64,000 nucleotides of DNA from Octopus vulgaris (GCA_951406725.2 OX597823.1:32860001-32924000); one strand, 5' to 3'; counted from the first letter of the stretch, positions 1 through 64,000 are shown. Notes: a model not told the origin generated them from the sequence alone. Program-made: numbers and translations.

Positions 1-1855
1 TTTCAGAAAACATACCCAGCTTCTGCTAATTTCTAATGGTATTTTATTTGAAATATTTGTTATCTTCATTATCACCACTTCTATTTCATTAGACTAATAA
101 AACAAACATAATATATTTAAACAGTATTTTTATGGAATGTCCATGACTTATCCAAATGCAATCTCCAATTTAGAATTGACATGGCTAATATCTCTAGAGT
201 AACTTTTAGGCAACAATATAAAGCTGTACTTCATTTCATGATGTTAGAATGTTACTTTTCAACATTTATATTCTTCTGTTTTCATCAAATCAAATTTGAT
301 GTTAAATGGAAGATCTAGGGAGATTTGTTAACAAGATCTAGGAAGACTTAGTTTTCTAAGCAAGTTCAATCAGATCACAGAGTGATATTCAGCTAAATGT
401 TTTCTACCAGTTTGCACATAGCAGCCATTCTAAATCAATCTTCTGTCAACACTTTTATTACCACGCTTCTGTTGAAATAAACCACTTTCCTGTCAGTTAA
501 TTTTTTAAATAATGAACAATGCAGTAAAATTTCCACATCATCAAACTGACAATTGGAACATAAATTAACGTGAAATTTGTACAGTAAGTCTTCAGATGAC
601 TTTAAACCAAGAACTCTGTACCATAAAAATGAAGGTAGTTTTAGGTGGTCTTGTATCAAAAGGGTTAAACTGCAGCTTAGTTAATTTGCTGCAAGACCCT
701 AAGAATGCACAAATCACAATTTACATTATGAAATCATTGAAAACTATTTTTATTATATATTTTCAATTCTTTCAAGAAAAATTTTCAAACTCTGTTATTA
801 ACAGAAATATCATAGTTTATAATATGATCACACAACTATAATGTAAATCAGAAAACTTATATGAAGAGAAGTTAGCCATCTGCTGTTTTCTGTCATTTAA
901 AATAATAATGAAATTATTGTATACAATGCTCAGGTGCACTGTTTTGGTCAAATACTGTTGTGTGGTACAAATGGTATTAGTACTAGAGTACTTGGTCTTC
1001 CAAGTCTAACCCCCACCCCCACCAGGCTAGATAAGTAAATATCAATCCATTAAATCATTTATACTCTTCTACAAAATACTGGCTTTGTGCCAAAGCTAGA
1101 AATTATTACTAAATTTAGGCAAATATATTTAAATTGATATAATGTTGACTTTAAAGCTTGAAATGTTATATATTTTTCTGATGTATGGTTGATATACTTT
1201 GAAATATCTTTCTTTAGATGTCAGTTCTTGCTGTTACCATTTCAAAAATGTTTCAGTGGAATTGTTTATTAGTTTCCAGAAAAATTTTCAAAAAACTTTT
1301 TTTTTTTTTTTTGTTCTAGTAACAACCAGTTATGATATGTTATTAGTTGGCAATAGGTTGCCTTCATATCAAACCCAAACTAAGCGTCAGACTAATGAAA
1401 TCAACCATTCTTTTTTAAACATAGAACTCAGTATTTTGTGCATTTTATTTCTAAAGGCTCCATCAGATGTCAAAATATTTCTGTCCTTGAAATCACTGCT
1501 CACTTTTCTTTATCTTCATTATAGTTGTCTTATTACTTGTTTGGCATTCCTCATTTTCCTTAATTTATTGTTTGCCATCAGCTCTTTCAACCAAAGATTA
1601 TGGCTCTGCTCACTTTGAAAGAAGTTTCACATTTATGTTACACCATTGACTTGTGTGTTTGTTACAACATGTAACTGAAAACAGTGAAACAGCAGTTGTG
1701 TGTGTATGTGTATTAAAGTTTGTTTCTTTGTATAAGGGTAGTGGTGGGGGTTTGTTAAAATATAGGAGGCAAATCCAGTGCCATTCATTCTTAGAAGGAC
1801 GGTATAGAGTATTGTACAGTGAATGGAAAGGAGAGTTAGTAATGGAGATATTAAT

Positions 1856-2072
1856 CTTTTCTTTTCTACCTTAGGTACAAGGCCTGAAATTTGGGGGGAG
1901 GGGGCCGGTTTATTAGATCAACCTCAGTACACAACTGGTATTTAATTTATCGACCCTGAAAGGATGAAAGGTAAAGTCGACTTTGGCAGAATTTGAACTC
2001 AGAACATAAAGACAGACGAAATACCATTAAGCATTTTGCTTGGCATACTAACAATTCCGCCAGCTCACTGCT
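1856..2072 (-). mobile_element. tRNA-derived octopus-type SINE (GAGCTGGCAGAA... family)
   Basis: Minus-strand head gagctggcggaattgttag...ctgagttcaaattctgcc with a B box. The same family recurs at about 6200-6420 (+), 19960-20070 (-), 22975-23600 (-) and 60640-60830 (-). Confidence 0.8.
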
Positions 2073-3268
2073 TTGTGATGGAGATATTAATGCCAACATG
2101 AATGGAAGAAACCATAGAACTTGATCAGAAGAGAGGAGTTCTGGTAGGACCCAGGTGAACTTGTGACAGTCCTCTATATCTGAAATAAAATTGGTGTAGT
2201 CACTCATGCTTCTCATACACTTCCAGATGTTTTCAACCAAATCATTTGCTATTTATTCTGTCAATCATCAACAAGTGTCAAACTTTCAAGATGTCACTTT
2301 CAAGATGCATGAGCAGGAAGACACAAATACATAAACACCTATGTGCATAAGTATGGTACATAAACATTCCATGTTCCAACATGCATGCATGATCCTCATA
2401 CATTCACACATATAGATGTAGGAATGTATGTAGACAGATGAGCTGGCCATACATATGAATGTGTTTGCAGAGAACCTTATGTATGTAAAGAGGTGGCAAG
2501 TTTGTGCCTGGATTTCAATATGAGGTTGACTCCATTGTGCTAGTTATCAAGATGGACATCCCAGTTGATATTGCAGAAGGTAGAAAAAGGGGAAGGACAG
2601 CTGGGCAAATCAGCAGGAACAAAACAGGACTTATGTAAAGAGGGGTAGAATGGAGATGGAAGACAATTTATAAGGGTTAATTAATTAGTTTCATAACTAT
2701 CAAAGAAGCAAGTTGCAGATTGGAATATGAACTTAGCTTACATTCTTAATGATAATCAATAACAAAAATGCTAGCATTTGTATAGGAATACTCATTCAGT
2801 TTGTGAGCTACAAAGCAGTCCTATTTGTGCTGATGCCATGAAAAGGCACCCAGTAAACTCGATATGTGTTTGGTACAGTGAGCAGCAACAATGCAGGGCT
2901 TAAGAGACCTCTATAGCCTTTTTCAGGGCGAGATAGCCTCTATACTGTCAGTGCCCAGTACACTGTTATAGTGGCCGGTGTTAGGAAGGACACTCAGTCA
3001 TAGAAACCATTTCATAATGGAGACATTGGAGCAAGACATTTTCCTACAGTCCATCAGATCCTGTCAAATCATCCATGCTATATCAATATGAAAAATGGAC
3101 ATTTGACGATGGTCCAGAGACATAAATACATACAAATAAAAATGGCAAGAAATTGACAGTTGTTAGAACAAAGGAAGACAGATTATGATATGAGCAAAAA
3201 GAAAACCTTTTGATTAAATGTTATCTGTAATTAAACAATTTGCTAAAGGATTTCTAGCACAAACTGAA

Positions 3269-3713
3269 ACTGTTCTGTATTTTTGAGATGAAGAATTCTT
3301 TAATATTATTTACATTTACATTGGACGGATTTGTGTCCTCATCTTGTTTGTTGTTACCACACCGTTTCGGCTGATTTACTCTCCAGCCTTCATCAGGTGT
3401 CCTTGTAGAATTTTGAACCCAACCCTGAGTTCTCATTCCTAAGGTATTTTGCTGATGTTATAATTATTATTATTATTTATTCAAGGTACTGCCTGGAATT
3501 GAACTCGCAAACTTGGGGTTAGTAGCCCACGCTCTTAACCATTATGCTATATTCCCATGTGCAATTATAGAGTGATCCCTTAAGAACAAGAACCCAGGAA
3601 TGGGTTCAAAATTCTACCAGGACACCTGATGAAGGCTGAAGAGTAAATCAGCCGAAACAGTGTGGTAATAACAAACAAGATGAAGACACATATCTGTTCA
3701 ATGTAAATGATGT
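3269..3713 (-). mobile_element. Family A tRNA-headed, hammerhead-containing element with inverted partial copy (copy 1)
   Basis: Minus arm: A box 3549-3539, B box 3506-3495, (AAT)n, hammerhead about 3400-3355, tail to about 3270. Inverted plus arm 3578-3713 with CTGATGA at 3626 and GAAA at 3654. Flanking direct repeat ACAAACTGAA at 3259-3268 and 3714-3723. Confidence 0.85.
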
Positions 3714-3779
3714 ACAAACTGAAGCTATCAGCTTTTGGACATCGAATGTCCTATATTATTTTATCAAGTTGCAGTTACC

Positions 3780-4640
3780 ATTTTCCAAAAGACAAGAATA
3801 ACAGATTGATTGTGATAAGAACACACAATCAAAATGGATCACCTCACAAAAAGGAAAATATCGACAGGCTCTGGAAAAATATTGAACGTTTGGATACTAC
3901 CATTAAATGCAAAGTGAATAATGAAGTGATGAACAAGCAGCTATGATAGACTGTCTAAAGTCTTTGGAAATTACCAATGGAGAATACACACTATTAAACA
4001 AATTACCTTTAAACATCAGCTATGTAGTGTATAAAATGTACACCGGTTACTTGAATATATTTATCCAAGATCAAAGTTAAATAAACAATGAGGTGATTAA
4101 AGAGCAGACAGGGGGAAATACAGGTGTCTAGGACTGTCCCAAACAATTTCTCATCAACAAAGCTGTCCTTAACTGAAGCAACTCTGCCAAAGTTGACTGG
4201 ATGTATGGCCAAACTTTAAAAAAACATTTGGTGCTATTTCTTATTCTTGGATACCAGTCATTATGCCTTGTCAAGGTTTCATTTGCTGTAGTTAATGTCT
4301 TTAAAGAACTGTCAACAACATAACTATTGATCAGAACTGAAGCCACTATCATAATTATAAAGAGAACTATTGACAAAAATATTCCAGGTTGAGAGTTTGT
4401 CTTTATTGCGTTTCATCCTGGTGGAGAATTCCTGTTGAGGAAAAGCAAAGCTACATGTTAGGTTCTGCAGAGAAGAGAATAATTATTACCAACACCTTTT
4501 TGTTTGTAACAAAACTGTACTCAATATTCACAACACCAAGAGACAGAACTAATCCCAACATTCTTACAAGAGATTGTTGACCAGGCAAGGAATATGGATA
4601 TCAAGGGTGTCAAAGTGCAGGCACAGAACAATAGTTGATT
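3780..4640 (+). mobile_element. Degenerate R4/Dong-like non-LTR retrotransposon RT fragment
   Basis: Manual translation gives DCPKQFLINKAVL and NFKKTFGAISYSWI, resembling the R4-clade motifs GCKxQLLINKAI and DYKKAFDSVPHSWI. Contains stops and frameshifts. Confidence 0.6.
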
Positions 4641-4697
4641 TGACTGTTCATACACTATATAAATATATACATATATTTATATCTATGTTTACACACA

Positions 4698-4736
<39 letters not shown>

Positions 4737-4740
4737 TATA

Positions 4741-5885
4741 TCAAAGGAAGGCTAACTGGAAAGACAGATTTGTGTGTGGCAGATGCACAGGAGCAATAAA
4801 CACTGAAAATGTTCCATCACATGCCAGGGGGAAGAACTAGAAGTAGTTGTTAGCTTCCATTACCTAGGTGACCAAGTCAGTAGAGAGATAGATGCTCTGA
4901 GAGTGTAGCTACTAGAATAAGAATAGCCTGGGCAAAGGTCAGAGAGATCCTACTTCTGCTGGCAACAAAGAGCCTCTCACTCAGAGTAAAAGGTAAACTG
5001 TATGGTGCATGTGTGCAAAAAAACCATGCTACATGGCAGTGAAACATGGGCCGTGACTGCTGAGGACATGCGTAAGCTTGCAAGAAATGAAGCTAGTATG
5101 CTCCACTGGATGTGTAATATCAGTGTGCATACACGACAGAGTGTAAGCACGCTAAGAGGAAAGTTGGACATAAGAAGCATCAGATATGGTGTGCAAGAGA
5201 GACGACTGTGCTGGTATGGTCATGTGTTGCGTATGAATGAGGACAGCTGTGTGAAAAAGTGTCACACCCTAACTGTGGAGGGAACTTGTGGAAGAGGTAG
5301 ACCTGGGATGAGATAGTGAAGTATGACCTTCGAATGCTGGGCCTCACCAAGGCAATGACAAGTGACTGAAACCTTTGGAGATATGCTTGTGCTTGAGAAG
5401 ACCCAACAAGCCAAGTGAGATCATAACTGTGGCTTATGCCAGTGTTGCATAACCAGCCCATTTAACAGTAGACTTCAATCATTGAGCAATAAACTATGCT
5501 TGTGAAGACATGTTGAGGCAAGTGAAATCATTGTCTTGGCCAATGCCAGTACTACTTGATTGGCACCTGTGCCAGGGGCACATAAAAAGCACCATATGAA
5601 AGTGGTCGATGTCAGTTTTGCCTGACTGGTCCAATGATGGTGGCATGTAAAAAGCACCAGCCAAACATAGCTGATGCCAGGCCCACCTGACTGGCTCCTG
5701 TGCCAGTGGAATGTAAAAAGCACCCACTACACTCTGAGTGGTTGGTGTTAAGAAGGGCATCCAGCTGAAGAATCCTTGCCAGATCAGATTGGAGCCTGGT
5801 GCAGCCTTCTGGCTTGCCAATCCTCAGTCAAACCATCCAAACCATACCAGCATGGAAAGTGGATGTTAAACAATGATGATGATGA
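4741..5885 (+). mobile_element. 5'-truncated RTE-clade LINE (RT C-terminus plus 3' UTR)
   Basis: ORF 5002-5316 contains MLHGSETWAV...RLCWYGHVLRM...GRGRP, typical of RTE. The 3' UTR has roughly 60-bp repeats and ends in GTTAAAC(AAT/GAT)n. Confidence 0.9.
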
Positions 5886-6704
5886 AGTGTGGCTGTGTAG
5901 TAAGAAGTTTGCTTCCCAGCCATAAAATTTGGGGTTCAGTCCCATTGCAGAACACCTTGGACCAACCATTTCCTTGTGAGTGGATTTGGTTGACAGAAGC
6001 TAAAAGAAGCTCATTAGCACTGTGTGTGTGTGTGTATGTGTGTGTGTGTGTGTGTGTGTGCGTGCGTGCGCGTGCATGTGTGTGTGTGTGTATGGGTGTG
6101 TTTGCTTTACTGTTTCCTTGCTGTGACATCACATGGTTGTTGCAAGCAAGTCTCCCTGTCAAACAATTGATATCCTTCATTCCAATATGCTATAAAACAC
6201 AAGGCAGCAAGCTGGCAGAAACATTAGCATGCTGGGCAAAATGCTTAGCAGTATTTCTTGTCTTTATGTTCTGGTTTCAAATTCCGCCAAGGTCAACTTT
6301 GTCTCTCATCTTTTCAGGGATAGATAAATTTAACACCAGTTGCATACTGGGGTTGATTTAATTGACTGGCCCCCTCCCCCCAAAAAAAATTTCAGGCCTT
6401 GTGCCTAGAGTAGAAAAGAACATGCTATAAAAACACATCTGGTCATGGGGATAAATATTACCTTACTTGGAAACAGGTGAGAGTTGGCAAGAGGAAGAGC
6501 AGGTGACCATAGAAAATCTGTCTCAACAAATTCCATCAGAGACATGCATGGATGGAAAAGTGGACATTAAAACTATGATGACGATGATGAATATATATAT
6601 ATAAAAGAAGTAAGGACCTAAATCCTTCGAAGGAATGTCAAACATCCAAGTCTGCTGCCGGTTCAAACCAAGCAAAGAATATTTATTGAATATATAGTTT
6701 TTTG

Positions 6705-7130
6705 TATAAGGAAAGGAAAAAATATCAACATAGACAATTGTTTAATACAAAGTTGGTACGAATCCAATACAGATTCTATAAGTTGTTTCCAGCCTAATTG
6801 ATTCCAAAACAAAATGAAAAATAATCCTTTTGAAATCACAAATTAGGCTTTTCTTTAAGAATTCATTATTGGAATGAATGGTTTCAACCAAAAAAAATAT
6901 AAAGACCTTATTTCTGGGCTATTGTAAAGGTCTTAATATTTTTGTTGGTTGAACCCATTCATTCCAATAATGAATTTCTGAAGAAACACCTGATTTGTGA
7001 TTTCAAAAGGATTATTTTTCGTTTTGTTTTGGAATCAATTAAGCTGGAAACAACTTATAGAATCTTTATTGGATTCATACCAACTTTGTATTTAAGGATT
7101 GTCTATGCTTAAATGTTTTTCCATTCCTTA
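6705..7130. mobile_element. Inverted-repeat element (about 200-bp arms) with long-stem-II hammerhead motif (family B)
   Basis: 6706-6910 is the reverse complement of about 6926-7130. Plus arm reads ATTT-CTGAAGA(6978-6984)-long hairpin-GAAA(7047-7050)-CAACTTA-TA-GAAT. Confidence 0.7.
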
Positions 7131-7194
7131 TATTTTATTTACACACACACGCACACACACACACATATATATACATACATAAGATGTACCCAGT

Positions 7195-8497
7195 GTAAGC
7201 TAGGGACACACAAAGGTGCAGCAATTTCAAAGGAAGGCTAACTGGGAAGATAGTTTTTGTGCGTGGCAAATGCTCAAGGGCAATAAACACTGAAAATGTG
7301 CAGAGAACAGCTTCCGTCACATTCCAGGGAGAAAAACTAGAAGTAGTTGATAGCTTCCATTACCTAGGTGACCAAGTCAGTAACAGGAGTAGATGCTCTG
7401 AGAGTGTAACGGCTAAAATAAGAATAGCTTGGGCAAAGTTCAGAGAGATCCTACCTCTGTTGGTGACAAAGAGCCTCTCGCTCAGAGTAAAAGGAAGACT
7501 GTATGACGCATGTGTGCGAACAGCCATGCTACATGGCAGTGAAACATGGGCCGTGACTGCTGAGGACATGCGTAAGCCTGCAAGAAAGGAAGCTAGTATG
7601 CTCCACTGGATGTGTAATGTTAGTGTGCATACATGTCAATGTAAGTGCCCTGAGAGGAAAGTTGGACATAAGAAGCATCAGATGTGGTGTACAAGAGAGA
7701 CGAATGTGCTAGTATGATCATGTGTTGTGAATGGATGAGGACAGCTGTGTGAAAAACTGTCACACCCTAACAGTGGAGGGAACCTGGGGAAGAGGAAGAC
7801 CTGGGATGAGGTAGTGAAGCATGATCTTTAAATGTTGTGCCTCACAGAGACTAAGACATTTGGAGATATGCTGTGCTTGAGAAGATCAAGTGAGACTGTA
7901 GCTGTGGCCTATGCCATATAACTGGCCCATTTAAGAGTACCCATCAATCATTGGACAATAAACTATGCTTGCCAAGACCTGTTGAGGCAAGTGAAATCAT
8001 TGTCATGGCCAATGACAGTACCACCTGATTGGCACCTGTGTCAATGGAACGTTTAAAGCACCATTTTAGCATGATTGTTTCCAGGGCCACTGACTGGCTC
8101 CCGTGCTGGTGGCATGTAAAAAGCACCATTCAAGCATGATCATTGCCAGCATTGCCTGACTGGCTCCTGTGCCAATGGCATGTAAAAAACACCATTCGAG
8201 CATTGTCGTTGCCAGTGCCGCTGGACTGGCTCCTGTGCAGGTGGAATGTAAAAAGCACCATTTGAGCGCGACCGATATCAATACCACCTGACTGGCCCTT
8301 GTGCCAGTGGCACATAAAAGCACCCACTACACTCTCGGAGTGGTTGCTATTAGGAAGGGCATCCAGCTGTAGAGACTTTGCTAGATTAGTTTGGGGCCTG
8401 GTGCAGCCTTCTGGCTCACCAGCCCTCAGTAAAACCATCCAAACCATGCCAGCATGGAAAGCGGACGTTAAACGACGGCGATGATGATAATGATGAT
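7195..8497 (+). mobile_element. 5'-truncated RTE-clade LINE, same family as 4741-5885
   Basis: ORF 7259-7717 contains LEVVDSFHYLG...RIAWAKFRE...KGRLYDACVRTAMLHGSETW. Tandem 3' UTR repeats. Ends in GCGGACGTTAAACGA(C/T)G...GATGAT. Confidence 0.92.
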
Positions 8498-8605
8498 ATA
8501 CATGAAGGCACATGGCCAAAATGGTTAGGGCATTGCACTCACAATTGCAAGATTGTGACTTTGACTCCCAGACCAATGATATGCAGAGTTCTTGAACAAA
8601 GTTGT

Positions 8606-9000
8606 AGGAGTGGCTGTGTGGTAAGTAGCTTGCTTACCAACCACATGGTTCCGGGTTCAGTCCCACTGCATGGCATCTTGGGCAAGTGTCTTCTACTCTA
8701 GCCTCAGGCCAACTAAAGCCTTGTGGGTGGATTTGGTAGATGGAAACTGAAAGAAGCCCATCGTATATATGGATTATGTATGTGTGTGTGTGTGTATATG
8801 TTTGTATCTGTCCCCACAACATTGCTTGACAACCGATGCTGGTGTATTTACATCCCAGTAACTTAGCGGTTCGGCAAAAGAGACTGATAGCATAAGTACT
8901 AGGCTTACAAAGAATAAGTCCTGGGGTTGATTTGCTGGACTAAAGGCACTGCTCCAGCATGGCCAGTCACATGACTGAAACAAGTAAAAGAATAAAAGAA
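8606..9000 (+). mobile_element. Full-length tRNA-derived SINE (GGAGTGGCTGTGTGGTAAG family)
   Basis: A box TGGCTGTGTGG, B box GGTTCAGTCC, internal (TA/TG)n and an A-rich tail. Further copies at about 50955-51356 (-), 54960-55125 (-), 57890-58255 (-), 49085-49230 (+) and 63527-63690 (+). Confidence 0.85.
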
Positions 9001-9143
9001 TATGCACACTGATATATGACCTACGTTGGACTCCTTATTCACATAATCACCGAACCTGGAGCTTAACTATGGTCTATCCATAGCACTTACTCAGCATTAT
9101 CTGACACCTTTGGGTCTTACTGATACCATTACCTCTCATAACA

Positions 9144-9179
<36 letters not shown>

Positions 9180-10119
9180 TGCATATATATTTTATATCGA
9201 CCAGTCTACATCAGTTCTGCTATTTTTGTTTCATTGTGCTTGCACTGCTAGTTGGATCTTGTTAGTGATTAGATCTTCACCAATGTTAAAAATCTTCCAC
9301 TCCCATGGGAAAGAAAGGAATGAATGTATAGAGATGGCACAGAGCAATGAAGAGGACTCTTGTTGGGGACAAGACAACTTCTATAGTGCTGGTGCCAATA
9401 TAAAATGCACCAAACAGTCTGTAAAGTGGCTTTGATGGTAGGAGGGACATCCAAGTAATGAAAGCATGGAAAATTTGAGTGAGAAATATTACCTGTCAAG
9501 AAGGGCAATAACTCCTAATAAGAACTGTGGTCGTGATGACTTGTTCAGTTCATATCAACAAGAGATTGATAGGAATGGCTGTGTGGTTAAGAAGTTCTCT
9601 TTGCAACACATGGTTTCTGGTTCAATCTGACAATGTACCTTGGGCAGGTGTTTTCTAATATAGTTCCAAGTAGAACTGGGTTATGAAAACTGTATAGAAG
9701 CCATTTTGTGTATCTATGAAATATGTGTGCATGTCATCATTTTTCTCTTCTTCACATAAGAAATCAGTGCAAAAACAGTGATATTGTGCTTAGATTTCCA
9801 GTGAATATTAGGTTTGGTAACTTTGCCCTCTCAAAGTAATGAAATAAAAATTCTCTTATTTGTAAGGAAAGGGTTGACAACAGGAAGAGCATCCAGCTAT
9901 AAAATACTGCTTGAAATGAACACCTGTTCAACATCACCAATGCATAGGAAGAAACAGACATTAAAATGAACAAATGGATAAACATACAATGAATATACCT
10001 ATGTACAGCGAGTTGACCGAGTCATTCGAATATTGGCTATACTGTCTTGTGGTCTGAGATTCAAACCCAGTTGAAGTCAACTTCATCCTTTCCAGATTAA
10101 TAATTGAAATATCAATACA

Positions 10120-11130
10120 AGACAGATTGGAGGAAATGGTCCCATGGAAATTCTGCAAAGTGAAGGTGTCCAGGACCGTTGCCACAGCCACTATCTTCTC
10201 AATGTATTCAAAACAACTGTCCTTGAGGTTCTTCAACTTAGGAGAAAGTCACAGGAGCAAGGTCTGGACTGTACGGTGGGTGATGGACAGTTTTGATTCC
10301 CACCTCTGTCAAGTAGTTGGTTACTAGGATGGAATTGTGGACTGGTGCATTGTCCTGGTACAGGCATGACCAACCCAAGTGAAAGAGCTCGGGCCTTTTG
10401 TAATGAAATTTCTTCCTAAACTTTCTCAAAACCTTTACAAAGTACACTTTGTTGACCATCTGGCCAGAGGGAACTTGGCAGATATAGATGATATCCTTTC
10501 TGTTGAAAAGGGCACCATCATGAGCCCTCTGTGGACCTGCTTTACCTGGCCTTCTTGGGTCTGGGTGAACCAAGATACTTCCAGTGGGCACCCTGTCTCT
10601 TGGTCGCTAGCTCATAACAGTAAATGGTGCTTTCATCACAGGTCACCAGAGACTCAAGTACTCATGAATTTGAGATAAGCTCAACCAGCTCTCTGCTGTC
10701 ACCAATACTTCTTTCCTTCTGTTCATCACCGAGCACCTTTTGAACAAACTTTGCACATATTCAGACCTTCATGAATAATTGTGCGTCCAGTTGGAACACC
10801 AGCACCAAACTGTATTGTCTTTATAGACACACAGCAGTCTTCATGCAGAAAATTGCATATTTTCTCAACCAGCTCTGATGTCTCCCACCTCTCTTTTCTA
10901 CCGTTCTTGAACCGCTTCTGCCAGTGAAAAACTTATGCTCAACTCACACAAGTTAATCCATAAGCAATCTGAAGTATTTTGTAAGTTTCTGCCCAATTTA
11001 ACACAAAACTATACAGCAACGCAAGCTTCCATTCATGTCCTGACAGCATTCTGCAAACCTGTCAGCTGTGACAAGCAGCATTTAGAAAGATGGGTTCAAA
11101 GTACAGCCATCTCATTCAATCTGGAATAGT
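10120..11130 (-). mobile_element. Degenerate mariner-type transposase remnant
   Basis: ORF 10238-10591 contains YQDNAPVH...HPPYSPDLAP, the mariner catalytic motifs. Frameshifted; TIRs not resolved. Confidence 0.8.
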
Positions 11131-11313
11131 AAAAGTTGGCAGGTCAGCTTATTAGATGTATACTAGTGATATACTAAAATTACAATAATCTAAGACAGTT
11201 ATATCTGCCTCTCCTAAAAAAGAACTCAAACCTTCTGGAATGCACTGTGTGTGTGTGTTATAAAAGTGAATAGTTGAAAGAAAGTAACATTAGAAATTAC
11301 ATGCATTTAATAG

Positions 11314-11452
11314 CATTTTGACTCAGCTTCACATTACTTAAAGTTTCAAGAGCGCATGGGATAAGTCCACCTCATATATTCAGAACATCTGATAAGGTGG
11401 ACATGTTCTATATGCCCTCGGACTTTAAATAATGTGGAGTTAAGTCAAAATG
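11314..11452. repeat. About 140-bp imperfect palindrome (hairpin, MITE-like)
   Basis: cattttgactcagcttcacattacttaaagt...gtccacct pairs with aggtggac...actttaaataatgtggagttaagtcaaaatg. Confidence 0.7.
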
Positions 11453-14400
11453 TTTTATACATATATATATAGTGTGTGTGTGACTGGATGAATGAAACCA
11501 ACTCTATTAAACTTAATTTTCCATCTCAAAGACTTGATATATTTAACAATGTTAGCAATTCAGATTTATTTTGAATCATACAAAAACAATTTCTTTGGGA
11601 AATGTTAAAACAGTGAAATATATATATAAAAAGGGGAAAGAAGATGAGGAGGGGTTAGAGTCAATGTAAGAAAAAAAACTGTTATCCACAGTGAAGTACA
11701 AAAGAAAACACTAGTTTAAACAGTATAACAAAATTAGAGTTGAGATTTTATCATACAACGAGTTTGTGGTTTTTAATAATTTTCTTGGATTTCAAAAATT
11801 AAAAAGAATATTTAAAATGGTGTGTAGATACACACTAGGAGATAAATTTGTCAAAATACTAAATCACAGTTTTATTCCTTTCTTCAAAGACTCAGGTATG
11901 AATTTGTCTTTTCAAAGACCTTATTTATAAAACTTCTATTATAAAGCTTCTTTTTTTTTTTATTTTTTATTACCAAATATCCTACTACAAGCAGAGAAAT
12001 GGCTCCTTTTTTTCTTTCAACCACATGGCATATAAAACAGTAGAGCAAGGTCAGCTCTCTCTTGTAAAGATCTTGATATTGTGAGCTCTAGCATTCAATA
12101 TCTTCATGATTTAAGTAAATTTAATATTTTACCTTCAACTTTCTTTTACTCAGCAGAAAACTTAAGGTAAAAATATTTTTAAAAAATGAATATTCAGAAA
12201 AATTTAATTATTATTTTGTTTTTGTTTATTTTTTTTTTTTTTGTTAAAAAGTCATAAAACATTTCATGGTATGAGTGTCAAAGTCGGTTTGTAATGTAAA
12301 GTACTGTTTATATATATGTGTGTGAAATATCCACCCAATAAATGTTATTCATTAATTAACCAATTAAATTAATAAAGGAGTTAGATCTTCGTAATCGGCT
12401 GTAACTGTGTGTTCAAGCTACTGAGTAGAAGCTAATAAAAATCAGCAAATTTGGAAAATTCAGAAATAAAACCATATTCTAGATTGTTAAAAAAGTTATG
12501 GGATTATAAATTTCTCAACTGTGAATCATTGACAAAACAGAACCTGTCGATAATTTATTGAGTGCTCATTTAGCTGAGTCAGAGAAGAAAACCATGAAAT
12601 AAAAGATCTGTCAATGATGAAAACATTGTAGGAACAGCAGATTATTATATTTGTAACTTAATGGGAAAAGATGTGGCATTGCAGAAGACAAGAAAACTAA
12701 AATACACATCTAATTGAATTAATTAGATATTACTTATATAATTAAATTGATTAGATAATACAGATAATTTCCTGAAATAGTCATTTTCATTTCTCTCCTC
12801 ATGAAAAACCACAACTTCATGTTTCTAAACTGAGCAGTACATTCAAACACAAAGAATGAAGGATTAAATGGTCGTTAAAACAATGATAATACAAATTGGA
12901 ATCCTACAATTAAATATTATCTTCACTTAAATTTCAGCTTTGTCTCTGCAAATAGGGATTGACACAACAACATTGTTGGGTAGAAGCTTAAAGTGAACAA
13001 CAGATGATGGGTGGCAGTTGTATCATGAACAGAATTAGAACACAGATAAAAGTGCAACTAAGAATATACATTGTTGTTTTGCTATTAATCTTAAGTAATA
13101 ATATTCACTAATATTACTAATAAATCAATATGAATCTTAACTTTAATACTCATTCAATCATTATCAACATGGATCATTAAAGAATTGAACCTAACAATCA
13201 TTAATCTCAAAATCACTTTGTTACAGTCTAATATCTATCTATATATATATGATATCATACGATATGTTAGCTGGAATAGGGAAACTATCCAAATTTGAAA
13301 TTAGTTAAATGTTCTCAGACCCCATAAATGTGAAAATATTTGTTTATAATCATAGTAAAATGATGTATTTTACGGTTTCAAGACACACCAATCAATCATC
13401 AGTCTTTCACTTTCATCATATTTCAGCTTCTATTCTTTATATCACACATACATAACATGCAGGAATGAAAACAAAACCATTTTGTTTTTGAATATTATTT
13501 GCTAACAACTAACAAACACTTCTCTCTTGCTGTCTGAAAAGAGTTTATGAACAGATTATTCCATATATATTTTAATCCCACCTCCACCATATCTATATTG
13601 TCTGTGGCATCAGTTAATCCATCTGCTATGATAGTTTACTGTTCTAAGGAAATTGTATTAAAACAAATGCACCAAGTGGATAATATGGAAGTTCCTTTTA
13701 CTGTACCTAATTTATCAAATGAAATATCACAAACAGAATGTAACAATTAAAATGACATTAGGTAATTATTAAAACTATGTAGGTCATTCTTAAATTTCAT
13801 TAAACTGTCTACAATCATAGTTGCTAAATTAATTAGATTCTAAGATGTTCCCATTAAAATAATGTAAAAACATGTTAGGACGATTGTTTCTGTTTTCTGC
13901 CTCAAACTGGTTCTTATGAAGTTTACTGTTTTATTTTGAAAATTTAAATAGATAGTTCATTCATAACTTCTTTCATGGGGTTATTCCTTGTTGTAAACAT
14001 TCAATTGCACCATAAGCTATCTTGCTGTATTGGACATTCATTTCTCTCAGCTCATTTTTGCTTAGATTATGCAAATTACATGTTCTATTCTTTTTTTTGT
14101 ATAAATACCCTTGGCTACTGGAGATACAGTCTGACAATTGTCATATTGATGACAGCTACTGAGACAGAAACATGCATCCATCTTCAGACAAGAAGCATCT
14201 TTTTCTTTAATGGCCTGTCAACCTTGGAAGAATCTTGAGTTTTGAAATTATCTCCCCCTTCCCATTTGGTGCTAGTCATAATTGGCATTTGATAATTATA
14301 ATGCATACTCAAGAGGCAGACATAATTTTAATAAATCAAGAATTTATCTTATTTGAAATGCTTGTATTTATCTATGTTATATATATATATATCTAATATA

Positions 14401-14456
14401 GGATAAAATTTTCAAAAAAATTTATCAGTGGCCAGCATATTAAAAATATCTTTTAA

Positions 14457-14676
14457 CCCTTTCGCTACCAACCCGGCTGAAACCGGCTCTGGCTTTGAGT
14501 ACAAATGTCTTGTTTTCATAAGTTTTGAATTAAAATCTTCCACCAAACCTTAGTCACAATTTATGTTCCTAACACTAGCTGAATGATAACTAAGTTATTT
14601 TACTAAATTCTTTGTTGTATTTAAAGTAATTGAAAGAAACAGAGAGCATCTCAAAATAAATACAGTAACAAAAGGG
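14457..14676 (+). mobile_element. piggyBac-type TTAA MITE (220 bp)
   Basis: TTAA TSDs at 14453-14456 and 14677-14680. TIRs CCCTTTCGCTAC / GTAACAAAAGGG. Confidence 0.85.
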
Positions 14677-14689
14677 TTAAGGTGAAAAT

Positions 14690-15002
14690 TATAAACAATT
14701 TATAAATAAGGGCAAAAGAAAAAAATTCCAATGCCAAATATGCTGAGAAATAGACTTTAAATCGTCAATAACCACATATAATTCATCACTAAAAGAATTC
14801 TTTATCAAATAAACTCAGAAATCAGACCGATTCAGTAATGACGTAATTTTCTAGAAATTTCTGTCAGCTTGCTTCAAGACACATGCTTTTAGTGATGAAT
14901 TATATGTGGTTGTTGACTTAGTGATGAATTATATGTGGTTGTTGTCTATTTCTTGGCATATTTGGCATAGGAATTGTTTTCTTTTGCCCTTATTTATAAG
15001 TT

Positions 15003-15005
<3 letters not shown>
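14690..15005. repeat. Inverted-repeat element (about 105-bp arms) with an internal 28-29-bp tandem duplication
   Basis: 14690-14795 pairs with 14887-15005. ttagtgatgaattatatgtggttgttg is duplicated at 14889 and 14918. Confidence 0.7.
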
Positions 15006-15069
<64 letters not shown>

Positions 15070-16408
15070 GTAGGTAGATGGAGTTTATCTTGTAGAGATA
15101 AAATTAACTCAAAATTTCAAAAATAGTAATGGAAAAATTAATTTAAGTCCCTATTTTGAGAGAGAGTGGGGCATGTTGGTGTATATTATATTGAGTTAAA
15201 GACTTGGTTCATATCCCAGCAATGGACCCGTTGTTCTTTTCTGTCTCAAACTGGTTCTTATATTGATCTAATATACTTCTTCACTGTTGCAATCTTTACT
15301 GTTACCATGGACTCATCAAGGTAATCAAGGCTTGACTGATTTCAGTTTGAGCATCAATAAATATCCAAGTTCAGCCAGAAATAATTTACAAATTCTTAGC
15401 AATGGAAACAAATATTTCCTTTTTATACAAAACATACGTAAATTATTGAGACGGTGCATGTAGTGATTTCATTTTGCTTGAAAGAATTATAGAATCCATT
15501 GAGGCATATTCATCCTTTGTTCTATATACTTACTCATATATAGCATGTTTCTACTTCCTCAATCGCTACAGCAGTACATTGTGTCCAAATGCCTCTTGAA
15601 CATTGTTGTGAGACCATGATATTAATGAAACAACAGTTATTAAACATACACATATGTTTTTCTAAGGAAATTGTTCCCTGGAAATGTGATTCTTACATAT
15701 TGAATAATAATAATACTGATGTGATACAAGAATTATTGAAACGAGTGTAGGAATGAACATAGGGACATCACTGATGTTGTAATCTGTCGTTCTTTCTAGT
15801 ACATATGTGTGTGTGTGTTGCTGATTATGTCTTTGTTAGTACAATTAGGAAAACATTATCCATAACTGAATTTTTCAGAACATGTAATTAGGACACAAGT
15901 GAAAAGATGTGTGTGTGTGTGTGTGTGTATGCAGATATATATTCACACATACATTCAGACACACAAATGGAAATATATATGTATGTTTTTGAAAAACAAA
16001 GATAAAAATGTTCATTTGTAGTAGAAATAATAATAAAGCCCAAAGTTTTAAAAAGAATGTGTGGATTATCAGATATTATACAATGATGTCATATCACAGA
16101 CATCAAAAGAGAAACATTTTTCTCTTTATATTATAAAAAAAGTTTTCCCTGTCTTTTTAATAGAGGGGAGGGGGTTGTTTTTAATTTTACTTTATAGTTT
16201 ATACACAGGTTCTAACAAGTAAAATACTGTGAAATGTTAGTATTTTTCAAAACTTTGAGTCTTTTCTCTGTTTTCATTGAGTAGGCAATTAATTCCTTGG
16301 GATGAAATGATGTCAACACGGATTTGACAAAGCATTAAGATAAAACGAAGTAGGAGTGGAGGAGGGGGGCAGAAATCTTGATTAAAAAGTGGGGTGTTTT
16401 TGCCAGCC

Positions 16409-16617
16409 TTATCGTTTCTTCTTCCTGTCTTTCTTTTCTTTGATTTTCTCCGTCTCTGATTGGTATTTCTTGTAGAGAGTGTAACCAACATACACTACTA
16501 GTGCGGGAATGGTAAAAAACTGCAGCAGTTGAAAGAAACGTTTCTCAACTTCTGGGGTCTTTGGTTTAGATTTGATCACTTTTACTAACAAAGTTTCAAA
16601 GCTCAGAGTGGCATCCG
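16409..16617 (-). CDS. FKBP11: FKBP11-like exon 6 (DATLSFETLLVKV...TM FFTIPALVVYVGYTLY...KEKKDRKKKR*)
   Basis: Acceptor cttccaattccag|. Encodes the last FKBP strand, a transmembrane segment and a Lys-rich tail ending in a KKxx ER-retrieval motif. TAA at 16411-16409. Spliced CDS is 636 nt (211 aa plus stop) with no internal stop. Confidence 0.93.
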
Positions 16618-16856
16618 CTGGAATTGGAAGATAAAAATAAATTCTTGGTTAATCAAGTCAAATAAAATTTAGTGACTGGGGAAAAAAAAAAAGTTTCAAA
16701 ACCAGATTTAAAATGTAAATGCAGTCAATACATAAATCTGTAGAAATAAAAGTTCCAGCATTCCTTATGTGGTTATTATCAGATTCTTAAAAGGCTTCCT
16801 CTCCATAACTCCTACTATTGGAATAAAGCCCCCACTTACCCCAATACTCCCATATA

Positions 16857-17127
16857 CAGTGGCGGACTAAGTCTAAAAATATTGGTTGCCAGGAGACCAA
16901 GGGGTCCCACCTGCAACTAAAATGTTGTTTAGTTTTTTTTTGCTTTTGTTAAAATTATTCTTTTCAACTGTCTACAAATACAGCCAGGCTGAATTAATTA
17001 ATGCATTCTTCCAGGAGTGAATGAAAAATTCTCAAACTTGAGGGAATGGGCCCCCATATATGGATTCTAATGGTGCAGGGGCCCACTTGCCATTGAGTAA
17101 GCTGGCAACTTGGCCAGTTCACTACTG
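16857..17127. mobile_element. hAT-type MITE (271 bp) in intron 5
   Basis: 8-bp TSD CCCATATA at 16849-16856 and 17128-17135. TIRs CAGTGGCGGACT / AGTTCACTACTG match at 9 of 12 positions. Confidence 0.8.
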
Positions 17128-19013
17128 CCCATATACATATATCTTTTACATGTTTCAGTCATTGAACTGCGACCATGCTGGAGTAGTGCTTTAAATGGTT
17201 TAGTTGAACAAATCAACCACAGCGCTTACCTTAAGAATACTTGTTCTCTGAAGTGCTAAGTTAAAGGGATGTAAACAAACCAACACTACTTATTGAGTTT
17301 ACCACACACACAATTTCATTCTATTAAATCCACTCAAAAAGCATTGGTCAGCCTGGAACTATAGTAGAAAACATTTGCCCATGGTGCTATGCAGTAGGAC
17401 TGAACTTGAAATCAGGTAGTTGCATAGTCACCTTCTAAACCACATGGCCATATCTGCCCCTAGAGTGGACATTCAATGTGGCACAAAACCTGCTAGAAAG
17501 AGCAGTCAAATTTCCTTCATACTTTACATTTACTCAACATGTTTTCCAGTTAGTAGTCTTGCATACAGTCTGAAAATATGATAGCTTGGTCATGGCTGGA
17601 GTGTCATTGCTTTTCTTGATCAAAACTAACCTAGGGCTAAACAGTAGCAGCAACTATTCTGTCTAAAAATCACAAACATAAATAGTGAAGAAAACCTGTT
17701 TGCCATGCTGGCATGGGTTGGATGGATTGACAGGAGCTGGCAAGGCCAGGGACCACACCAGGTTCCAGAGTCTGTTTTGTGTACTCAAAACACAGGAACC
17801 TCTACAAGTATGCTTGATTTACTAGAAATAGCAGCTAAATCTCCCCATATTATACCTTATCACCTTACAAAAAAGAGGCAATGTAGTCTCTGTTATATAA
17901 AAAGATAAGATGGTCATGGCTACAGTTCTTTTGTGGATGGATAGAAGGTGTGAGGAAAAAGGAACATGAAAGAGGCAGATGAGCATGGATCAGGGTCAGG
18001 ATAGAGTCATTGGAGGAAAGAGGTGTGTGGAGGTTATGGGACGGGGACAAAGATGGAGGGGTGAGTGGGTACTGAGATGGTGAAGGAGCTGTGGGGAACG
18101 AACATGGAGAGAAAACTAGTGGGGGATACCATAGATGTAAGGAAAGAGTAGAATATAGATGTAGGGAAGGTACCCCAGTTAGGGAGGCTGTGGGGAGAGG
18201 GCAATAAAAGAAAAAATGGGAGGGAGCAATGAGGGAAAGAAAGACTGGAAGACATCTATAGAGATGATGGAGGAGTAGAGGGTGAGAGGAGTGGGATAAA
18301 AAGAGGATGGAATGTGAAGGGTACCATGGGGGTGGGGTGAGAGTAGAGGATGACAGTAAGGAGGCTGAGAAGAGAGAACAATGAAGGAAAGGCAGTGGAT
18401 GAATTCCAACAAGAGTATCCCAAACCATCAACCTCCCATCATTAGCATACTGTCAACTATACTTGCCAAAAAGAGCAGGGTTTTTCTCCAGAACAATATG
18501 TTATCAGTTGTCATGGAACCACTTGTCTTTCTTGTGAGATTCAGCATCTTGAGAATAGTCTTCCATCTCTTTATCCCATGGCTTCCAAACATGCCATCTA
18601 CTTTGATCACTCAGCCATACACATCACATGCCCCTATTAACACAGTCTTCTGTCTTCCTTTTATCTCTTAGGTCATTCACACACACTAACATTACACAAT
18701 TAAGTCACCAAAGTAACAAAAACTATTGACTACTTGTAGGGATCCTTCTGAGCAATTGAAAGAATCCAGTTTCAGGACACATTCCTTGCTTAATCCTCCT
18801 GCACATATGAAGGCTGCCTTTGTTGTTAGCCCATCTCTGACACCAATACATCTCTTGCACATCCATCGTTTATATTGAGCACACTGTACAGAATTTCTAC
18901 TTACTCTCTCTCTACATACTGAGCACAGCCATTTCTATGTTGGCACTACAGTCGTCTTTTTTTTTCTACTTACCATAACTTCAGTCTCAGTTAAATTTAA
19001 ATTAAAGATTTTT

Positions 19014-19529
19014 CAATTACATGAAAAAATGCGAGCATGAAAAGTAATATTCTTAAGACTATAAACCTGGAAAAGTACAGGACAAGTTATTACACCTGTA
19101 AAAGTATAGGACAAACTATTACTTCAGGTAAAGTAAAGAATAAGAAACTTTTTACTCAAAATATTGCAGCAAAGAATGCCAGTTCTTCCAATTTATCACT
19201 CTTTACAGTTCTCATCTTTTAAATTTATTGTACAAAACTGTTCAACTAATTTGTAAGTTTGTCTATTTAGTCACTTTTTTCTGTATCTAAGGTAGTAAAT
19301 TAGCCAAATTCTACTTAAATAGTATAGTGTTATTTGTAAACAATAATAAAATATTTAATATTCAAATTTTAATTTTAGCTGCAATATTTTAAGTAAAAAG
19401 TTTCTTATTCTTTACTTGAAGTAATAGTTTGTCCTATACTTTTACAAGTGTAATAACTTGTCCTGTACTTTTCCAGGTTTATAATCTTAAGAATATTACT
19501 TTTCATGCTTATGTTTTTCCATGTAATCC
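19014..19529. mobile_element. MULE/foldback-type MITE with about 155-bp TIRs
   Basis: 19016-19170 is the reverse complement of 19378-19528. Near-9-bp TSD aagattttt (19005-19013) / atgattttt (19530-19538). Confidence 0.75.
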
Positions 19530-21720
19530 ATGATTTTTCTAGGCATTGCTGTTATAAGATAATTAATGATGTGTCAATTAACAATTTAGAATTTTACCTT
19601 ATAAAATACTGGGTAAGGGGATACATTGGTTGCTATTTTTAGCATGTCGAGCAACCAGGTAGAAGCTCTTTCATTGGTTTGATTGCATTATGAGATTTTT
19701 TTACACATATATGTATAATATGCAAATATATCATTGGCAGAATTTAGAGAGTAAGTCAAAAACTGAGAGTTTCATGCATTGGCACTTATCAAACACAAAT
19801 TTGTCCATAGTCATTCTGTAACTTGTGATGAAATAACTTCTAAAATACAAAATTTGTCAAAAACATTAAGAGTAAGCCCTGTTGTATGTGACACATTCTA
19901 CCAGTGTTTAGTTTTTAAAAAATTAATCTGTACGTCAAATTGAATAGATCCAAAATGGATAAAAAGCAAAGTCGACCTTGGCGGAATTTGAACTCAAAAC
20001 ATAAACACAGGAGAAACACCGTTAAGCATTTCGCCCAGCACACTAAAGTTTCTGCCAGCTTGCCGCCTTAGAATGTAAACATTTATTTTAGCAATATATT
20101 CTTTATTCTTATAGCTAAAGCATTACTTCCTTACTCTCTTACACGAAATTTCGTGGTATTTCACCCCATAACTTTTCTTCTACTAATTTTTGTTCAATGC
20201 GACTAACAACTCTGAATTCCTCATACATTTTTCTATTATCTAAGCCTAAGAAAAATATACTGTTATTTTAAAATTAAAAAGTTTATGTTCATTGAAGGTG
20301 AATAGGTGCCTTACTGTACCCCTTGAGGTCACAGATATTTTGAAATAACTTTTTTTCTACTGAACCAAATCTCAAACTATTTATGCTAAAGTATAGCTAA
20401 GGAGGTGTCCTCTTTAAAACTGTTAACAGTTTGCAATTTTGTTGAGAACTGAATTAGTGGTGAAGCTTGGAAACTGCTGCGATTGACGAAATGGTAGACT
20501 TAAGAATATATTCAACTACTACTGTGGTTGAATGATTCCATGTTGTTTCAATGTTTGGAATTTCTTCTCCAAATCTCCCACAGATTCTGCTATAAGAAAG
20601 TAATTTACAGGAATTTCCATAGACAACCAGTTTTCAACTCCTCTGTTATGGCTTGGACGACTAAGCTTAATGGACCCTTACCTGCCCACTAAATTTATTG
20701 CTATACATTGTTACCACTGTTTTAATGTCCACTTTTTCATGTTAGCACAGGTTGGACAGAGTTTACTGAGGCAGATATTCTATAACTGGATGCCCTTTCT
20801 GTCATCAACCCATTCCCAGACAAGATAATATTTTTCCATAGCCAGACATGTTTTCACAGAAAATTGGAAATGAATGATATTTATTTACAACAGTTATACA
20901 ATGTCAAGACTAGGAAATACATACATACACCTGACCTGGCCACCACAGCAGAACTGAGATCCTAAAACCAAGGTGCCACATAAAAAATATTGGTGTGGGT
21001 GCTTGTTCCACATAAAAAGCACCCAGTACACTCTGGAGGGGTTGGCATTAGGAAGGGCATCCAGCCATAGAAACCATACCAACACAGAAAATGGAGCTTG
21101 GTGCAGACCCTGCTCTTGCCAGTTCTTGTCAAGCCATCCAACATACGAGAGCATAGAAAATGGCCATTAAATGTTGTTGATAATATATATATGATGGGTT
21201 TCTTTCAGTTTCCATCTACTAAATCCAACCATAAAGCTTTGGTCAGCCGAGATGCCATGCCACAGGACTGAACCCAAAAACTATTGGTTGGGGAGCAAAC
21301 TTCATAGCCATTAGTCATGCCTGTGCCTCAGGTTACATTGTATCAGGCTAATCCAGGATATGAACCATATATTTATGCATGTATACACACACACATAAGT
21401 AACTGTCTTTGTGTCATATAACATACATCAAGTTGTCTCTTACCTCCCGTATAGCAGCTTAGCTTCTGAGCCCCTACAAAGGTCTTCACTATTTTTCACA
21501 ATCCTCCCTCCTACCACTCCTCAGCCAAAATAACTAAGTAGTAGCAACTACATAAAGCCACTACATCTGTTGTTCATTTTGATGCCATATTCACATTATT
21601 CCTACCAACAAAACCTTTCCCAAATTTTTATTCTCCACCAAAGTATAAAATCACTCCAATCCAACAAAGGGATTAGTTTAGACCCAATGATATCTGATTA
21701 CATTCAAACAGTGAACTCCA

Positions 21721-21851
21721 ATTATTTACATTTGACAGATATTTGTCCTCATCTTGTTTGTTGTTAACACGTTTCAGCTCATATACCCTCCAGCCTTCAT
21801 CAGGTGTCTTGGAGAAATTTCGAACCTGGGTTCTCATTCCTAAGGTATTTT

Positions 21852-21890
<39 letters not shown>

Positions 21891-22141
21891 TCACTGCCTG
21901 GAATTGAACTAACCCCAAGATTCCAAGTTCAATTCCAGGCAGTGACCTGAATAATAACAATAATAACAACAACATCGAAAATTACCTTAGGGATGAGAAC
22001 CCAGGTTCGAAATTTCCCCATGACACCCGATGAAGGCTGGAGGGTATATCAACCGAAACATTGTGTTAACAACAAACAAGATGAGGACAAATATCCGTTA
22101 AATGTAAATAATGTACATAATTCCTCATCTCTTAACTATAG
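21721..22141 (+). mobile_element. Family A element copy 2 (inverted arms, a hammerhead motif in each)
   Basis: Arms 21721-21910 and 21911-22141. Minus-arm core CTGATGA at 21803-21797; plus-arm core CCGATGA at 22027-22033 with GAAA at 22055. 14-bp direct repeat AACAGTGAACTCCA at 21707-21720 and 22142-22155. Confidence 0.88.
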
Positions 22142-22348
22142 AACAGTGAACTCCAAGGCTAGCTCCTACCTTTGCCAATCCCCTAAATCTTTTTTTTTCT
22201 CTAAAGGATTCTTTCCTACTCCATGGAAACACACCAAGGTGGAGATACATTATACAGCAGACTTGATAAACATATGCTAACAAGAAAAAAAGAGGAAAAT
22301 TGTTGGTGAAACCAAGAATATATTTTATATATGTAAGCTGAAACTCAC

Positions 22349-22419
22349 GTGGTATAACTGGAGGTCGGCCAGACTTGCCATAAGCTAAATGTGGTGGTAT
22401 TACTAATTTTCTTTTTTCT
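22349..22419 (-). CDS. FKBP11: FKBP11-like exon 5 (EKRKLVIPPHLAYGKSGRPPVIP-P), 71 nt
   Basis: Acceptor ttatttacag|, donor CCAC|gtgagt. Motif EKRKLxIPPxLAYG. Confidence 0.95.
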
Positions 22420-22489
22420 CTGTAAATAATAAAAATCTTTAATTTTATTTGTCTGAAAATATATTTAATTTCAGTTTATGTGTAATTAA

Positions 22490-22713
22490 CCCTTTTGCTA
22501 CCATCTATCTGTTGGAATACCTTGCCTTTTGTTTTAATCAATTTTGAAAATTATGAAGAATATAATTATATAATTTTATCATTATTAAGTTGGTGTTTAG
22601 AACATGAATTTAGCATGAAATGTTAGTGGAAGATTTTTAATTTAGTTTACATTAAAACAGAAATTTGTACAATAGAACTAAAAATGGTCTTAGAAAGGTT
22701 GGAACCAAAAGGG
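22490..22713 (-). mobile_element. piggyBac-type TTAA MITE, same family as 14457
   Basis: TTAA at 22486-22489 and 22714-22717; CCCTTTTG / CAAAAGGG termini. Degenerate copies at about 480-667, 32570-32775, 44540-44760 and 48045-48890 (the last split by an RTE fragment). Confidence 0.8.
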
Positions 22714-22974
22714 TTAAACTAAAATCAATTACAAAGTGATAGTCAATATTGCAATTTAACACACATATGTCTTTCTTCAAATGATAAAGCTCCAGGGGAA
22801 AAACAAATTCTGCCCCAAACAACAAAAATGAACTGACCAGTTCCTCAGGATCATGGTCAGTTTTTCAAAAACACAATACAATGTTTTTTATAACAGACTT
22901 TTTAAGAAACTTGCAAGCAATCTGATGAGTATCTTGCCAATACTAAAACAAAAATAATAATGATTAGTCTTTCT

Positions 22975-23594
22975 AATTTTGATACAAAGTCAGAAGTTTT
23001 GAAATGGGAATGGGGTAAATCAATTAAATCAACCCTAGTACTTTATTTTATTGACTCAAAGGGTGAAAAAGAACGCTGACCCTGATAGGATTTGAACCCA
23101 GAACCAGAAGAAATGCTGCTAAGCATTTTTTTTTTTTCTTAGTGATGCACTAACAATTCAGCCAGCTTGCCACCTTAATAATAATAATTCCTTCAACTCA
23201 AGGCACAAGGCTTGAACTTTTAATAGGAGAGGCTAGTTGATTACATCAACCCCAGTACATAACTGGTACTTATTTTATTGACCCTGAAAGGATGAAAGGC
23301 AAAGTCAACCTCAGCAGAATTTGAACTCAGAACATAAAGATGTACAAAATGCTGCTATGCTTTTGTTTTTTATGCTCTAATAATTCTGCCAGCTTGCCAT
23401 CTCACTAATAATAATAATCCTTTCTACTAGAAGGTCAAAGTCTGAAATTTGTGGGGAGGGAATAGTCGATTACATTGACCCCAGAAAGATGAAAGGTAAA
23501 GTCGACCTCAGCAGAATTTGAACTCAGAACATAAAGACGGATGAAATGCCAGAGCATTTTGCCCACATGATAACAATTCTGCAGGCTCACCATC

Positions 23595-23600
<6 letters not shown>
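22975..23600 (-). mobile_element. Tandem cluster of 3 SINE copies separated by (AAT)n
   Basis: Repeated gccagcttgcc heads and gaatttgaactcagaac B boxes at about 23090, 23320 and 23515. Confidence 0.75.
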
Positions 23601-23641
<41 letters not shown>

Positions 23642-24034
23642 TCTTTCTAATTTAGACACTCCTTGACTTTCCAGGCTCTGGACAAATGTCCTGCTCTTCT
23701 AGAGCCTGTATGAGACACATACAAAGGATATAAGCTGTCTGATCATCATCTTTTAACATCCCTGTTCCATGGTGGTATGAGTTTGATAGGATCCAACAGA
23801 TCTGAGGACTACATCATGCTCCAGTGTCTGTTTAGGTTTTGATAGCTGGATGCCTTTCCTAATGCCCACCACTTCACAGAGTGTACTGGGTGTTTTTTCA
23901 TAACACCACCATTTAGTGAGTAAGGAAGCAGCTTCATACAAGGAGATGAGAGGTTAAAGTATGAGAGAAGGGAGTCAAAACAGATTTCTTGTTGTAGAGG
24001 AGGGACTAGAAGAGAAGGTTGGATAACCAGCATG

Positions 24035-24420
24035 AACATTATTTACATTTGATGGATATTTGTCCTCATCTTGTTTGTTGTTAACACAACATTTCGGCTG
24101 ATATACCCTCCAGCTTTCATCAGGTGTCTTGGGGAAATTTCAAACCTTGGTTCTCATTCCTAAGGTATTTTTCAATATTATTATTATTCAAATCACTGCT
24201 GGAATCGAACTTGGAACCTTGGGGTTAGTAGCCCACACTCTTAACCACTACGTTATATATCCGTGGACATATGGTGTAGTGGTTTGAAATTTCCCCAAGA
24301 CACCTGAAGGCTGGAGGGTATATCAGTGGAAACGTTGTGTTAACAACAAACAAAATGAGGACAAATATCCATCAAATGTAAATAATGTAAATAATTTTTC
24401 ATCTCTTAAATATAGAACTG
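24035..24420. mobile_element. Family A element copy 3 (full tRNA head on the minus arm, internally deleted plus arm with tail)
   Basis: Minus arm: A box 24255-24245, B box 24210-24201, CTGATGA at 24123-24117. Plus arm starts GGACATATGGTGTAGTGGTT (24265) then jumps to the hammerhead region. TSD-like AACCAGCATG (24025-24034) / AACCAGAATG (24421-24430). Confidence 0.85.
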
Positions 24421-25377
24421 AACCAGAATGGAGCTGAAAAAAAGCAAAAGTTGAAATGTCAGGGTGAACCTTCAAGGTGTGAGGTGAATAGGAGTGGGCA
24501 GAGTCAGAAGAACAAAGTGTGTAGATGGATTGATGTTGAAACAATGTATAAGAAGATGATTATCTTAAATAACTTCGACTGTCTGTTATATCACAACTGG
24601 AAATATTAATTTCAACATGGCAAAATATATATATATATATAAATGTTAGTTTATATAAATGTAGTTTATATAAATGTTAGTTTTATATATAAACGAATAT
24701 AAATGTTAGTTTTCTCACTGTTCAAAGTTGTTGTATTTCTTCATATGTTAAGTAGAGTGAGTTAAGTGCCTTGGATATAGACACAATGGAATTATAATCA
24801 TATGAACCAGAAATATAAGCCATCATCATCATCAACCAAGACAAACCAAAATTGGTACCCCAACAAACACTCTCTCACAGCTCTGGGATCAATCAATCAA
24901 TCAACAAGCCAATCAATTAAACAATGCATAGAGAAAAATAAATTGATTGGTAGAGAAGTGTTCAGCAATTGAATGAAATAAATAAATATAGTAATAGAAT
25001 ATGCCAAAAAGAATAATTTGGTGAAGCAGTCAAGGAGACTCCATTATTATTTGATTTTTTTTTTAACGCTGTCTTCAATAAGAAGAGCTTAAAATTGATC
25101 AGGGGAAAAATTCATTTTAAGAAGCACACACATATTTTACAGTTGGTTGATTCTTCTGAGTAGAAACCAGTCAATAAAAATGATTTCACTTTATGAAATT
25201 TGGCCAAATCGTCTCAGTTACTGTCATGGATAAAATTGGGATTGGTGTTATGATAATGAAGACATTGCAACAGAATGTTGTCTGCTTTATGGTAGGCAGC
25301 TATCTAGTCTGTATAATGTTATGTATACAATATTAGACAGTTAACTTGTCCATGTAATGTGTGTGTGTGTGTGTATG

Positions 25378-25472
<95 letters not shown>

Positions 25473-26099
25473 GGAACAAAAACGCAATAGAGAACATTAA
25501 AGCATTCAGACAGATAGATGATACAAAGGTGGACAAGAGAAACAACAATTAGAAGGACAGGCAAAAAAAGACGGGTCATTCATGGCCTTATTTCCTCAGT
25601 CAAGTTCCAGAAGTCATGACCATTTCAGACAGTTACACTTGAGATGGTTCGATCTGGTTGCCCCAAAAAAAGTCTAGGCTAAGAGCATTAGACCCCTTTG
25701 TAAGTAAGCTAGTGAATGCATATGACAACAAAGACACAAAAAACAAAAAAAAAACGGAGAACATGGTACACAATTACAAATACAAAGAAGAAATAACAGG
25801 TGTCTTTCGAGTGAGAACAAATCAAATTGAGCTGGCGTGTATGAAGTGAAACCCTAAAGGCAGGAACATAGGAGATAGACATAAGAGGTGTTGGCAGTCA
25901 GCCAAGAAAGAAAGATCACGGCTGGCCGGACACTGGTCGCATGGAAGGAAGAGAGATGGGTAAGGGGCAGTGGGATTGAAGGATTAGAAAAAAATAAGAG
26001 ACAAAGAGAAAGGTACAGGGGAGATAAACAGGTGAGAAATAGTGGGAGTTAAAGAAAGAGGGCCAAGAAATGTGAGGGGGGGCGAGAAAAATGAAAAGT

Positions 26100-26330
26100 G
26101 ATTAATTAAAAAAATTGACCAACCTTAAGCTGTTTCAATTCTAGACCTTCAGAAAATTAATTAATAAAATTTAAAATTATTTGAAAGTCGAATCTCATCA
26201 GAGGCAAATAATTTTTAATTTTATTAATTCATCTTCTGAAGGTGTAGAATTGAAACAGCTGTAAGAGATGTCTGTCAATTTTTTCATTAATAAATAATAA
26301 TTTATTAACTATCTCTCTCTTTTCTTATCT
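26100..26330. mobile_element. Inverted-repeat element with hammerhead motif (family C)
   Basis: Arms 26100-26183 and 26204-26290. Minus strand reads CCT-CTGATGA(26201-26195)-GATTC..GAATT-GAAA(26136-26133)-CAGCT-TA-AGG. The plus arm shows GAAACAGCTGTA. Confidence 0.7.
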
Positions 26331-26464
26331 TAGGGTAATAAATAAATATATATTTACAGTTGAATATTAATTGTAATGTTCAACATTTTTTGTATAGGTA
26401 AGTAACCAGTATTTTCATAGGATTTTGCTATCCCTTAATGAGGTATGTAACGTTTATTTGAACT

Positions 26465-26534
<70 letters not shown>

Positions 26535-26549
26535 AACATAAATATACAT

Positions 26550-26583
<34 letters not shown>

Positions 26584-27751
26584 CATTGTTTTACTGTCCA
26601 CTTTTCCATGCTTGCACAGGCTTTTCTATAATCAGATGCCCTTCCGGTTATGAATATACATTTGGAAACAATTGGGGTAATAATCTTCAAGTCTATTGAA
26701 CAGCAAACAGCCTGGACATGTTTACATGGAGAACCAGAAACAAACAACACTGCATGAACAAGATTTTTGTTTATAAAAATCATACATGTTCGAAAATATA
26801 AGGACACAGATCGTGTTGTATAGCCAGCTGGAGACTGTCTCCTGGGGCTAAATTACAGCAACATTCGTCCTAAACCAGGACTGCCATGTTATGTTGACAA
26901 ACAATCTTTACTCCAAAGTACTGTTGCTGAATATCTCTAGTTATGAGATTTACAAATAGTAATTTTCTAATGTCAAAACATATCAAGGGGCCTACAAAAA
27001 CCTTTGGTGATAGCTAAGTGAGCAAACACTTGTACATGAGGGAAATAAATTCACCCACACAAACGGCTTCTTTTCAGTTTCCCCTCTACCAAATCCACTC
27101 ACAATACTTTGGTTGATCCAGAACTATAGGAGAAATATCAATGTGTGACTGAACCCAAAATCATTTGGATGGTAAGTGAACTACACATGCACACGTGTGC
27201 ATGTGCACAGATAGTTTAAGAAGCTTGCTTCCCAACCACATGGCCTTCTTTCAGTTCCCATCTACCAAATCCACTCAGAAGGCTTTGATTGGCCTGTGAC
27301 TATAGTAGACACCTGCCCACAATGCCATGCAGTGGAAATGACCCTCAAAACCATATAGTTGAAAAGCAAAGTTATTAATTATACAGCCATGTACCAGATT
27401 TCATCTGATATAGTAGGGTGCTGCATACAACCTTTACAAGTCCTTAAAATCCAAGTGATAGAAAAGCAAACTTAATGAGCGAAGTTTGACAGAGCAAAGA
27501 CAGTCATAGAATAGGTGGAAGAGAAAAGGGGGACAGCTGGGTCAAAGATGAGTACTGAAAACTAAAGCTTTGCTTATCAGAATGATGTACTCCAGAATGT
27601 GATATATGCTGTATGATTAAAGAACACCCACATGTGTAGTGTTGTCTGAATTAACACTTTAAATACAATTAGATGAATGGTGAATGTAAAAGAATGGAAG
27701 TAAATAGTAACAGGCCATGTTATTAAACTACTACATATATAAAATACTTAC

Positions 27752-27785
27752 CCAACACACATTCCTTTTACTCCTTGTTCCCAAC
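27752..27785 (-). CDS. FKBP11: FKBP11-like exon 4 (GWEQGVKGMCVG), 34 nt
   Basis: Acceptor tttcttttcag|, donor TGG|gtaagt. Phases 1->2 match both neighbouring exons. Motif GWEQGxxGMCVG. Confidence 0.95.
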
Positions 27786-27863
27786 CTGAAAAGAAAAAGA
27801 AAATTGTTGAGAGTCTGTCAAATTCAGATTGTTACACACAGAGCGGGTACATAAGTGCAACAA

Positions 27864-28460
27864 TATCCCCAATGTATAAATGGGGTAATCTACTGCTGAA
27901 CTGTTGGGTAATCTACCAGAGAACCTTAATATCTCCACTATACAGTGGGACTAATCTACCAGAATATCCAAGTATCTTTGTTGTACAGTGGCATAAGTAT
28001 CTCCACTGAGCAGGGAGATAATCTACCAAAAATCTCTGCTGTACAGTGGGATAATCTACTAAATGATCCTGAACAGAGCTCACATTTTGCATACAGCAAT
28101 TGAAAGGATGAATAGTACAACCTGTACTGTGAATCTCAATTGATTGGGATCAATTGTTCAACTGCATTGAAGGTTAATCCACCAGAAGACCCTGGTATCT
28201 CCACTGTACAGTGGAGTAATCTGCCAGAGCCCTTAGTATCTCCATTGTACAGTGAAGTAATCTACAAGAGGGCCCTAGTGTCTCCACTGTACATGGTGCT
28301 GGCGGAAACCTAGTACCTATAATACACAGTGGTGGTAAGGTGCTAGTAAAACCATAGCACTTGCAACATTGTGGCAATATTGTTCTGGTGAAACCCTTTC
28401 TATCTATATTATAATGGTAAGGTACTGGTGGAACCCTAAATATCTACTCTAAGGTGGTAA
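27864..28460. repeat. Degenerate minisatellite (about 41-bp unit) containing the palindrome CTCCACTGTACAGTGGAG
   Basis: Units tatctccactgtacagtggagtaatctaccagag... recur from about 27864 to 28300 and then decay. Perfect 18-bp palindrome at 28199-28216. Confidence 0.75.
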
Positions 28461-30000
28461 GCATTGGAGAATCCAAGTTAGCAATGCTATTTTGGTTCAT
28501 GCTTATCTCAACACAATTTTTTAAACTCTATCTTTCACTCAGAATATCTTTTTCATATTCTTAACAATGTGACAGAAATAAAACCGAACACCCAGTCTTC
28601 ATCAATGTAACAGCACTTTATATGTTCATTAAGCCAGCTCATAATCTGACTCTAGAAAGTAATAACAATCTTCAGTGTATTACTGGTACCCATTTCATTG
28701 ATCAATGATTGTTGGTTGAAATAACTGCTGCCTCTTACAAAATGTTCATACTGTGATTGAAAACAAAAGATGCTAACACCCTCAAGGAAGGCTGAGAAAG
28801 GAATCAATAAATGTCACTAGAAATGTGATGCAGACAATGCAAAATCTAATGACCCAGTATTTAATGGTGTGTAAGCACTAATGATAAAATAAAAATTGAT
28901 CAACCCTAGCAGAATGAAAATTGAAGTCCATTTTGGTAAGAGCAATTAAGTACAAAAGTAGGAAAGCCTCTGATTTGCTCTACATCAGGTGATAGTATTG
29001 TTTTCTTCTTCAGATACAAGATAAATTCCCAACTGGTATACTAGTTGCTGTTTAGCCAAAGGTAAAGCCTGATTAAACAGAACTATCTATGGGAATTGCT
29101 GTATGATTGAGAAGTTCACTTTGCAACTATATGATGGTTCTGGCACCTTGGGCAAATATCATCTCTTGTAGCTTCAAGTTGACCTTATGAGTGAAATTTG
29201 GTCAACAAACTCTACAGAAGCCTCCAACAATTATTGATACTCTACAAAGCTTAAGGCCTACAATGGCGTTTACTCCCTTATCTAAGATGGTGTTGCTGCT
29301 GCACACACAGACATCATAGACTGCATTCAGAAAAGCCCCCTACTACCTACTTACCCCACCAACTAATTGACAAAGTCACTTACAGACATGCTTCAGCCTC
29401 TAGCCTACAAGTGTACTATCTTCCTTCTCTATCTTTTTTGCTGCTACCATAATAGCCTCTGCTCTTTGCAGCTGGTTGGGCTCACACCATCTCCACTCAA
29501 GCATTCTTGTCCCACTCATCATCTTCTCCTCTCCTTATCTTTGTTGTGTCCAATCCCCACACTAATAATTATGTCCAATCTTCCCTTCCCAGAAGATCAA
29601 CCATCTAGAATTCCCTCCATGTTCATGTCTCACCCACAAATGTTGTCTTGGAAAAGTTCAAAAGAAATATCAAAGACATCAATCTCAGCTGTCTGGAAGG
29701 GTCTGGCACTGGCACTTCCTCCTGACCCAGCAAGAAGATATGTGTGTGTGTGATTACAAGCTAAAAACAGGTGTTGTGTCCCTTTATGTCTCCTAACTCA
29801 GTGGTTTGACAAATAGAGATCAATAAAATAAGCACCAAACTAAAACAATCGCTGATCAATTAAAATCCTGGAAAGCAGTGTTCCAACATGGCAGCAGTCC
29901 AGTGACTTGAACCAAAGAATAAAAGAATTTCTATGATGAAAGACATTCCAACTATGACTACCCCGGCATTTTATAGCTATCTTGGACTACATTATACAGT

Positions 30001-30432
30001 GACAGGAATATTCAGCAGTCAGATCGCTACACCCAATGTCATGATTTGCTAGAATATTACCCATGTGATAAAAAAATATAACCAAGCACGACTTCACATG
30101 GAATAGACTCCAGCAATGATTTCATCTTTTGGCTTCTTTCTGAGCCTGTCATTATAAACTCAACATGCTTTAGCTGCTTAACGAGAAACACAGCAAAGAC
30201 AAGATGGCAGACAGGTGGCGAACAGCTGTTGATGCAAGCTGACAGCAGCTAAACAATGACGAATGCTGACAGCAACACTGGCACCAACCACTTTGTCATT
30301 GAAATCACACCAAAATCAATAAGTCAAACTCTCAATGTTTTGTTGTTTGTAATAACAAGAATATTTACTTTTTGTTTACAGGAAGAATAAAAATGTTGTT
30401 TATCACCAATCTCACAGATTCAGTGTTCTTCT
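30001..30432. mobile_element. Probable non-autonomous DNA transposon with a 9-bp TSD
   Basis: TTATACAGT at 29992-30000 and 30433-30441. Terminal inverted similarity is weak. Appears to interrupt a SINE-like sequence. Confidence 0.45.
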
Positions 30433-31563
30433 TTATACAGTCCTTATTGTTTTCTTTAAGGGGCCACAAGAAGATTTTACTGCTATTTCTAGCAAGTCAA
30501 ATAACCATATAGAGGGTTCCTTCCTCATTGGCTCATAATCATTTAAATTCCGAAGAGGGTTAATTTACTTTTCTAAGGGAGTTAATTCTTTTTACTAGGG
30601 ATTAAATTTTATGGGATATTTATTTTCCCAGTGAATCAGTATATTTTACTCAGGAGTTAATTTATTTTACAAAGAAGTTGTTTCACCAAAGAATTTCATA
30701 CAAAACCATATTTTTTGGCATGGAAGATGAAATTTTGCCGCAAAACAAAATCTTGAAAATTACCATGCAACTTCCATGATGACAGTTGAGAAGTTACTGC
30801 TGTGGTTTCCTTGAGTCTAACTGAAATCAGTTAGACCCAAGAAAATGAAAGGTGTCATTTCATAACTTAGCAATTGCAATTATTTTCTATGCTTTAAAAC
30901 ATTTTATTTAACTAATATTGTTGATATAATTACAATTACTCGCTAATTAAAAGAATAATCACAAGGCAAAGAGCATTGTGTTGTGTACTACAATAATATA
31001 TTACCCAGCAGCAGATCACCAGGGAGGTGGCCATTGTCTGGTGATCCCATTCAATACCAAACATGAGCACTCTGTTGGTTTGCCTGATAATTTTATCTGA
31101 TAACAAGTGTTTAGTGTATGCTTGCTGAACACTGCCCACTCATGTGAACAAGTCTATCACCATCATCATTATCATTTAAAATCCACTTTTGCCAGGCTTG
31201 ACAGAATTTGTGAAAGAGTTTCTACAACCAGATGCTCTTCCTATTGCCAACCCTCACCGGTGTCCAAGCAAGGTAATATTTCCGATGAAAGACTGGAAAT
31301 AAACATCATTTGTACCATGATGCTTGTTTACAACCATTACATGATGTCAACACACGGCTACATTCATGACACACTTACAAACACACACACATATATATAT
31401 ATATACATATACACATACAAACATAATGGTAAGTATAAACATTTTTCTTCCAAGAATTACATTTTCAAAATCAGAGAACATATTCCATGATGCAGTATCT
31501 ACCATGCTGCAAACTATGGTAAAAAAATAACATTATTAAAGAATTTAAAAAATGAAGTATTAC

Positions 31564-31657
31564 CAGGAATAACCATTGATTCTCCTAATATGAATTCTAC
31601 AGGGTTCTTATTCTGTTTTATTGAACTGTCAAATATTTCGCCATTCTCCAGGTATCC
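31564..31657 (-). CDS. FKBP11: FKBP11-like exon 3 (GYLENGEIFDSSIKQNKNPVEFILGESMVIP-G)
   Basis: Acceptor tatcttttag|, donor CCTG|gtaata, 94 nt. FKBP motifs GxLxxGxxFDSS and FxLGxxxVIPG. Confidence 0.95.
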
Positions 31658-32814
31658 CTAAAAGATAAAATTAAACAGGTGTATAATAACAACAACAACT
31701 TGTGATAAAGAGAAAAGAAAGGAGATGAAGAGACTCAATATTCAGTCATAATTTTTAAAGAACAACCTCAAAAATCTTATGTCATAATAATAATAATGGC
31801 TCAATGAACAGACTTAGAGAATGTCTTAAAACATGGGTCTAGTCTACTCAGTTGTTTTGTAGTCTCAGGTAGGTCCTGATCCAACAGACCTATAATAAAA
31901 GTTAGTTTGCATTACAGTAAAATAAAAAATCATGGTTTTATCAGAATATGAAGATGCCACAAGCGAGAGGTGTTGACTATCTCCAACAACTGAATAAAGA
32001 AGTCTCCACAACATTATGTATTTATTTTTCATCATCATCATTTAGCATTCCTTTCACCATGGGTTGGATGGTTCAATAAGAACAGATGACTGAGCAGGCT
32101 CTACCAGGTTCTATGTCTGCTTTGGAATGGTTTCTACTGCTTGATGCCATTTCTAATGCCAACCAATTAATAGAGTGTGTTGGATGCTTTTTATGTGACA
32201 CCAGCACTGGTAAGGTCACCAAGTACTTGTAGGATAAGATCTCTCATCTGGAGAAATAAGAAACTATGATGGAGGGAGAGAGGCAGGTGTCTTGCTGAAG
32301 AGGTGAACACATGGCTTGCTCACCTGGAAAGTGAGAGAAAATAGAAACATGAGCTCCAGGTCCAACATGAATATGAGACAGAGTAGGAAATGAACTGAGT
32401 GAAAAAAATAGTGTGGAAGATGATTAGAGATAGGGAATGAGTTGGACAGAGAGGATGTCAGTTCAGTGTAGCAGGAAGCAAAGAAAACAGAAGTTGTTGG
32501 GGAAGGCATGACAGCCTCAATTCTGCTGAGATGGATAGATCTTCTCGCTTGATATTTCATAACTAAATTTCTGGTGAAATGTGCTGCCTTTGTTTTAATA
32601 AGTTTTGAAACTAATAAAGTATTTGATAAAATAACTTTGTCATTAATTATCTGGTGTTTGAAATATAATATAGCATGAAATTCTGATGGAAAAACTTTAT
32701 TTAGATTAGTTTAAAACAGGAAAGTTGTTTCACAAAATCAGGGTGGTTTTGGGCAAGTTGGTATTGAAAGAGGTAAGCAAGAAAACATTTAAAATTCAAG
32801 AAATCTGTACTTAC

Positions 32815-32877
32815 TGTGTAATGTACAAACACCTGGTCTCCATTTTCAGCCACCTCTTCACATGTTTCTGGTTTGTA
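32815..32877 (-). CDS. FKBP11: FKBP11-like exon 2 (YKPETCEEVAENGDQVFVHYT)
   Basis: Acceptor tctcttgtag|, donor ACA|gtaagt, 63 nt. Carries the FKBP motif GDxVxVHYT. Confidence 0.95.
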
Positions 32878-32999
32878 CTACAAGAGATAAGATATAGTTG
32901 TCATTATAAAAGATTAATGATAGATAGTTAGAAGAGACTGATAGATTGAGAATGAAATCCTAAAAGTTAAATGGTTCATTAGAAGAGAAACACACACAC

Positions 33000-33550
33000 A
33001 GATGCTATTGTGGAAATAAAAAGAGAAATGAGCACTTGCAAATTTCATTCAATACTGACTGAGTCTCAGAATGAAAGTTCTGATGTGTCAGGCTGTTGTG
33101 CTTTTCACACTGCTCTCTGGCTGTGACAGGTGGACTGTGTTTCAACATCAACGACATAGACTAGTAAGACTTCCTCGTGCAAAACTACAATCAATCCTGA
33201 ACATAAATGAGATTGCCATTCCACAAACAACAAAGCATTGGCAAGAACAAAATATCTAAGAATCCAAACTATCATTGATAAACACCAACTTTGATGATAA
33301 GGGTATTTAAAAAGAATCCCAAATTAATTACACTATGTACTCTGAATTTACAGAAGATCATTGCCAGTGTACCAAAGAAATACTTTTATGACTATGAAGA
33401 TCATTCTCTTGGTCAACATCCAATTTAACCACTGGGAAAACAAAGCTGAAGACTCTAAGAACAGGAGGCAAGTATGCAGAGAGGATCCATTGGTGTCAGC
33501 CATATTTGACATCAAGAAGCCAAAGCATAAAGAATTAGGAGAAAAGAAAG
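33000..33550 (+). mobile_element. Degenerate RTE/BovB-like RT C-terminal fragment
   Basis: KVLMCQAVVLFTLLSGCDRWT...LQSILNI resembles the RTE motif KxxxYxAxVLxxLLYGxETW...LRxILxI. Confidence 0.6.
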
Positions 33551-33972
33551 AGCTTGATAATAAGTTCAGGGACAAGGGCCTTCTTGGTAAATGGCGTGTT
33601 GATTCTGTGCCCAACAATTTCTGAAACACTGGAAGGGACAGTCATAGAAAATGGAAATATCAACAACATTGAAGAAACCTTGGAAATATCTTTGACACTG
33701 AAGAAACACCAAGACAGTATATATGGCTCATGTAGTTATATAGTATCATTATTGTTGTGTTAACATCCACTTTTCCATGCCTGCATGGGTCAGATGGAAT
33801 TCATTTCATTGAGGCAGGTATTCCAGATGTCCTTCTTGTTACCAGACTCACTTCTTTCCAAATAAGATACTATTTCCCCATGACTTGACATGTTTTCATG
33901 GAAGATTGAAAATGAATGACACCACTTGTATAACTGTGGCACTTGTTTACAATATCAAAACAGAGGCACAAG

Positions 33973-34018
<46 letters not shown>

Positions 34019-34020
34019 TA

Positions 34021-35271
34021 CAGGGGTTGGACAAAATAATGGAAACACCTTAAAATTATTTTTTTAAATTATTTTAATATGGGGTAGGACCGCCTTTGGC
34101 CATAATTACAGCTTGAATTCTATGAGGTATGGACTCATCATACAAAGTTTGAATTGTTTCCAAAGGAATTCTTGTCCATTCTTCAGCTAAAACAGTCTCC
34201 AGCTCTTGTAGTGATGATGGAGGATATCGACTCCTTACTTGTTTTTCTAAAATGCACCATAAATGTTCAATAATATTGAGATCTGGGGACTGTGGTAGCC
34301 AGATAAGGTGTTCCACTTCAATAGAATGCTCTTCGTGCCATTCAGTTACAACTTTAGCTATGTGAATTGGTGCATTATCATCCAGAAAGATTTCTTTTCC
34401 CTATGGAAACAGTTCTGTAACTATAGGATGAATTTGATCAGATAAAATGCTTAAATAGTCTTGACTATTAATTGTGCCATGAAGGGAAACCATTGTGCTG
34501 GCGGATTTCCAAGATATAGCCCCCGCTCCCCAGATCATCACAGATCCTCCTCCATGTTTAATAGTTGGAAGAAGGTAATCTGGGTCAAATGCTTCTTTTG
34601 GCTGTCTCCACACATATATTTGGCCAGTGGTTGGAAATAAGGTAAAGGATGACTCGTTTGAGAAAATAACATTCTTCCACTGCTCTAGGGACCAATTCTA
34701 TAGGTTTTTGCTCTACTCTAAAAACTTTGCAATGTTTGTTTTTGAAAGTAGTGGTTTTCTGATTGCAGCTCTCCTGTGAAATCTGGTATTGTGCAGCTCC
34801 CGATGAACAGTTTTAGGAGAAACTGGGTTCTCGAGGTGGTCATTAAGCCCTGCAGTAATTTTGGGAGCTCTACTTTTGTGATCCTTTCTAACAATTCGCG
34901 TAAGAGTCCAACGATCCCCATCTGAAAGTTTTGGTTTTCTTCTGAAGTTTTGCTTCTCAAAGGCTGTCATTACTTTCGAGACAGTACTTCTTGATACACC
35001 GAACATTTCGGCTATTTTTGTTACACTAGCGCCTGCCATATGAGTACCAACAATTTGACCTCTTTGAAAGTCTGATATATCTGTCATTTTAATGAATGTT
35101 AATTACTTTCTTCTGATAATATCTGAAAAGAAGCAATTTTAGCAAAACATTTTAACCAACACTAATAATAAATCAAAACACAAAAATAAACAAGCTTTTG
35201 ACGCTTTTACAGATATTTCAAAATTATGATGCTACGACGCTAGGTGTTTTCATTATTTTGTCTAACCCCTG
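34021..35271 (-). mobile_element. Complete Tc1-family DNA transposon (1251 bp) with a frameshifted transposase
   Basis: 30-bp TIRs CAGGGGTTGGACAAAATAATGGAAACACCT match at 28 of 30 positions. TA on both sides. ORF pieces: 35087-34713 (HTH), 34613-34401 (TIKHGGGSVMIWG) and 34316-34074 (WLPQSPDLNIIEHLW...KGGPTPY). Confidence 0.95.
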
Positions 35272-35279
35272 TATTTATA

Positions 35280-36300
35280 TATAACTCACAGAAATTCCAA
35301 CTCTCTGAGTTTCACGTTTTATTTACAATCTTATAATAATATAATGAAATGAATATTAAATTTCCGTTCTGATTGAGCTAGTACTTTCATGCATTAAACT
35401 ATGCAATCTTCAGGTTCATGTAGTAGTGGTGACAGTTATGTTTTACAATTTACAACTGTAGCAAAATAGCTAAGATGTGTGCCTCAAATACATTTGTATA
35501 GGCTCCAGAATGTTAAGTTTTGCAAACTGTATTCTGACCAATCAGTGTGAGGCTTTACTAAATTACTTTAAATTGACTGGTGTTTGGTTTAGGCGTCATA
35601 GCTTGTTGAACATGTCAAGAAACCTGGAATTTATTAAAGAAGTTCTTTTTTCTGATTTTTCTCTCCATTTCACTAGGACTGTGTAGTTTGTAGAATGGAA
35701 ATATTATAAATATTTTCCGACCACATATTGCTAAATAGTTACTCAAAGGTATCTGAAGGACATCTGGGTCTTTAATTTGCTGCCAGTGCACACGAGAACA
35801 TTCTGATAGTGCATTTTCAGTCTGACCCACATATAGTTCTTCACAATTCAGGCATTTGAAGCAGGAAATTAATTTTCTACTTTTGCAAATCATATTTGTG
35901 TTTATGAATATTTTTCTAGTTTTTGTGTTCATATATTGGCCGGTATGCATGAATTGGCATGTGCCACATTGGTTATCATTGCATTTAGATACAGTGAATG
36001 ATTGGTCTTTGTTGCTAAGGTCAAACTTTGCCTTTGTTAATAATTTTAAAATATTTTTAGGCTGTCTTTTACTAAGAGCCATAGTTCAATCTCTGATTAT
36101 ATCTTTTAATTCATTACTTTGAGCAATGATTGGTAGGTTTGCTTTGGTAATGTTGAAGATATTCTTGTGACATGGGTTGTGTGTCACTATAAATGGTATG
36201 ACTTGTTCCTGTTTTCCTCTTCCTTGGGTTGTCCTCAGTTGTTGTATGTCTTCATACAAATTCAATGCAGTTATTGTTGAGAAACTTTTCTCTTATGGTA
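35280..36300 (-). mobile_element. Penelope-like element 3' part (Neptune-type: CxxxxCxxC linker plus GIY-YIG) with pLTR
   Basis: ORF 36082-35615 contains KCNDNQCGTC...LISCFKCLNCEELYVGQT..LSECSRVHWQQI. The downstream pLTR contains a hammerhead and AATAAA and ends at (TA)n. Confidence 0.85.
35374..35418 (-). ncRNA. Minimal type-I hammerhead ribozyme motif in the PLE pLTR
   Basis: UGAAC-CUGAAGA-U-UGCAU-AGUUUA-AUGCA-U-GAAA-GUAC-UA-GCUCA. Core intact, palindromic AGUACU in place of stem III, stem I 4/5 paired. Confidence 0.8.
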
Positions 36301-36429
36301 AAAAGGTATGAAAACCAAACATATATTGACAAAGTACCTGACTTGATACACCTCCCAGATGAGTGCTACTTGTCAGTGATAATAGAGGGTAGAAAGCCAG
36401 ATGTCACTTAAAGGCTTTCTGCCCTCAAA

Positions 36430-39400
36430 AAAAGACAAACTGTCCACTGCTGCCAACACCACAAACACAAAGTCCAGTAGAAGCACTAAGGACTCCAACA
36501 TTCACACCCAAATGAAAACAATGAAAGCGTTTACTCATGGCTCCCATGGAAAAGCAAGCTTCTTCTGAATGTCCTGCTCCCCAAACCAACAACAGCAATG
36601 ACATGGAGAGAGAAGAGTAGGCCAAAACTTGGATTACAATCACAAAAGGAAGCATACAAAATACAGGGAGGGTACATATCCCTATTCCAAGAACACAGCA
36701 AAAACAAACACAGAAACCACAACTGCAGCCCAATTCACAACCACAACATCATCAAAAAGAAAACAAAGAAACAATCAATAATGAAACTGCGTAAACAACA
36801 AAATATTTAAAACTGTATGCAAAATACATCCATCAACTTCACTGTTGTGAACAAAAACAGTGAATTGATGGATTATGTGTATCAAAATAAAAACAAAATT
36901 GAGGCAGAGGGAAAGGAATTTTAGGATGAAATCCTCAAAACCCCAAAGGACAGATTATTGATAAGAATGTCCGCACACATTTAAAAATCAATTCAGGAAA
37001 AATTCTCAGCTAGTTGAAATTTTTAAGTAAATAATGAACAAAAGGCTTTTAAAAGGACTTTTTGAAAATATTCACCAGTAGAGAGGTCCAGAACATCCAG
37101 GTTTCTTGAGAATCAAGGTAAGTGACCTTTTTTTTTTAATTCAAACTAGCATAACTATGCTGAGAGTGAGGTGTGTGAATGTGCATGGCCTGGGGTCAGC
37201 TTGGAAGCAAGGTCTAGACATGAGCAGCAGAACAGTTGTCGGAGGACTGTAAGATTAGTGGTCGTTTACACCTCAACTGAAAAGGGCAAGCCAGATTTCT
37301 TCTGGCAACTGGAGATATCTCTAAGAATATCTCAATGATTAATGTTAGTAAGTGACACGGATTGATTGTGTGGGTGTGGCCCATAGAAGGAGTTGCAAAT
37401 CTTCACAAGCACTTCCAACTGTTTGATATATTTCATTTGCCAAATATACCGATATGGACTTGGCCTACTCACAGCAGATCATCATCTAGTTCATATTCAG
37501 AGTGAATTTCCATTAGATTAACAAGATTAACATAAATTATCCACAGTTTTTGATAGCTACAACAAACTCATGACCTCTATAGTCAACTTAGAACAGACCA
37601 ACAGACAGAGGTCTTGTTTCTGAATACTAAGTGCATCCTTTCCAGTACAGAAACATTTCAGAGACTAAATCATTGAATCAGTTAAGCAGGAATAGACAGA
37701 TACCACCAGCTGGTGAGCCATGCAAAAGTGAAAATTAGAATAACATCAGTTAGATTTAGTAAATAGGTAGCTACAGAGAATAACATAATATAGAAGGAAT
37801 TAGCTTGTTGTTTAGAAGAAGTTTGTGTAAGGGGTATTGCAAAGAATGTGCCAGTGAGTGGCTATAATCATTTGTTCAAGGTGAATTGCAAAGGATGCAT
37901 TATCCATGCTAAGGTGCATCAAAACATGAAAGTACAAAACCTGTTCAATGAGGCCAGGTGGTGGAAGAGCAGTGTGGCATCAAAGCCAGAATTCTATCAG
38001 TGGGTGCAAGCTCTCCATTCCCAAGCAAAGGAGTGCGATATTCCAGTACCGTTTTGCTGAATTGTTCTCAATGAATGGTAAAGTGAAAACAGGGGGCAGT
38101 TTTGATGTCTACCACAATGGTTTACCATGACTGTTAAGTGCTGCAAAAAGTCAATTTCAGCTGACATGTTGAGACTCTGTGAGGTGTAGATCATCAAAAT
38201 TTGATGGTCTACTCTACAAACTCTCTTTCCACATGCCAGACTTGTTTGTTCCTGTTTTGGCTGCCATCTAATGTCGATAGCATTCCCAGTCAAGTTAGGT
38301 GGCGACTGATGACGCTGATGAGGAAGGATTCAAGTAAGAAGAATGTGATTTAAAATTTCAGTCTCAAACTCAATCTCATACACAGCTAGAGATTGTGGCA
38401 AAGCTACTTGCCAAGAGGCTGGCATTTAGCATTGAGAGTGTAGCTAGGGAAGTGCAAAGTGGTCTTTTTCCCAGTAGACTGATCCACAACAACCTATACC
38501 TTATGTAATGCATTATAGAGTGGGTTGAAAATAGATCAGGCTTTGGCAGGGTTCTGGTCAATTTGGATCAGTCCAAAGTACTCAACAGAATCAACTATTG
38601 GTGTCTGGCAGTTGTCCTTGAATCAGCTGGTTTCAATCCTCTCTTCAGATGTTGGATCACTGCAATGTACAGCAGACTCTGTTTGGTGGTCAAACTAAAT
38701 GGCCACTTCTCAGAACCATTCAGCATTGAATGCTTCATCTGTTAAGGATATAGTCTTCCCATTCCTGAATGTTTTGGTATTGGAGTCGTTGTTACAGAAG
38801 ATAAAGACTTTGAAAGGCATCGTACCTGAACTGAATCACAGGAGCGTCATGTCTTCATACACAGACAACATCACTGTCATTGTATCAGAGACTTCACAGT
38901 TAAAAGCAGTCAACACTATAGCAGAGGAATACCAGGGGTGTACAAGAGCATACATCAACAGGGATAAACTGGTGGGCTTGCAACACAGCATGTGCAGAGA
39001 AAAATTCATGCTGACCAAAAGTGATTTCTATCACTGATCTGAGGACCTGGTCAAGGTGCTCAGAGTGACTCAAACCAGAATTCCATGAATAAGAACTGCA
39101 AAGCAGTTGCAAGCAGGGTAACCATTCTCACACAGAAATGTGCCAAGAGGAAGCTTTTCCTGAAAGATCAAGCAGAAGTCACTAATGCCTATATCACCCA
39201 ACATGTGATTGTTGTACCTTTTCTGAAGAAACATCTAACCAGAGTGGCATGTATGCATTTCTGCTTATGGAAGGGAAAGATTCCACTTATCAGGAAATTC
39301 ATCTGCTCCCAATACCCACTCTGTGATGGTCCCAGGATGCTATCACTGTGCAGGCACACAGTGAGGTTAACCAGAAATATATGGACAACTTCAATGATGA

Positions 39401-40640
39401 TGAAAACAATGAAAATGAAAGAGAACTATTTGGAGTGCTCTTCATGTGACACTCCCTTCTGAAACTTGTGTCATTGATCAAGTTACGATTTTGAACCAAG
39501 CTCAGATCAAGATTGAGCATTTGGCATCTGGAATGTTTCCAGGTGTTCATCAAGGCAATCTACTCAGTGGACAACACAGTTAACAGTAAAAAAAAACTCA
39601 TATTCTACAGAGGGAAGATATGATGGTCTGAGAATGGCTGTGGGCATTGATAAAAACATTTTGAACAGTCACTTCAGGAGAACAAGTCAGGGACTATGGA
39701 CAACTTCCAAAAGTCCTTAGCATAACAGTGCTATGACTGGGAGGTATTATCAGTTTGTGACAAGCTCCAAAGAAGTGCTAATAGCCAAACCTGTCCAAAT
39801 GATACAGGAGGACAAAACCATCTAGTATGACATCATTCAATGTGTCAAACAGCTGCTATTACATGTAGGATGCAGGATGAATTGGTCTAGATGTCCAGTC
39901 TGTATGGACATACCACCTTTCTTTGGCAGAGAAGGGTGGCTAGTTTTTTCTCTCCTTAGTGGACATGGCAAAAAAATATGGTGAACTCATTTGAAAGCCT
40001 TGAGAACAAGTATTAATCCTTCCTGGCCAAGCTCTCATCAACCTCTTAAAGTACCACTTGAAGAGAAAGATTAAAATAGGGAGGCACTTCCTTCACATGT
40101 ATCTAATTAAACATGGGTGAAAGTAGCAAGACTGGCAAGGTTGAATGCATCTATCCAGAGCATGCTTTGGTAAGTGAGAGGAAGGAAATGGAGAGAAGGA
40201 GAAGGTACTTTAGATGCCTCAGATATGAGAGAGACTAATCTAGTCTTATGTGCAATTCACCTCAATTTAGTTCCCCTCAACTGGGAAACCTTTTTTCTTT
40301 TGTTATAATCCTTTATTGTTAATCCTTTAAGATTCAGATTATTCTGTTAAATGTAATCCTTATTTACTCACATTTGTTTTGAAATGATTGTTTTGTCTCA
40401 TAGCTTCAAGATTTCGATTCTTTATTTTTAGGATGACATTGTAGGGTATGCGTAAGAGGCTGCATCTGGTTACTTTGAACATAAAATACATTGAATATTT
40501 TGGCCAAATTTCGCCAGTTTAAATGCTAAAAGGTTAAACCATTTTTTCTTAACATACTTCTTTTTACTCAATATAAACCAGATTATTTTTTTATGTATTT
40601 ACTTCTCTTGTCCTTTTTATTGTCCTCAACAAAATGACCA
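36430..40640 (+). mobile_element. Degenerate Tx1/L1-clade LINE (endonuclease plus RT remnants)
   Basis: RT remnants LDQSKVLNRINYW..VLESAGF..WITAMY (compare LDQxKAFDRV), SSYTDNITV (YADD-like) and FCLWKGKIP. T-rich 3' UTR. Many stops; boundaries approximate. Confidence 0.7.
40319..40537. mobile_element. Second TTAA-flanked MITE family, inserted in the LINE 3' UTR
   Basis: Termini ttaatcctttaagattca...aaatgctaaaaggttaa. Confidence 0.6.
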
Positions 40641-41519
40641 ATATAAGAAGTCATTATTGTTGCTATTATTATATATTATTAACAGGATAATCAGTAAGAA
40701 ATATTGGAACTCAGAAATATGAAACATCTGTTGAGTGTGTGTGTGTGTGAATGGATTGATGGATAGACAGACATACAGATCTGTTAATACTGTCTCATTG
40801 ATTTCCATTCATATTCTACAAAGTGTATAGACTTCTTTGTTTTATTTTTAAAAACATCCCTTAAGAATAAACAACTTTCTTGAGTGATAAATGTTATTTT
40901 ACAGTTTACTTTAGTTTAACACTATAAAACAGAAGCCAGTCACCTGCCAACTCCACATGTAATAAACAAGTTCATATATCATTACATTTTCTAGGCCAAC
41001 ACACTTTAAATCAATCAAACTATTATTTGTTGTCAAATAACTGTTATCATTAGCTTAATGTTTGAAGTAAGTTTAAAACAAGTTTCAGCACTTGGACACT
41101 GAATAATAGGAGCAACTCTGAACGAATTGGTGCAGCTTTAGAGATGTCTGTTTTGACATTGAGTTTTAGCAACATGGACAGTGTGAGAAAAATAAGTATA
41201 CTCAATAATTTTATGCCAGACACAATGACAAATGTGCTACACATATATATCACTTTTTATTATAGAATTTACATGGCATTGTTCCATCACTATGTCTTTC
41301 AAAGATAATAATACTTGAGGACTGCTGTTCCTTGCAAGAATAATACTTCTATCTGCTGTTACTTCTTTCAGTAATTGGACAGCAGCCATGCTGGGGCACC
41401 ACCTTACTCATATTTTTCTTGAGTCTGATAGTTTTTCTATCAGTCTCTTTTGCTGGAACCACTAAGTTACAGGGACATAAACAAACTGATGCTCGTTGTC
41501 AAGTGATTGAGGGGGTCAA

Positions 41520-41604
<85 letters not shown>

Positions 41605-41612
41605 TATGTGAA

Positions 41613-41962
41613 AGCGCATGGCTCAGTGGTTAGAGCGTCGAGCTTACAATCGCGAGGTTGTGAGTTCGAATCCCAGACTGGACTGCATGTTGTGTTCTTG
41701 AGCATGACACTTTATTTCACATTGCTCCAGTTCACTCAGCTGTAGAAATGAGTTGCGATGTTACTGATGCCAAGCTGTATCGGCCTTTGCCTTTCCCTTA
41801 GATAACACTGGTGGCATAGAGAGGGGAGGCCGGTATGGATGGGCAACTGCTGGTCTTCCATAAACAACCTTGCCTGGACTTGTGCCTGAGAGGGTAACTT
41901 TCTAGGTGCAATCCCATGGTCATTCATGGAAAGCGGACGTTAAACGATGATGATGATGATGA
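41613..41962 (+). mobile_element. Young tRNA-derived SINE with an RTE-type 3' end
   Basis: A box TGGCTCAGTGG, B box GAGTTCGAATCC, CORE-like central region. The tail CATGGAAAGCGGACGTTAAACGA is identical to the RTE end at about 8453-8475. Confidence 0.85.
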
Positions 41963-42850
41963 TACAGACACACACATCACAGGCTTCCACCACAGTTTCC
42001 ATCAACCAAATTCACTAACAAGACATTGGTTGACCCGGGACTATAGCAAAAGACACCTACTCAAGGTGACATGTACAGGGATTGAACCCAAAAGCCATGT
42101 GATTGCAAAGTAAGCTTCTTAACTGCACAACCAGCCTGTGTAGTTTAGACATCCATCCTTAAAGCACAAGCAAGCACTGAGAAAATATTTCGTGATTACG
42201 AGCCATACCGTCCTGTTTGAGGAAACCTGAGAGACAGCAGTATCAGTCAATTACATCAGCTTCAGTACTTAACAGGTACTTTATCAAACCCTGAATGACA
42301 AAAGGGAAAACTGACCTTGGCAGAATTTGTAGTTAGAGGGCGAAGGGCAGAAATGAAATACCACGCTAACAATTCAATCAACTGCTCATAGTTAGTCAAT
42401 AGAAACAGAAAAAATGAAGTAGCAATGTACAACAAAACAGACATCACACAGTAATTTTATATTATGCTCATTTACACTTTTATTTCTAAAATCTACAAAA
42501 ATATCTGAAGCAACAATTTTACAAAACCAAAAAAAAAACAAAAAAACGTATGCATATGGGATTTGAACTATGTATCTAGAAGTCATCAACAACCAAATGC
42601 TATCAGGTTCAAATCATTTAAATGGTTCTATTGCTCTTTTGTCTGTCTCCAAATTGAGGCTTTTAATATCTAGTAAGATTTACACTAAACTATTAGCAAT
42701 TAATTTATTAACTTCTAAAAAATGTTTAGTATGAGAAACAGATGCTTCAGTTTCTAAAGAAACTTGAAATACATAAAAGGTTTTTTCCCGAAAAAGAAAA
42801 ATAGAGTAAGATATGATACTATAGCAGAGTGAATGTAGAGAACTATATGC

Positions 42851-42909
<59 letters not shown>

Positions 42910-43059
42910 TAGTAGTACATTGGTTTATGAACGCCTCTGATCATGAATATATCGTGCTTTATATATATCTATATCAATATAGATACATATTTATATATAA
43001 ATGATCAGAATTGTTCAAAAACCAAGGTACTACTGCGTATATGTGAGTGTATATATGTA

Positions 43060-43099
<40 letters not shown>

Positions 43100-43787
43100 T
43101 ATGTATGTATGAGTATATATATATAGAAAACAAAGTTATTTTATTCCACACAGGTAGAAATATAGGAAAAATATAAGTTGAAAATGCACTGAGAATAGTT
43201 AAAATATTTTCTATTATTATTATTATATTCAAAGATTTAACCGGTTTTACAGTTTACAGTTTACTTCTGACTAATGTTTTAAGCTTGCCCTATTTCTATA
43301 GGGAGTTCATGGCTCAAAATAGTATGTTTTGAATAGAGTTTGATTGGTAGAGGATAATCACATGACTGGTTGTTAGAAATTTTTGTAGGTTCCCTCTACA
43401 TCTGTGTGTTAGCATTAAGTGACAATGTTTAGTGTAGTAAGTCAAGGCTGACACAGTTGACTGAACAAGTCGAGTGGTAATACTAAACAATCAATACTCT
43501 GAATGTTTTCCATCAAATGTTTGTAGAGAATGAACATGTGTTCATTAAGAACATAGTAGAGTACAGTATAAAGCTGGTCCACCTTCAGATTTCACCCTGT
43601 GCTGTCCAGTAGTAGCATTATACGTACTTCCAGGTTTGCGTTTGGGCTTTTGTCGAATGTGAATAGATAACTGAAAAAAATTGTCCTTCGTCAACAACAT
43701 ATCTTGATAAACTCAGTGGTTACTACAACAGACAGGGAGGATGCGCTTGAAGCTAAGAATTTGAACTTTCGGAGATAATATTTACAT

Positions 43788-43891
43788 ATCGCCTGATGAA
43801 ACAACTAGATCTCATAATGCAGGGAAACAGTCACATAATCAAGTACCTGCATGCCTGGAGAACTACATTGCATAGAAACAATTGTAGTGAT
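43788..43891 (+). ncRNA. Type-I hammerhead motif with extended stem II (PLE pLTR-like remnant)
   Basis: AUCGC-CUGAUGA(43793-43799)-imperfect long hairpin-GAAA(43875-43878)-CAAUUG-UA-GUGAU, followed by AATAAA. Confidence 0.7.
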
Positions 43892-44086
43892 TGAAAATAA
43901 ATGTCCAACCGTACTCCTTCTTGTTGACTCCAATTTTTTTGAAACTGTATTAGTATTTCAGTCAATAACTGATGAAGACTTAGGGTCCCTCTGTGTCTGT
44001 CCTATGTGTACGTTTTTTAGTATTTAATGCATTTTTCATTTATTGAGTGACTGAATGCCACACATCCCGACTTTTGTTAACAGTAA

Positions 44087-44117
<31 letters not shown>

Positions 44118-47100
44118 TCAGGTGTGTGATAGTGTATGGTAGTGAATCATGGGCACTGAATGTTGAGGAGTTTATGTGTTCTATGCAAGATGTGCAATGG
44201 TGTATAGTAGTGAAACACAGACAGTGAATGTAGAGGACTACACAACATGTGAAATATGTGATAGTGTACGGCAGTGAAACAGTGAATGTAATACGTGCAA
44301 TGATGGATGGTAATGAAATAGGGGGCAGTATATTTAGATGACTATATGAGGCATTTAGTTTAGTTCTTGAACTTGTTTTAGTCATGCTGAAGACCACTTC
44401 AGAATCAAATGTTGTCTTTTGGATAATCTCTATGTTCCAGAGTCCAATTTTTTTCATTGAGTGTTTCTGTACATTTAGCATCTCTAATCGGTGGATGGTT
44501 GATCTGGGGTACTAGAAAGAAACAGATCTAGGTATTCTAACCCATTTGATACGAACCTGCCAGAGACCAACTCTGGTTTTACGATACAAACTTCTTGCTT
44601 TCAAGAGTTCTAAATTAAAATCTTCCACTAGAATTTCATGGTAAGGTATGCTCCAAACATCAACTTAATAACGACAAAGGTATTCTGCTAAATATTTCGT
44701 TATTTTCGAAATTAATTAAGGCATAGACAGTGTATTTCAAAAGAAATATGGTAATAATGGGATCAAGAGTCTCAGAGGAATCTTTGACCAAGTTTCATAA
44801 ACAGATTGACAAATAGCTGTATAAATGTGGGTCTTTAAATGCCAAACACATACTGTGTGAATTTCTTATGTGAGAGTTTGAGGAATGGAGTGTTGGGACA
44901 TTCCATTCCAGTTGCTTGATTGTTCCTGTTTGCCAACATTTAGATGAAGACTTTGAAAAATTCACATGTATATAATAGCAAACTGTATATAATAGCATTT
45001 CCATTTCAAGTAGGAAAAAAAAAAACAATGTCATTTCCAGGTGGATGTAAGATTCAACACTAGGTTGCACGAGTGAGATAAAACAGAACTGTAGATGTAG
45101 AGTGCCTGTATTGCAGACTTATCTAACCCACACCAGTTTCAAAACAAAAAGATGATGATGGTGGTGGTAGAGGCAGTTGTGAGTGAATGTTAATATGAGA
45201 TAAAATTCATTTTCTCAATGATCCTCTGAGTTTTAAGTGTTTAACATTTACAGTGAGAATCTACTTGAAACACCCTTCAGATTGTTAACCCTCCCAATGA
45301 AGTTGACAGCTTAACAATTACAAATCCGAAGTGTTTTATTATTAAACAACAATGTGCAACTGAGAGAAAACACAGACACTTACTTATACACAAACATATC
45401 ATAACGATGCAAGGAAACACACTAGTGGTTGTCAGTCAAAGTTTAAATCACATGAATGCATGCTGCCCTTTATCTACAGTAATTAGAGATACTTAACTCT
45501 CAATAGTTCAAACTTATAAACACTACCACGAGGAGAACTGTTTATATCATCATCATTGTCATCATTTAACGTCCATTTTCCATGCTGGCACAAGCTGGAT
45601 AATTTGACAGGATCTGGCAAGTTTCAGGGCTGCACCAAGCACCATTGTCAGCTTTGGCACAGTTCTTATGGCTAGATACCATTCCTAATACCAGCCACTT
45701 TACAGTGCGTACTGGGCACTTTCTTTATGCCACCAGCCCTAGTAAGGTTACCAAGTAAGTTCCAAGACAGAAAAAGAATAGATGAAGTGTGAGGAGCAGT
45801 CATTTGAGAACAAGAGGAGCTGAGAGGATAAAATCTGATAGAAGAACAGGCATTTTGTTATAGAGGAGATAATACAGCTACCTCCCATTATATAAGTAGC
45901 AGCTGGAAAGAAGATAAAGATGGCAAAGATTGAACTCTACAAAATATCTTTCACTTATCAGTGTCTGTGAAAACTGGAAGCGGTTCCTACACACCAAGAT
46001 ATATTCCTGAAATGTCAGTGGATATAAAGAAAATGAAACTAGAAAACTTATAGGATAGTCAACAGAGATTTATTCAGTCATTTTATGTTCATTCTTCCAT
46101 GTTTGCATAGGCTGGCTAAATATATTATTAAGGCATTAATTTACAGTCAGATTTAATTTCCTGACACTAAACCTTACCTGACTCTCAAGTCTGGGACCAT
46201 TTATTCCACACAGCCTCGAAACGGCTGCACTTTTGTGCAACTGATTCAAAATGTAAAGAAACCACACAAACACACACCATCATCATCATCATCGTCCAAT
46301 GTTGAACTGTTCAACACAGAGTGACCTGTGTTGGACAGTTCAACAGGATCCAGAGAGCCAGAAGACTGCATCAAACTCCACTGTTTACTTTGGTATGGTT
46401 TCCACATCTGGATGCTCTTCCTACCACCAACCATTTTACATATGTATAGGTATATATATATGTATACACACACACAACAGGTATTTTCAGTTTCCATCTA
46501 CCAAATCCACTCACAAGGCTTCAGTCAGCCTAGGGCTATAATACAAGACACTTCTTGCTCAAGGTGCAGTGAGACTGAACCTGAAACCACATGGATGGTT
46601 GGAAAGAGAACTTCTCAACCACACAGCAGCCAAGCCTATATTAATAAAACCCTCAGAGAATGGTTTTAATGGAGCTGAGATGTTGCCAAAAATGTTCATC
46701 AAGTATCTGAAAAAAATCAATTTTATAAAAATATCTGCTTATTTATTTTTACTTTATATTGCAATATGGGAACAATAGCATCATTACTTTCCAATGGGTC
46801 AATCACATGAGTGCCGAGAGACACTGACTATTTTGTCTCTGACCAGATGCTGCTGATGTACAGAAGTAGTCTGGGCAGAGCAAACTATAATTGTCCAGAC
46901 TGTTACACTGCACCACATACAATTAACAATAATCCACCTCAAACTATCCCTGGTTCTAGGATACGATTTTCTGGTTTAAAATTGAGCTTAATAGAAACCT
47001 TCCAGCAAAAAACTTTCCTTGCTATATTTCTATTGAAATGTAAAGGGACATAGGCAAGTGGTTAGACTGTTGCACTCATAATCACTAAATTGTGGGTTAA

Positions 47101-47619
47101 ATTCCTTAACTGAGTGACGCATTGTGTTCTTGAGAAAAATACTTCATTTACAACCATCACACAATCTCAAGACAAGAAACGCACATACATATATGATGGG
47201 CTTCTTTCTGTTTCCATTTAACAAATCCACTCACAAGGCTCTGGTTGTCGTGAAGCTATTGTACATGATACCTGCCCAAAGTGCCATATGGTTGGGAAGC
47301 AAACTTATTAAACATATAGCCATACCTGTACCTATACCAGATTTTATTTGGCCCAGGGCTATAGTGTGACACTTGCTCAATTAACATCTTATTCAAATTA
47401 GGCAAAGGGCGTTGTCAATAAAATATTGATATTAGATCCATGATATTTGGAAAATTATGTAATGGGTTCTGAGCTGGAAATGTTCAGGAACTGCTGACCA
47501 AGGTAAGAAAAACTGTCGACCACTTCTACTGAAACTTCTAAGAAGTTGAAAGTTTTCATTTTTTGAATGGCTTTACAACCAACCACTGTTCACCTTCTCT
47601 GTCAGCCTGCCTGTGACTC

Positions 47620-47990
47620 CACTGTACTTTTTGTACACTTATAGTTTATATAGGGTTCACTGTAAAGAACTCTACCATAACTCTTTCTGCATATAGAACA
47701 CAGCCACTTTCCAGATTGCAGCAGAGTTTTGTTTTAAAACTTTTGTCTTTGCTAAGGTTGACTTTTATGCACCTTGGTTTTATATCCAGCTTCCATATTT
47801 GCAACTTTCTTCCTCTAATTCTCCAACTGATTCAGTTATGAAAACTACATGGTCAACATACAGAAGTTTGCATGAGTAGCAAGTCTTGAACTGCTGCTGC
47901 TGCTGTGCTAAAGAATTATACTTAACAGGAGAGTGATGAGAACGCAGCCTTGGACACCCGTTTTGTAAATTCCTCGTTGAGCTCATGTAG
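47620..47990 (-). mobile_element. RTE RT core fragment
   Basis: NGCP...LLYVDHVVFITESVGELEE resembles the RTE motif GCPWELLYADDLxLIAES..ELE. Confidence 0.65.
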
Positions 47991-48171
47991 ACAGCACCCT
48001 TGTGTGTGTGTGTGTGTTTGCTACAGATACTTTAGAGAATATATTTAACCAAATCTTTTGATACCAACCCACATGAGATTATCCTAGTTCTATGATACAA
48101 ATACCATTTTAAAGTGATCTAAATTGAAACCTCGCAGTAAAATTTCAGGTTAATTTATGTTCCAAACACCA

Positions 48172-48800
48172 ACATCATCATTTAACGTCAGTTTTCCATG
48201 CTGTAGTGCCACCTGGACTCAATGTCTGTTTTGGTATGGTCTCTGCAGTTGGATGGCCTTCCTAATGCCAACCATTTCACAGAATGTACAGGGTGCTTTT
48301 ATGCAACTTGGGCACAACTGCTTTTACATAGCACCAGCATGGGTGCTTTTTATATGGCACTGGCACCAACAAGCCCACAAGATTAGGAACTCAGCTGAAA
48401 AGGGATGCAGGGGACATGTCTGTATGCAAGGATGATCACATATTTACTTAGCTTGACATGTCTTCTCAAACACAGGAATCTCAGTCTCTTGTCATCCTCT
48501 CTGTGAGTCCCAGCACCTGAAGATCCAATCTTACCACTTCATCCCACATCTTCCTGGGTCTATCCCTTCCATAATTCTCTCCACAATTAGAACTTGGCAC
48601 TTCTTGATGCAACTATCTTCATCATACACATTACATGATCGTACAAGCACAGTCTTCCCTCTTGCACACTACATTAGATGCCTGCTGTACCCAGTTTTGC
48701 CCTCAAATCACTTACACTGTCATATATGCACACTGAGCATACTGGCTTCATTTCTCTCAAATCTTCATATATCCTCAGTAGTCACAATCCATGTTTCACA
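48172..48800 (-). mobile_element. RTE 3' fragment nested in a TTAA MITE
   Basis: Reverse-strand RTE tail catcatcatttaacgtc and an ETW..T.EDMR-like coding remnant. MITE halves lie on both sides. Confidence 0.7.
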
Positions 48801-49509
48801 ACTTATTTTACTAAACTTGCCATTACTTTTCAAAATTAACTGAAACAAAGGTAGGTTATTTTATCAGAAATTTGGTAGCACAGTAGTTAATCTAATGCCT
48901 CAGTATGTCTGTAATTACAACATTACTAATCTGGCAGAGTTCATGGTTTTATTTAACCATCTTTACCGATTCTTCTTGCTCTGGATGAACAAACAGTGTC
49001 AGTGATAGAACCATGTTAAACATGAAATTTGGTTATAAAAACAGAGGTGGTTGGAATACTTCTTTTCAATGGTCATAGGTGCAAGAATGGCTGTGTGGTT
49101 AAGAAGTTTGCTTCCCAACTCTGTAGTTTCAGGTTCAGTCCCACTGTACAGCACTTTGAACAAGTGATTTCAATAATAACCTTGGCCTGACCTTAGTCTT
49201 GTGAGAGGAGTTGATAGACGGAAACTGTATGCATGTGTGTTGCATGAGTATGTTTGTGTGTTTGTGTCTTAGTTGTAAATGAATGTCACCATAGAAGAGT
49301 CCTTTGTTTTTAATCTTCTATGAATATATGTCTGACCATGGGAGAACTATTTAGCTTGCTGAGAAACAGGTGAGGGCTGGGGACAGAAAAGCCATCCCAG
49401 CTATAGAAAATCTGCCTCTATGAATTCTGACCCATATAAGCATGGGAAAGTGGATGCTATGACGATGATAAGATTACAACCCACATGCTATGATGATGAT
49501 GATAAGATT

Positions 49510-49935
49510 GCAACAATGGAGTATTGTATTAATCAGGATCAGAAGGGTATTGAAACTGAACTTTAAATTAATTCACAAATAAGTTGGCTAAATTAATGAA
49601 AGTTCTCTGATGGATGATGTTACAATGAAGAAATCTTTCACAACTTAAAGTAAATATTTGGAATGAAGCCAAAAGATATTAGATTATGGAACTGTGTGCA
49701 GTGCCAAATTTCAGCAAAAGCCTTGTTAATATGATGGCAAACTACTTTCTAAGATGTTTTATCAATTATGCATTGATAACGTCTTTTCTCAAACAATCAG
49801 TCTTTTGTTTTATTTGTGAACTCATGAGAGATGTCAGATATGGTCATTAAAGTTCTTTGCCAACTTCTTTAAGATATACAGAAATTCCAATTAATGTTAA
49901 AAGTAGCATCACGCCAAGGTTGGAGAATAGTGGGT
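49510..49935 (+). mobile_element. Possible hAT (Charlie/Buster-like) transposase 3' remnant
   Basis: Weak resemblance to the hAT dimerisation domain and a hAT-like end AAGGTTGGAGAATAGTG. Heavily decayed. Confidence 0.35.
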
Positions 49936-50727
49936 TAACAGAAAACTACATCGTCTTCTAGAATATCAGTCAAATGTAATAGAAGCGTAATTAGTGTAGC
50001 ATGGTGTTGTGGTTTAACCCCGAGTGGATCTTGACTGAGTAGACCTATGATCCAAACGGTTACGAATGTGACCAGCCTCATCTTGATCAAACAAATAATC
50101 TAAGACTATATTATTCAATGCATACTTCTTTTTTTTCTTATGAACATAGTATATGAGTTGAAGACAGGAATTTGGCTGATATTTTTAGCATGTTAATCTC
50201 AACTACATAGAAGTAAAAATAAAACATACATGCTTGTGTATAATATATATATATATACACAGATATACATATGTATACGTACATATGCGTATGCATATAT
50301 ATATATATATATATATATATGCATATATATTTACTTACATATACATGCATATTTACATACATATAAATATATAAAGTGAGAGGAAGAGGGAGAGAGGAAG
50401 AGGGAGAGAGAAAGAAGGGAGGGAGAGTGAGGAGGAGGAGTAAAAAATTGCACCGAATGACAACAAAGCTATACATTGTAAAATCATACAAGTGTATAAA
50501 TGAATGTGAGTGGGGGGGGGTGCATTTAGTGGGTATCATATTTATTGAGGGTATTAGCCATGTATATGAGAGTGTAACTAAGTGGACGTGGATGGGTGTG
50601 TGTGTGTGATTATTATTGTATGTATGAGTATGTTCACTTGCCTACACTGGCATAAGTAGATTTATGCATTTATATGCTTCTGTGTGGTCTGATCAGTAAG
50701 TACCCAGATTGTAGCCATAGTAACGAA

Positions 50728-50737
50728 TAATATATAT

Positions 50738-50778
<41 letters not shown>

Positions 50779-50878
50779 ATATATATATAAACATATATAT
50801 ATGTATATAAACGTATATATATATGTATATAAACGTATATATATATGTATATAAACGTATATATATATATATATAAAC

Positions 50879-50955
<77 letters not shown>
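50728..50955. repeat. (TA)n-based compound microsatellite
   Basis: Direct inspection. Many other (TA)n, (CA)n and (AAT)n arrays occur throughout the window. Confidence 0.95.
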
Positions 50956-50956
<1 letters not shown>

Positions 50957-51607
50957 TCTTTTTTACTCTTTTACTTGTTTCAGTCATTTGACTGTGGCCA
51001 TGCTGGAGCACCGCCTTTAGTCAAGAAAATCAACCCCGGGACTTATTCTTTGTAAGCCCAGTACTTATTCTATCGGGCCCCTTTTGCCGAGCCACTAAGT
51101 TACGGGGACATAAACACACCAGCATCGGTTGTCAAGCAATGCTAGGGGGAAAAACACAGACACTCAAACATACACACGCATATATATACATATATACGAC
51201 GGGCTTCTTTGAGTTTCTGTTTACCAAATCCACTCACAAGGCTTTGGTTGGCCCGAGGCTATAGTAGAAGACACTTGCTCAAGGTACCACGCAGTGGGAC
51301 TGAACCCGGAACCATGTGGTTGGTAAGCAAGCTACTTACCACACAGCCACTCCTGCACCTATTATACATATATACATATAAATATGTATATATATATATA
51401 TATATATGTATTTGCCTGTCTGTGTTTATTCCCACCACCATAGCTTGACAACTGATGCTAGTGTGTTTACACCCCTGTAACTTAGCGGTTTTGCAAAAGA
51501 GACCAATAGAATAAGTACTAGGCTTACAAAGAATAAGTCCTGGGGTTGATGCATTCAACTAAAGGCAGTACTCCAGCATCATGGCCACAGTCAAATGATT
51601 GAATCAA

Positions 51608-51638
<31 letters not shown>

Positions 51639-52299
51639 TATATAAATATATATACATATATAGGGATCAAAACAGCTTGATTCAAATTTGCTGGTACTCT
51701 GAGTTTCAAGTGTGATGCTAGTCTTGAGCCATTTTGAATTTGAATGAAAGAAGTTAATTGTTATTACCATAAGGTGGGCGGCAATTACTCGAGGAGGATC
51801 ATGTGGTGTCATGGTTTGATATTCATATATCAGTATATCAGCATACTAGTGACAACAGTTATTTGGAAAATACCACATGGGGAACAGGAAATCGGTTGGG
51901 GTGTCAGAGGGGAAGTAGGAAGGGGCAGTATGTGCAAGTATATAATTGTATATGTGGGTGTGTTGATTACCTCATGGTTTTGTGTGCATCTCTGTACTGA
52001 TGCAAGTGTGTACATCTGTACATGGATGCACACGTGCATGCCCCCCACATGCACACACATGAACAGATATGTAAGCATGCACACACATACACATATGCAT
52101 ACACAAGTACACACATGCACACACACAGACATGCGGATTCATTTATATGTATATATGTATACATGCATACTAGTGTATGCACATGCACATGTGTACTTGC
52201 ACACAGGCATGCATGAGTATACATGCACATAACAAGGATTGGGGATTGGTAAGTGCTGGGAATTGGTAAGAGTTGAGGATTGGTAATTGGTGGTCCTGC

Positions 52300-53345
52300 T
52301 CAGGGGGTTGGTTGGTGATGGTGACCTGGATGCAGACGGTGCAGAGTAGCAGCTGGTACTAAGGTGGTATATCTGGGTTGTTGGCCGTCAGGAGTTTGAA
52401 ATTTGCCAGAAGGGCATATCTCTAGTGACAGCAATAAGATAAATTGTATTTCTTCTTGATGGAGGATATGCAGTTTTTCACAGAGGCACAGCTGGGAGTA
52501 CCAGGTGAATATGGTGGCACTGTCAACAATAGTCCACTTGATGCTGGGTGTTTCATCTTCGAGATCACAGAGTCTCCAGAGAAAACAAGACAGAGAAGCA
52601 GAGTTCTCTCTGTCCCTGGATCTGAATGAGTGCATATGCTGAGAGCATCTTTCCTTGAAGTCGTTAGCTGTCATAACCCTTATAGTACCTAGTAATGCCA
52701 TCGGATGGTTTAATAGTGGCTCTGTATACTATGGCCCTTCAGTGGAAGGATCCTTCTAGAAGCACATGGTGGGGTTTCAGAAGTTGCAGCTTCAGGCTGG
52801 GGGTGGTGTGGGTGCATTTTTATGTCTGTTGCTGCAGGTGATGTTAGATACAATGTTGTCTAAGCAGGAGTAGCCCACCTTGACATTATGGGGGTTGAAG
52901 AGTTTGTAATACTTGTGGCCTCTGGAAAAGTGTTTCTCAATGACATGAAGCCCCTAGCTTCATTGGTGGAAACTTCTAGGTTGAAAAGGGGGTTATACCA
53001 TATAATTTCCCCTTTCCTAATCTTTTGAGTGAGGAGAGGGTGTTTGGGAGTTGTCAACATATATGAGCTTCTCAGTATACCTGCTCCTAGCCAAAGCATT
53101 GTTATAGTGGGGGGGGTAGTTCTGTTAAAGATCTCTCTGTTGGCCGAGAGATTAGTAATTTTCTAATGCCTGGAACTAGGTTTCTAATTACAGCAGGGGA
53201 GAGGGGTATTGAGCTCTTGTGGATGTATATTGTTTCCTCATTACACTAACTGTACGAGTAATACTTGCCCGTATACAGGTCTAAGTTTATGTCCAAGAAA
53301 CTGACCATAGTCAGGTTGGTGGTAATGGACAGGCCAAACTCCTTA
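52300..53345 (-). mobile_element. Penelope/Poseidon-type PLE fragment (RT thumb plus GIY-YIG)
   Basis: VSFLDINLDLYTGKYY; IIWYNPLFNLEVSTN; MTANDFKERCSQHMHSFR..ENSASLSCFLW..LCLCEKLHIL. Confidence 0.85.
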
Positions 53346-53539
53346 AATATATATATATATGAAAATAAAGATCTATTAATGAGGGATTATCAATATGGGC
53401 GAAATCCTTTATAAGCTCTCTGTTAGTACACCAGGCTAACAACATTATTTAGAACTCAAAGTATTCTTGTGACAGGGTCATCATTCCATGTAAATTCATG
53501 GCTGTATCCCCAGTTACTCCAGTCTTTCACACAGAATGA

Positions 53540-53880
53540 TATACAAGACAAGGCATAAATAATGATAATTGCATATTTTTCTTTTATTGTAGTAAATTTG
53601 ACTTACAGCTGTTTCTGGTTGTCATTATAAGTTCGTTCATTAATTGTTTTACTCATCCATCATTGTTCTGCTTGGTTTTCACCTGAATACCACAACTCTG
53701 ATGAGGGTAGCTTTAATTCTCTAAGTTGGTCAATTTTTCTCAACCATTCAATGGTCTGACTGGGTAAGACAATCAATGAACGAACCTATAATATCTATCA
53801 GGTACAGCTGTAAGTCAAATTTACTACAATAAAGGAACATGTAATGACCCTTATTTATACTTTGTCTTGTCTTGTATACC
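53540..53880. mobile_element. Inverted-repeat element with long-stem-II hammerhead motif (family D)
   Basis: Arms about 53540-53655 and 53765-53880. Plus strand reads ACT-CTGATGA(53698-53704)-GGGTAG...CTATCA-GGTA-CAGCTG-TA-AGT. The inverted arm preserves GAAACAGCTGTAAGT (53615-53601). Confidence 0.7.
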
Positions 53881-53884
53881 TATA

Positions 53885-53919
<35 letters not shown>

Positions 53920-53921
<2 letters not shown>

Positions 53922-54947
53922 CATAAAAAGCAACATCCGAACGTGGCCGATGCCAGCACCGCCCCGAGTGGCTTCTGCGCCGGTGGCACATGAATATCGA
54001 ACCAAATATCAATGGAAACAGTAGTTGTGATACCTGTGCCGGTGACACATAAAAAGCACCATCCGAACGTGGCCGTTGCCAGTGCAGCCTCCACTGGCTT
54101 CTGTGCCGGTGGCACATAAAAAAGCACCATCCGAACGTGACCGATGCCAACCCTGCCTCGAATGGCTTCTGTGCCGGTAGCACATAAAAAGCAACAACCC
54201 TGCCTCGAATGGCTTCTGTGCCGGTGGCACATAAAAAGCAACGCCCGAACGTGGCCGATGCCAGCACCGCCCCGACTGGCTTAAAAAGCACCAACCGATC
54301 GTGGGATCCCGGAACATCTCGCTGTGCGCTGTGCTTGAGGAGACCTGTTGAGTCAAGTGCATGTGCATGTACATGAACATCGAACCAAATATCAATGGAA
54401 ACAGTAGTAGCTGTGATACCTGTGCCGGTGACACATAAAAAGCACCATCTGAATGTGGCCGTCGCCAGTGCAGCCTCCACTGGCTTCTGTGCCGGTGGCA
54501 CATAAAAGGCACCATCCGAACGTGACCGATGCCAACCCCGCCTCGAATGGGTTCTGTGCCGGTAGCACGGCACCATCCGAACGTGACCGATGCCAACCTC
54601 GCCTCGAATGGGTTCTTTGCCAGTAGCACATAAAAAGCAACATCCGAACGTGACCAATGCCAGCACGGCCTTGACTGGCTTCTGTGCCGGTAGCACAAAA
54701 CAAAAAAAAAAAAAAAAAGCACCAACTGATCGTGGCCGATGCCAGACCCCTCTGGCACCTGTGCAGGTGGCACGTAAAAAGCACCCACTACACTCGCGGA
54801 GTGGTTGGCGTTAGGAAGGGCATCCAGCTGTAGAAACACTGCCAGATCAGACTGGAGCCTGGGGCAGCCCCTGGCTCCCCAGACCCCGGTCGAACCGTCC
54901 AACCCGTGCTAGCGCGGAAAACGGACGTTAAACGATGATGATGATGA
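53920..54947 (+). mobile_element. RTE 3' UTR with an expanded minisatellite (about 60-bp unit)
   Basis: More than 10 units of cacataaaaagcaccatccgaacgtg(g/a)ccgatgcca...ggcttctgtgccggt, followed by the standard RTE end CGGACGTTAAAC(GAT)n. Confidence 0.85.
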
Positions 54948-56713
54948 TATATATACATATATACGACGGGCTTCTTTCAGTTTCCGTCTACCAAATCCAC
55001 TTACAAGGCTTTGGTCGGCCCGAGGCTATAGTGGAAGACACTTGCCCAAGGTGCCACGCAGTGGGACTGAACCCGGAACCGTGTGGTTGGTAAACAAGCT
55101 ACTTACCACACAGCCACTCCTGCGTTGTGTATATATATATATATATACACTTAAGTATATTTACAATATACATGAATTGTAAATGTAATGAACAATATAA
55201 GAGAGAGAGAAGACAACAGAGAAAGGACAAAGTTTAATAAATACTTTAAAAGGAAGGGAAATCATCATCATCATCATCATCGTTTAACGTCCGTTCTCCA
55301 TGCTAGCATGGGTTGGACTGTTCGACCGGGGATCTGGGAAGCCAGAAGGCTGCACCAGGCTCCGGTCTTATCTGGCAATGTTTCTACAACTGGATGCCCT
55401 TCCTAACACCAACCACTCGTGAGTGTAGGGAAAGAACCTTAATATTTTGAACATTAGTCCTTCATCAGAAAAAGAGAAAAATCATAGGTGGAATGAGAAA
55501 AAAGAAAAATTGGAGAGAGAAAAAAAATAAGAGAGGTTAGGAGCCTGGTGGGAATGTGATCCTATGAGAAGCTGAAAAGGGAGAAGAGTGGGTGTTTTGC
55601 AAGTATAGGAGTGTATCCAGGTTTAGAGAGAAGAAATGGGTAGCTGGAGTGTGTTGTGTGCGTGTTTTAGTGGAAGTGAGCAAATGTGAAAGTATAGTGG
55701 CATGTGGGAGTGGGAATTGGTGTGTGTGAGAAAAGTAGAAAATGAGGAGGTGGGAGCAGACACAAGTGTGGGGGTAGGCAAGAGGGGTGTGGAGGATGTG
55801 ACAGAAGTGCATGCAAGGGCTTGGGTGTGAAACATTGTTACATGGAATGAAGATATGAACAAAAGAAACAAAATTGAAAGAAAAGACGCAAGTCCAGAGA
55901 GAGAAATCAGAAAAAAATTACAGATAAACTAATTACAATGCAAAACACTGGTGAAAAAGAGAGGAAAATTACAAGTTCTGTGAGAGAAAAGGTATTTAAG
56001 AATTACACAACACTGATGAAAATTCCAGTGAGGTTGGAAGGAATGTCCTAAGTAAGGTGAAGTAAAAAGAAATTTAGTGAAGTGAGGTACATAGAAAGGC
56101 AAGAGGAATATGACAGATGCGAGTGCATGTGTCAAATTATGAAGTGATTTCTCATGGAAGAAAGAAAAAGGAATGAAAAAATTTCTTTCAAAAATATATG
56201 TGACGAGTAGAAAGTCTAGTGAGTTCAAGGATGGTAAAGAAGTAGTAAATTCTATAAAGAGGAGAATCAGATAAAATCTGCCATGGAGAGTTGAGTAGAA
56301 AAGCATTAGGTGTAAAGGAAAATTGCAAGGGGAAAAATGGAAATATCTTCGGACAGAAGAGTGGAGAGTGAAGGGAGGTAAATAAAAAGATATGCATGTG
56401 TGTGTGTGTTAGCAAGCTGAAGAGTATGTAGTTAAAGAAGGTATGAACCACAGATGTCAACCAAAGTGTCAGTAGCAGAGGTAGAATGTATGTGGGTGAG
56501 AGTATGTGTGTAAGGGATGTATTCTGGCACTGACAAGTGTGTGTGTATGTGTGAGCATACATAAGTGTGAAAAAGCAGGGAACGTGTGAGTGAGTGGATG
56601 AAATGGGTGTGTATGAGTTAAAGAGACAAGATGGCAGGTGAATGGTGATGTGTTTTTAAGTTTGTGTGTGTGCTTAAGAATAAATGCGTGGGTATGTATT
56701 AAGTGATGAAATG

Positions 56714-56765
<52 letters not shown>

Positions 56766-58631
56766 AGAAATGTGAAGGTTCAGGAGTTGATGGAGTGGAG
56801 TGATGTAAGTAGAAGTGGTGTTGGTACACTGAAGGCATGTATGTGGGTGTGAGAGAAGTGTGGTATGAGATATGGGAAGTAGGGGAGAATGTGAGTGAAG
56901 TACATGGGAGAGGGGAAAGGTGCTCATAGTGATGGAGCAGGTGAGGAGGAAAACAACTTAGAAGAATTGAGATGGAGAATTCAGACCAATAGACACATAA
57001 GTTTGGAGAGAGAAAATAAGCTCCCCTTCCTTCTGAAGGCAAGTTATGGAAGATCTGATGGTTGGATCCTAATGAACTATCCAATCCATACAGGGATGGT
57101 AAGCAGACCATCAAACCCAGGACTGAGTACACCTACTTAAACCACCCCATTACTACTTTCTCTCCCCATCTTTCCTTCATATTAATCCCTGACATAAGTA
57201 TTTCTCTTCCATTTCTCTTAATCACCACCAACACTCTTTCCTCTGTTGTTTTCCCCACTAATTCCTCTCTCAATAATAAATATGTTCCATCCACCATGGA
57301 GGCTCTCGTTTACCTTGCAAGCAACAAGGCAACTCTACCAATGCTAGTGCCACAAGAATGTACCCAGTGTATTCTGTTGGTTGGTGAATCTCCTTTGGTT
57401 AATGAGTAGGATTCAGTTGTTTAATTAACTGAATTAGGTGCTCCTTAATTAATAAGTGGCTGAGTATTTCTCAAACACATATACACTTAACATAATTCAC
57501 AGGTAGAATCAGTATGACAGAGTGTGCCAAGGATCTACATCATGAATCATAGATACAATCCATCTGACAGGCTTCTATGCAGTTTCTGTTGACCCAATTT
57601 CACTTACATGTTATGGTAAAAAATAACATTTGCTCAAGACACCACACAATAGGATCAAACTGAGGACTTTTTGATTGCAAAATGAATTTCTTCTTAATTC
57701 AGCCATACTACACCTCCGTAAGTGGTTGGTCATAGGAAGGGCATCCAGCTATAGAAACTGCAAAAACTAAGACATTGCTGTAAGATGTAAGAGTAAAGAC
57801 TTTGACCCTAAGAGACATGTGATTTGTGGAAACATGCATCAAATGTTTATAAATTTATCCAAGGATCATTGTTATTATTACTATATTTCTTTTATTCGTT
57901 TACCTGTTCCAGTTATTTGACTGTAGCCATGCTGGAGCACTGCCTTCAGTAGAGCAAATTGACCCCAGGACTAGCACTTATTCTACCAGTCTCTTTTGCC
58001 AAACTGTTAAGTTACGGGGACATAAACACACCAGCATCAGTTGTCAAGCGACGTTGGTGGTGGGGTACAAACATATACACACAGACCTATATATACAATG
58101 GGCTTCTTTCAGTTTCTGTCTACCAAATCCACTTACAAGGCTTTGATTGGCCCAAGGCTATAGCAGAAGACACTTGCCCAAGGTGCCACTCAATGGGACT
58201 GAACCCAGAATCATGTGGTTGGTAAGCAAGCTACTTACCACACAGCCACTCCTATATGTAGCCATCCCACTCTTAAATACTTCTTTCCCTTAGTTGTGGG
58301 CTATTTTTCCTTTTTCACTGTCCTTTTTCTGTATTGTGCCGGTGACAAAATAAAAGCACTCAGTACATACTGTAAAGAGGTTGACATTAGAAAGGGCATC
58401 CAGCTGTAAAAACCATATCGAATCTGACAATATACCTCGGTGCAGCTCACCGACTGTCAAACCATCCGATCCATGCCGGCAGAGAAAACGAACATTAAAT
58501 GATGACCATCATCGTTATCATCACCTACATACATACGTATTTATACATACACATATATACATACCTAATGTATACATCCATGCATGTATGTATATAACCA
58601 CACGTTTATATATGCAAACATTTATAATTCC

Positions 58632-58685
<54 letters not shown>

Positions 58686-58689
58686 GTTC

Positions 58690-58725
58690 CTTTCTGTCGA
58701 AGAGCGTAGGCTCGAAACGTAAAAG
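58690..58725 (+). ncRNA. Minimal hammerhead variant (A6U) in a roughly 135-bp element embedded in (TA)n
   Basis: CUUU-CUGUCGA-A-GAGC-GUAG-GCUC-GAAA-CG-UA-AAAG. Stems I and II are perfect, with an ACGU palindrome. Confidence 0.65.
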
Positions 58726-58812
58726 ACTATCTCACTTCCCGAGCGTTAAACTAATACATCTGTTTGTTGTTTACACACTCTTCTTCGTCTTTTGTGTCTT
58801 TTTATAAATTCC

Positions 58813-58854
<42 letters not shown>

Positions 58855-58856
<2 letters not shown>

Positions 58857-59137
58857 TTGGGATTTGGTTTGCAAGATTCTTTATATGAGTTCGTGTGTTG
58901 AAACAGATTCTGTTGTGTCTGGGGGGAGTCATTTTCTTTTTGTGCCTTATGATTTAACACACACACACCGGTAAAATTTCCACTTATTTCTTATTTTTAT
59001 TTTCCTAAAATTTTCATTGCGTCTTGCAACCTTTTAAATAGTAGGAAAATAAAAATAAGAAATAAGTGGAAATTTTACCGGTGAGTGTGTTAAATCATAA
59101 TGCACAAAAAGAAAATTACTCCCCCCAGACACAACAG
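58855..59137. mobile_element. Inverted-repeat element with a tail on one arm and a degenerate hammerhead-like centre (family F)
   Basis: 58909-59007 pairs with 59042-59137; the left arm extends about 50 nt further. The centre on the minus strand reads CUA-UUUAAAA-G-GUUGC-AAGAC-GCAAU-GAAA-AU-UU-UAG. Confidence 0.6.
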
Positions 59138-61668
59138 TATATATATCCATACATGTACAAAAATACATGTACATATCCATACATATATACACGTGTATAC
59201 ACTCACACGCTCTCCCTCTCTCTCCACACACACATACGTGATAAAGTAAAAGCAGTAACTAGTCTACATTCCTCCGCTAGAAACTTGCCTTATCTGCCAG
59301 TATTAACAACGACACGTTACAATTCTTATTAGCGAATGTCACCTGGCTACATTGTAACCCTGTCACATAATTCTTCACCTCGGTACTTCTATTAATAACC
59401 ACTATCTTTCGTTGTAGTTACTCTTGAATATGTCTCCACCTGTTTTCATGCTAACAACCGCTATTTCCAGCTGTTTTAGCTATCCTGTTAAATGCCTGCA
59501 CCAGAGTACATTTAAAAACAATAACCACTACTTAATTTATTACATATATATATATATATATATATTACCGACAGAATGATACGTATAAATACTAACCTAC
59601 ATCATTTCAAATGTAATATCTTCAGCTATTCTTATTCTACAATCTAGAAGAATCTTCTCATACTTAAATGTGTATATATCTAAATGCACACATCGATATA
59701 TTTGTGTGCGCGCGCGCATATACTTCAGGTTTCACACACACTACACAATAAATATATGCACACGTGTGTGCGCGCGCACACGCAAACACACATACAGAGT
59801 GACCCCCCCCCCCCCGCACACACACTTCTTCCCCAACTTTTCTCTAGATAACATTCGGTTATCATGCAATCAACATTAATAGCAAGAAAATTATGTGTAT
59901 TCCGCAATTTTTTTTTTTTTTTCATTAATCCCAGCACAGCACAATGCAAGGCGAACCCGTTTTGGCCCCGTTTTACACATCTAGAACCCTACAACTACTA
60001 CTAGTGGTATACTACCAGCACTAGTTAGGTTCTTTCTTCAAGTCACAATGTGATAAACGAAGACGTTGGGTGGTTATTACAACTACCCCACACTCACTCA
60101 TTCATTCATAGGAAACAGAGTATTACTTCAGATTTTAAACGGCTCTTCGTGATGGATTTTTGGTTTGGTAAAATCGTTATCAAATTTGGTCCAGATATAT
60201 TCTGGATAATTAGATTTATATCTGTCTAATACAGATATGAAGAGAGACAGATATATAGGCGTATGTTACAGCTTTAATACACACATATATATGTACGCGC
60301 GCGCACATACAATGTAGAAGTGACAGTGTATATTCTACATGCCAACACATTTGCATGTGTAGAAGACGTGCTATGTATGTATAAAGAGGTTAAAGACTAA
60401 GAGATATGGGGAAACAGAGCGACAGAGAGAGGAGAAATAAGGCAAGCTACAACTAGAGAAAGAGAGAGAACACAGAGGGTGAGAAATAAAGGAGTAAAAT
60501 AATGGGGCAAGCCGATGATGATAATTCTTTATTATTGTTGCAAGGGCGACGAATGGAGGGGAGAATTTAAAGATACATTACAAAAAAGGGTGGCACAAGT
60601 CCACACATTTTGGATGAAGGGTGAAATTGTAATAATAATTTCTCAAGCACAAGGTCTGGAATATGGCACACGGCCATAAATTATGGGAAAGAGGGATATA
60701 GTCAATAAAACCGGCCCTCGTACTTAACTGATACTTATTATTATTGATTCCCCCAAAAGAAAGCTCCACCTCGGTGGGATTTGAACTCAGAATGTGTAAA
60801 GGGACGTAACTAAATACCGCAAGGTATTTCGTATAGTCGTAATAGTAATAATAGGAAGAAAAACCTCAACATTTGGGAACGGGGAATATGAGTGTGTGAT
60901 GTTGATGCCTTTCTCGAAGGCTTTAGTGATGTAATGTGAAATGAGAAGACAGCAAGTAAATAATAATGATTTATTGCATTAGCATTTGTATTGAACTGGC
61001 TGGCATTTCGAGGGAGAAGACAGAATTGTGAAAGATATAGCAGACACTATAGGGATTTGAACTCGGAACATAAAAGGGCGTAATTGACCATTTTGTCCTC
61101 TACTCTACCAATAATGTTTTATATATTATTTATAATGATAATAAAAATAATGTGAAGGTTTCTGAAAAATATAAGAATTCATCTACAAAAGGAACAATTT
61201 CTGTCAAAAGAAGCGAGTTATCAAGCGAAAGGGTTCGTGAATTGCATATATTCAATTTTAACGCCCCTTAGATAGAAGACGAGGTCGACCTATGAAGGAT
61301 TCGAAGAAGCACATGCGAATGAATTAAATGCTGAAAAAAAAAACCCCTGGTCAAAAGCTAATGATACCATAAATACACCATTAGTAATCCCATAGTAGAC
61401 GTGTGTACGTATGTATGTAAGCAACTGGCCGAATCCGGAATCGAATGCGCCTTTTCGTGTATTGATGACCATATATTATAAACATTAACGCACTTGCCAT
61501 GTCTAAGCTCATTTTTCGGCTAAAGTCATGATAGTTCAATCATCCTCATTGATACATATAGAAATTATTAAAAGACTGTGTGTAATTTAATTATTGTTTT
61601 ATCTGACACTTGATTGCACCCTCAGTGAAGAACATAGATAGATAGATAGATAGATAATTCAAACTCAC

Positions 61669-61833
61669 CTCTACTGTCATCGCAAGACCTTTCGATGGTT
61701 TAGCGACTTTCTTTTTACCAGTTCCTCCTGCATTGCAAGCAACGGGTGAGAAGAAGAAGAAGCAGGTAAGAGTCAGGCTTAAAGTGATGATGCCAACCAT
61801 AGCAGAGCAACGAGGCGTTGAGGGGTGCAGCAT
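61669..61833 (-). CDS. FKBP11: FKBP11-like PPIase, coding exon 1 (signal peptide; MLHPSTPRC...KGLAMTVE, 55 aa)
   Basis: ATG at 61833 in ttcaaaATG context, with an in-frame TAG upstream. Hydrophobic signal segment GIITLSLTLTCFFFFSPVAC. Donor GAG|gtgagt at 61669/61668, phase 0, joins exon 2 in frame. A second in-frame ATG lies at 61800. Confidence 0.85.
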
Positions 61834-62477
61834 TTTGAAAAGAAGTGCTTCGCTGCCCACTCCAATAACACTCTGACAATTGAAAAGCTACGTTGACTGT
61901 GAAGAAATGTTGGTAAGATAGCGCAGAGAAAATAAGACCACGACAAGGAACTATAAAATATAATAATAATAATAATAAATATAGAATTATATATGTTTGT
62001 GTGTGTGTTGTGTATGTCTTTAAAGAATTTACGTTTCTTAATCTGCGTGTATTAGCATAGTCGCGTGTTATGTATACTTTTTTTTATTTATACAATACTA
62101 ATATAATATAAATATATTAATGATTATTTTAAAATCAATTATCCCTTGTATATTTTTCTATATACGTAATTATTCCATCCAAATACAGTTTCTTTTTTTT
62201 TCTTTTTGATGTTGTTACACTGATAGATAAACATATATGATTCGTATCTGAGTTTCGAATATAATAAAGCCACGACAGGTTTGTGTTTACAGGTTCGTTA
62301 TTTTCAAACAAGTGTTTCCTGCTGGAATGTAGATGACACGACATGGAGTACACGAAGCATGTGTTAGGGAGGTAGACGTGGTTATACAGAGAGAGGGGGG
62401 GATAGAGCGTGATTGGAAGCTTGTGTTAGAGGGAGTTGACGGGGGAAGGAAGTAGAGTGAGAAAGTCTCATATGGAG

Positions 62478-62866
<389 letters not shown>

Positions 62867-63061
62867 ATTCTTTTCCTTCTTTCAGTCATTAGATTGCGAC
62901 CATGCTGAGGCACCACCTTCGACTCTAGTACTCTTTTTTTTTGTAAGCCTAGTACTTATTTTATCGGTCTCTTTTGCCGAAGCATTAAGTTACAGGGATG
63001 TAAACGTACCAACACCGTTTACCATTCAGTGTGGTGGTGACAAACACAGACATACACACAA

Positions 63062-63092
<31 letters not shown>

Positions 63093-63456
63093 CTTGGGCC
63101 GACCAAACCCTAGTGAGTGGATTACATAAGCGGAAACTGAAAGAAGCCCGGCATAGATAGATAGATAGATGTATTTGTGTGTCTGTGTTCATCTCCCCAC
63201 CATCACTTGACAACCGATATTGTTGTATTCACGTCCCCGTAACTTAGCAGTTTGGAAAAAGTGACCGATAGAATAAGTACTAGGCTTACAAAGAATAAGT
63301 CCTGGGGTCGATTTGTTCGCCTAAAAGGATATATATATATATACGAAGGGCTTCTTTCAGTTTCCATCTTATAAATCCACACAAGATTTTGCTCAGCCTG
63401 AGTCTATAGTTGAAGACACTTGCAATTTTATCATGGCTACTGAATAATTGTCACAT

Positions 63457-63528
<72 letters not shown>

Positions 63529-64000
63529 AGTGGCTGTGTAGTAAGAAACTTGCCTCTCAACCACTTAGTTCAGGGTTCAATCCCACTGCATGGCACCTTA
63601 GCCAAGTGTCTTCTACTAAACCCATGAGCCAACCAAACATTTATGAGTAGATTTGGTAGACAGAAACTAAAAAGAAGGCCGCTATATATGTGTATATATG
63701 TACATATATATATCTACGTGTGTGTGTCTGTGCCAATCACAATGTGGATGGAGCTTGCAGAAGAGGGAAAGCCAGGAAGATATTGGATTAAAGTGGAGAA
63801 GGCTGACCTCAACACCTAGAACCTCATGAAAGAGCTGTTGAAGGACTGAGACGACTAGTAATATATGTAGGTCTGAAGAAGATTTACCAATCTGTATATA
63901 GATTGATAAAGTGTGTGCGTGTGTGTGTATTTATATATATATATATATAAAACTTGGAAATGGATGCATGGTGTTTGATCATATAATAATATAAATAATA

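Follow-up and report, generated by a model that had tools for sequence, protein, structure and literature searches.

A Penelope-type retroelement of Octopus vulgaris with a tRNA-Arg-derived terminal repeat start, a likely RNA polymerase III promoter

Three repeats in a 64-kb window of Octopus vulgaris DNA (the whole stretch analysed) probably derive from the terminal repeat (pLTR) of an autonomous Penelope/Poseidon-type Penelope-like element (PLE), inserted as 5'-truncated arms joined head to head. The tRNA-Arg-derived A/B-box start of this pLTR likely acts as the RNA polymerase III (Pol III) promoter for the whole protein-coding RNA; we hold this reading with moderate confidence. Pol III is normally reserved for short non-coding RNAs. 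The boldest scenario is an autonomous, protein-coding PLE that is transcribed by Pol III after acquiring a tRNA-Arg promoter in the pLTR, that has cleared its 2.5-kb ORF of Pol III terminators and whose RNA is translated uncapped, with first codons that fold into a hammerhead; in our estimate it has about an even chance of being correct. If true, the short SINE-looking copies would illustrate one way in which the promoter end of an autonomous element can directly give rise to a SINE-like family. The initial annotation of this DNA, partly supported by our analysis, had proposed an independent non-autonomous SINE with a borrowed PLE end. The anatomy it described is real, but a separate SINE is not the identity of the repeats: the whole sequence, including the head, is the pLTR of the autonomous element.

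The three copies lie close to where they had been annotated and, as described there, each consists of two head-to-head inverted arms. Their features are listed below, with pLTR coordinates given as negative numbers counted from the tail end (0).

3259-3268, no strand: copy 1 left target-site duplication (TSD), 10 bp, exact match of 3714-3723
3269-3575, minus: copy 1 long arm with tail, pLTR -293 to -2, subfamily B
3365-3396, minus: copy 1 long-arm hammerhead core and stem II
3483-3562, minus: copy 1 tRNA-Arg-derived head (A box, anticodon-like arm, B box)
3562, minus: copy 1 G, counterpart of the putative start site
3575-3716, plus: copy 1 short tailless arm, pLTR -167 to -32
3626-3657, plus: copy 1 short-arm hammerhead core and stem II, palindrome mutated
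3714-3723, no strand: copy 1 right TSD, 10 bp exact
21707-21721, no strand: copy 2 left TSD, 15 bp exact, a few bases common with the element end
21721-21910, minus: copy 2 inverted tailless arm, pLTR -223 to -37
21908-22147, plus: copy 2 tailed forward arm, pLTR -241 to -2, no A box
22022-22067, plus: copy 2 decayed hammerhead, CUGAUGA core mutated
22142-22156, no strand: copy 2 right TSD, 15 bp exact
24025-24034, no strand: copy 3 left TSD, 6 bp exact, 9/10 with one mismatch
24032-24277, minus: copy 3 inverted arm without tail, a short fold-back preceding the true start at about -280 (24268)
24092-24123, minus: copy 3 hammerhead core and stem II
24190-24268, minus: copy 3 tRNA-derived head with A and B boxes
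24281-24420, plus: copy 3 tailed forward arm, pLTR -145 to -3, with a deletion of the hammerhead core
24421-24430, no strand: copy 3 right TSD, 6 bp exact, 9/10

The flanking repeats, annotated as 10-14 bp, were confirmed in copy 1 (10 bp) and copy 2 (15 bp), but only 6 bp were exact in copy 3. Copy 2 lacks the A box and starts within the anticodon arm; translation of its forward arm from 21993 gave roughly the first 50 codons of the PLE ORF at 91% identity. Copy 1, which had been grouped with the other two, belongs to a second subfamily (subfamily B); A and B boxes are kept in both subfamilies. An intact hammerhead core (CUGAUGA...GAAA), claimed for the copies, was present in 4/6 arms but broken in the plus arms of copies 2 and 3, and none of the six window arms fully matched the hammerhead of the family consensus.

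The consensus itself is a minimal type-I hammerhead, as annotated, with a 5-bp stem I, a 6-bp stem II, an intact CUGAUGA/GAAA core and an ACGU palindrome. Covariation in the stems had been proposed as a check; no compensatory changes were found within the family. The same hammerhead layout follows related ORFs in metagenome loci. Neither tRNA nor hammerhead was reported by Rfam (E up to 1) or ARAGORN, so that both identifications come from dedicated tests of the present analysis.

The repeated sequence is the pLTR of an autonomous Penelope/Poseidon-type element. The full unit of about 2,655 nt has a single ORF encoding a reverse transcriptase (RT) followed by GIY-YIG, in the order stop codon (-306), tRNA-derived head (-274 to -201), (AAT)n run, ATG, hammerhead (-127 to -82) and a 34-nt tail that continues into the ORF. 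The reading frame takes in both hammerhead and tail, which make up the first ORF codons; the consensus frame, from the ATG upstream of the hammerhead, encodes 835 aa (RT and endonuclease). After extension, the RT motifs included YVDD (RVT_1, E 5.6e-10). Thirty loci were selected with a motif immediately preceding the head, and in most of them the similarity continues upstream for up to about 760 nt, into a GIY-YIG C-terminus. The long copies place the ORF stop codon about 25 nt before the annotated unit, which does not start de novo at the tRNA head. A direct pLTR precedes the ORF in a partial tandem at loci L176, L183, L188 and L190, and the pLTR-tail-ORF junction had 58 exact genomic matches.

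GIY-YIG was recognised via its motif and full-length homologues, a Pfam scan of three endonuclease-bearing fragments of this PLE family giving no match. PF26215 was found in 83/84 homologues and PF01541 in some; the best homologue was 53% identical and carried the same hammerhead-encoded N-terminal peptide. In the consensus protein as read, the Zn-finger-like linker between RT and endonuclease (EN) is absent. Such a linker separates Neptune/Nematis from Penelope/Poseidon, according to PMC8557442. On its sequence features (the ORF, partial tandem, inverted arm with tail and TSD, hammerhead and missing linker, with the RT compared by pairwise identities), the element is classed as an EN+ PLE of the Penelope/Poseidon type. 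The autonomous partner sought by the initial annotation was in this way found and reconstructed, in support of the mobilisation by PLE RT/GIY-YIG that it had proposed.

About 28,000 arms are present in the genome. A 38-nt hammerhead motif had 1,620 exact genomic matches and a 28-nt motif downstream of it had 8,184, with 0 for either reversed control, far more than chance would give. Head-to-head pairs with a tail on exactly one arm accounted for 76/142 sampled insertions, and TSDs of at least 8 bp (mode 12-13 bp) flanked 52/76 pairs vs 5/76 controls, bearing out the annotated Penelope-type signature. The inverted pair does not extend to every copy genome-wide, since 29/67 insertions in the least biased set were scored as single arms. 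The 3' ends were bimodal, at -28/-34 and about 0, and many matched ORF bases +1 to +8 beyond the tail mark. Inverted arms, a tail on one arm, TSDs and an in-frame hammerhead and tail are textbook Penelope; the LINE-derived or A-rich 3' tail and single-orientation insertion of a SINE were not found for the arms. An independent non-coding SINE family is not supported, the same sequence being the pLTR and ORF start of a coding element and the short copies having no private changes. Nor were head-to-tail tandem arrays of short units found, with a tandem arrangement in 1/67 insertions of the least biased set.

The unusual part of the element is the pLTR start, a tRNA-Arg(TCG)-derived A/B-box segment. 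The annotated tRNA head proved colinear with tRNA-Arg(TCG) of the same genome (48/71 identical), and for both subfamilies 0/2,000 shuffles aligned as well. With a tRNA covariance model built for this analysis, four heads scored E 0.009-0.15, while one more reached only 4.3. Other SINE heads of the genome match weakly (E 0.01 or worse), and no free-standing SINE with the same head was found among the 45 best non-family matches in 1.56 Mb of fetched DNA. A literature search, which did not extend to Repbase or Dfam, found no paper on this family.

The 5' ends of copies stop at -281/-280, where G-280 follows a T and sits 13 nt before the A box. Of the arms reaching -254, 52/56 end by -300, while end rates in four 40-50-nt intervals further downstream were 9/115, 13/106, 13/93 and 9/65. 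Among junctions between -305 and -262, only 3/92 carry genomic sequence upstream of -281. Four direct-orientation jumps, two of which have one junction in common, land on G-280 behind A residues foreign to the element there. A 5-bp hairpin at -281 to -270 yields fold-backs in 10 junctions, and Adineta PLEs are known to have palindromes where their pLTRs begin (PMC3846280); the -280 boundary may therefore be partly structural. Only 1/30 tail-to-ORF segments reach -276, so that the start of the ORF-containing RNA at -280 rests mainly on short arms. About 4% of arms (4/91), as well as several tailed ORF-linked arms, require RNA beyond -300 upstream.

TTTT does not occur in the 2,505-nt ORF, in the unit or on the 2.9-kb sense strand, nor in 1,156 nt of subfamily B. 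Synonymous-codon shuffles of the ORF had a mean of 3.2 TTTT and a probability of 0.019 for none; with Markov shuffles this probability was 0.08 (first-order) and 0.16 (second-order). Decayed copies contained 0.30 TTTT per kb over 107 kb, other PLEs a median of 2.5 per kb (63 ORF stretches), and another PLE family of the same genome 5 in 2,211 nt. Three of the 63 control stretches, from 2 families, likewise had none; in the one such family that was readable, the 3' UTR is T-rich and there is no tRNA head. As evidence, the lack of T-runs is modest. In three RNA-seq runs from a related organism, reads covered both strands of the pLTR about equally, with a depth below 20 on the ORF start, and at this low depth no pile-up of starts or ends was seen. 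PLE promoters are located in the pLTR (PMC2377424), and the sequence features make it likely that Pol III reads the whole coding element from the pLTR head.

Transcription would begin at G-280 of the upstream pLTR and proceed through hammerhead, tail and ORF. By analogy with Poseidon_Ac (PAc) of the anole, the element's protein would nick both target strands about 12 bp apart, and reverse transcription would begin at internal sites of the RNA, namely at either end of the tail. When it begins in the 5' pLTR, no more than 280 nt would be copied before the 5' end of the RNA is reached. This would account for the many short tRNA-headed arms, paired head to head with the tail on one arm and missing from the other. 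Hammerhead cleavage is probably dispensable for making copies, because nearly all copies span the cut site. In vitro work covers one PLE, PAc: its RT initiates within the RNA at both ends of the tail, these internal starts define the tail, ORF RNA downstream of the tail is needed, and cleavage by the hammerhead, which lies inside the ORF, is dispensable under these conditions (PMC11167929).

The head could instead be a passive remnant in an ordinary Penelope, left by a tRNA-Arg or SINE head that once landed in the 3' UTR, with transcription from a Pol II internal pLTR promoter and a -280 boundary set by a Pol II start or by hairpin fold-back; we consider this unlikely. Capped Pol II RNA would explain translation, and in Drosophila Penelope the pLTR contains an internal promoter that lacks a TATA box (PMC2377424). 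The sequence TCACTCC at about -293 to -287 resembles an initiator, as does a TCACT noted in an Adineta pLTR (PMC3846280), but the ends are at -281/-280 and few go as far as TCACTCC. Fold-backs are indeed observed at the hairpin, yet they are inapplicable to the direct-orientation jumps onto G-280. The spacing between start and A box in type-2 Pol III promoters is established, and that between G-280 and the A box fits it. The roughly eightfold deficit of T-runs relative to other PLE ORFs argues against a remnant, although GGGG is absent alongside TTTT. The retention of A and B boxes by both subfamilies also speaks against it.

A self-propagating SINE, the idea of the initial annotation, would consist of Pol III-transcribed pLTR-only copies copied in trans by the PLE protein, most copies coming from short masters. 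This appears improbable. Short arms vastly outnumber ORF-bearing ones, but junction fold-backs aside they have no private diagnostic changes at a frequency of at least 12%. One haplotype is enriched in short arms (47/59, 52/58 and 54/57 vs 17/47, 27/47 and 28/41 in ORF-linked arms, a set picked by similarity to two copies that may be biased), yet every common haplotype is also present in ORF-linked arms. L448 and L449 have an internally deleted junction in common and different flanks, so that a non-coding derivative was copied at least once, although this junction occurs only twice in the genome. Precedents are Adineta, in which pLTRs are able to move foreign DNA in trans (PMC3846280), as well as the non-autonomous Chlamys elements and the animal retrozymes (PMC8557442; bioRxiv 10.64898/2026.07.22.740005); against this, the PAc template needs ORF sequence beyond the tail (PMC11167929), absent from short copies, and the ORF bases at many 3' ends here point the same way. 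Excision of monomers or circles from tandem units by the hammerhead, followed by reinsertion as in a retrozyme or SM-alpha-like repeat, is very improbable. The insertions are dispersed inverted pairs with ends at -280 and the tail, not at the cut (-86); 6/91 arms do start near it, at -92 to -84, but no other interval has a start rate as low as that of -99 to -50. The minimal type-I hammerhead has an ACGU palindrome predicted by cofolding to pair two molecules, which would suit such a cycle.

Tens of thousands of short dispersed copies, a tRNA head with A and B boxes and a following simple-repeat stretch are features in common with tRNA-derived SINEs, of which octopus OK, OR1 and OR2 were reportedly described by Ohshima and Okada in 1994. 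Unlike these, the octopus pLTR lacks both an A-tail and a LINE-derived 3' end, its insertions form inverted pairs, and it belongs to a coding element.

The closest known systems are the Penelope/Poseidon EN+ PLEs PAc of Anolis (PMC11167929), D. virilis Penelope (PMC2377424) and Adineta Pen2a (PMC3846280). Like them, the octopus element has a single ORF of about 835 aa with RT and C-terminal GIY-YIG, first codons in the pLTR, a hammerhead within the ORF start, a 30-40-nt tail on one arm, an inverted 5'-truncated arm, TSDs and a promoter expected in the pLTR; across the RT half, it shares 40% identity with an Anolis protein. It differs in that its pLTR is largely a tRNA-Arg-derived A/B-box segment, its sense strand lacks T4 and its copies are overwhelmingly pLTR-only. 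The accessible portions of these three papers contain no description of a tRNA-derived pLTR, and in that of PMC3846280 the word tRNA does not occur.

A Pol III-type promoter followed by a type-I hammerhead is also found in SM-alpha/Sj-alpha of Schistosoma, but those are non-coding tandem repeats cut by the ribozyme to monomers (PMC6765202), whereas the octopus unit is the pLTR of a coding element with ends off the cut. Animal non-LTR retrozymes are likewise short non-coding repeats with a type-I hammerhead and a connection to PLE pLTRs (PMC7229834; bioRxiv 10.64898/2026.07.22.740005), although in tandem arrays and with circular RNAs, unlike the dispersed inverted pairs of octopus; the words tRNA and promoter do not occur in the available part of the latter source. 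Cassandra, Helenus and Ajax resemble the octopus element in carrying small-RNA-derived sequence inside a retroelement terminal repeat, but are non-autonomous LTR elements (PMC10886601) and not an autonomous PLE. Under the favoured model, the octopus element would resemble R2 in having a non-Pol II coding retroelement RNA with a 5' ribozyme and presumably cap-independent translation; it differs from R2 in that the latter is a non-LTR element, co-transcribed with rDNA, with an HDV-like ribozyme (PMC6765202).

The three repeats described by the initial annotation were found where it had placed them. Each consists of two arms facing head to head, only one of which has the 34-nt tail. Flanking direct repeats were present:

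Copies of the repeat in the window
3269–3716: copy 1, 10-bp direct repeat
21721–22147: copy 2, 15-bp direct repeat
24032–24420: copy 3, direct repeat matching at 9/10 bp

The hammerhead core was retained in 4/6 of these arms, and was fully consensus in 0/6. Neither a tRNA nor a hammerhead was reported in the window by Rfam and ARAGORN, or in a good copy of the family by Rfam. Self-cleavage is predicted after GAAACGUU. In the 2.8-Gb genome, a 38-nt hammerhead motif had 1,620 exact matches and a 28-nt motif downstream of the hammerhead had 8,184, with 0 for the control of each. Since the exact 28-mer was present in 59/203 independently sampled arms, the genome would contain ~28,000 arms. Four insertions of the family were present in 40 random 10-kb genome stretches. 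The (AAT)n spacer is often hundreds of bases long or invaded by other insertions (L103, L117, L238, L290 and other fetched loci), separating head from hammerhead at many loci.

The initial annotation regarded the repeat as a candidate tRNA-headed SINE. A motif immediately 5' of the tRNA-like head had 220 genome matches, and in most of 30 fetched head-flanking loci a common sequence extended upstream by varying lengths. This extension translates to a GIY-YIG C-terminus with a stop at −306 (pLTR coordinates, in which 0 is the tail end). Two rounds of walking upstream from these loci reached RT motifs and the N-terminus. At four loci, a direct pLTR with its tail is continuous into the ORF. The repeating unit is 2,655 nt, with an ORF of 835 codons starting from an ATG upstream of the hammerhead; one actual genomic copy is open for 461 codons and matches RVT_1 (E 5.6e-10). 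Because pLTR, tail and ORF are continuous and GIY-YIG lies upstream, the supposed SINE belongs to an autonomous PLE, of which it forms the pLTR, and the autonomous element that the initial annotation suggested looking for, sharing the hammerhead and tail region, is the one reconstructed here.

PF26215 was found in 83/84 long homologues. The closest homologue (P0001) is 53% identical, and its N-terminus is the same hammerhead-encoded peptide. A metagenome scan with P0001 gave no match; when an alignment served as the query, 79 PLE loci were recovered, all more distant. The linker of the octopus PLE has no Zn-finger motif, which by the criterion of PMC8557442 points to Penelope/Poseidon.

The head aligned end to end with tRNA-Arg(TCG) of the same genome (48/71 identical; 0/2,000 shuffles as good), the comparison set being Arg, Ala, Thr, Cys, Lys and Glu tRNAs only. 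A second subfamily, which includes window copy 1, is identical at 278/306 positions over the pLTR and retains tRNA-Arg bases gone from the main consensus; it is likewise ORF-linked, and its hammerhead does not interrupt the reading frame. When 12 tRNAs of the same genome were used to build a tRNA model, four heads matched at E 0.009–0.15 and one more at 4.3. The fetched DNA (1.56 Mb) was also searched for free-standing SINEs with the octopus PLE head; none was present among the 45 best non-family matches, and other SINE heads matched it only weakly. Tandem metagenomic PLE L332 (2740–3100) has A- and B-box-like motifs and AAT directly before the hammerhead, only 2 TTTT in each 2.8-kb unit, and, within the 5' part of its ORF, a stem-loop of the histone type (Rfam Histone3, E 0.15). 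It was matched as a tRNA neither by our tRNA model nor by Rfam, and was not established as a second tRNA-headed PLE. In 28 readable ORF-to-hammerhead stretches of distant metagenome PLEs, L332 not among them, none showed tRNA-likeness at the level of the octopus family (z 7.1; next-best 3.8). In the accessible literature, neither a pLTR with a tRNA head nor a tRNA SINE mobilised by a PLE was found; the consensus could sit in Repbase, Dfam or SINEBase, or in the deposited octopus repeat library of PMC13282606.

Insertions were sampled from 67 loci selected by the downstream motif, 64 further loci selected by the hammerhead motif, random stretches and the window, after three overlapping loci, and six that occurred in both of two sets, had been removed. 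In 76/142 insertions, the two arms formed an inverted head-to-head pair in which exactly one arm bore the tail. A duplication of at least 8 bp flanked 52/76 of these pairs vs 5/76 shifted controls, with a mode of 12–13 bp. That every copy is an inverted pair holds for the window but not for the genome: in the least biased set, 36/67 were inverted pairs and 29/67 were scored as single arms, some with a partner split off by expanded (AAT)n or lying beyond the fetched flank. Arm 3' ends are bimodal, at −28/−34 and near 0. Inverted arms, a one-arm tail and duplications are on record for PLEs (PMC8557442, PMC3846280). According to Frangieh et al. (PMC11167929), RT of the anole PLE Poseidon_Ac starts internally at two sites bounding the tail, its RNA must reach into the ORF beyond the tail, and its hammerhead overlaps the ORF start, cleavage being dispensable in vitro.

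The upstream ends of the arms were also clustered. In the least biased set, the start of 40/91 uncensored arms fell within −300 to −261, and that of 4 lay further upstream; arms ending in expanded (AAT)n without a head were set aside as censored (15/106 and 22/119). In the least biased and random sets together, 52/56 arms reaching −254 end by −300, and downstream intervals of similar length held 9/115, 13/106, 13/93 and 9/65 arm ends. Reading of 92 junctions placed the limit at −281/−280. Arms that seem to start at −288 or −291 do so because the head folds back over a short distance; true upstream sequence is carried by only 3/92 junctions. Tail-to-ORF loci showed four direct-orientation jumps onto G-280, two with one common junction, and A residues that the element lacks there precede G-280 at these jumps. 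G-280 is preceded by T and lies 13 nt ahead of the A box, and the A and B box starts are 43 nt apart. This position and box spacing are consistent with a type-2 Pol III start. A pile-up of copy starts at the ribozyme cut was rejected on the genomic arm starts.

We consider it probable, on balance, that Pol III transcription begins at G-280 of a pLTR located upstream of the ORF, and that the PLE protein copies from the tail ends to give short inverted pairs. The protein would begin reverse transcription at either tail end, on both nicked strands, and would run off the RNA 5' end to leave short tRNA-headed pairs; longer copies would arise from RT starts in the downstream pLTR. Given the requirement of Poseidon_Ac for ORF RNA beyond the tail, the short copies seem to be derived from coding RNA and to be dead ends. 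The identity of the element as a PLE is demonstrated, and we infer its promoter type and the translation of its RNA. Transcription by Pol II, with the tRNA remnant passive, is a less likely alternative. Against a Pol III start at G-280, a small hairpin coincides with the −281/−280 boundary, a motif resembling an initiator is found 10 nt upstream of it, and only 1/30 tail-to-ORF segments reach −276.

That the short arms are a self-propagating SINE appears improbable. They are enriched for one haplotype vs ORF-linked arms, a set possibly biased by selection, but all common haplotypes occur on both kinds of arm and private changes are absent. Loci L448 and L449 (G000:C3, near 3.76 and 4.76 Mb) have a common junction from ORF +231 to G-280 with different flanks, and thus an internally deleted derivative underwent at least one further round of copying. 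Because this junction is found only twice in the genome, such a derivative was rejected as a prolific master. L458 is also broken at +231. A retrozyme we regard as very improbable.

The sense strand of the ORF and of the unit contains 0 TTTT, the Pol III terminator-type run. Synonymous-codon shuffles gave a mean of 3.2 (P(0) 0.019), and Markov shuffles gave P(0) of 0.08 and 0.16; GGGG is likewise absent. Decayed copies had 0.30 TTTT per kb over 107 kb. In other PLEs, 63 ORF stretches of at least 1.2 kb had a median of 2.5 per kb, 3 having none, and a second, unrelated PLE family of the octopus genome, serving as T-run control, had 5 in 2,211 nt. The scarcity of TTTT is supportive of Pol III use, not decisive.

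Covariation in the stems, suggested as a check on the hammerhead, was not seen within the family, where variation consists of CpG decay and subfamily sites. In three RNA-seq runs of a related organism, which do not bear on the promoter, both strands were about equally covered over the pLTR, ORF-start depth was <20, and there was no start or end pile-up; reads came mostly from copies inside host transcripts. At L146 (2078–2232), reads of this organism carry linked differences in the ORF end, at a relative depth above expectation from the genomic copy share, possibly reflecting a further subfamily or a copy embedded in one host transcript that is expressed.

The division of polymerases among retroelements is regarded as fixed: coding elements use Pol II, and Pol III serves non-coding SINEs only; R2 is transcribed along with rDNA. 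If true, a PLE whose promoter derives from a tRNA and whose ORF is free of terminators would be an exception to this division, with the sharp prediction that transcription begins at a single G located 13 nt ahead of the A box. On wider PLE questions, the thousands of short arms would reveal where the RNA begins and where RT starts in vivo, at two sites, the latter agreeing with the in vitro tail model of the anole element, and they indicate that copies derive from uncut RNA. Should Pol III turn out not to be involved, what is left is a PLE family that is ordinary and well resolved. Automated pipelines would mis-annotate tens of thousands of its arms as SINEs.

Other repeats were seen in the window, the open frames being assigned by eye. 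The second PLE family has 408 candidates in the genome, with no tRNA head noted.

Other features of the window
51608–53356 (−): 1.75-kb copy of the second PLE family, with RT, GIY-YIG, long 3' UTR with microsatellite, and hammerhead-like motif
35615–36085 (−) and 35385–35413 (−): GIY-YIG fragment (Neptune-like by eye; no Pfam match), Cys-rich linker, then hammerhead-like motif
6717–7119 and 58938–59110: MITE-like long inverted repeats (193-nt arms at 90%; ~170-nt hairpin)
5560–5734, 8029–8269, 53921–54795: ~66-nt tandem units in dispersed arrays
41614–41676, 51180–51396, 54947–55163, 58079–58295: copies of other abundant tRNA-headed SINE families
7199–7717 (−), 10238–10606 (−), 34713–35102 (−): open frames that look like the C-terminus of an RTE-type RT and like fragments of Tc1/mariner transposase
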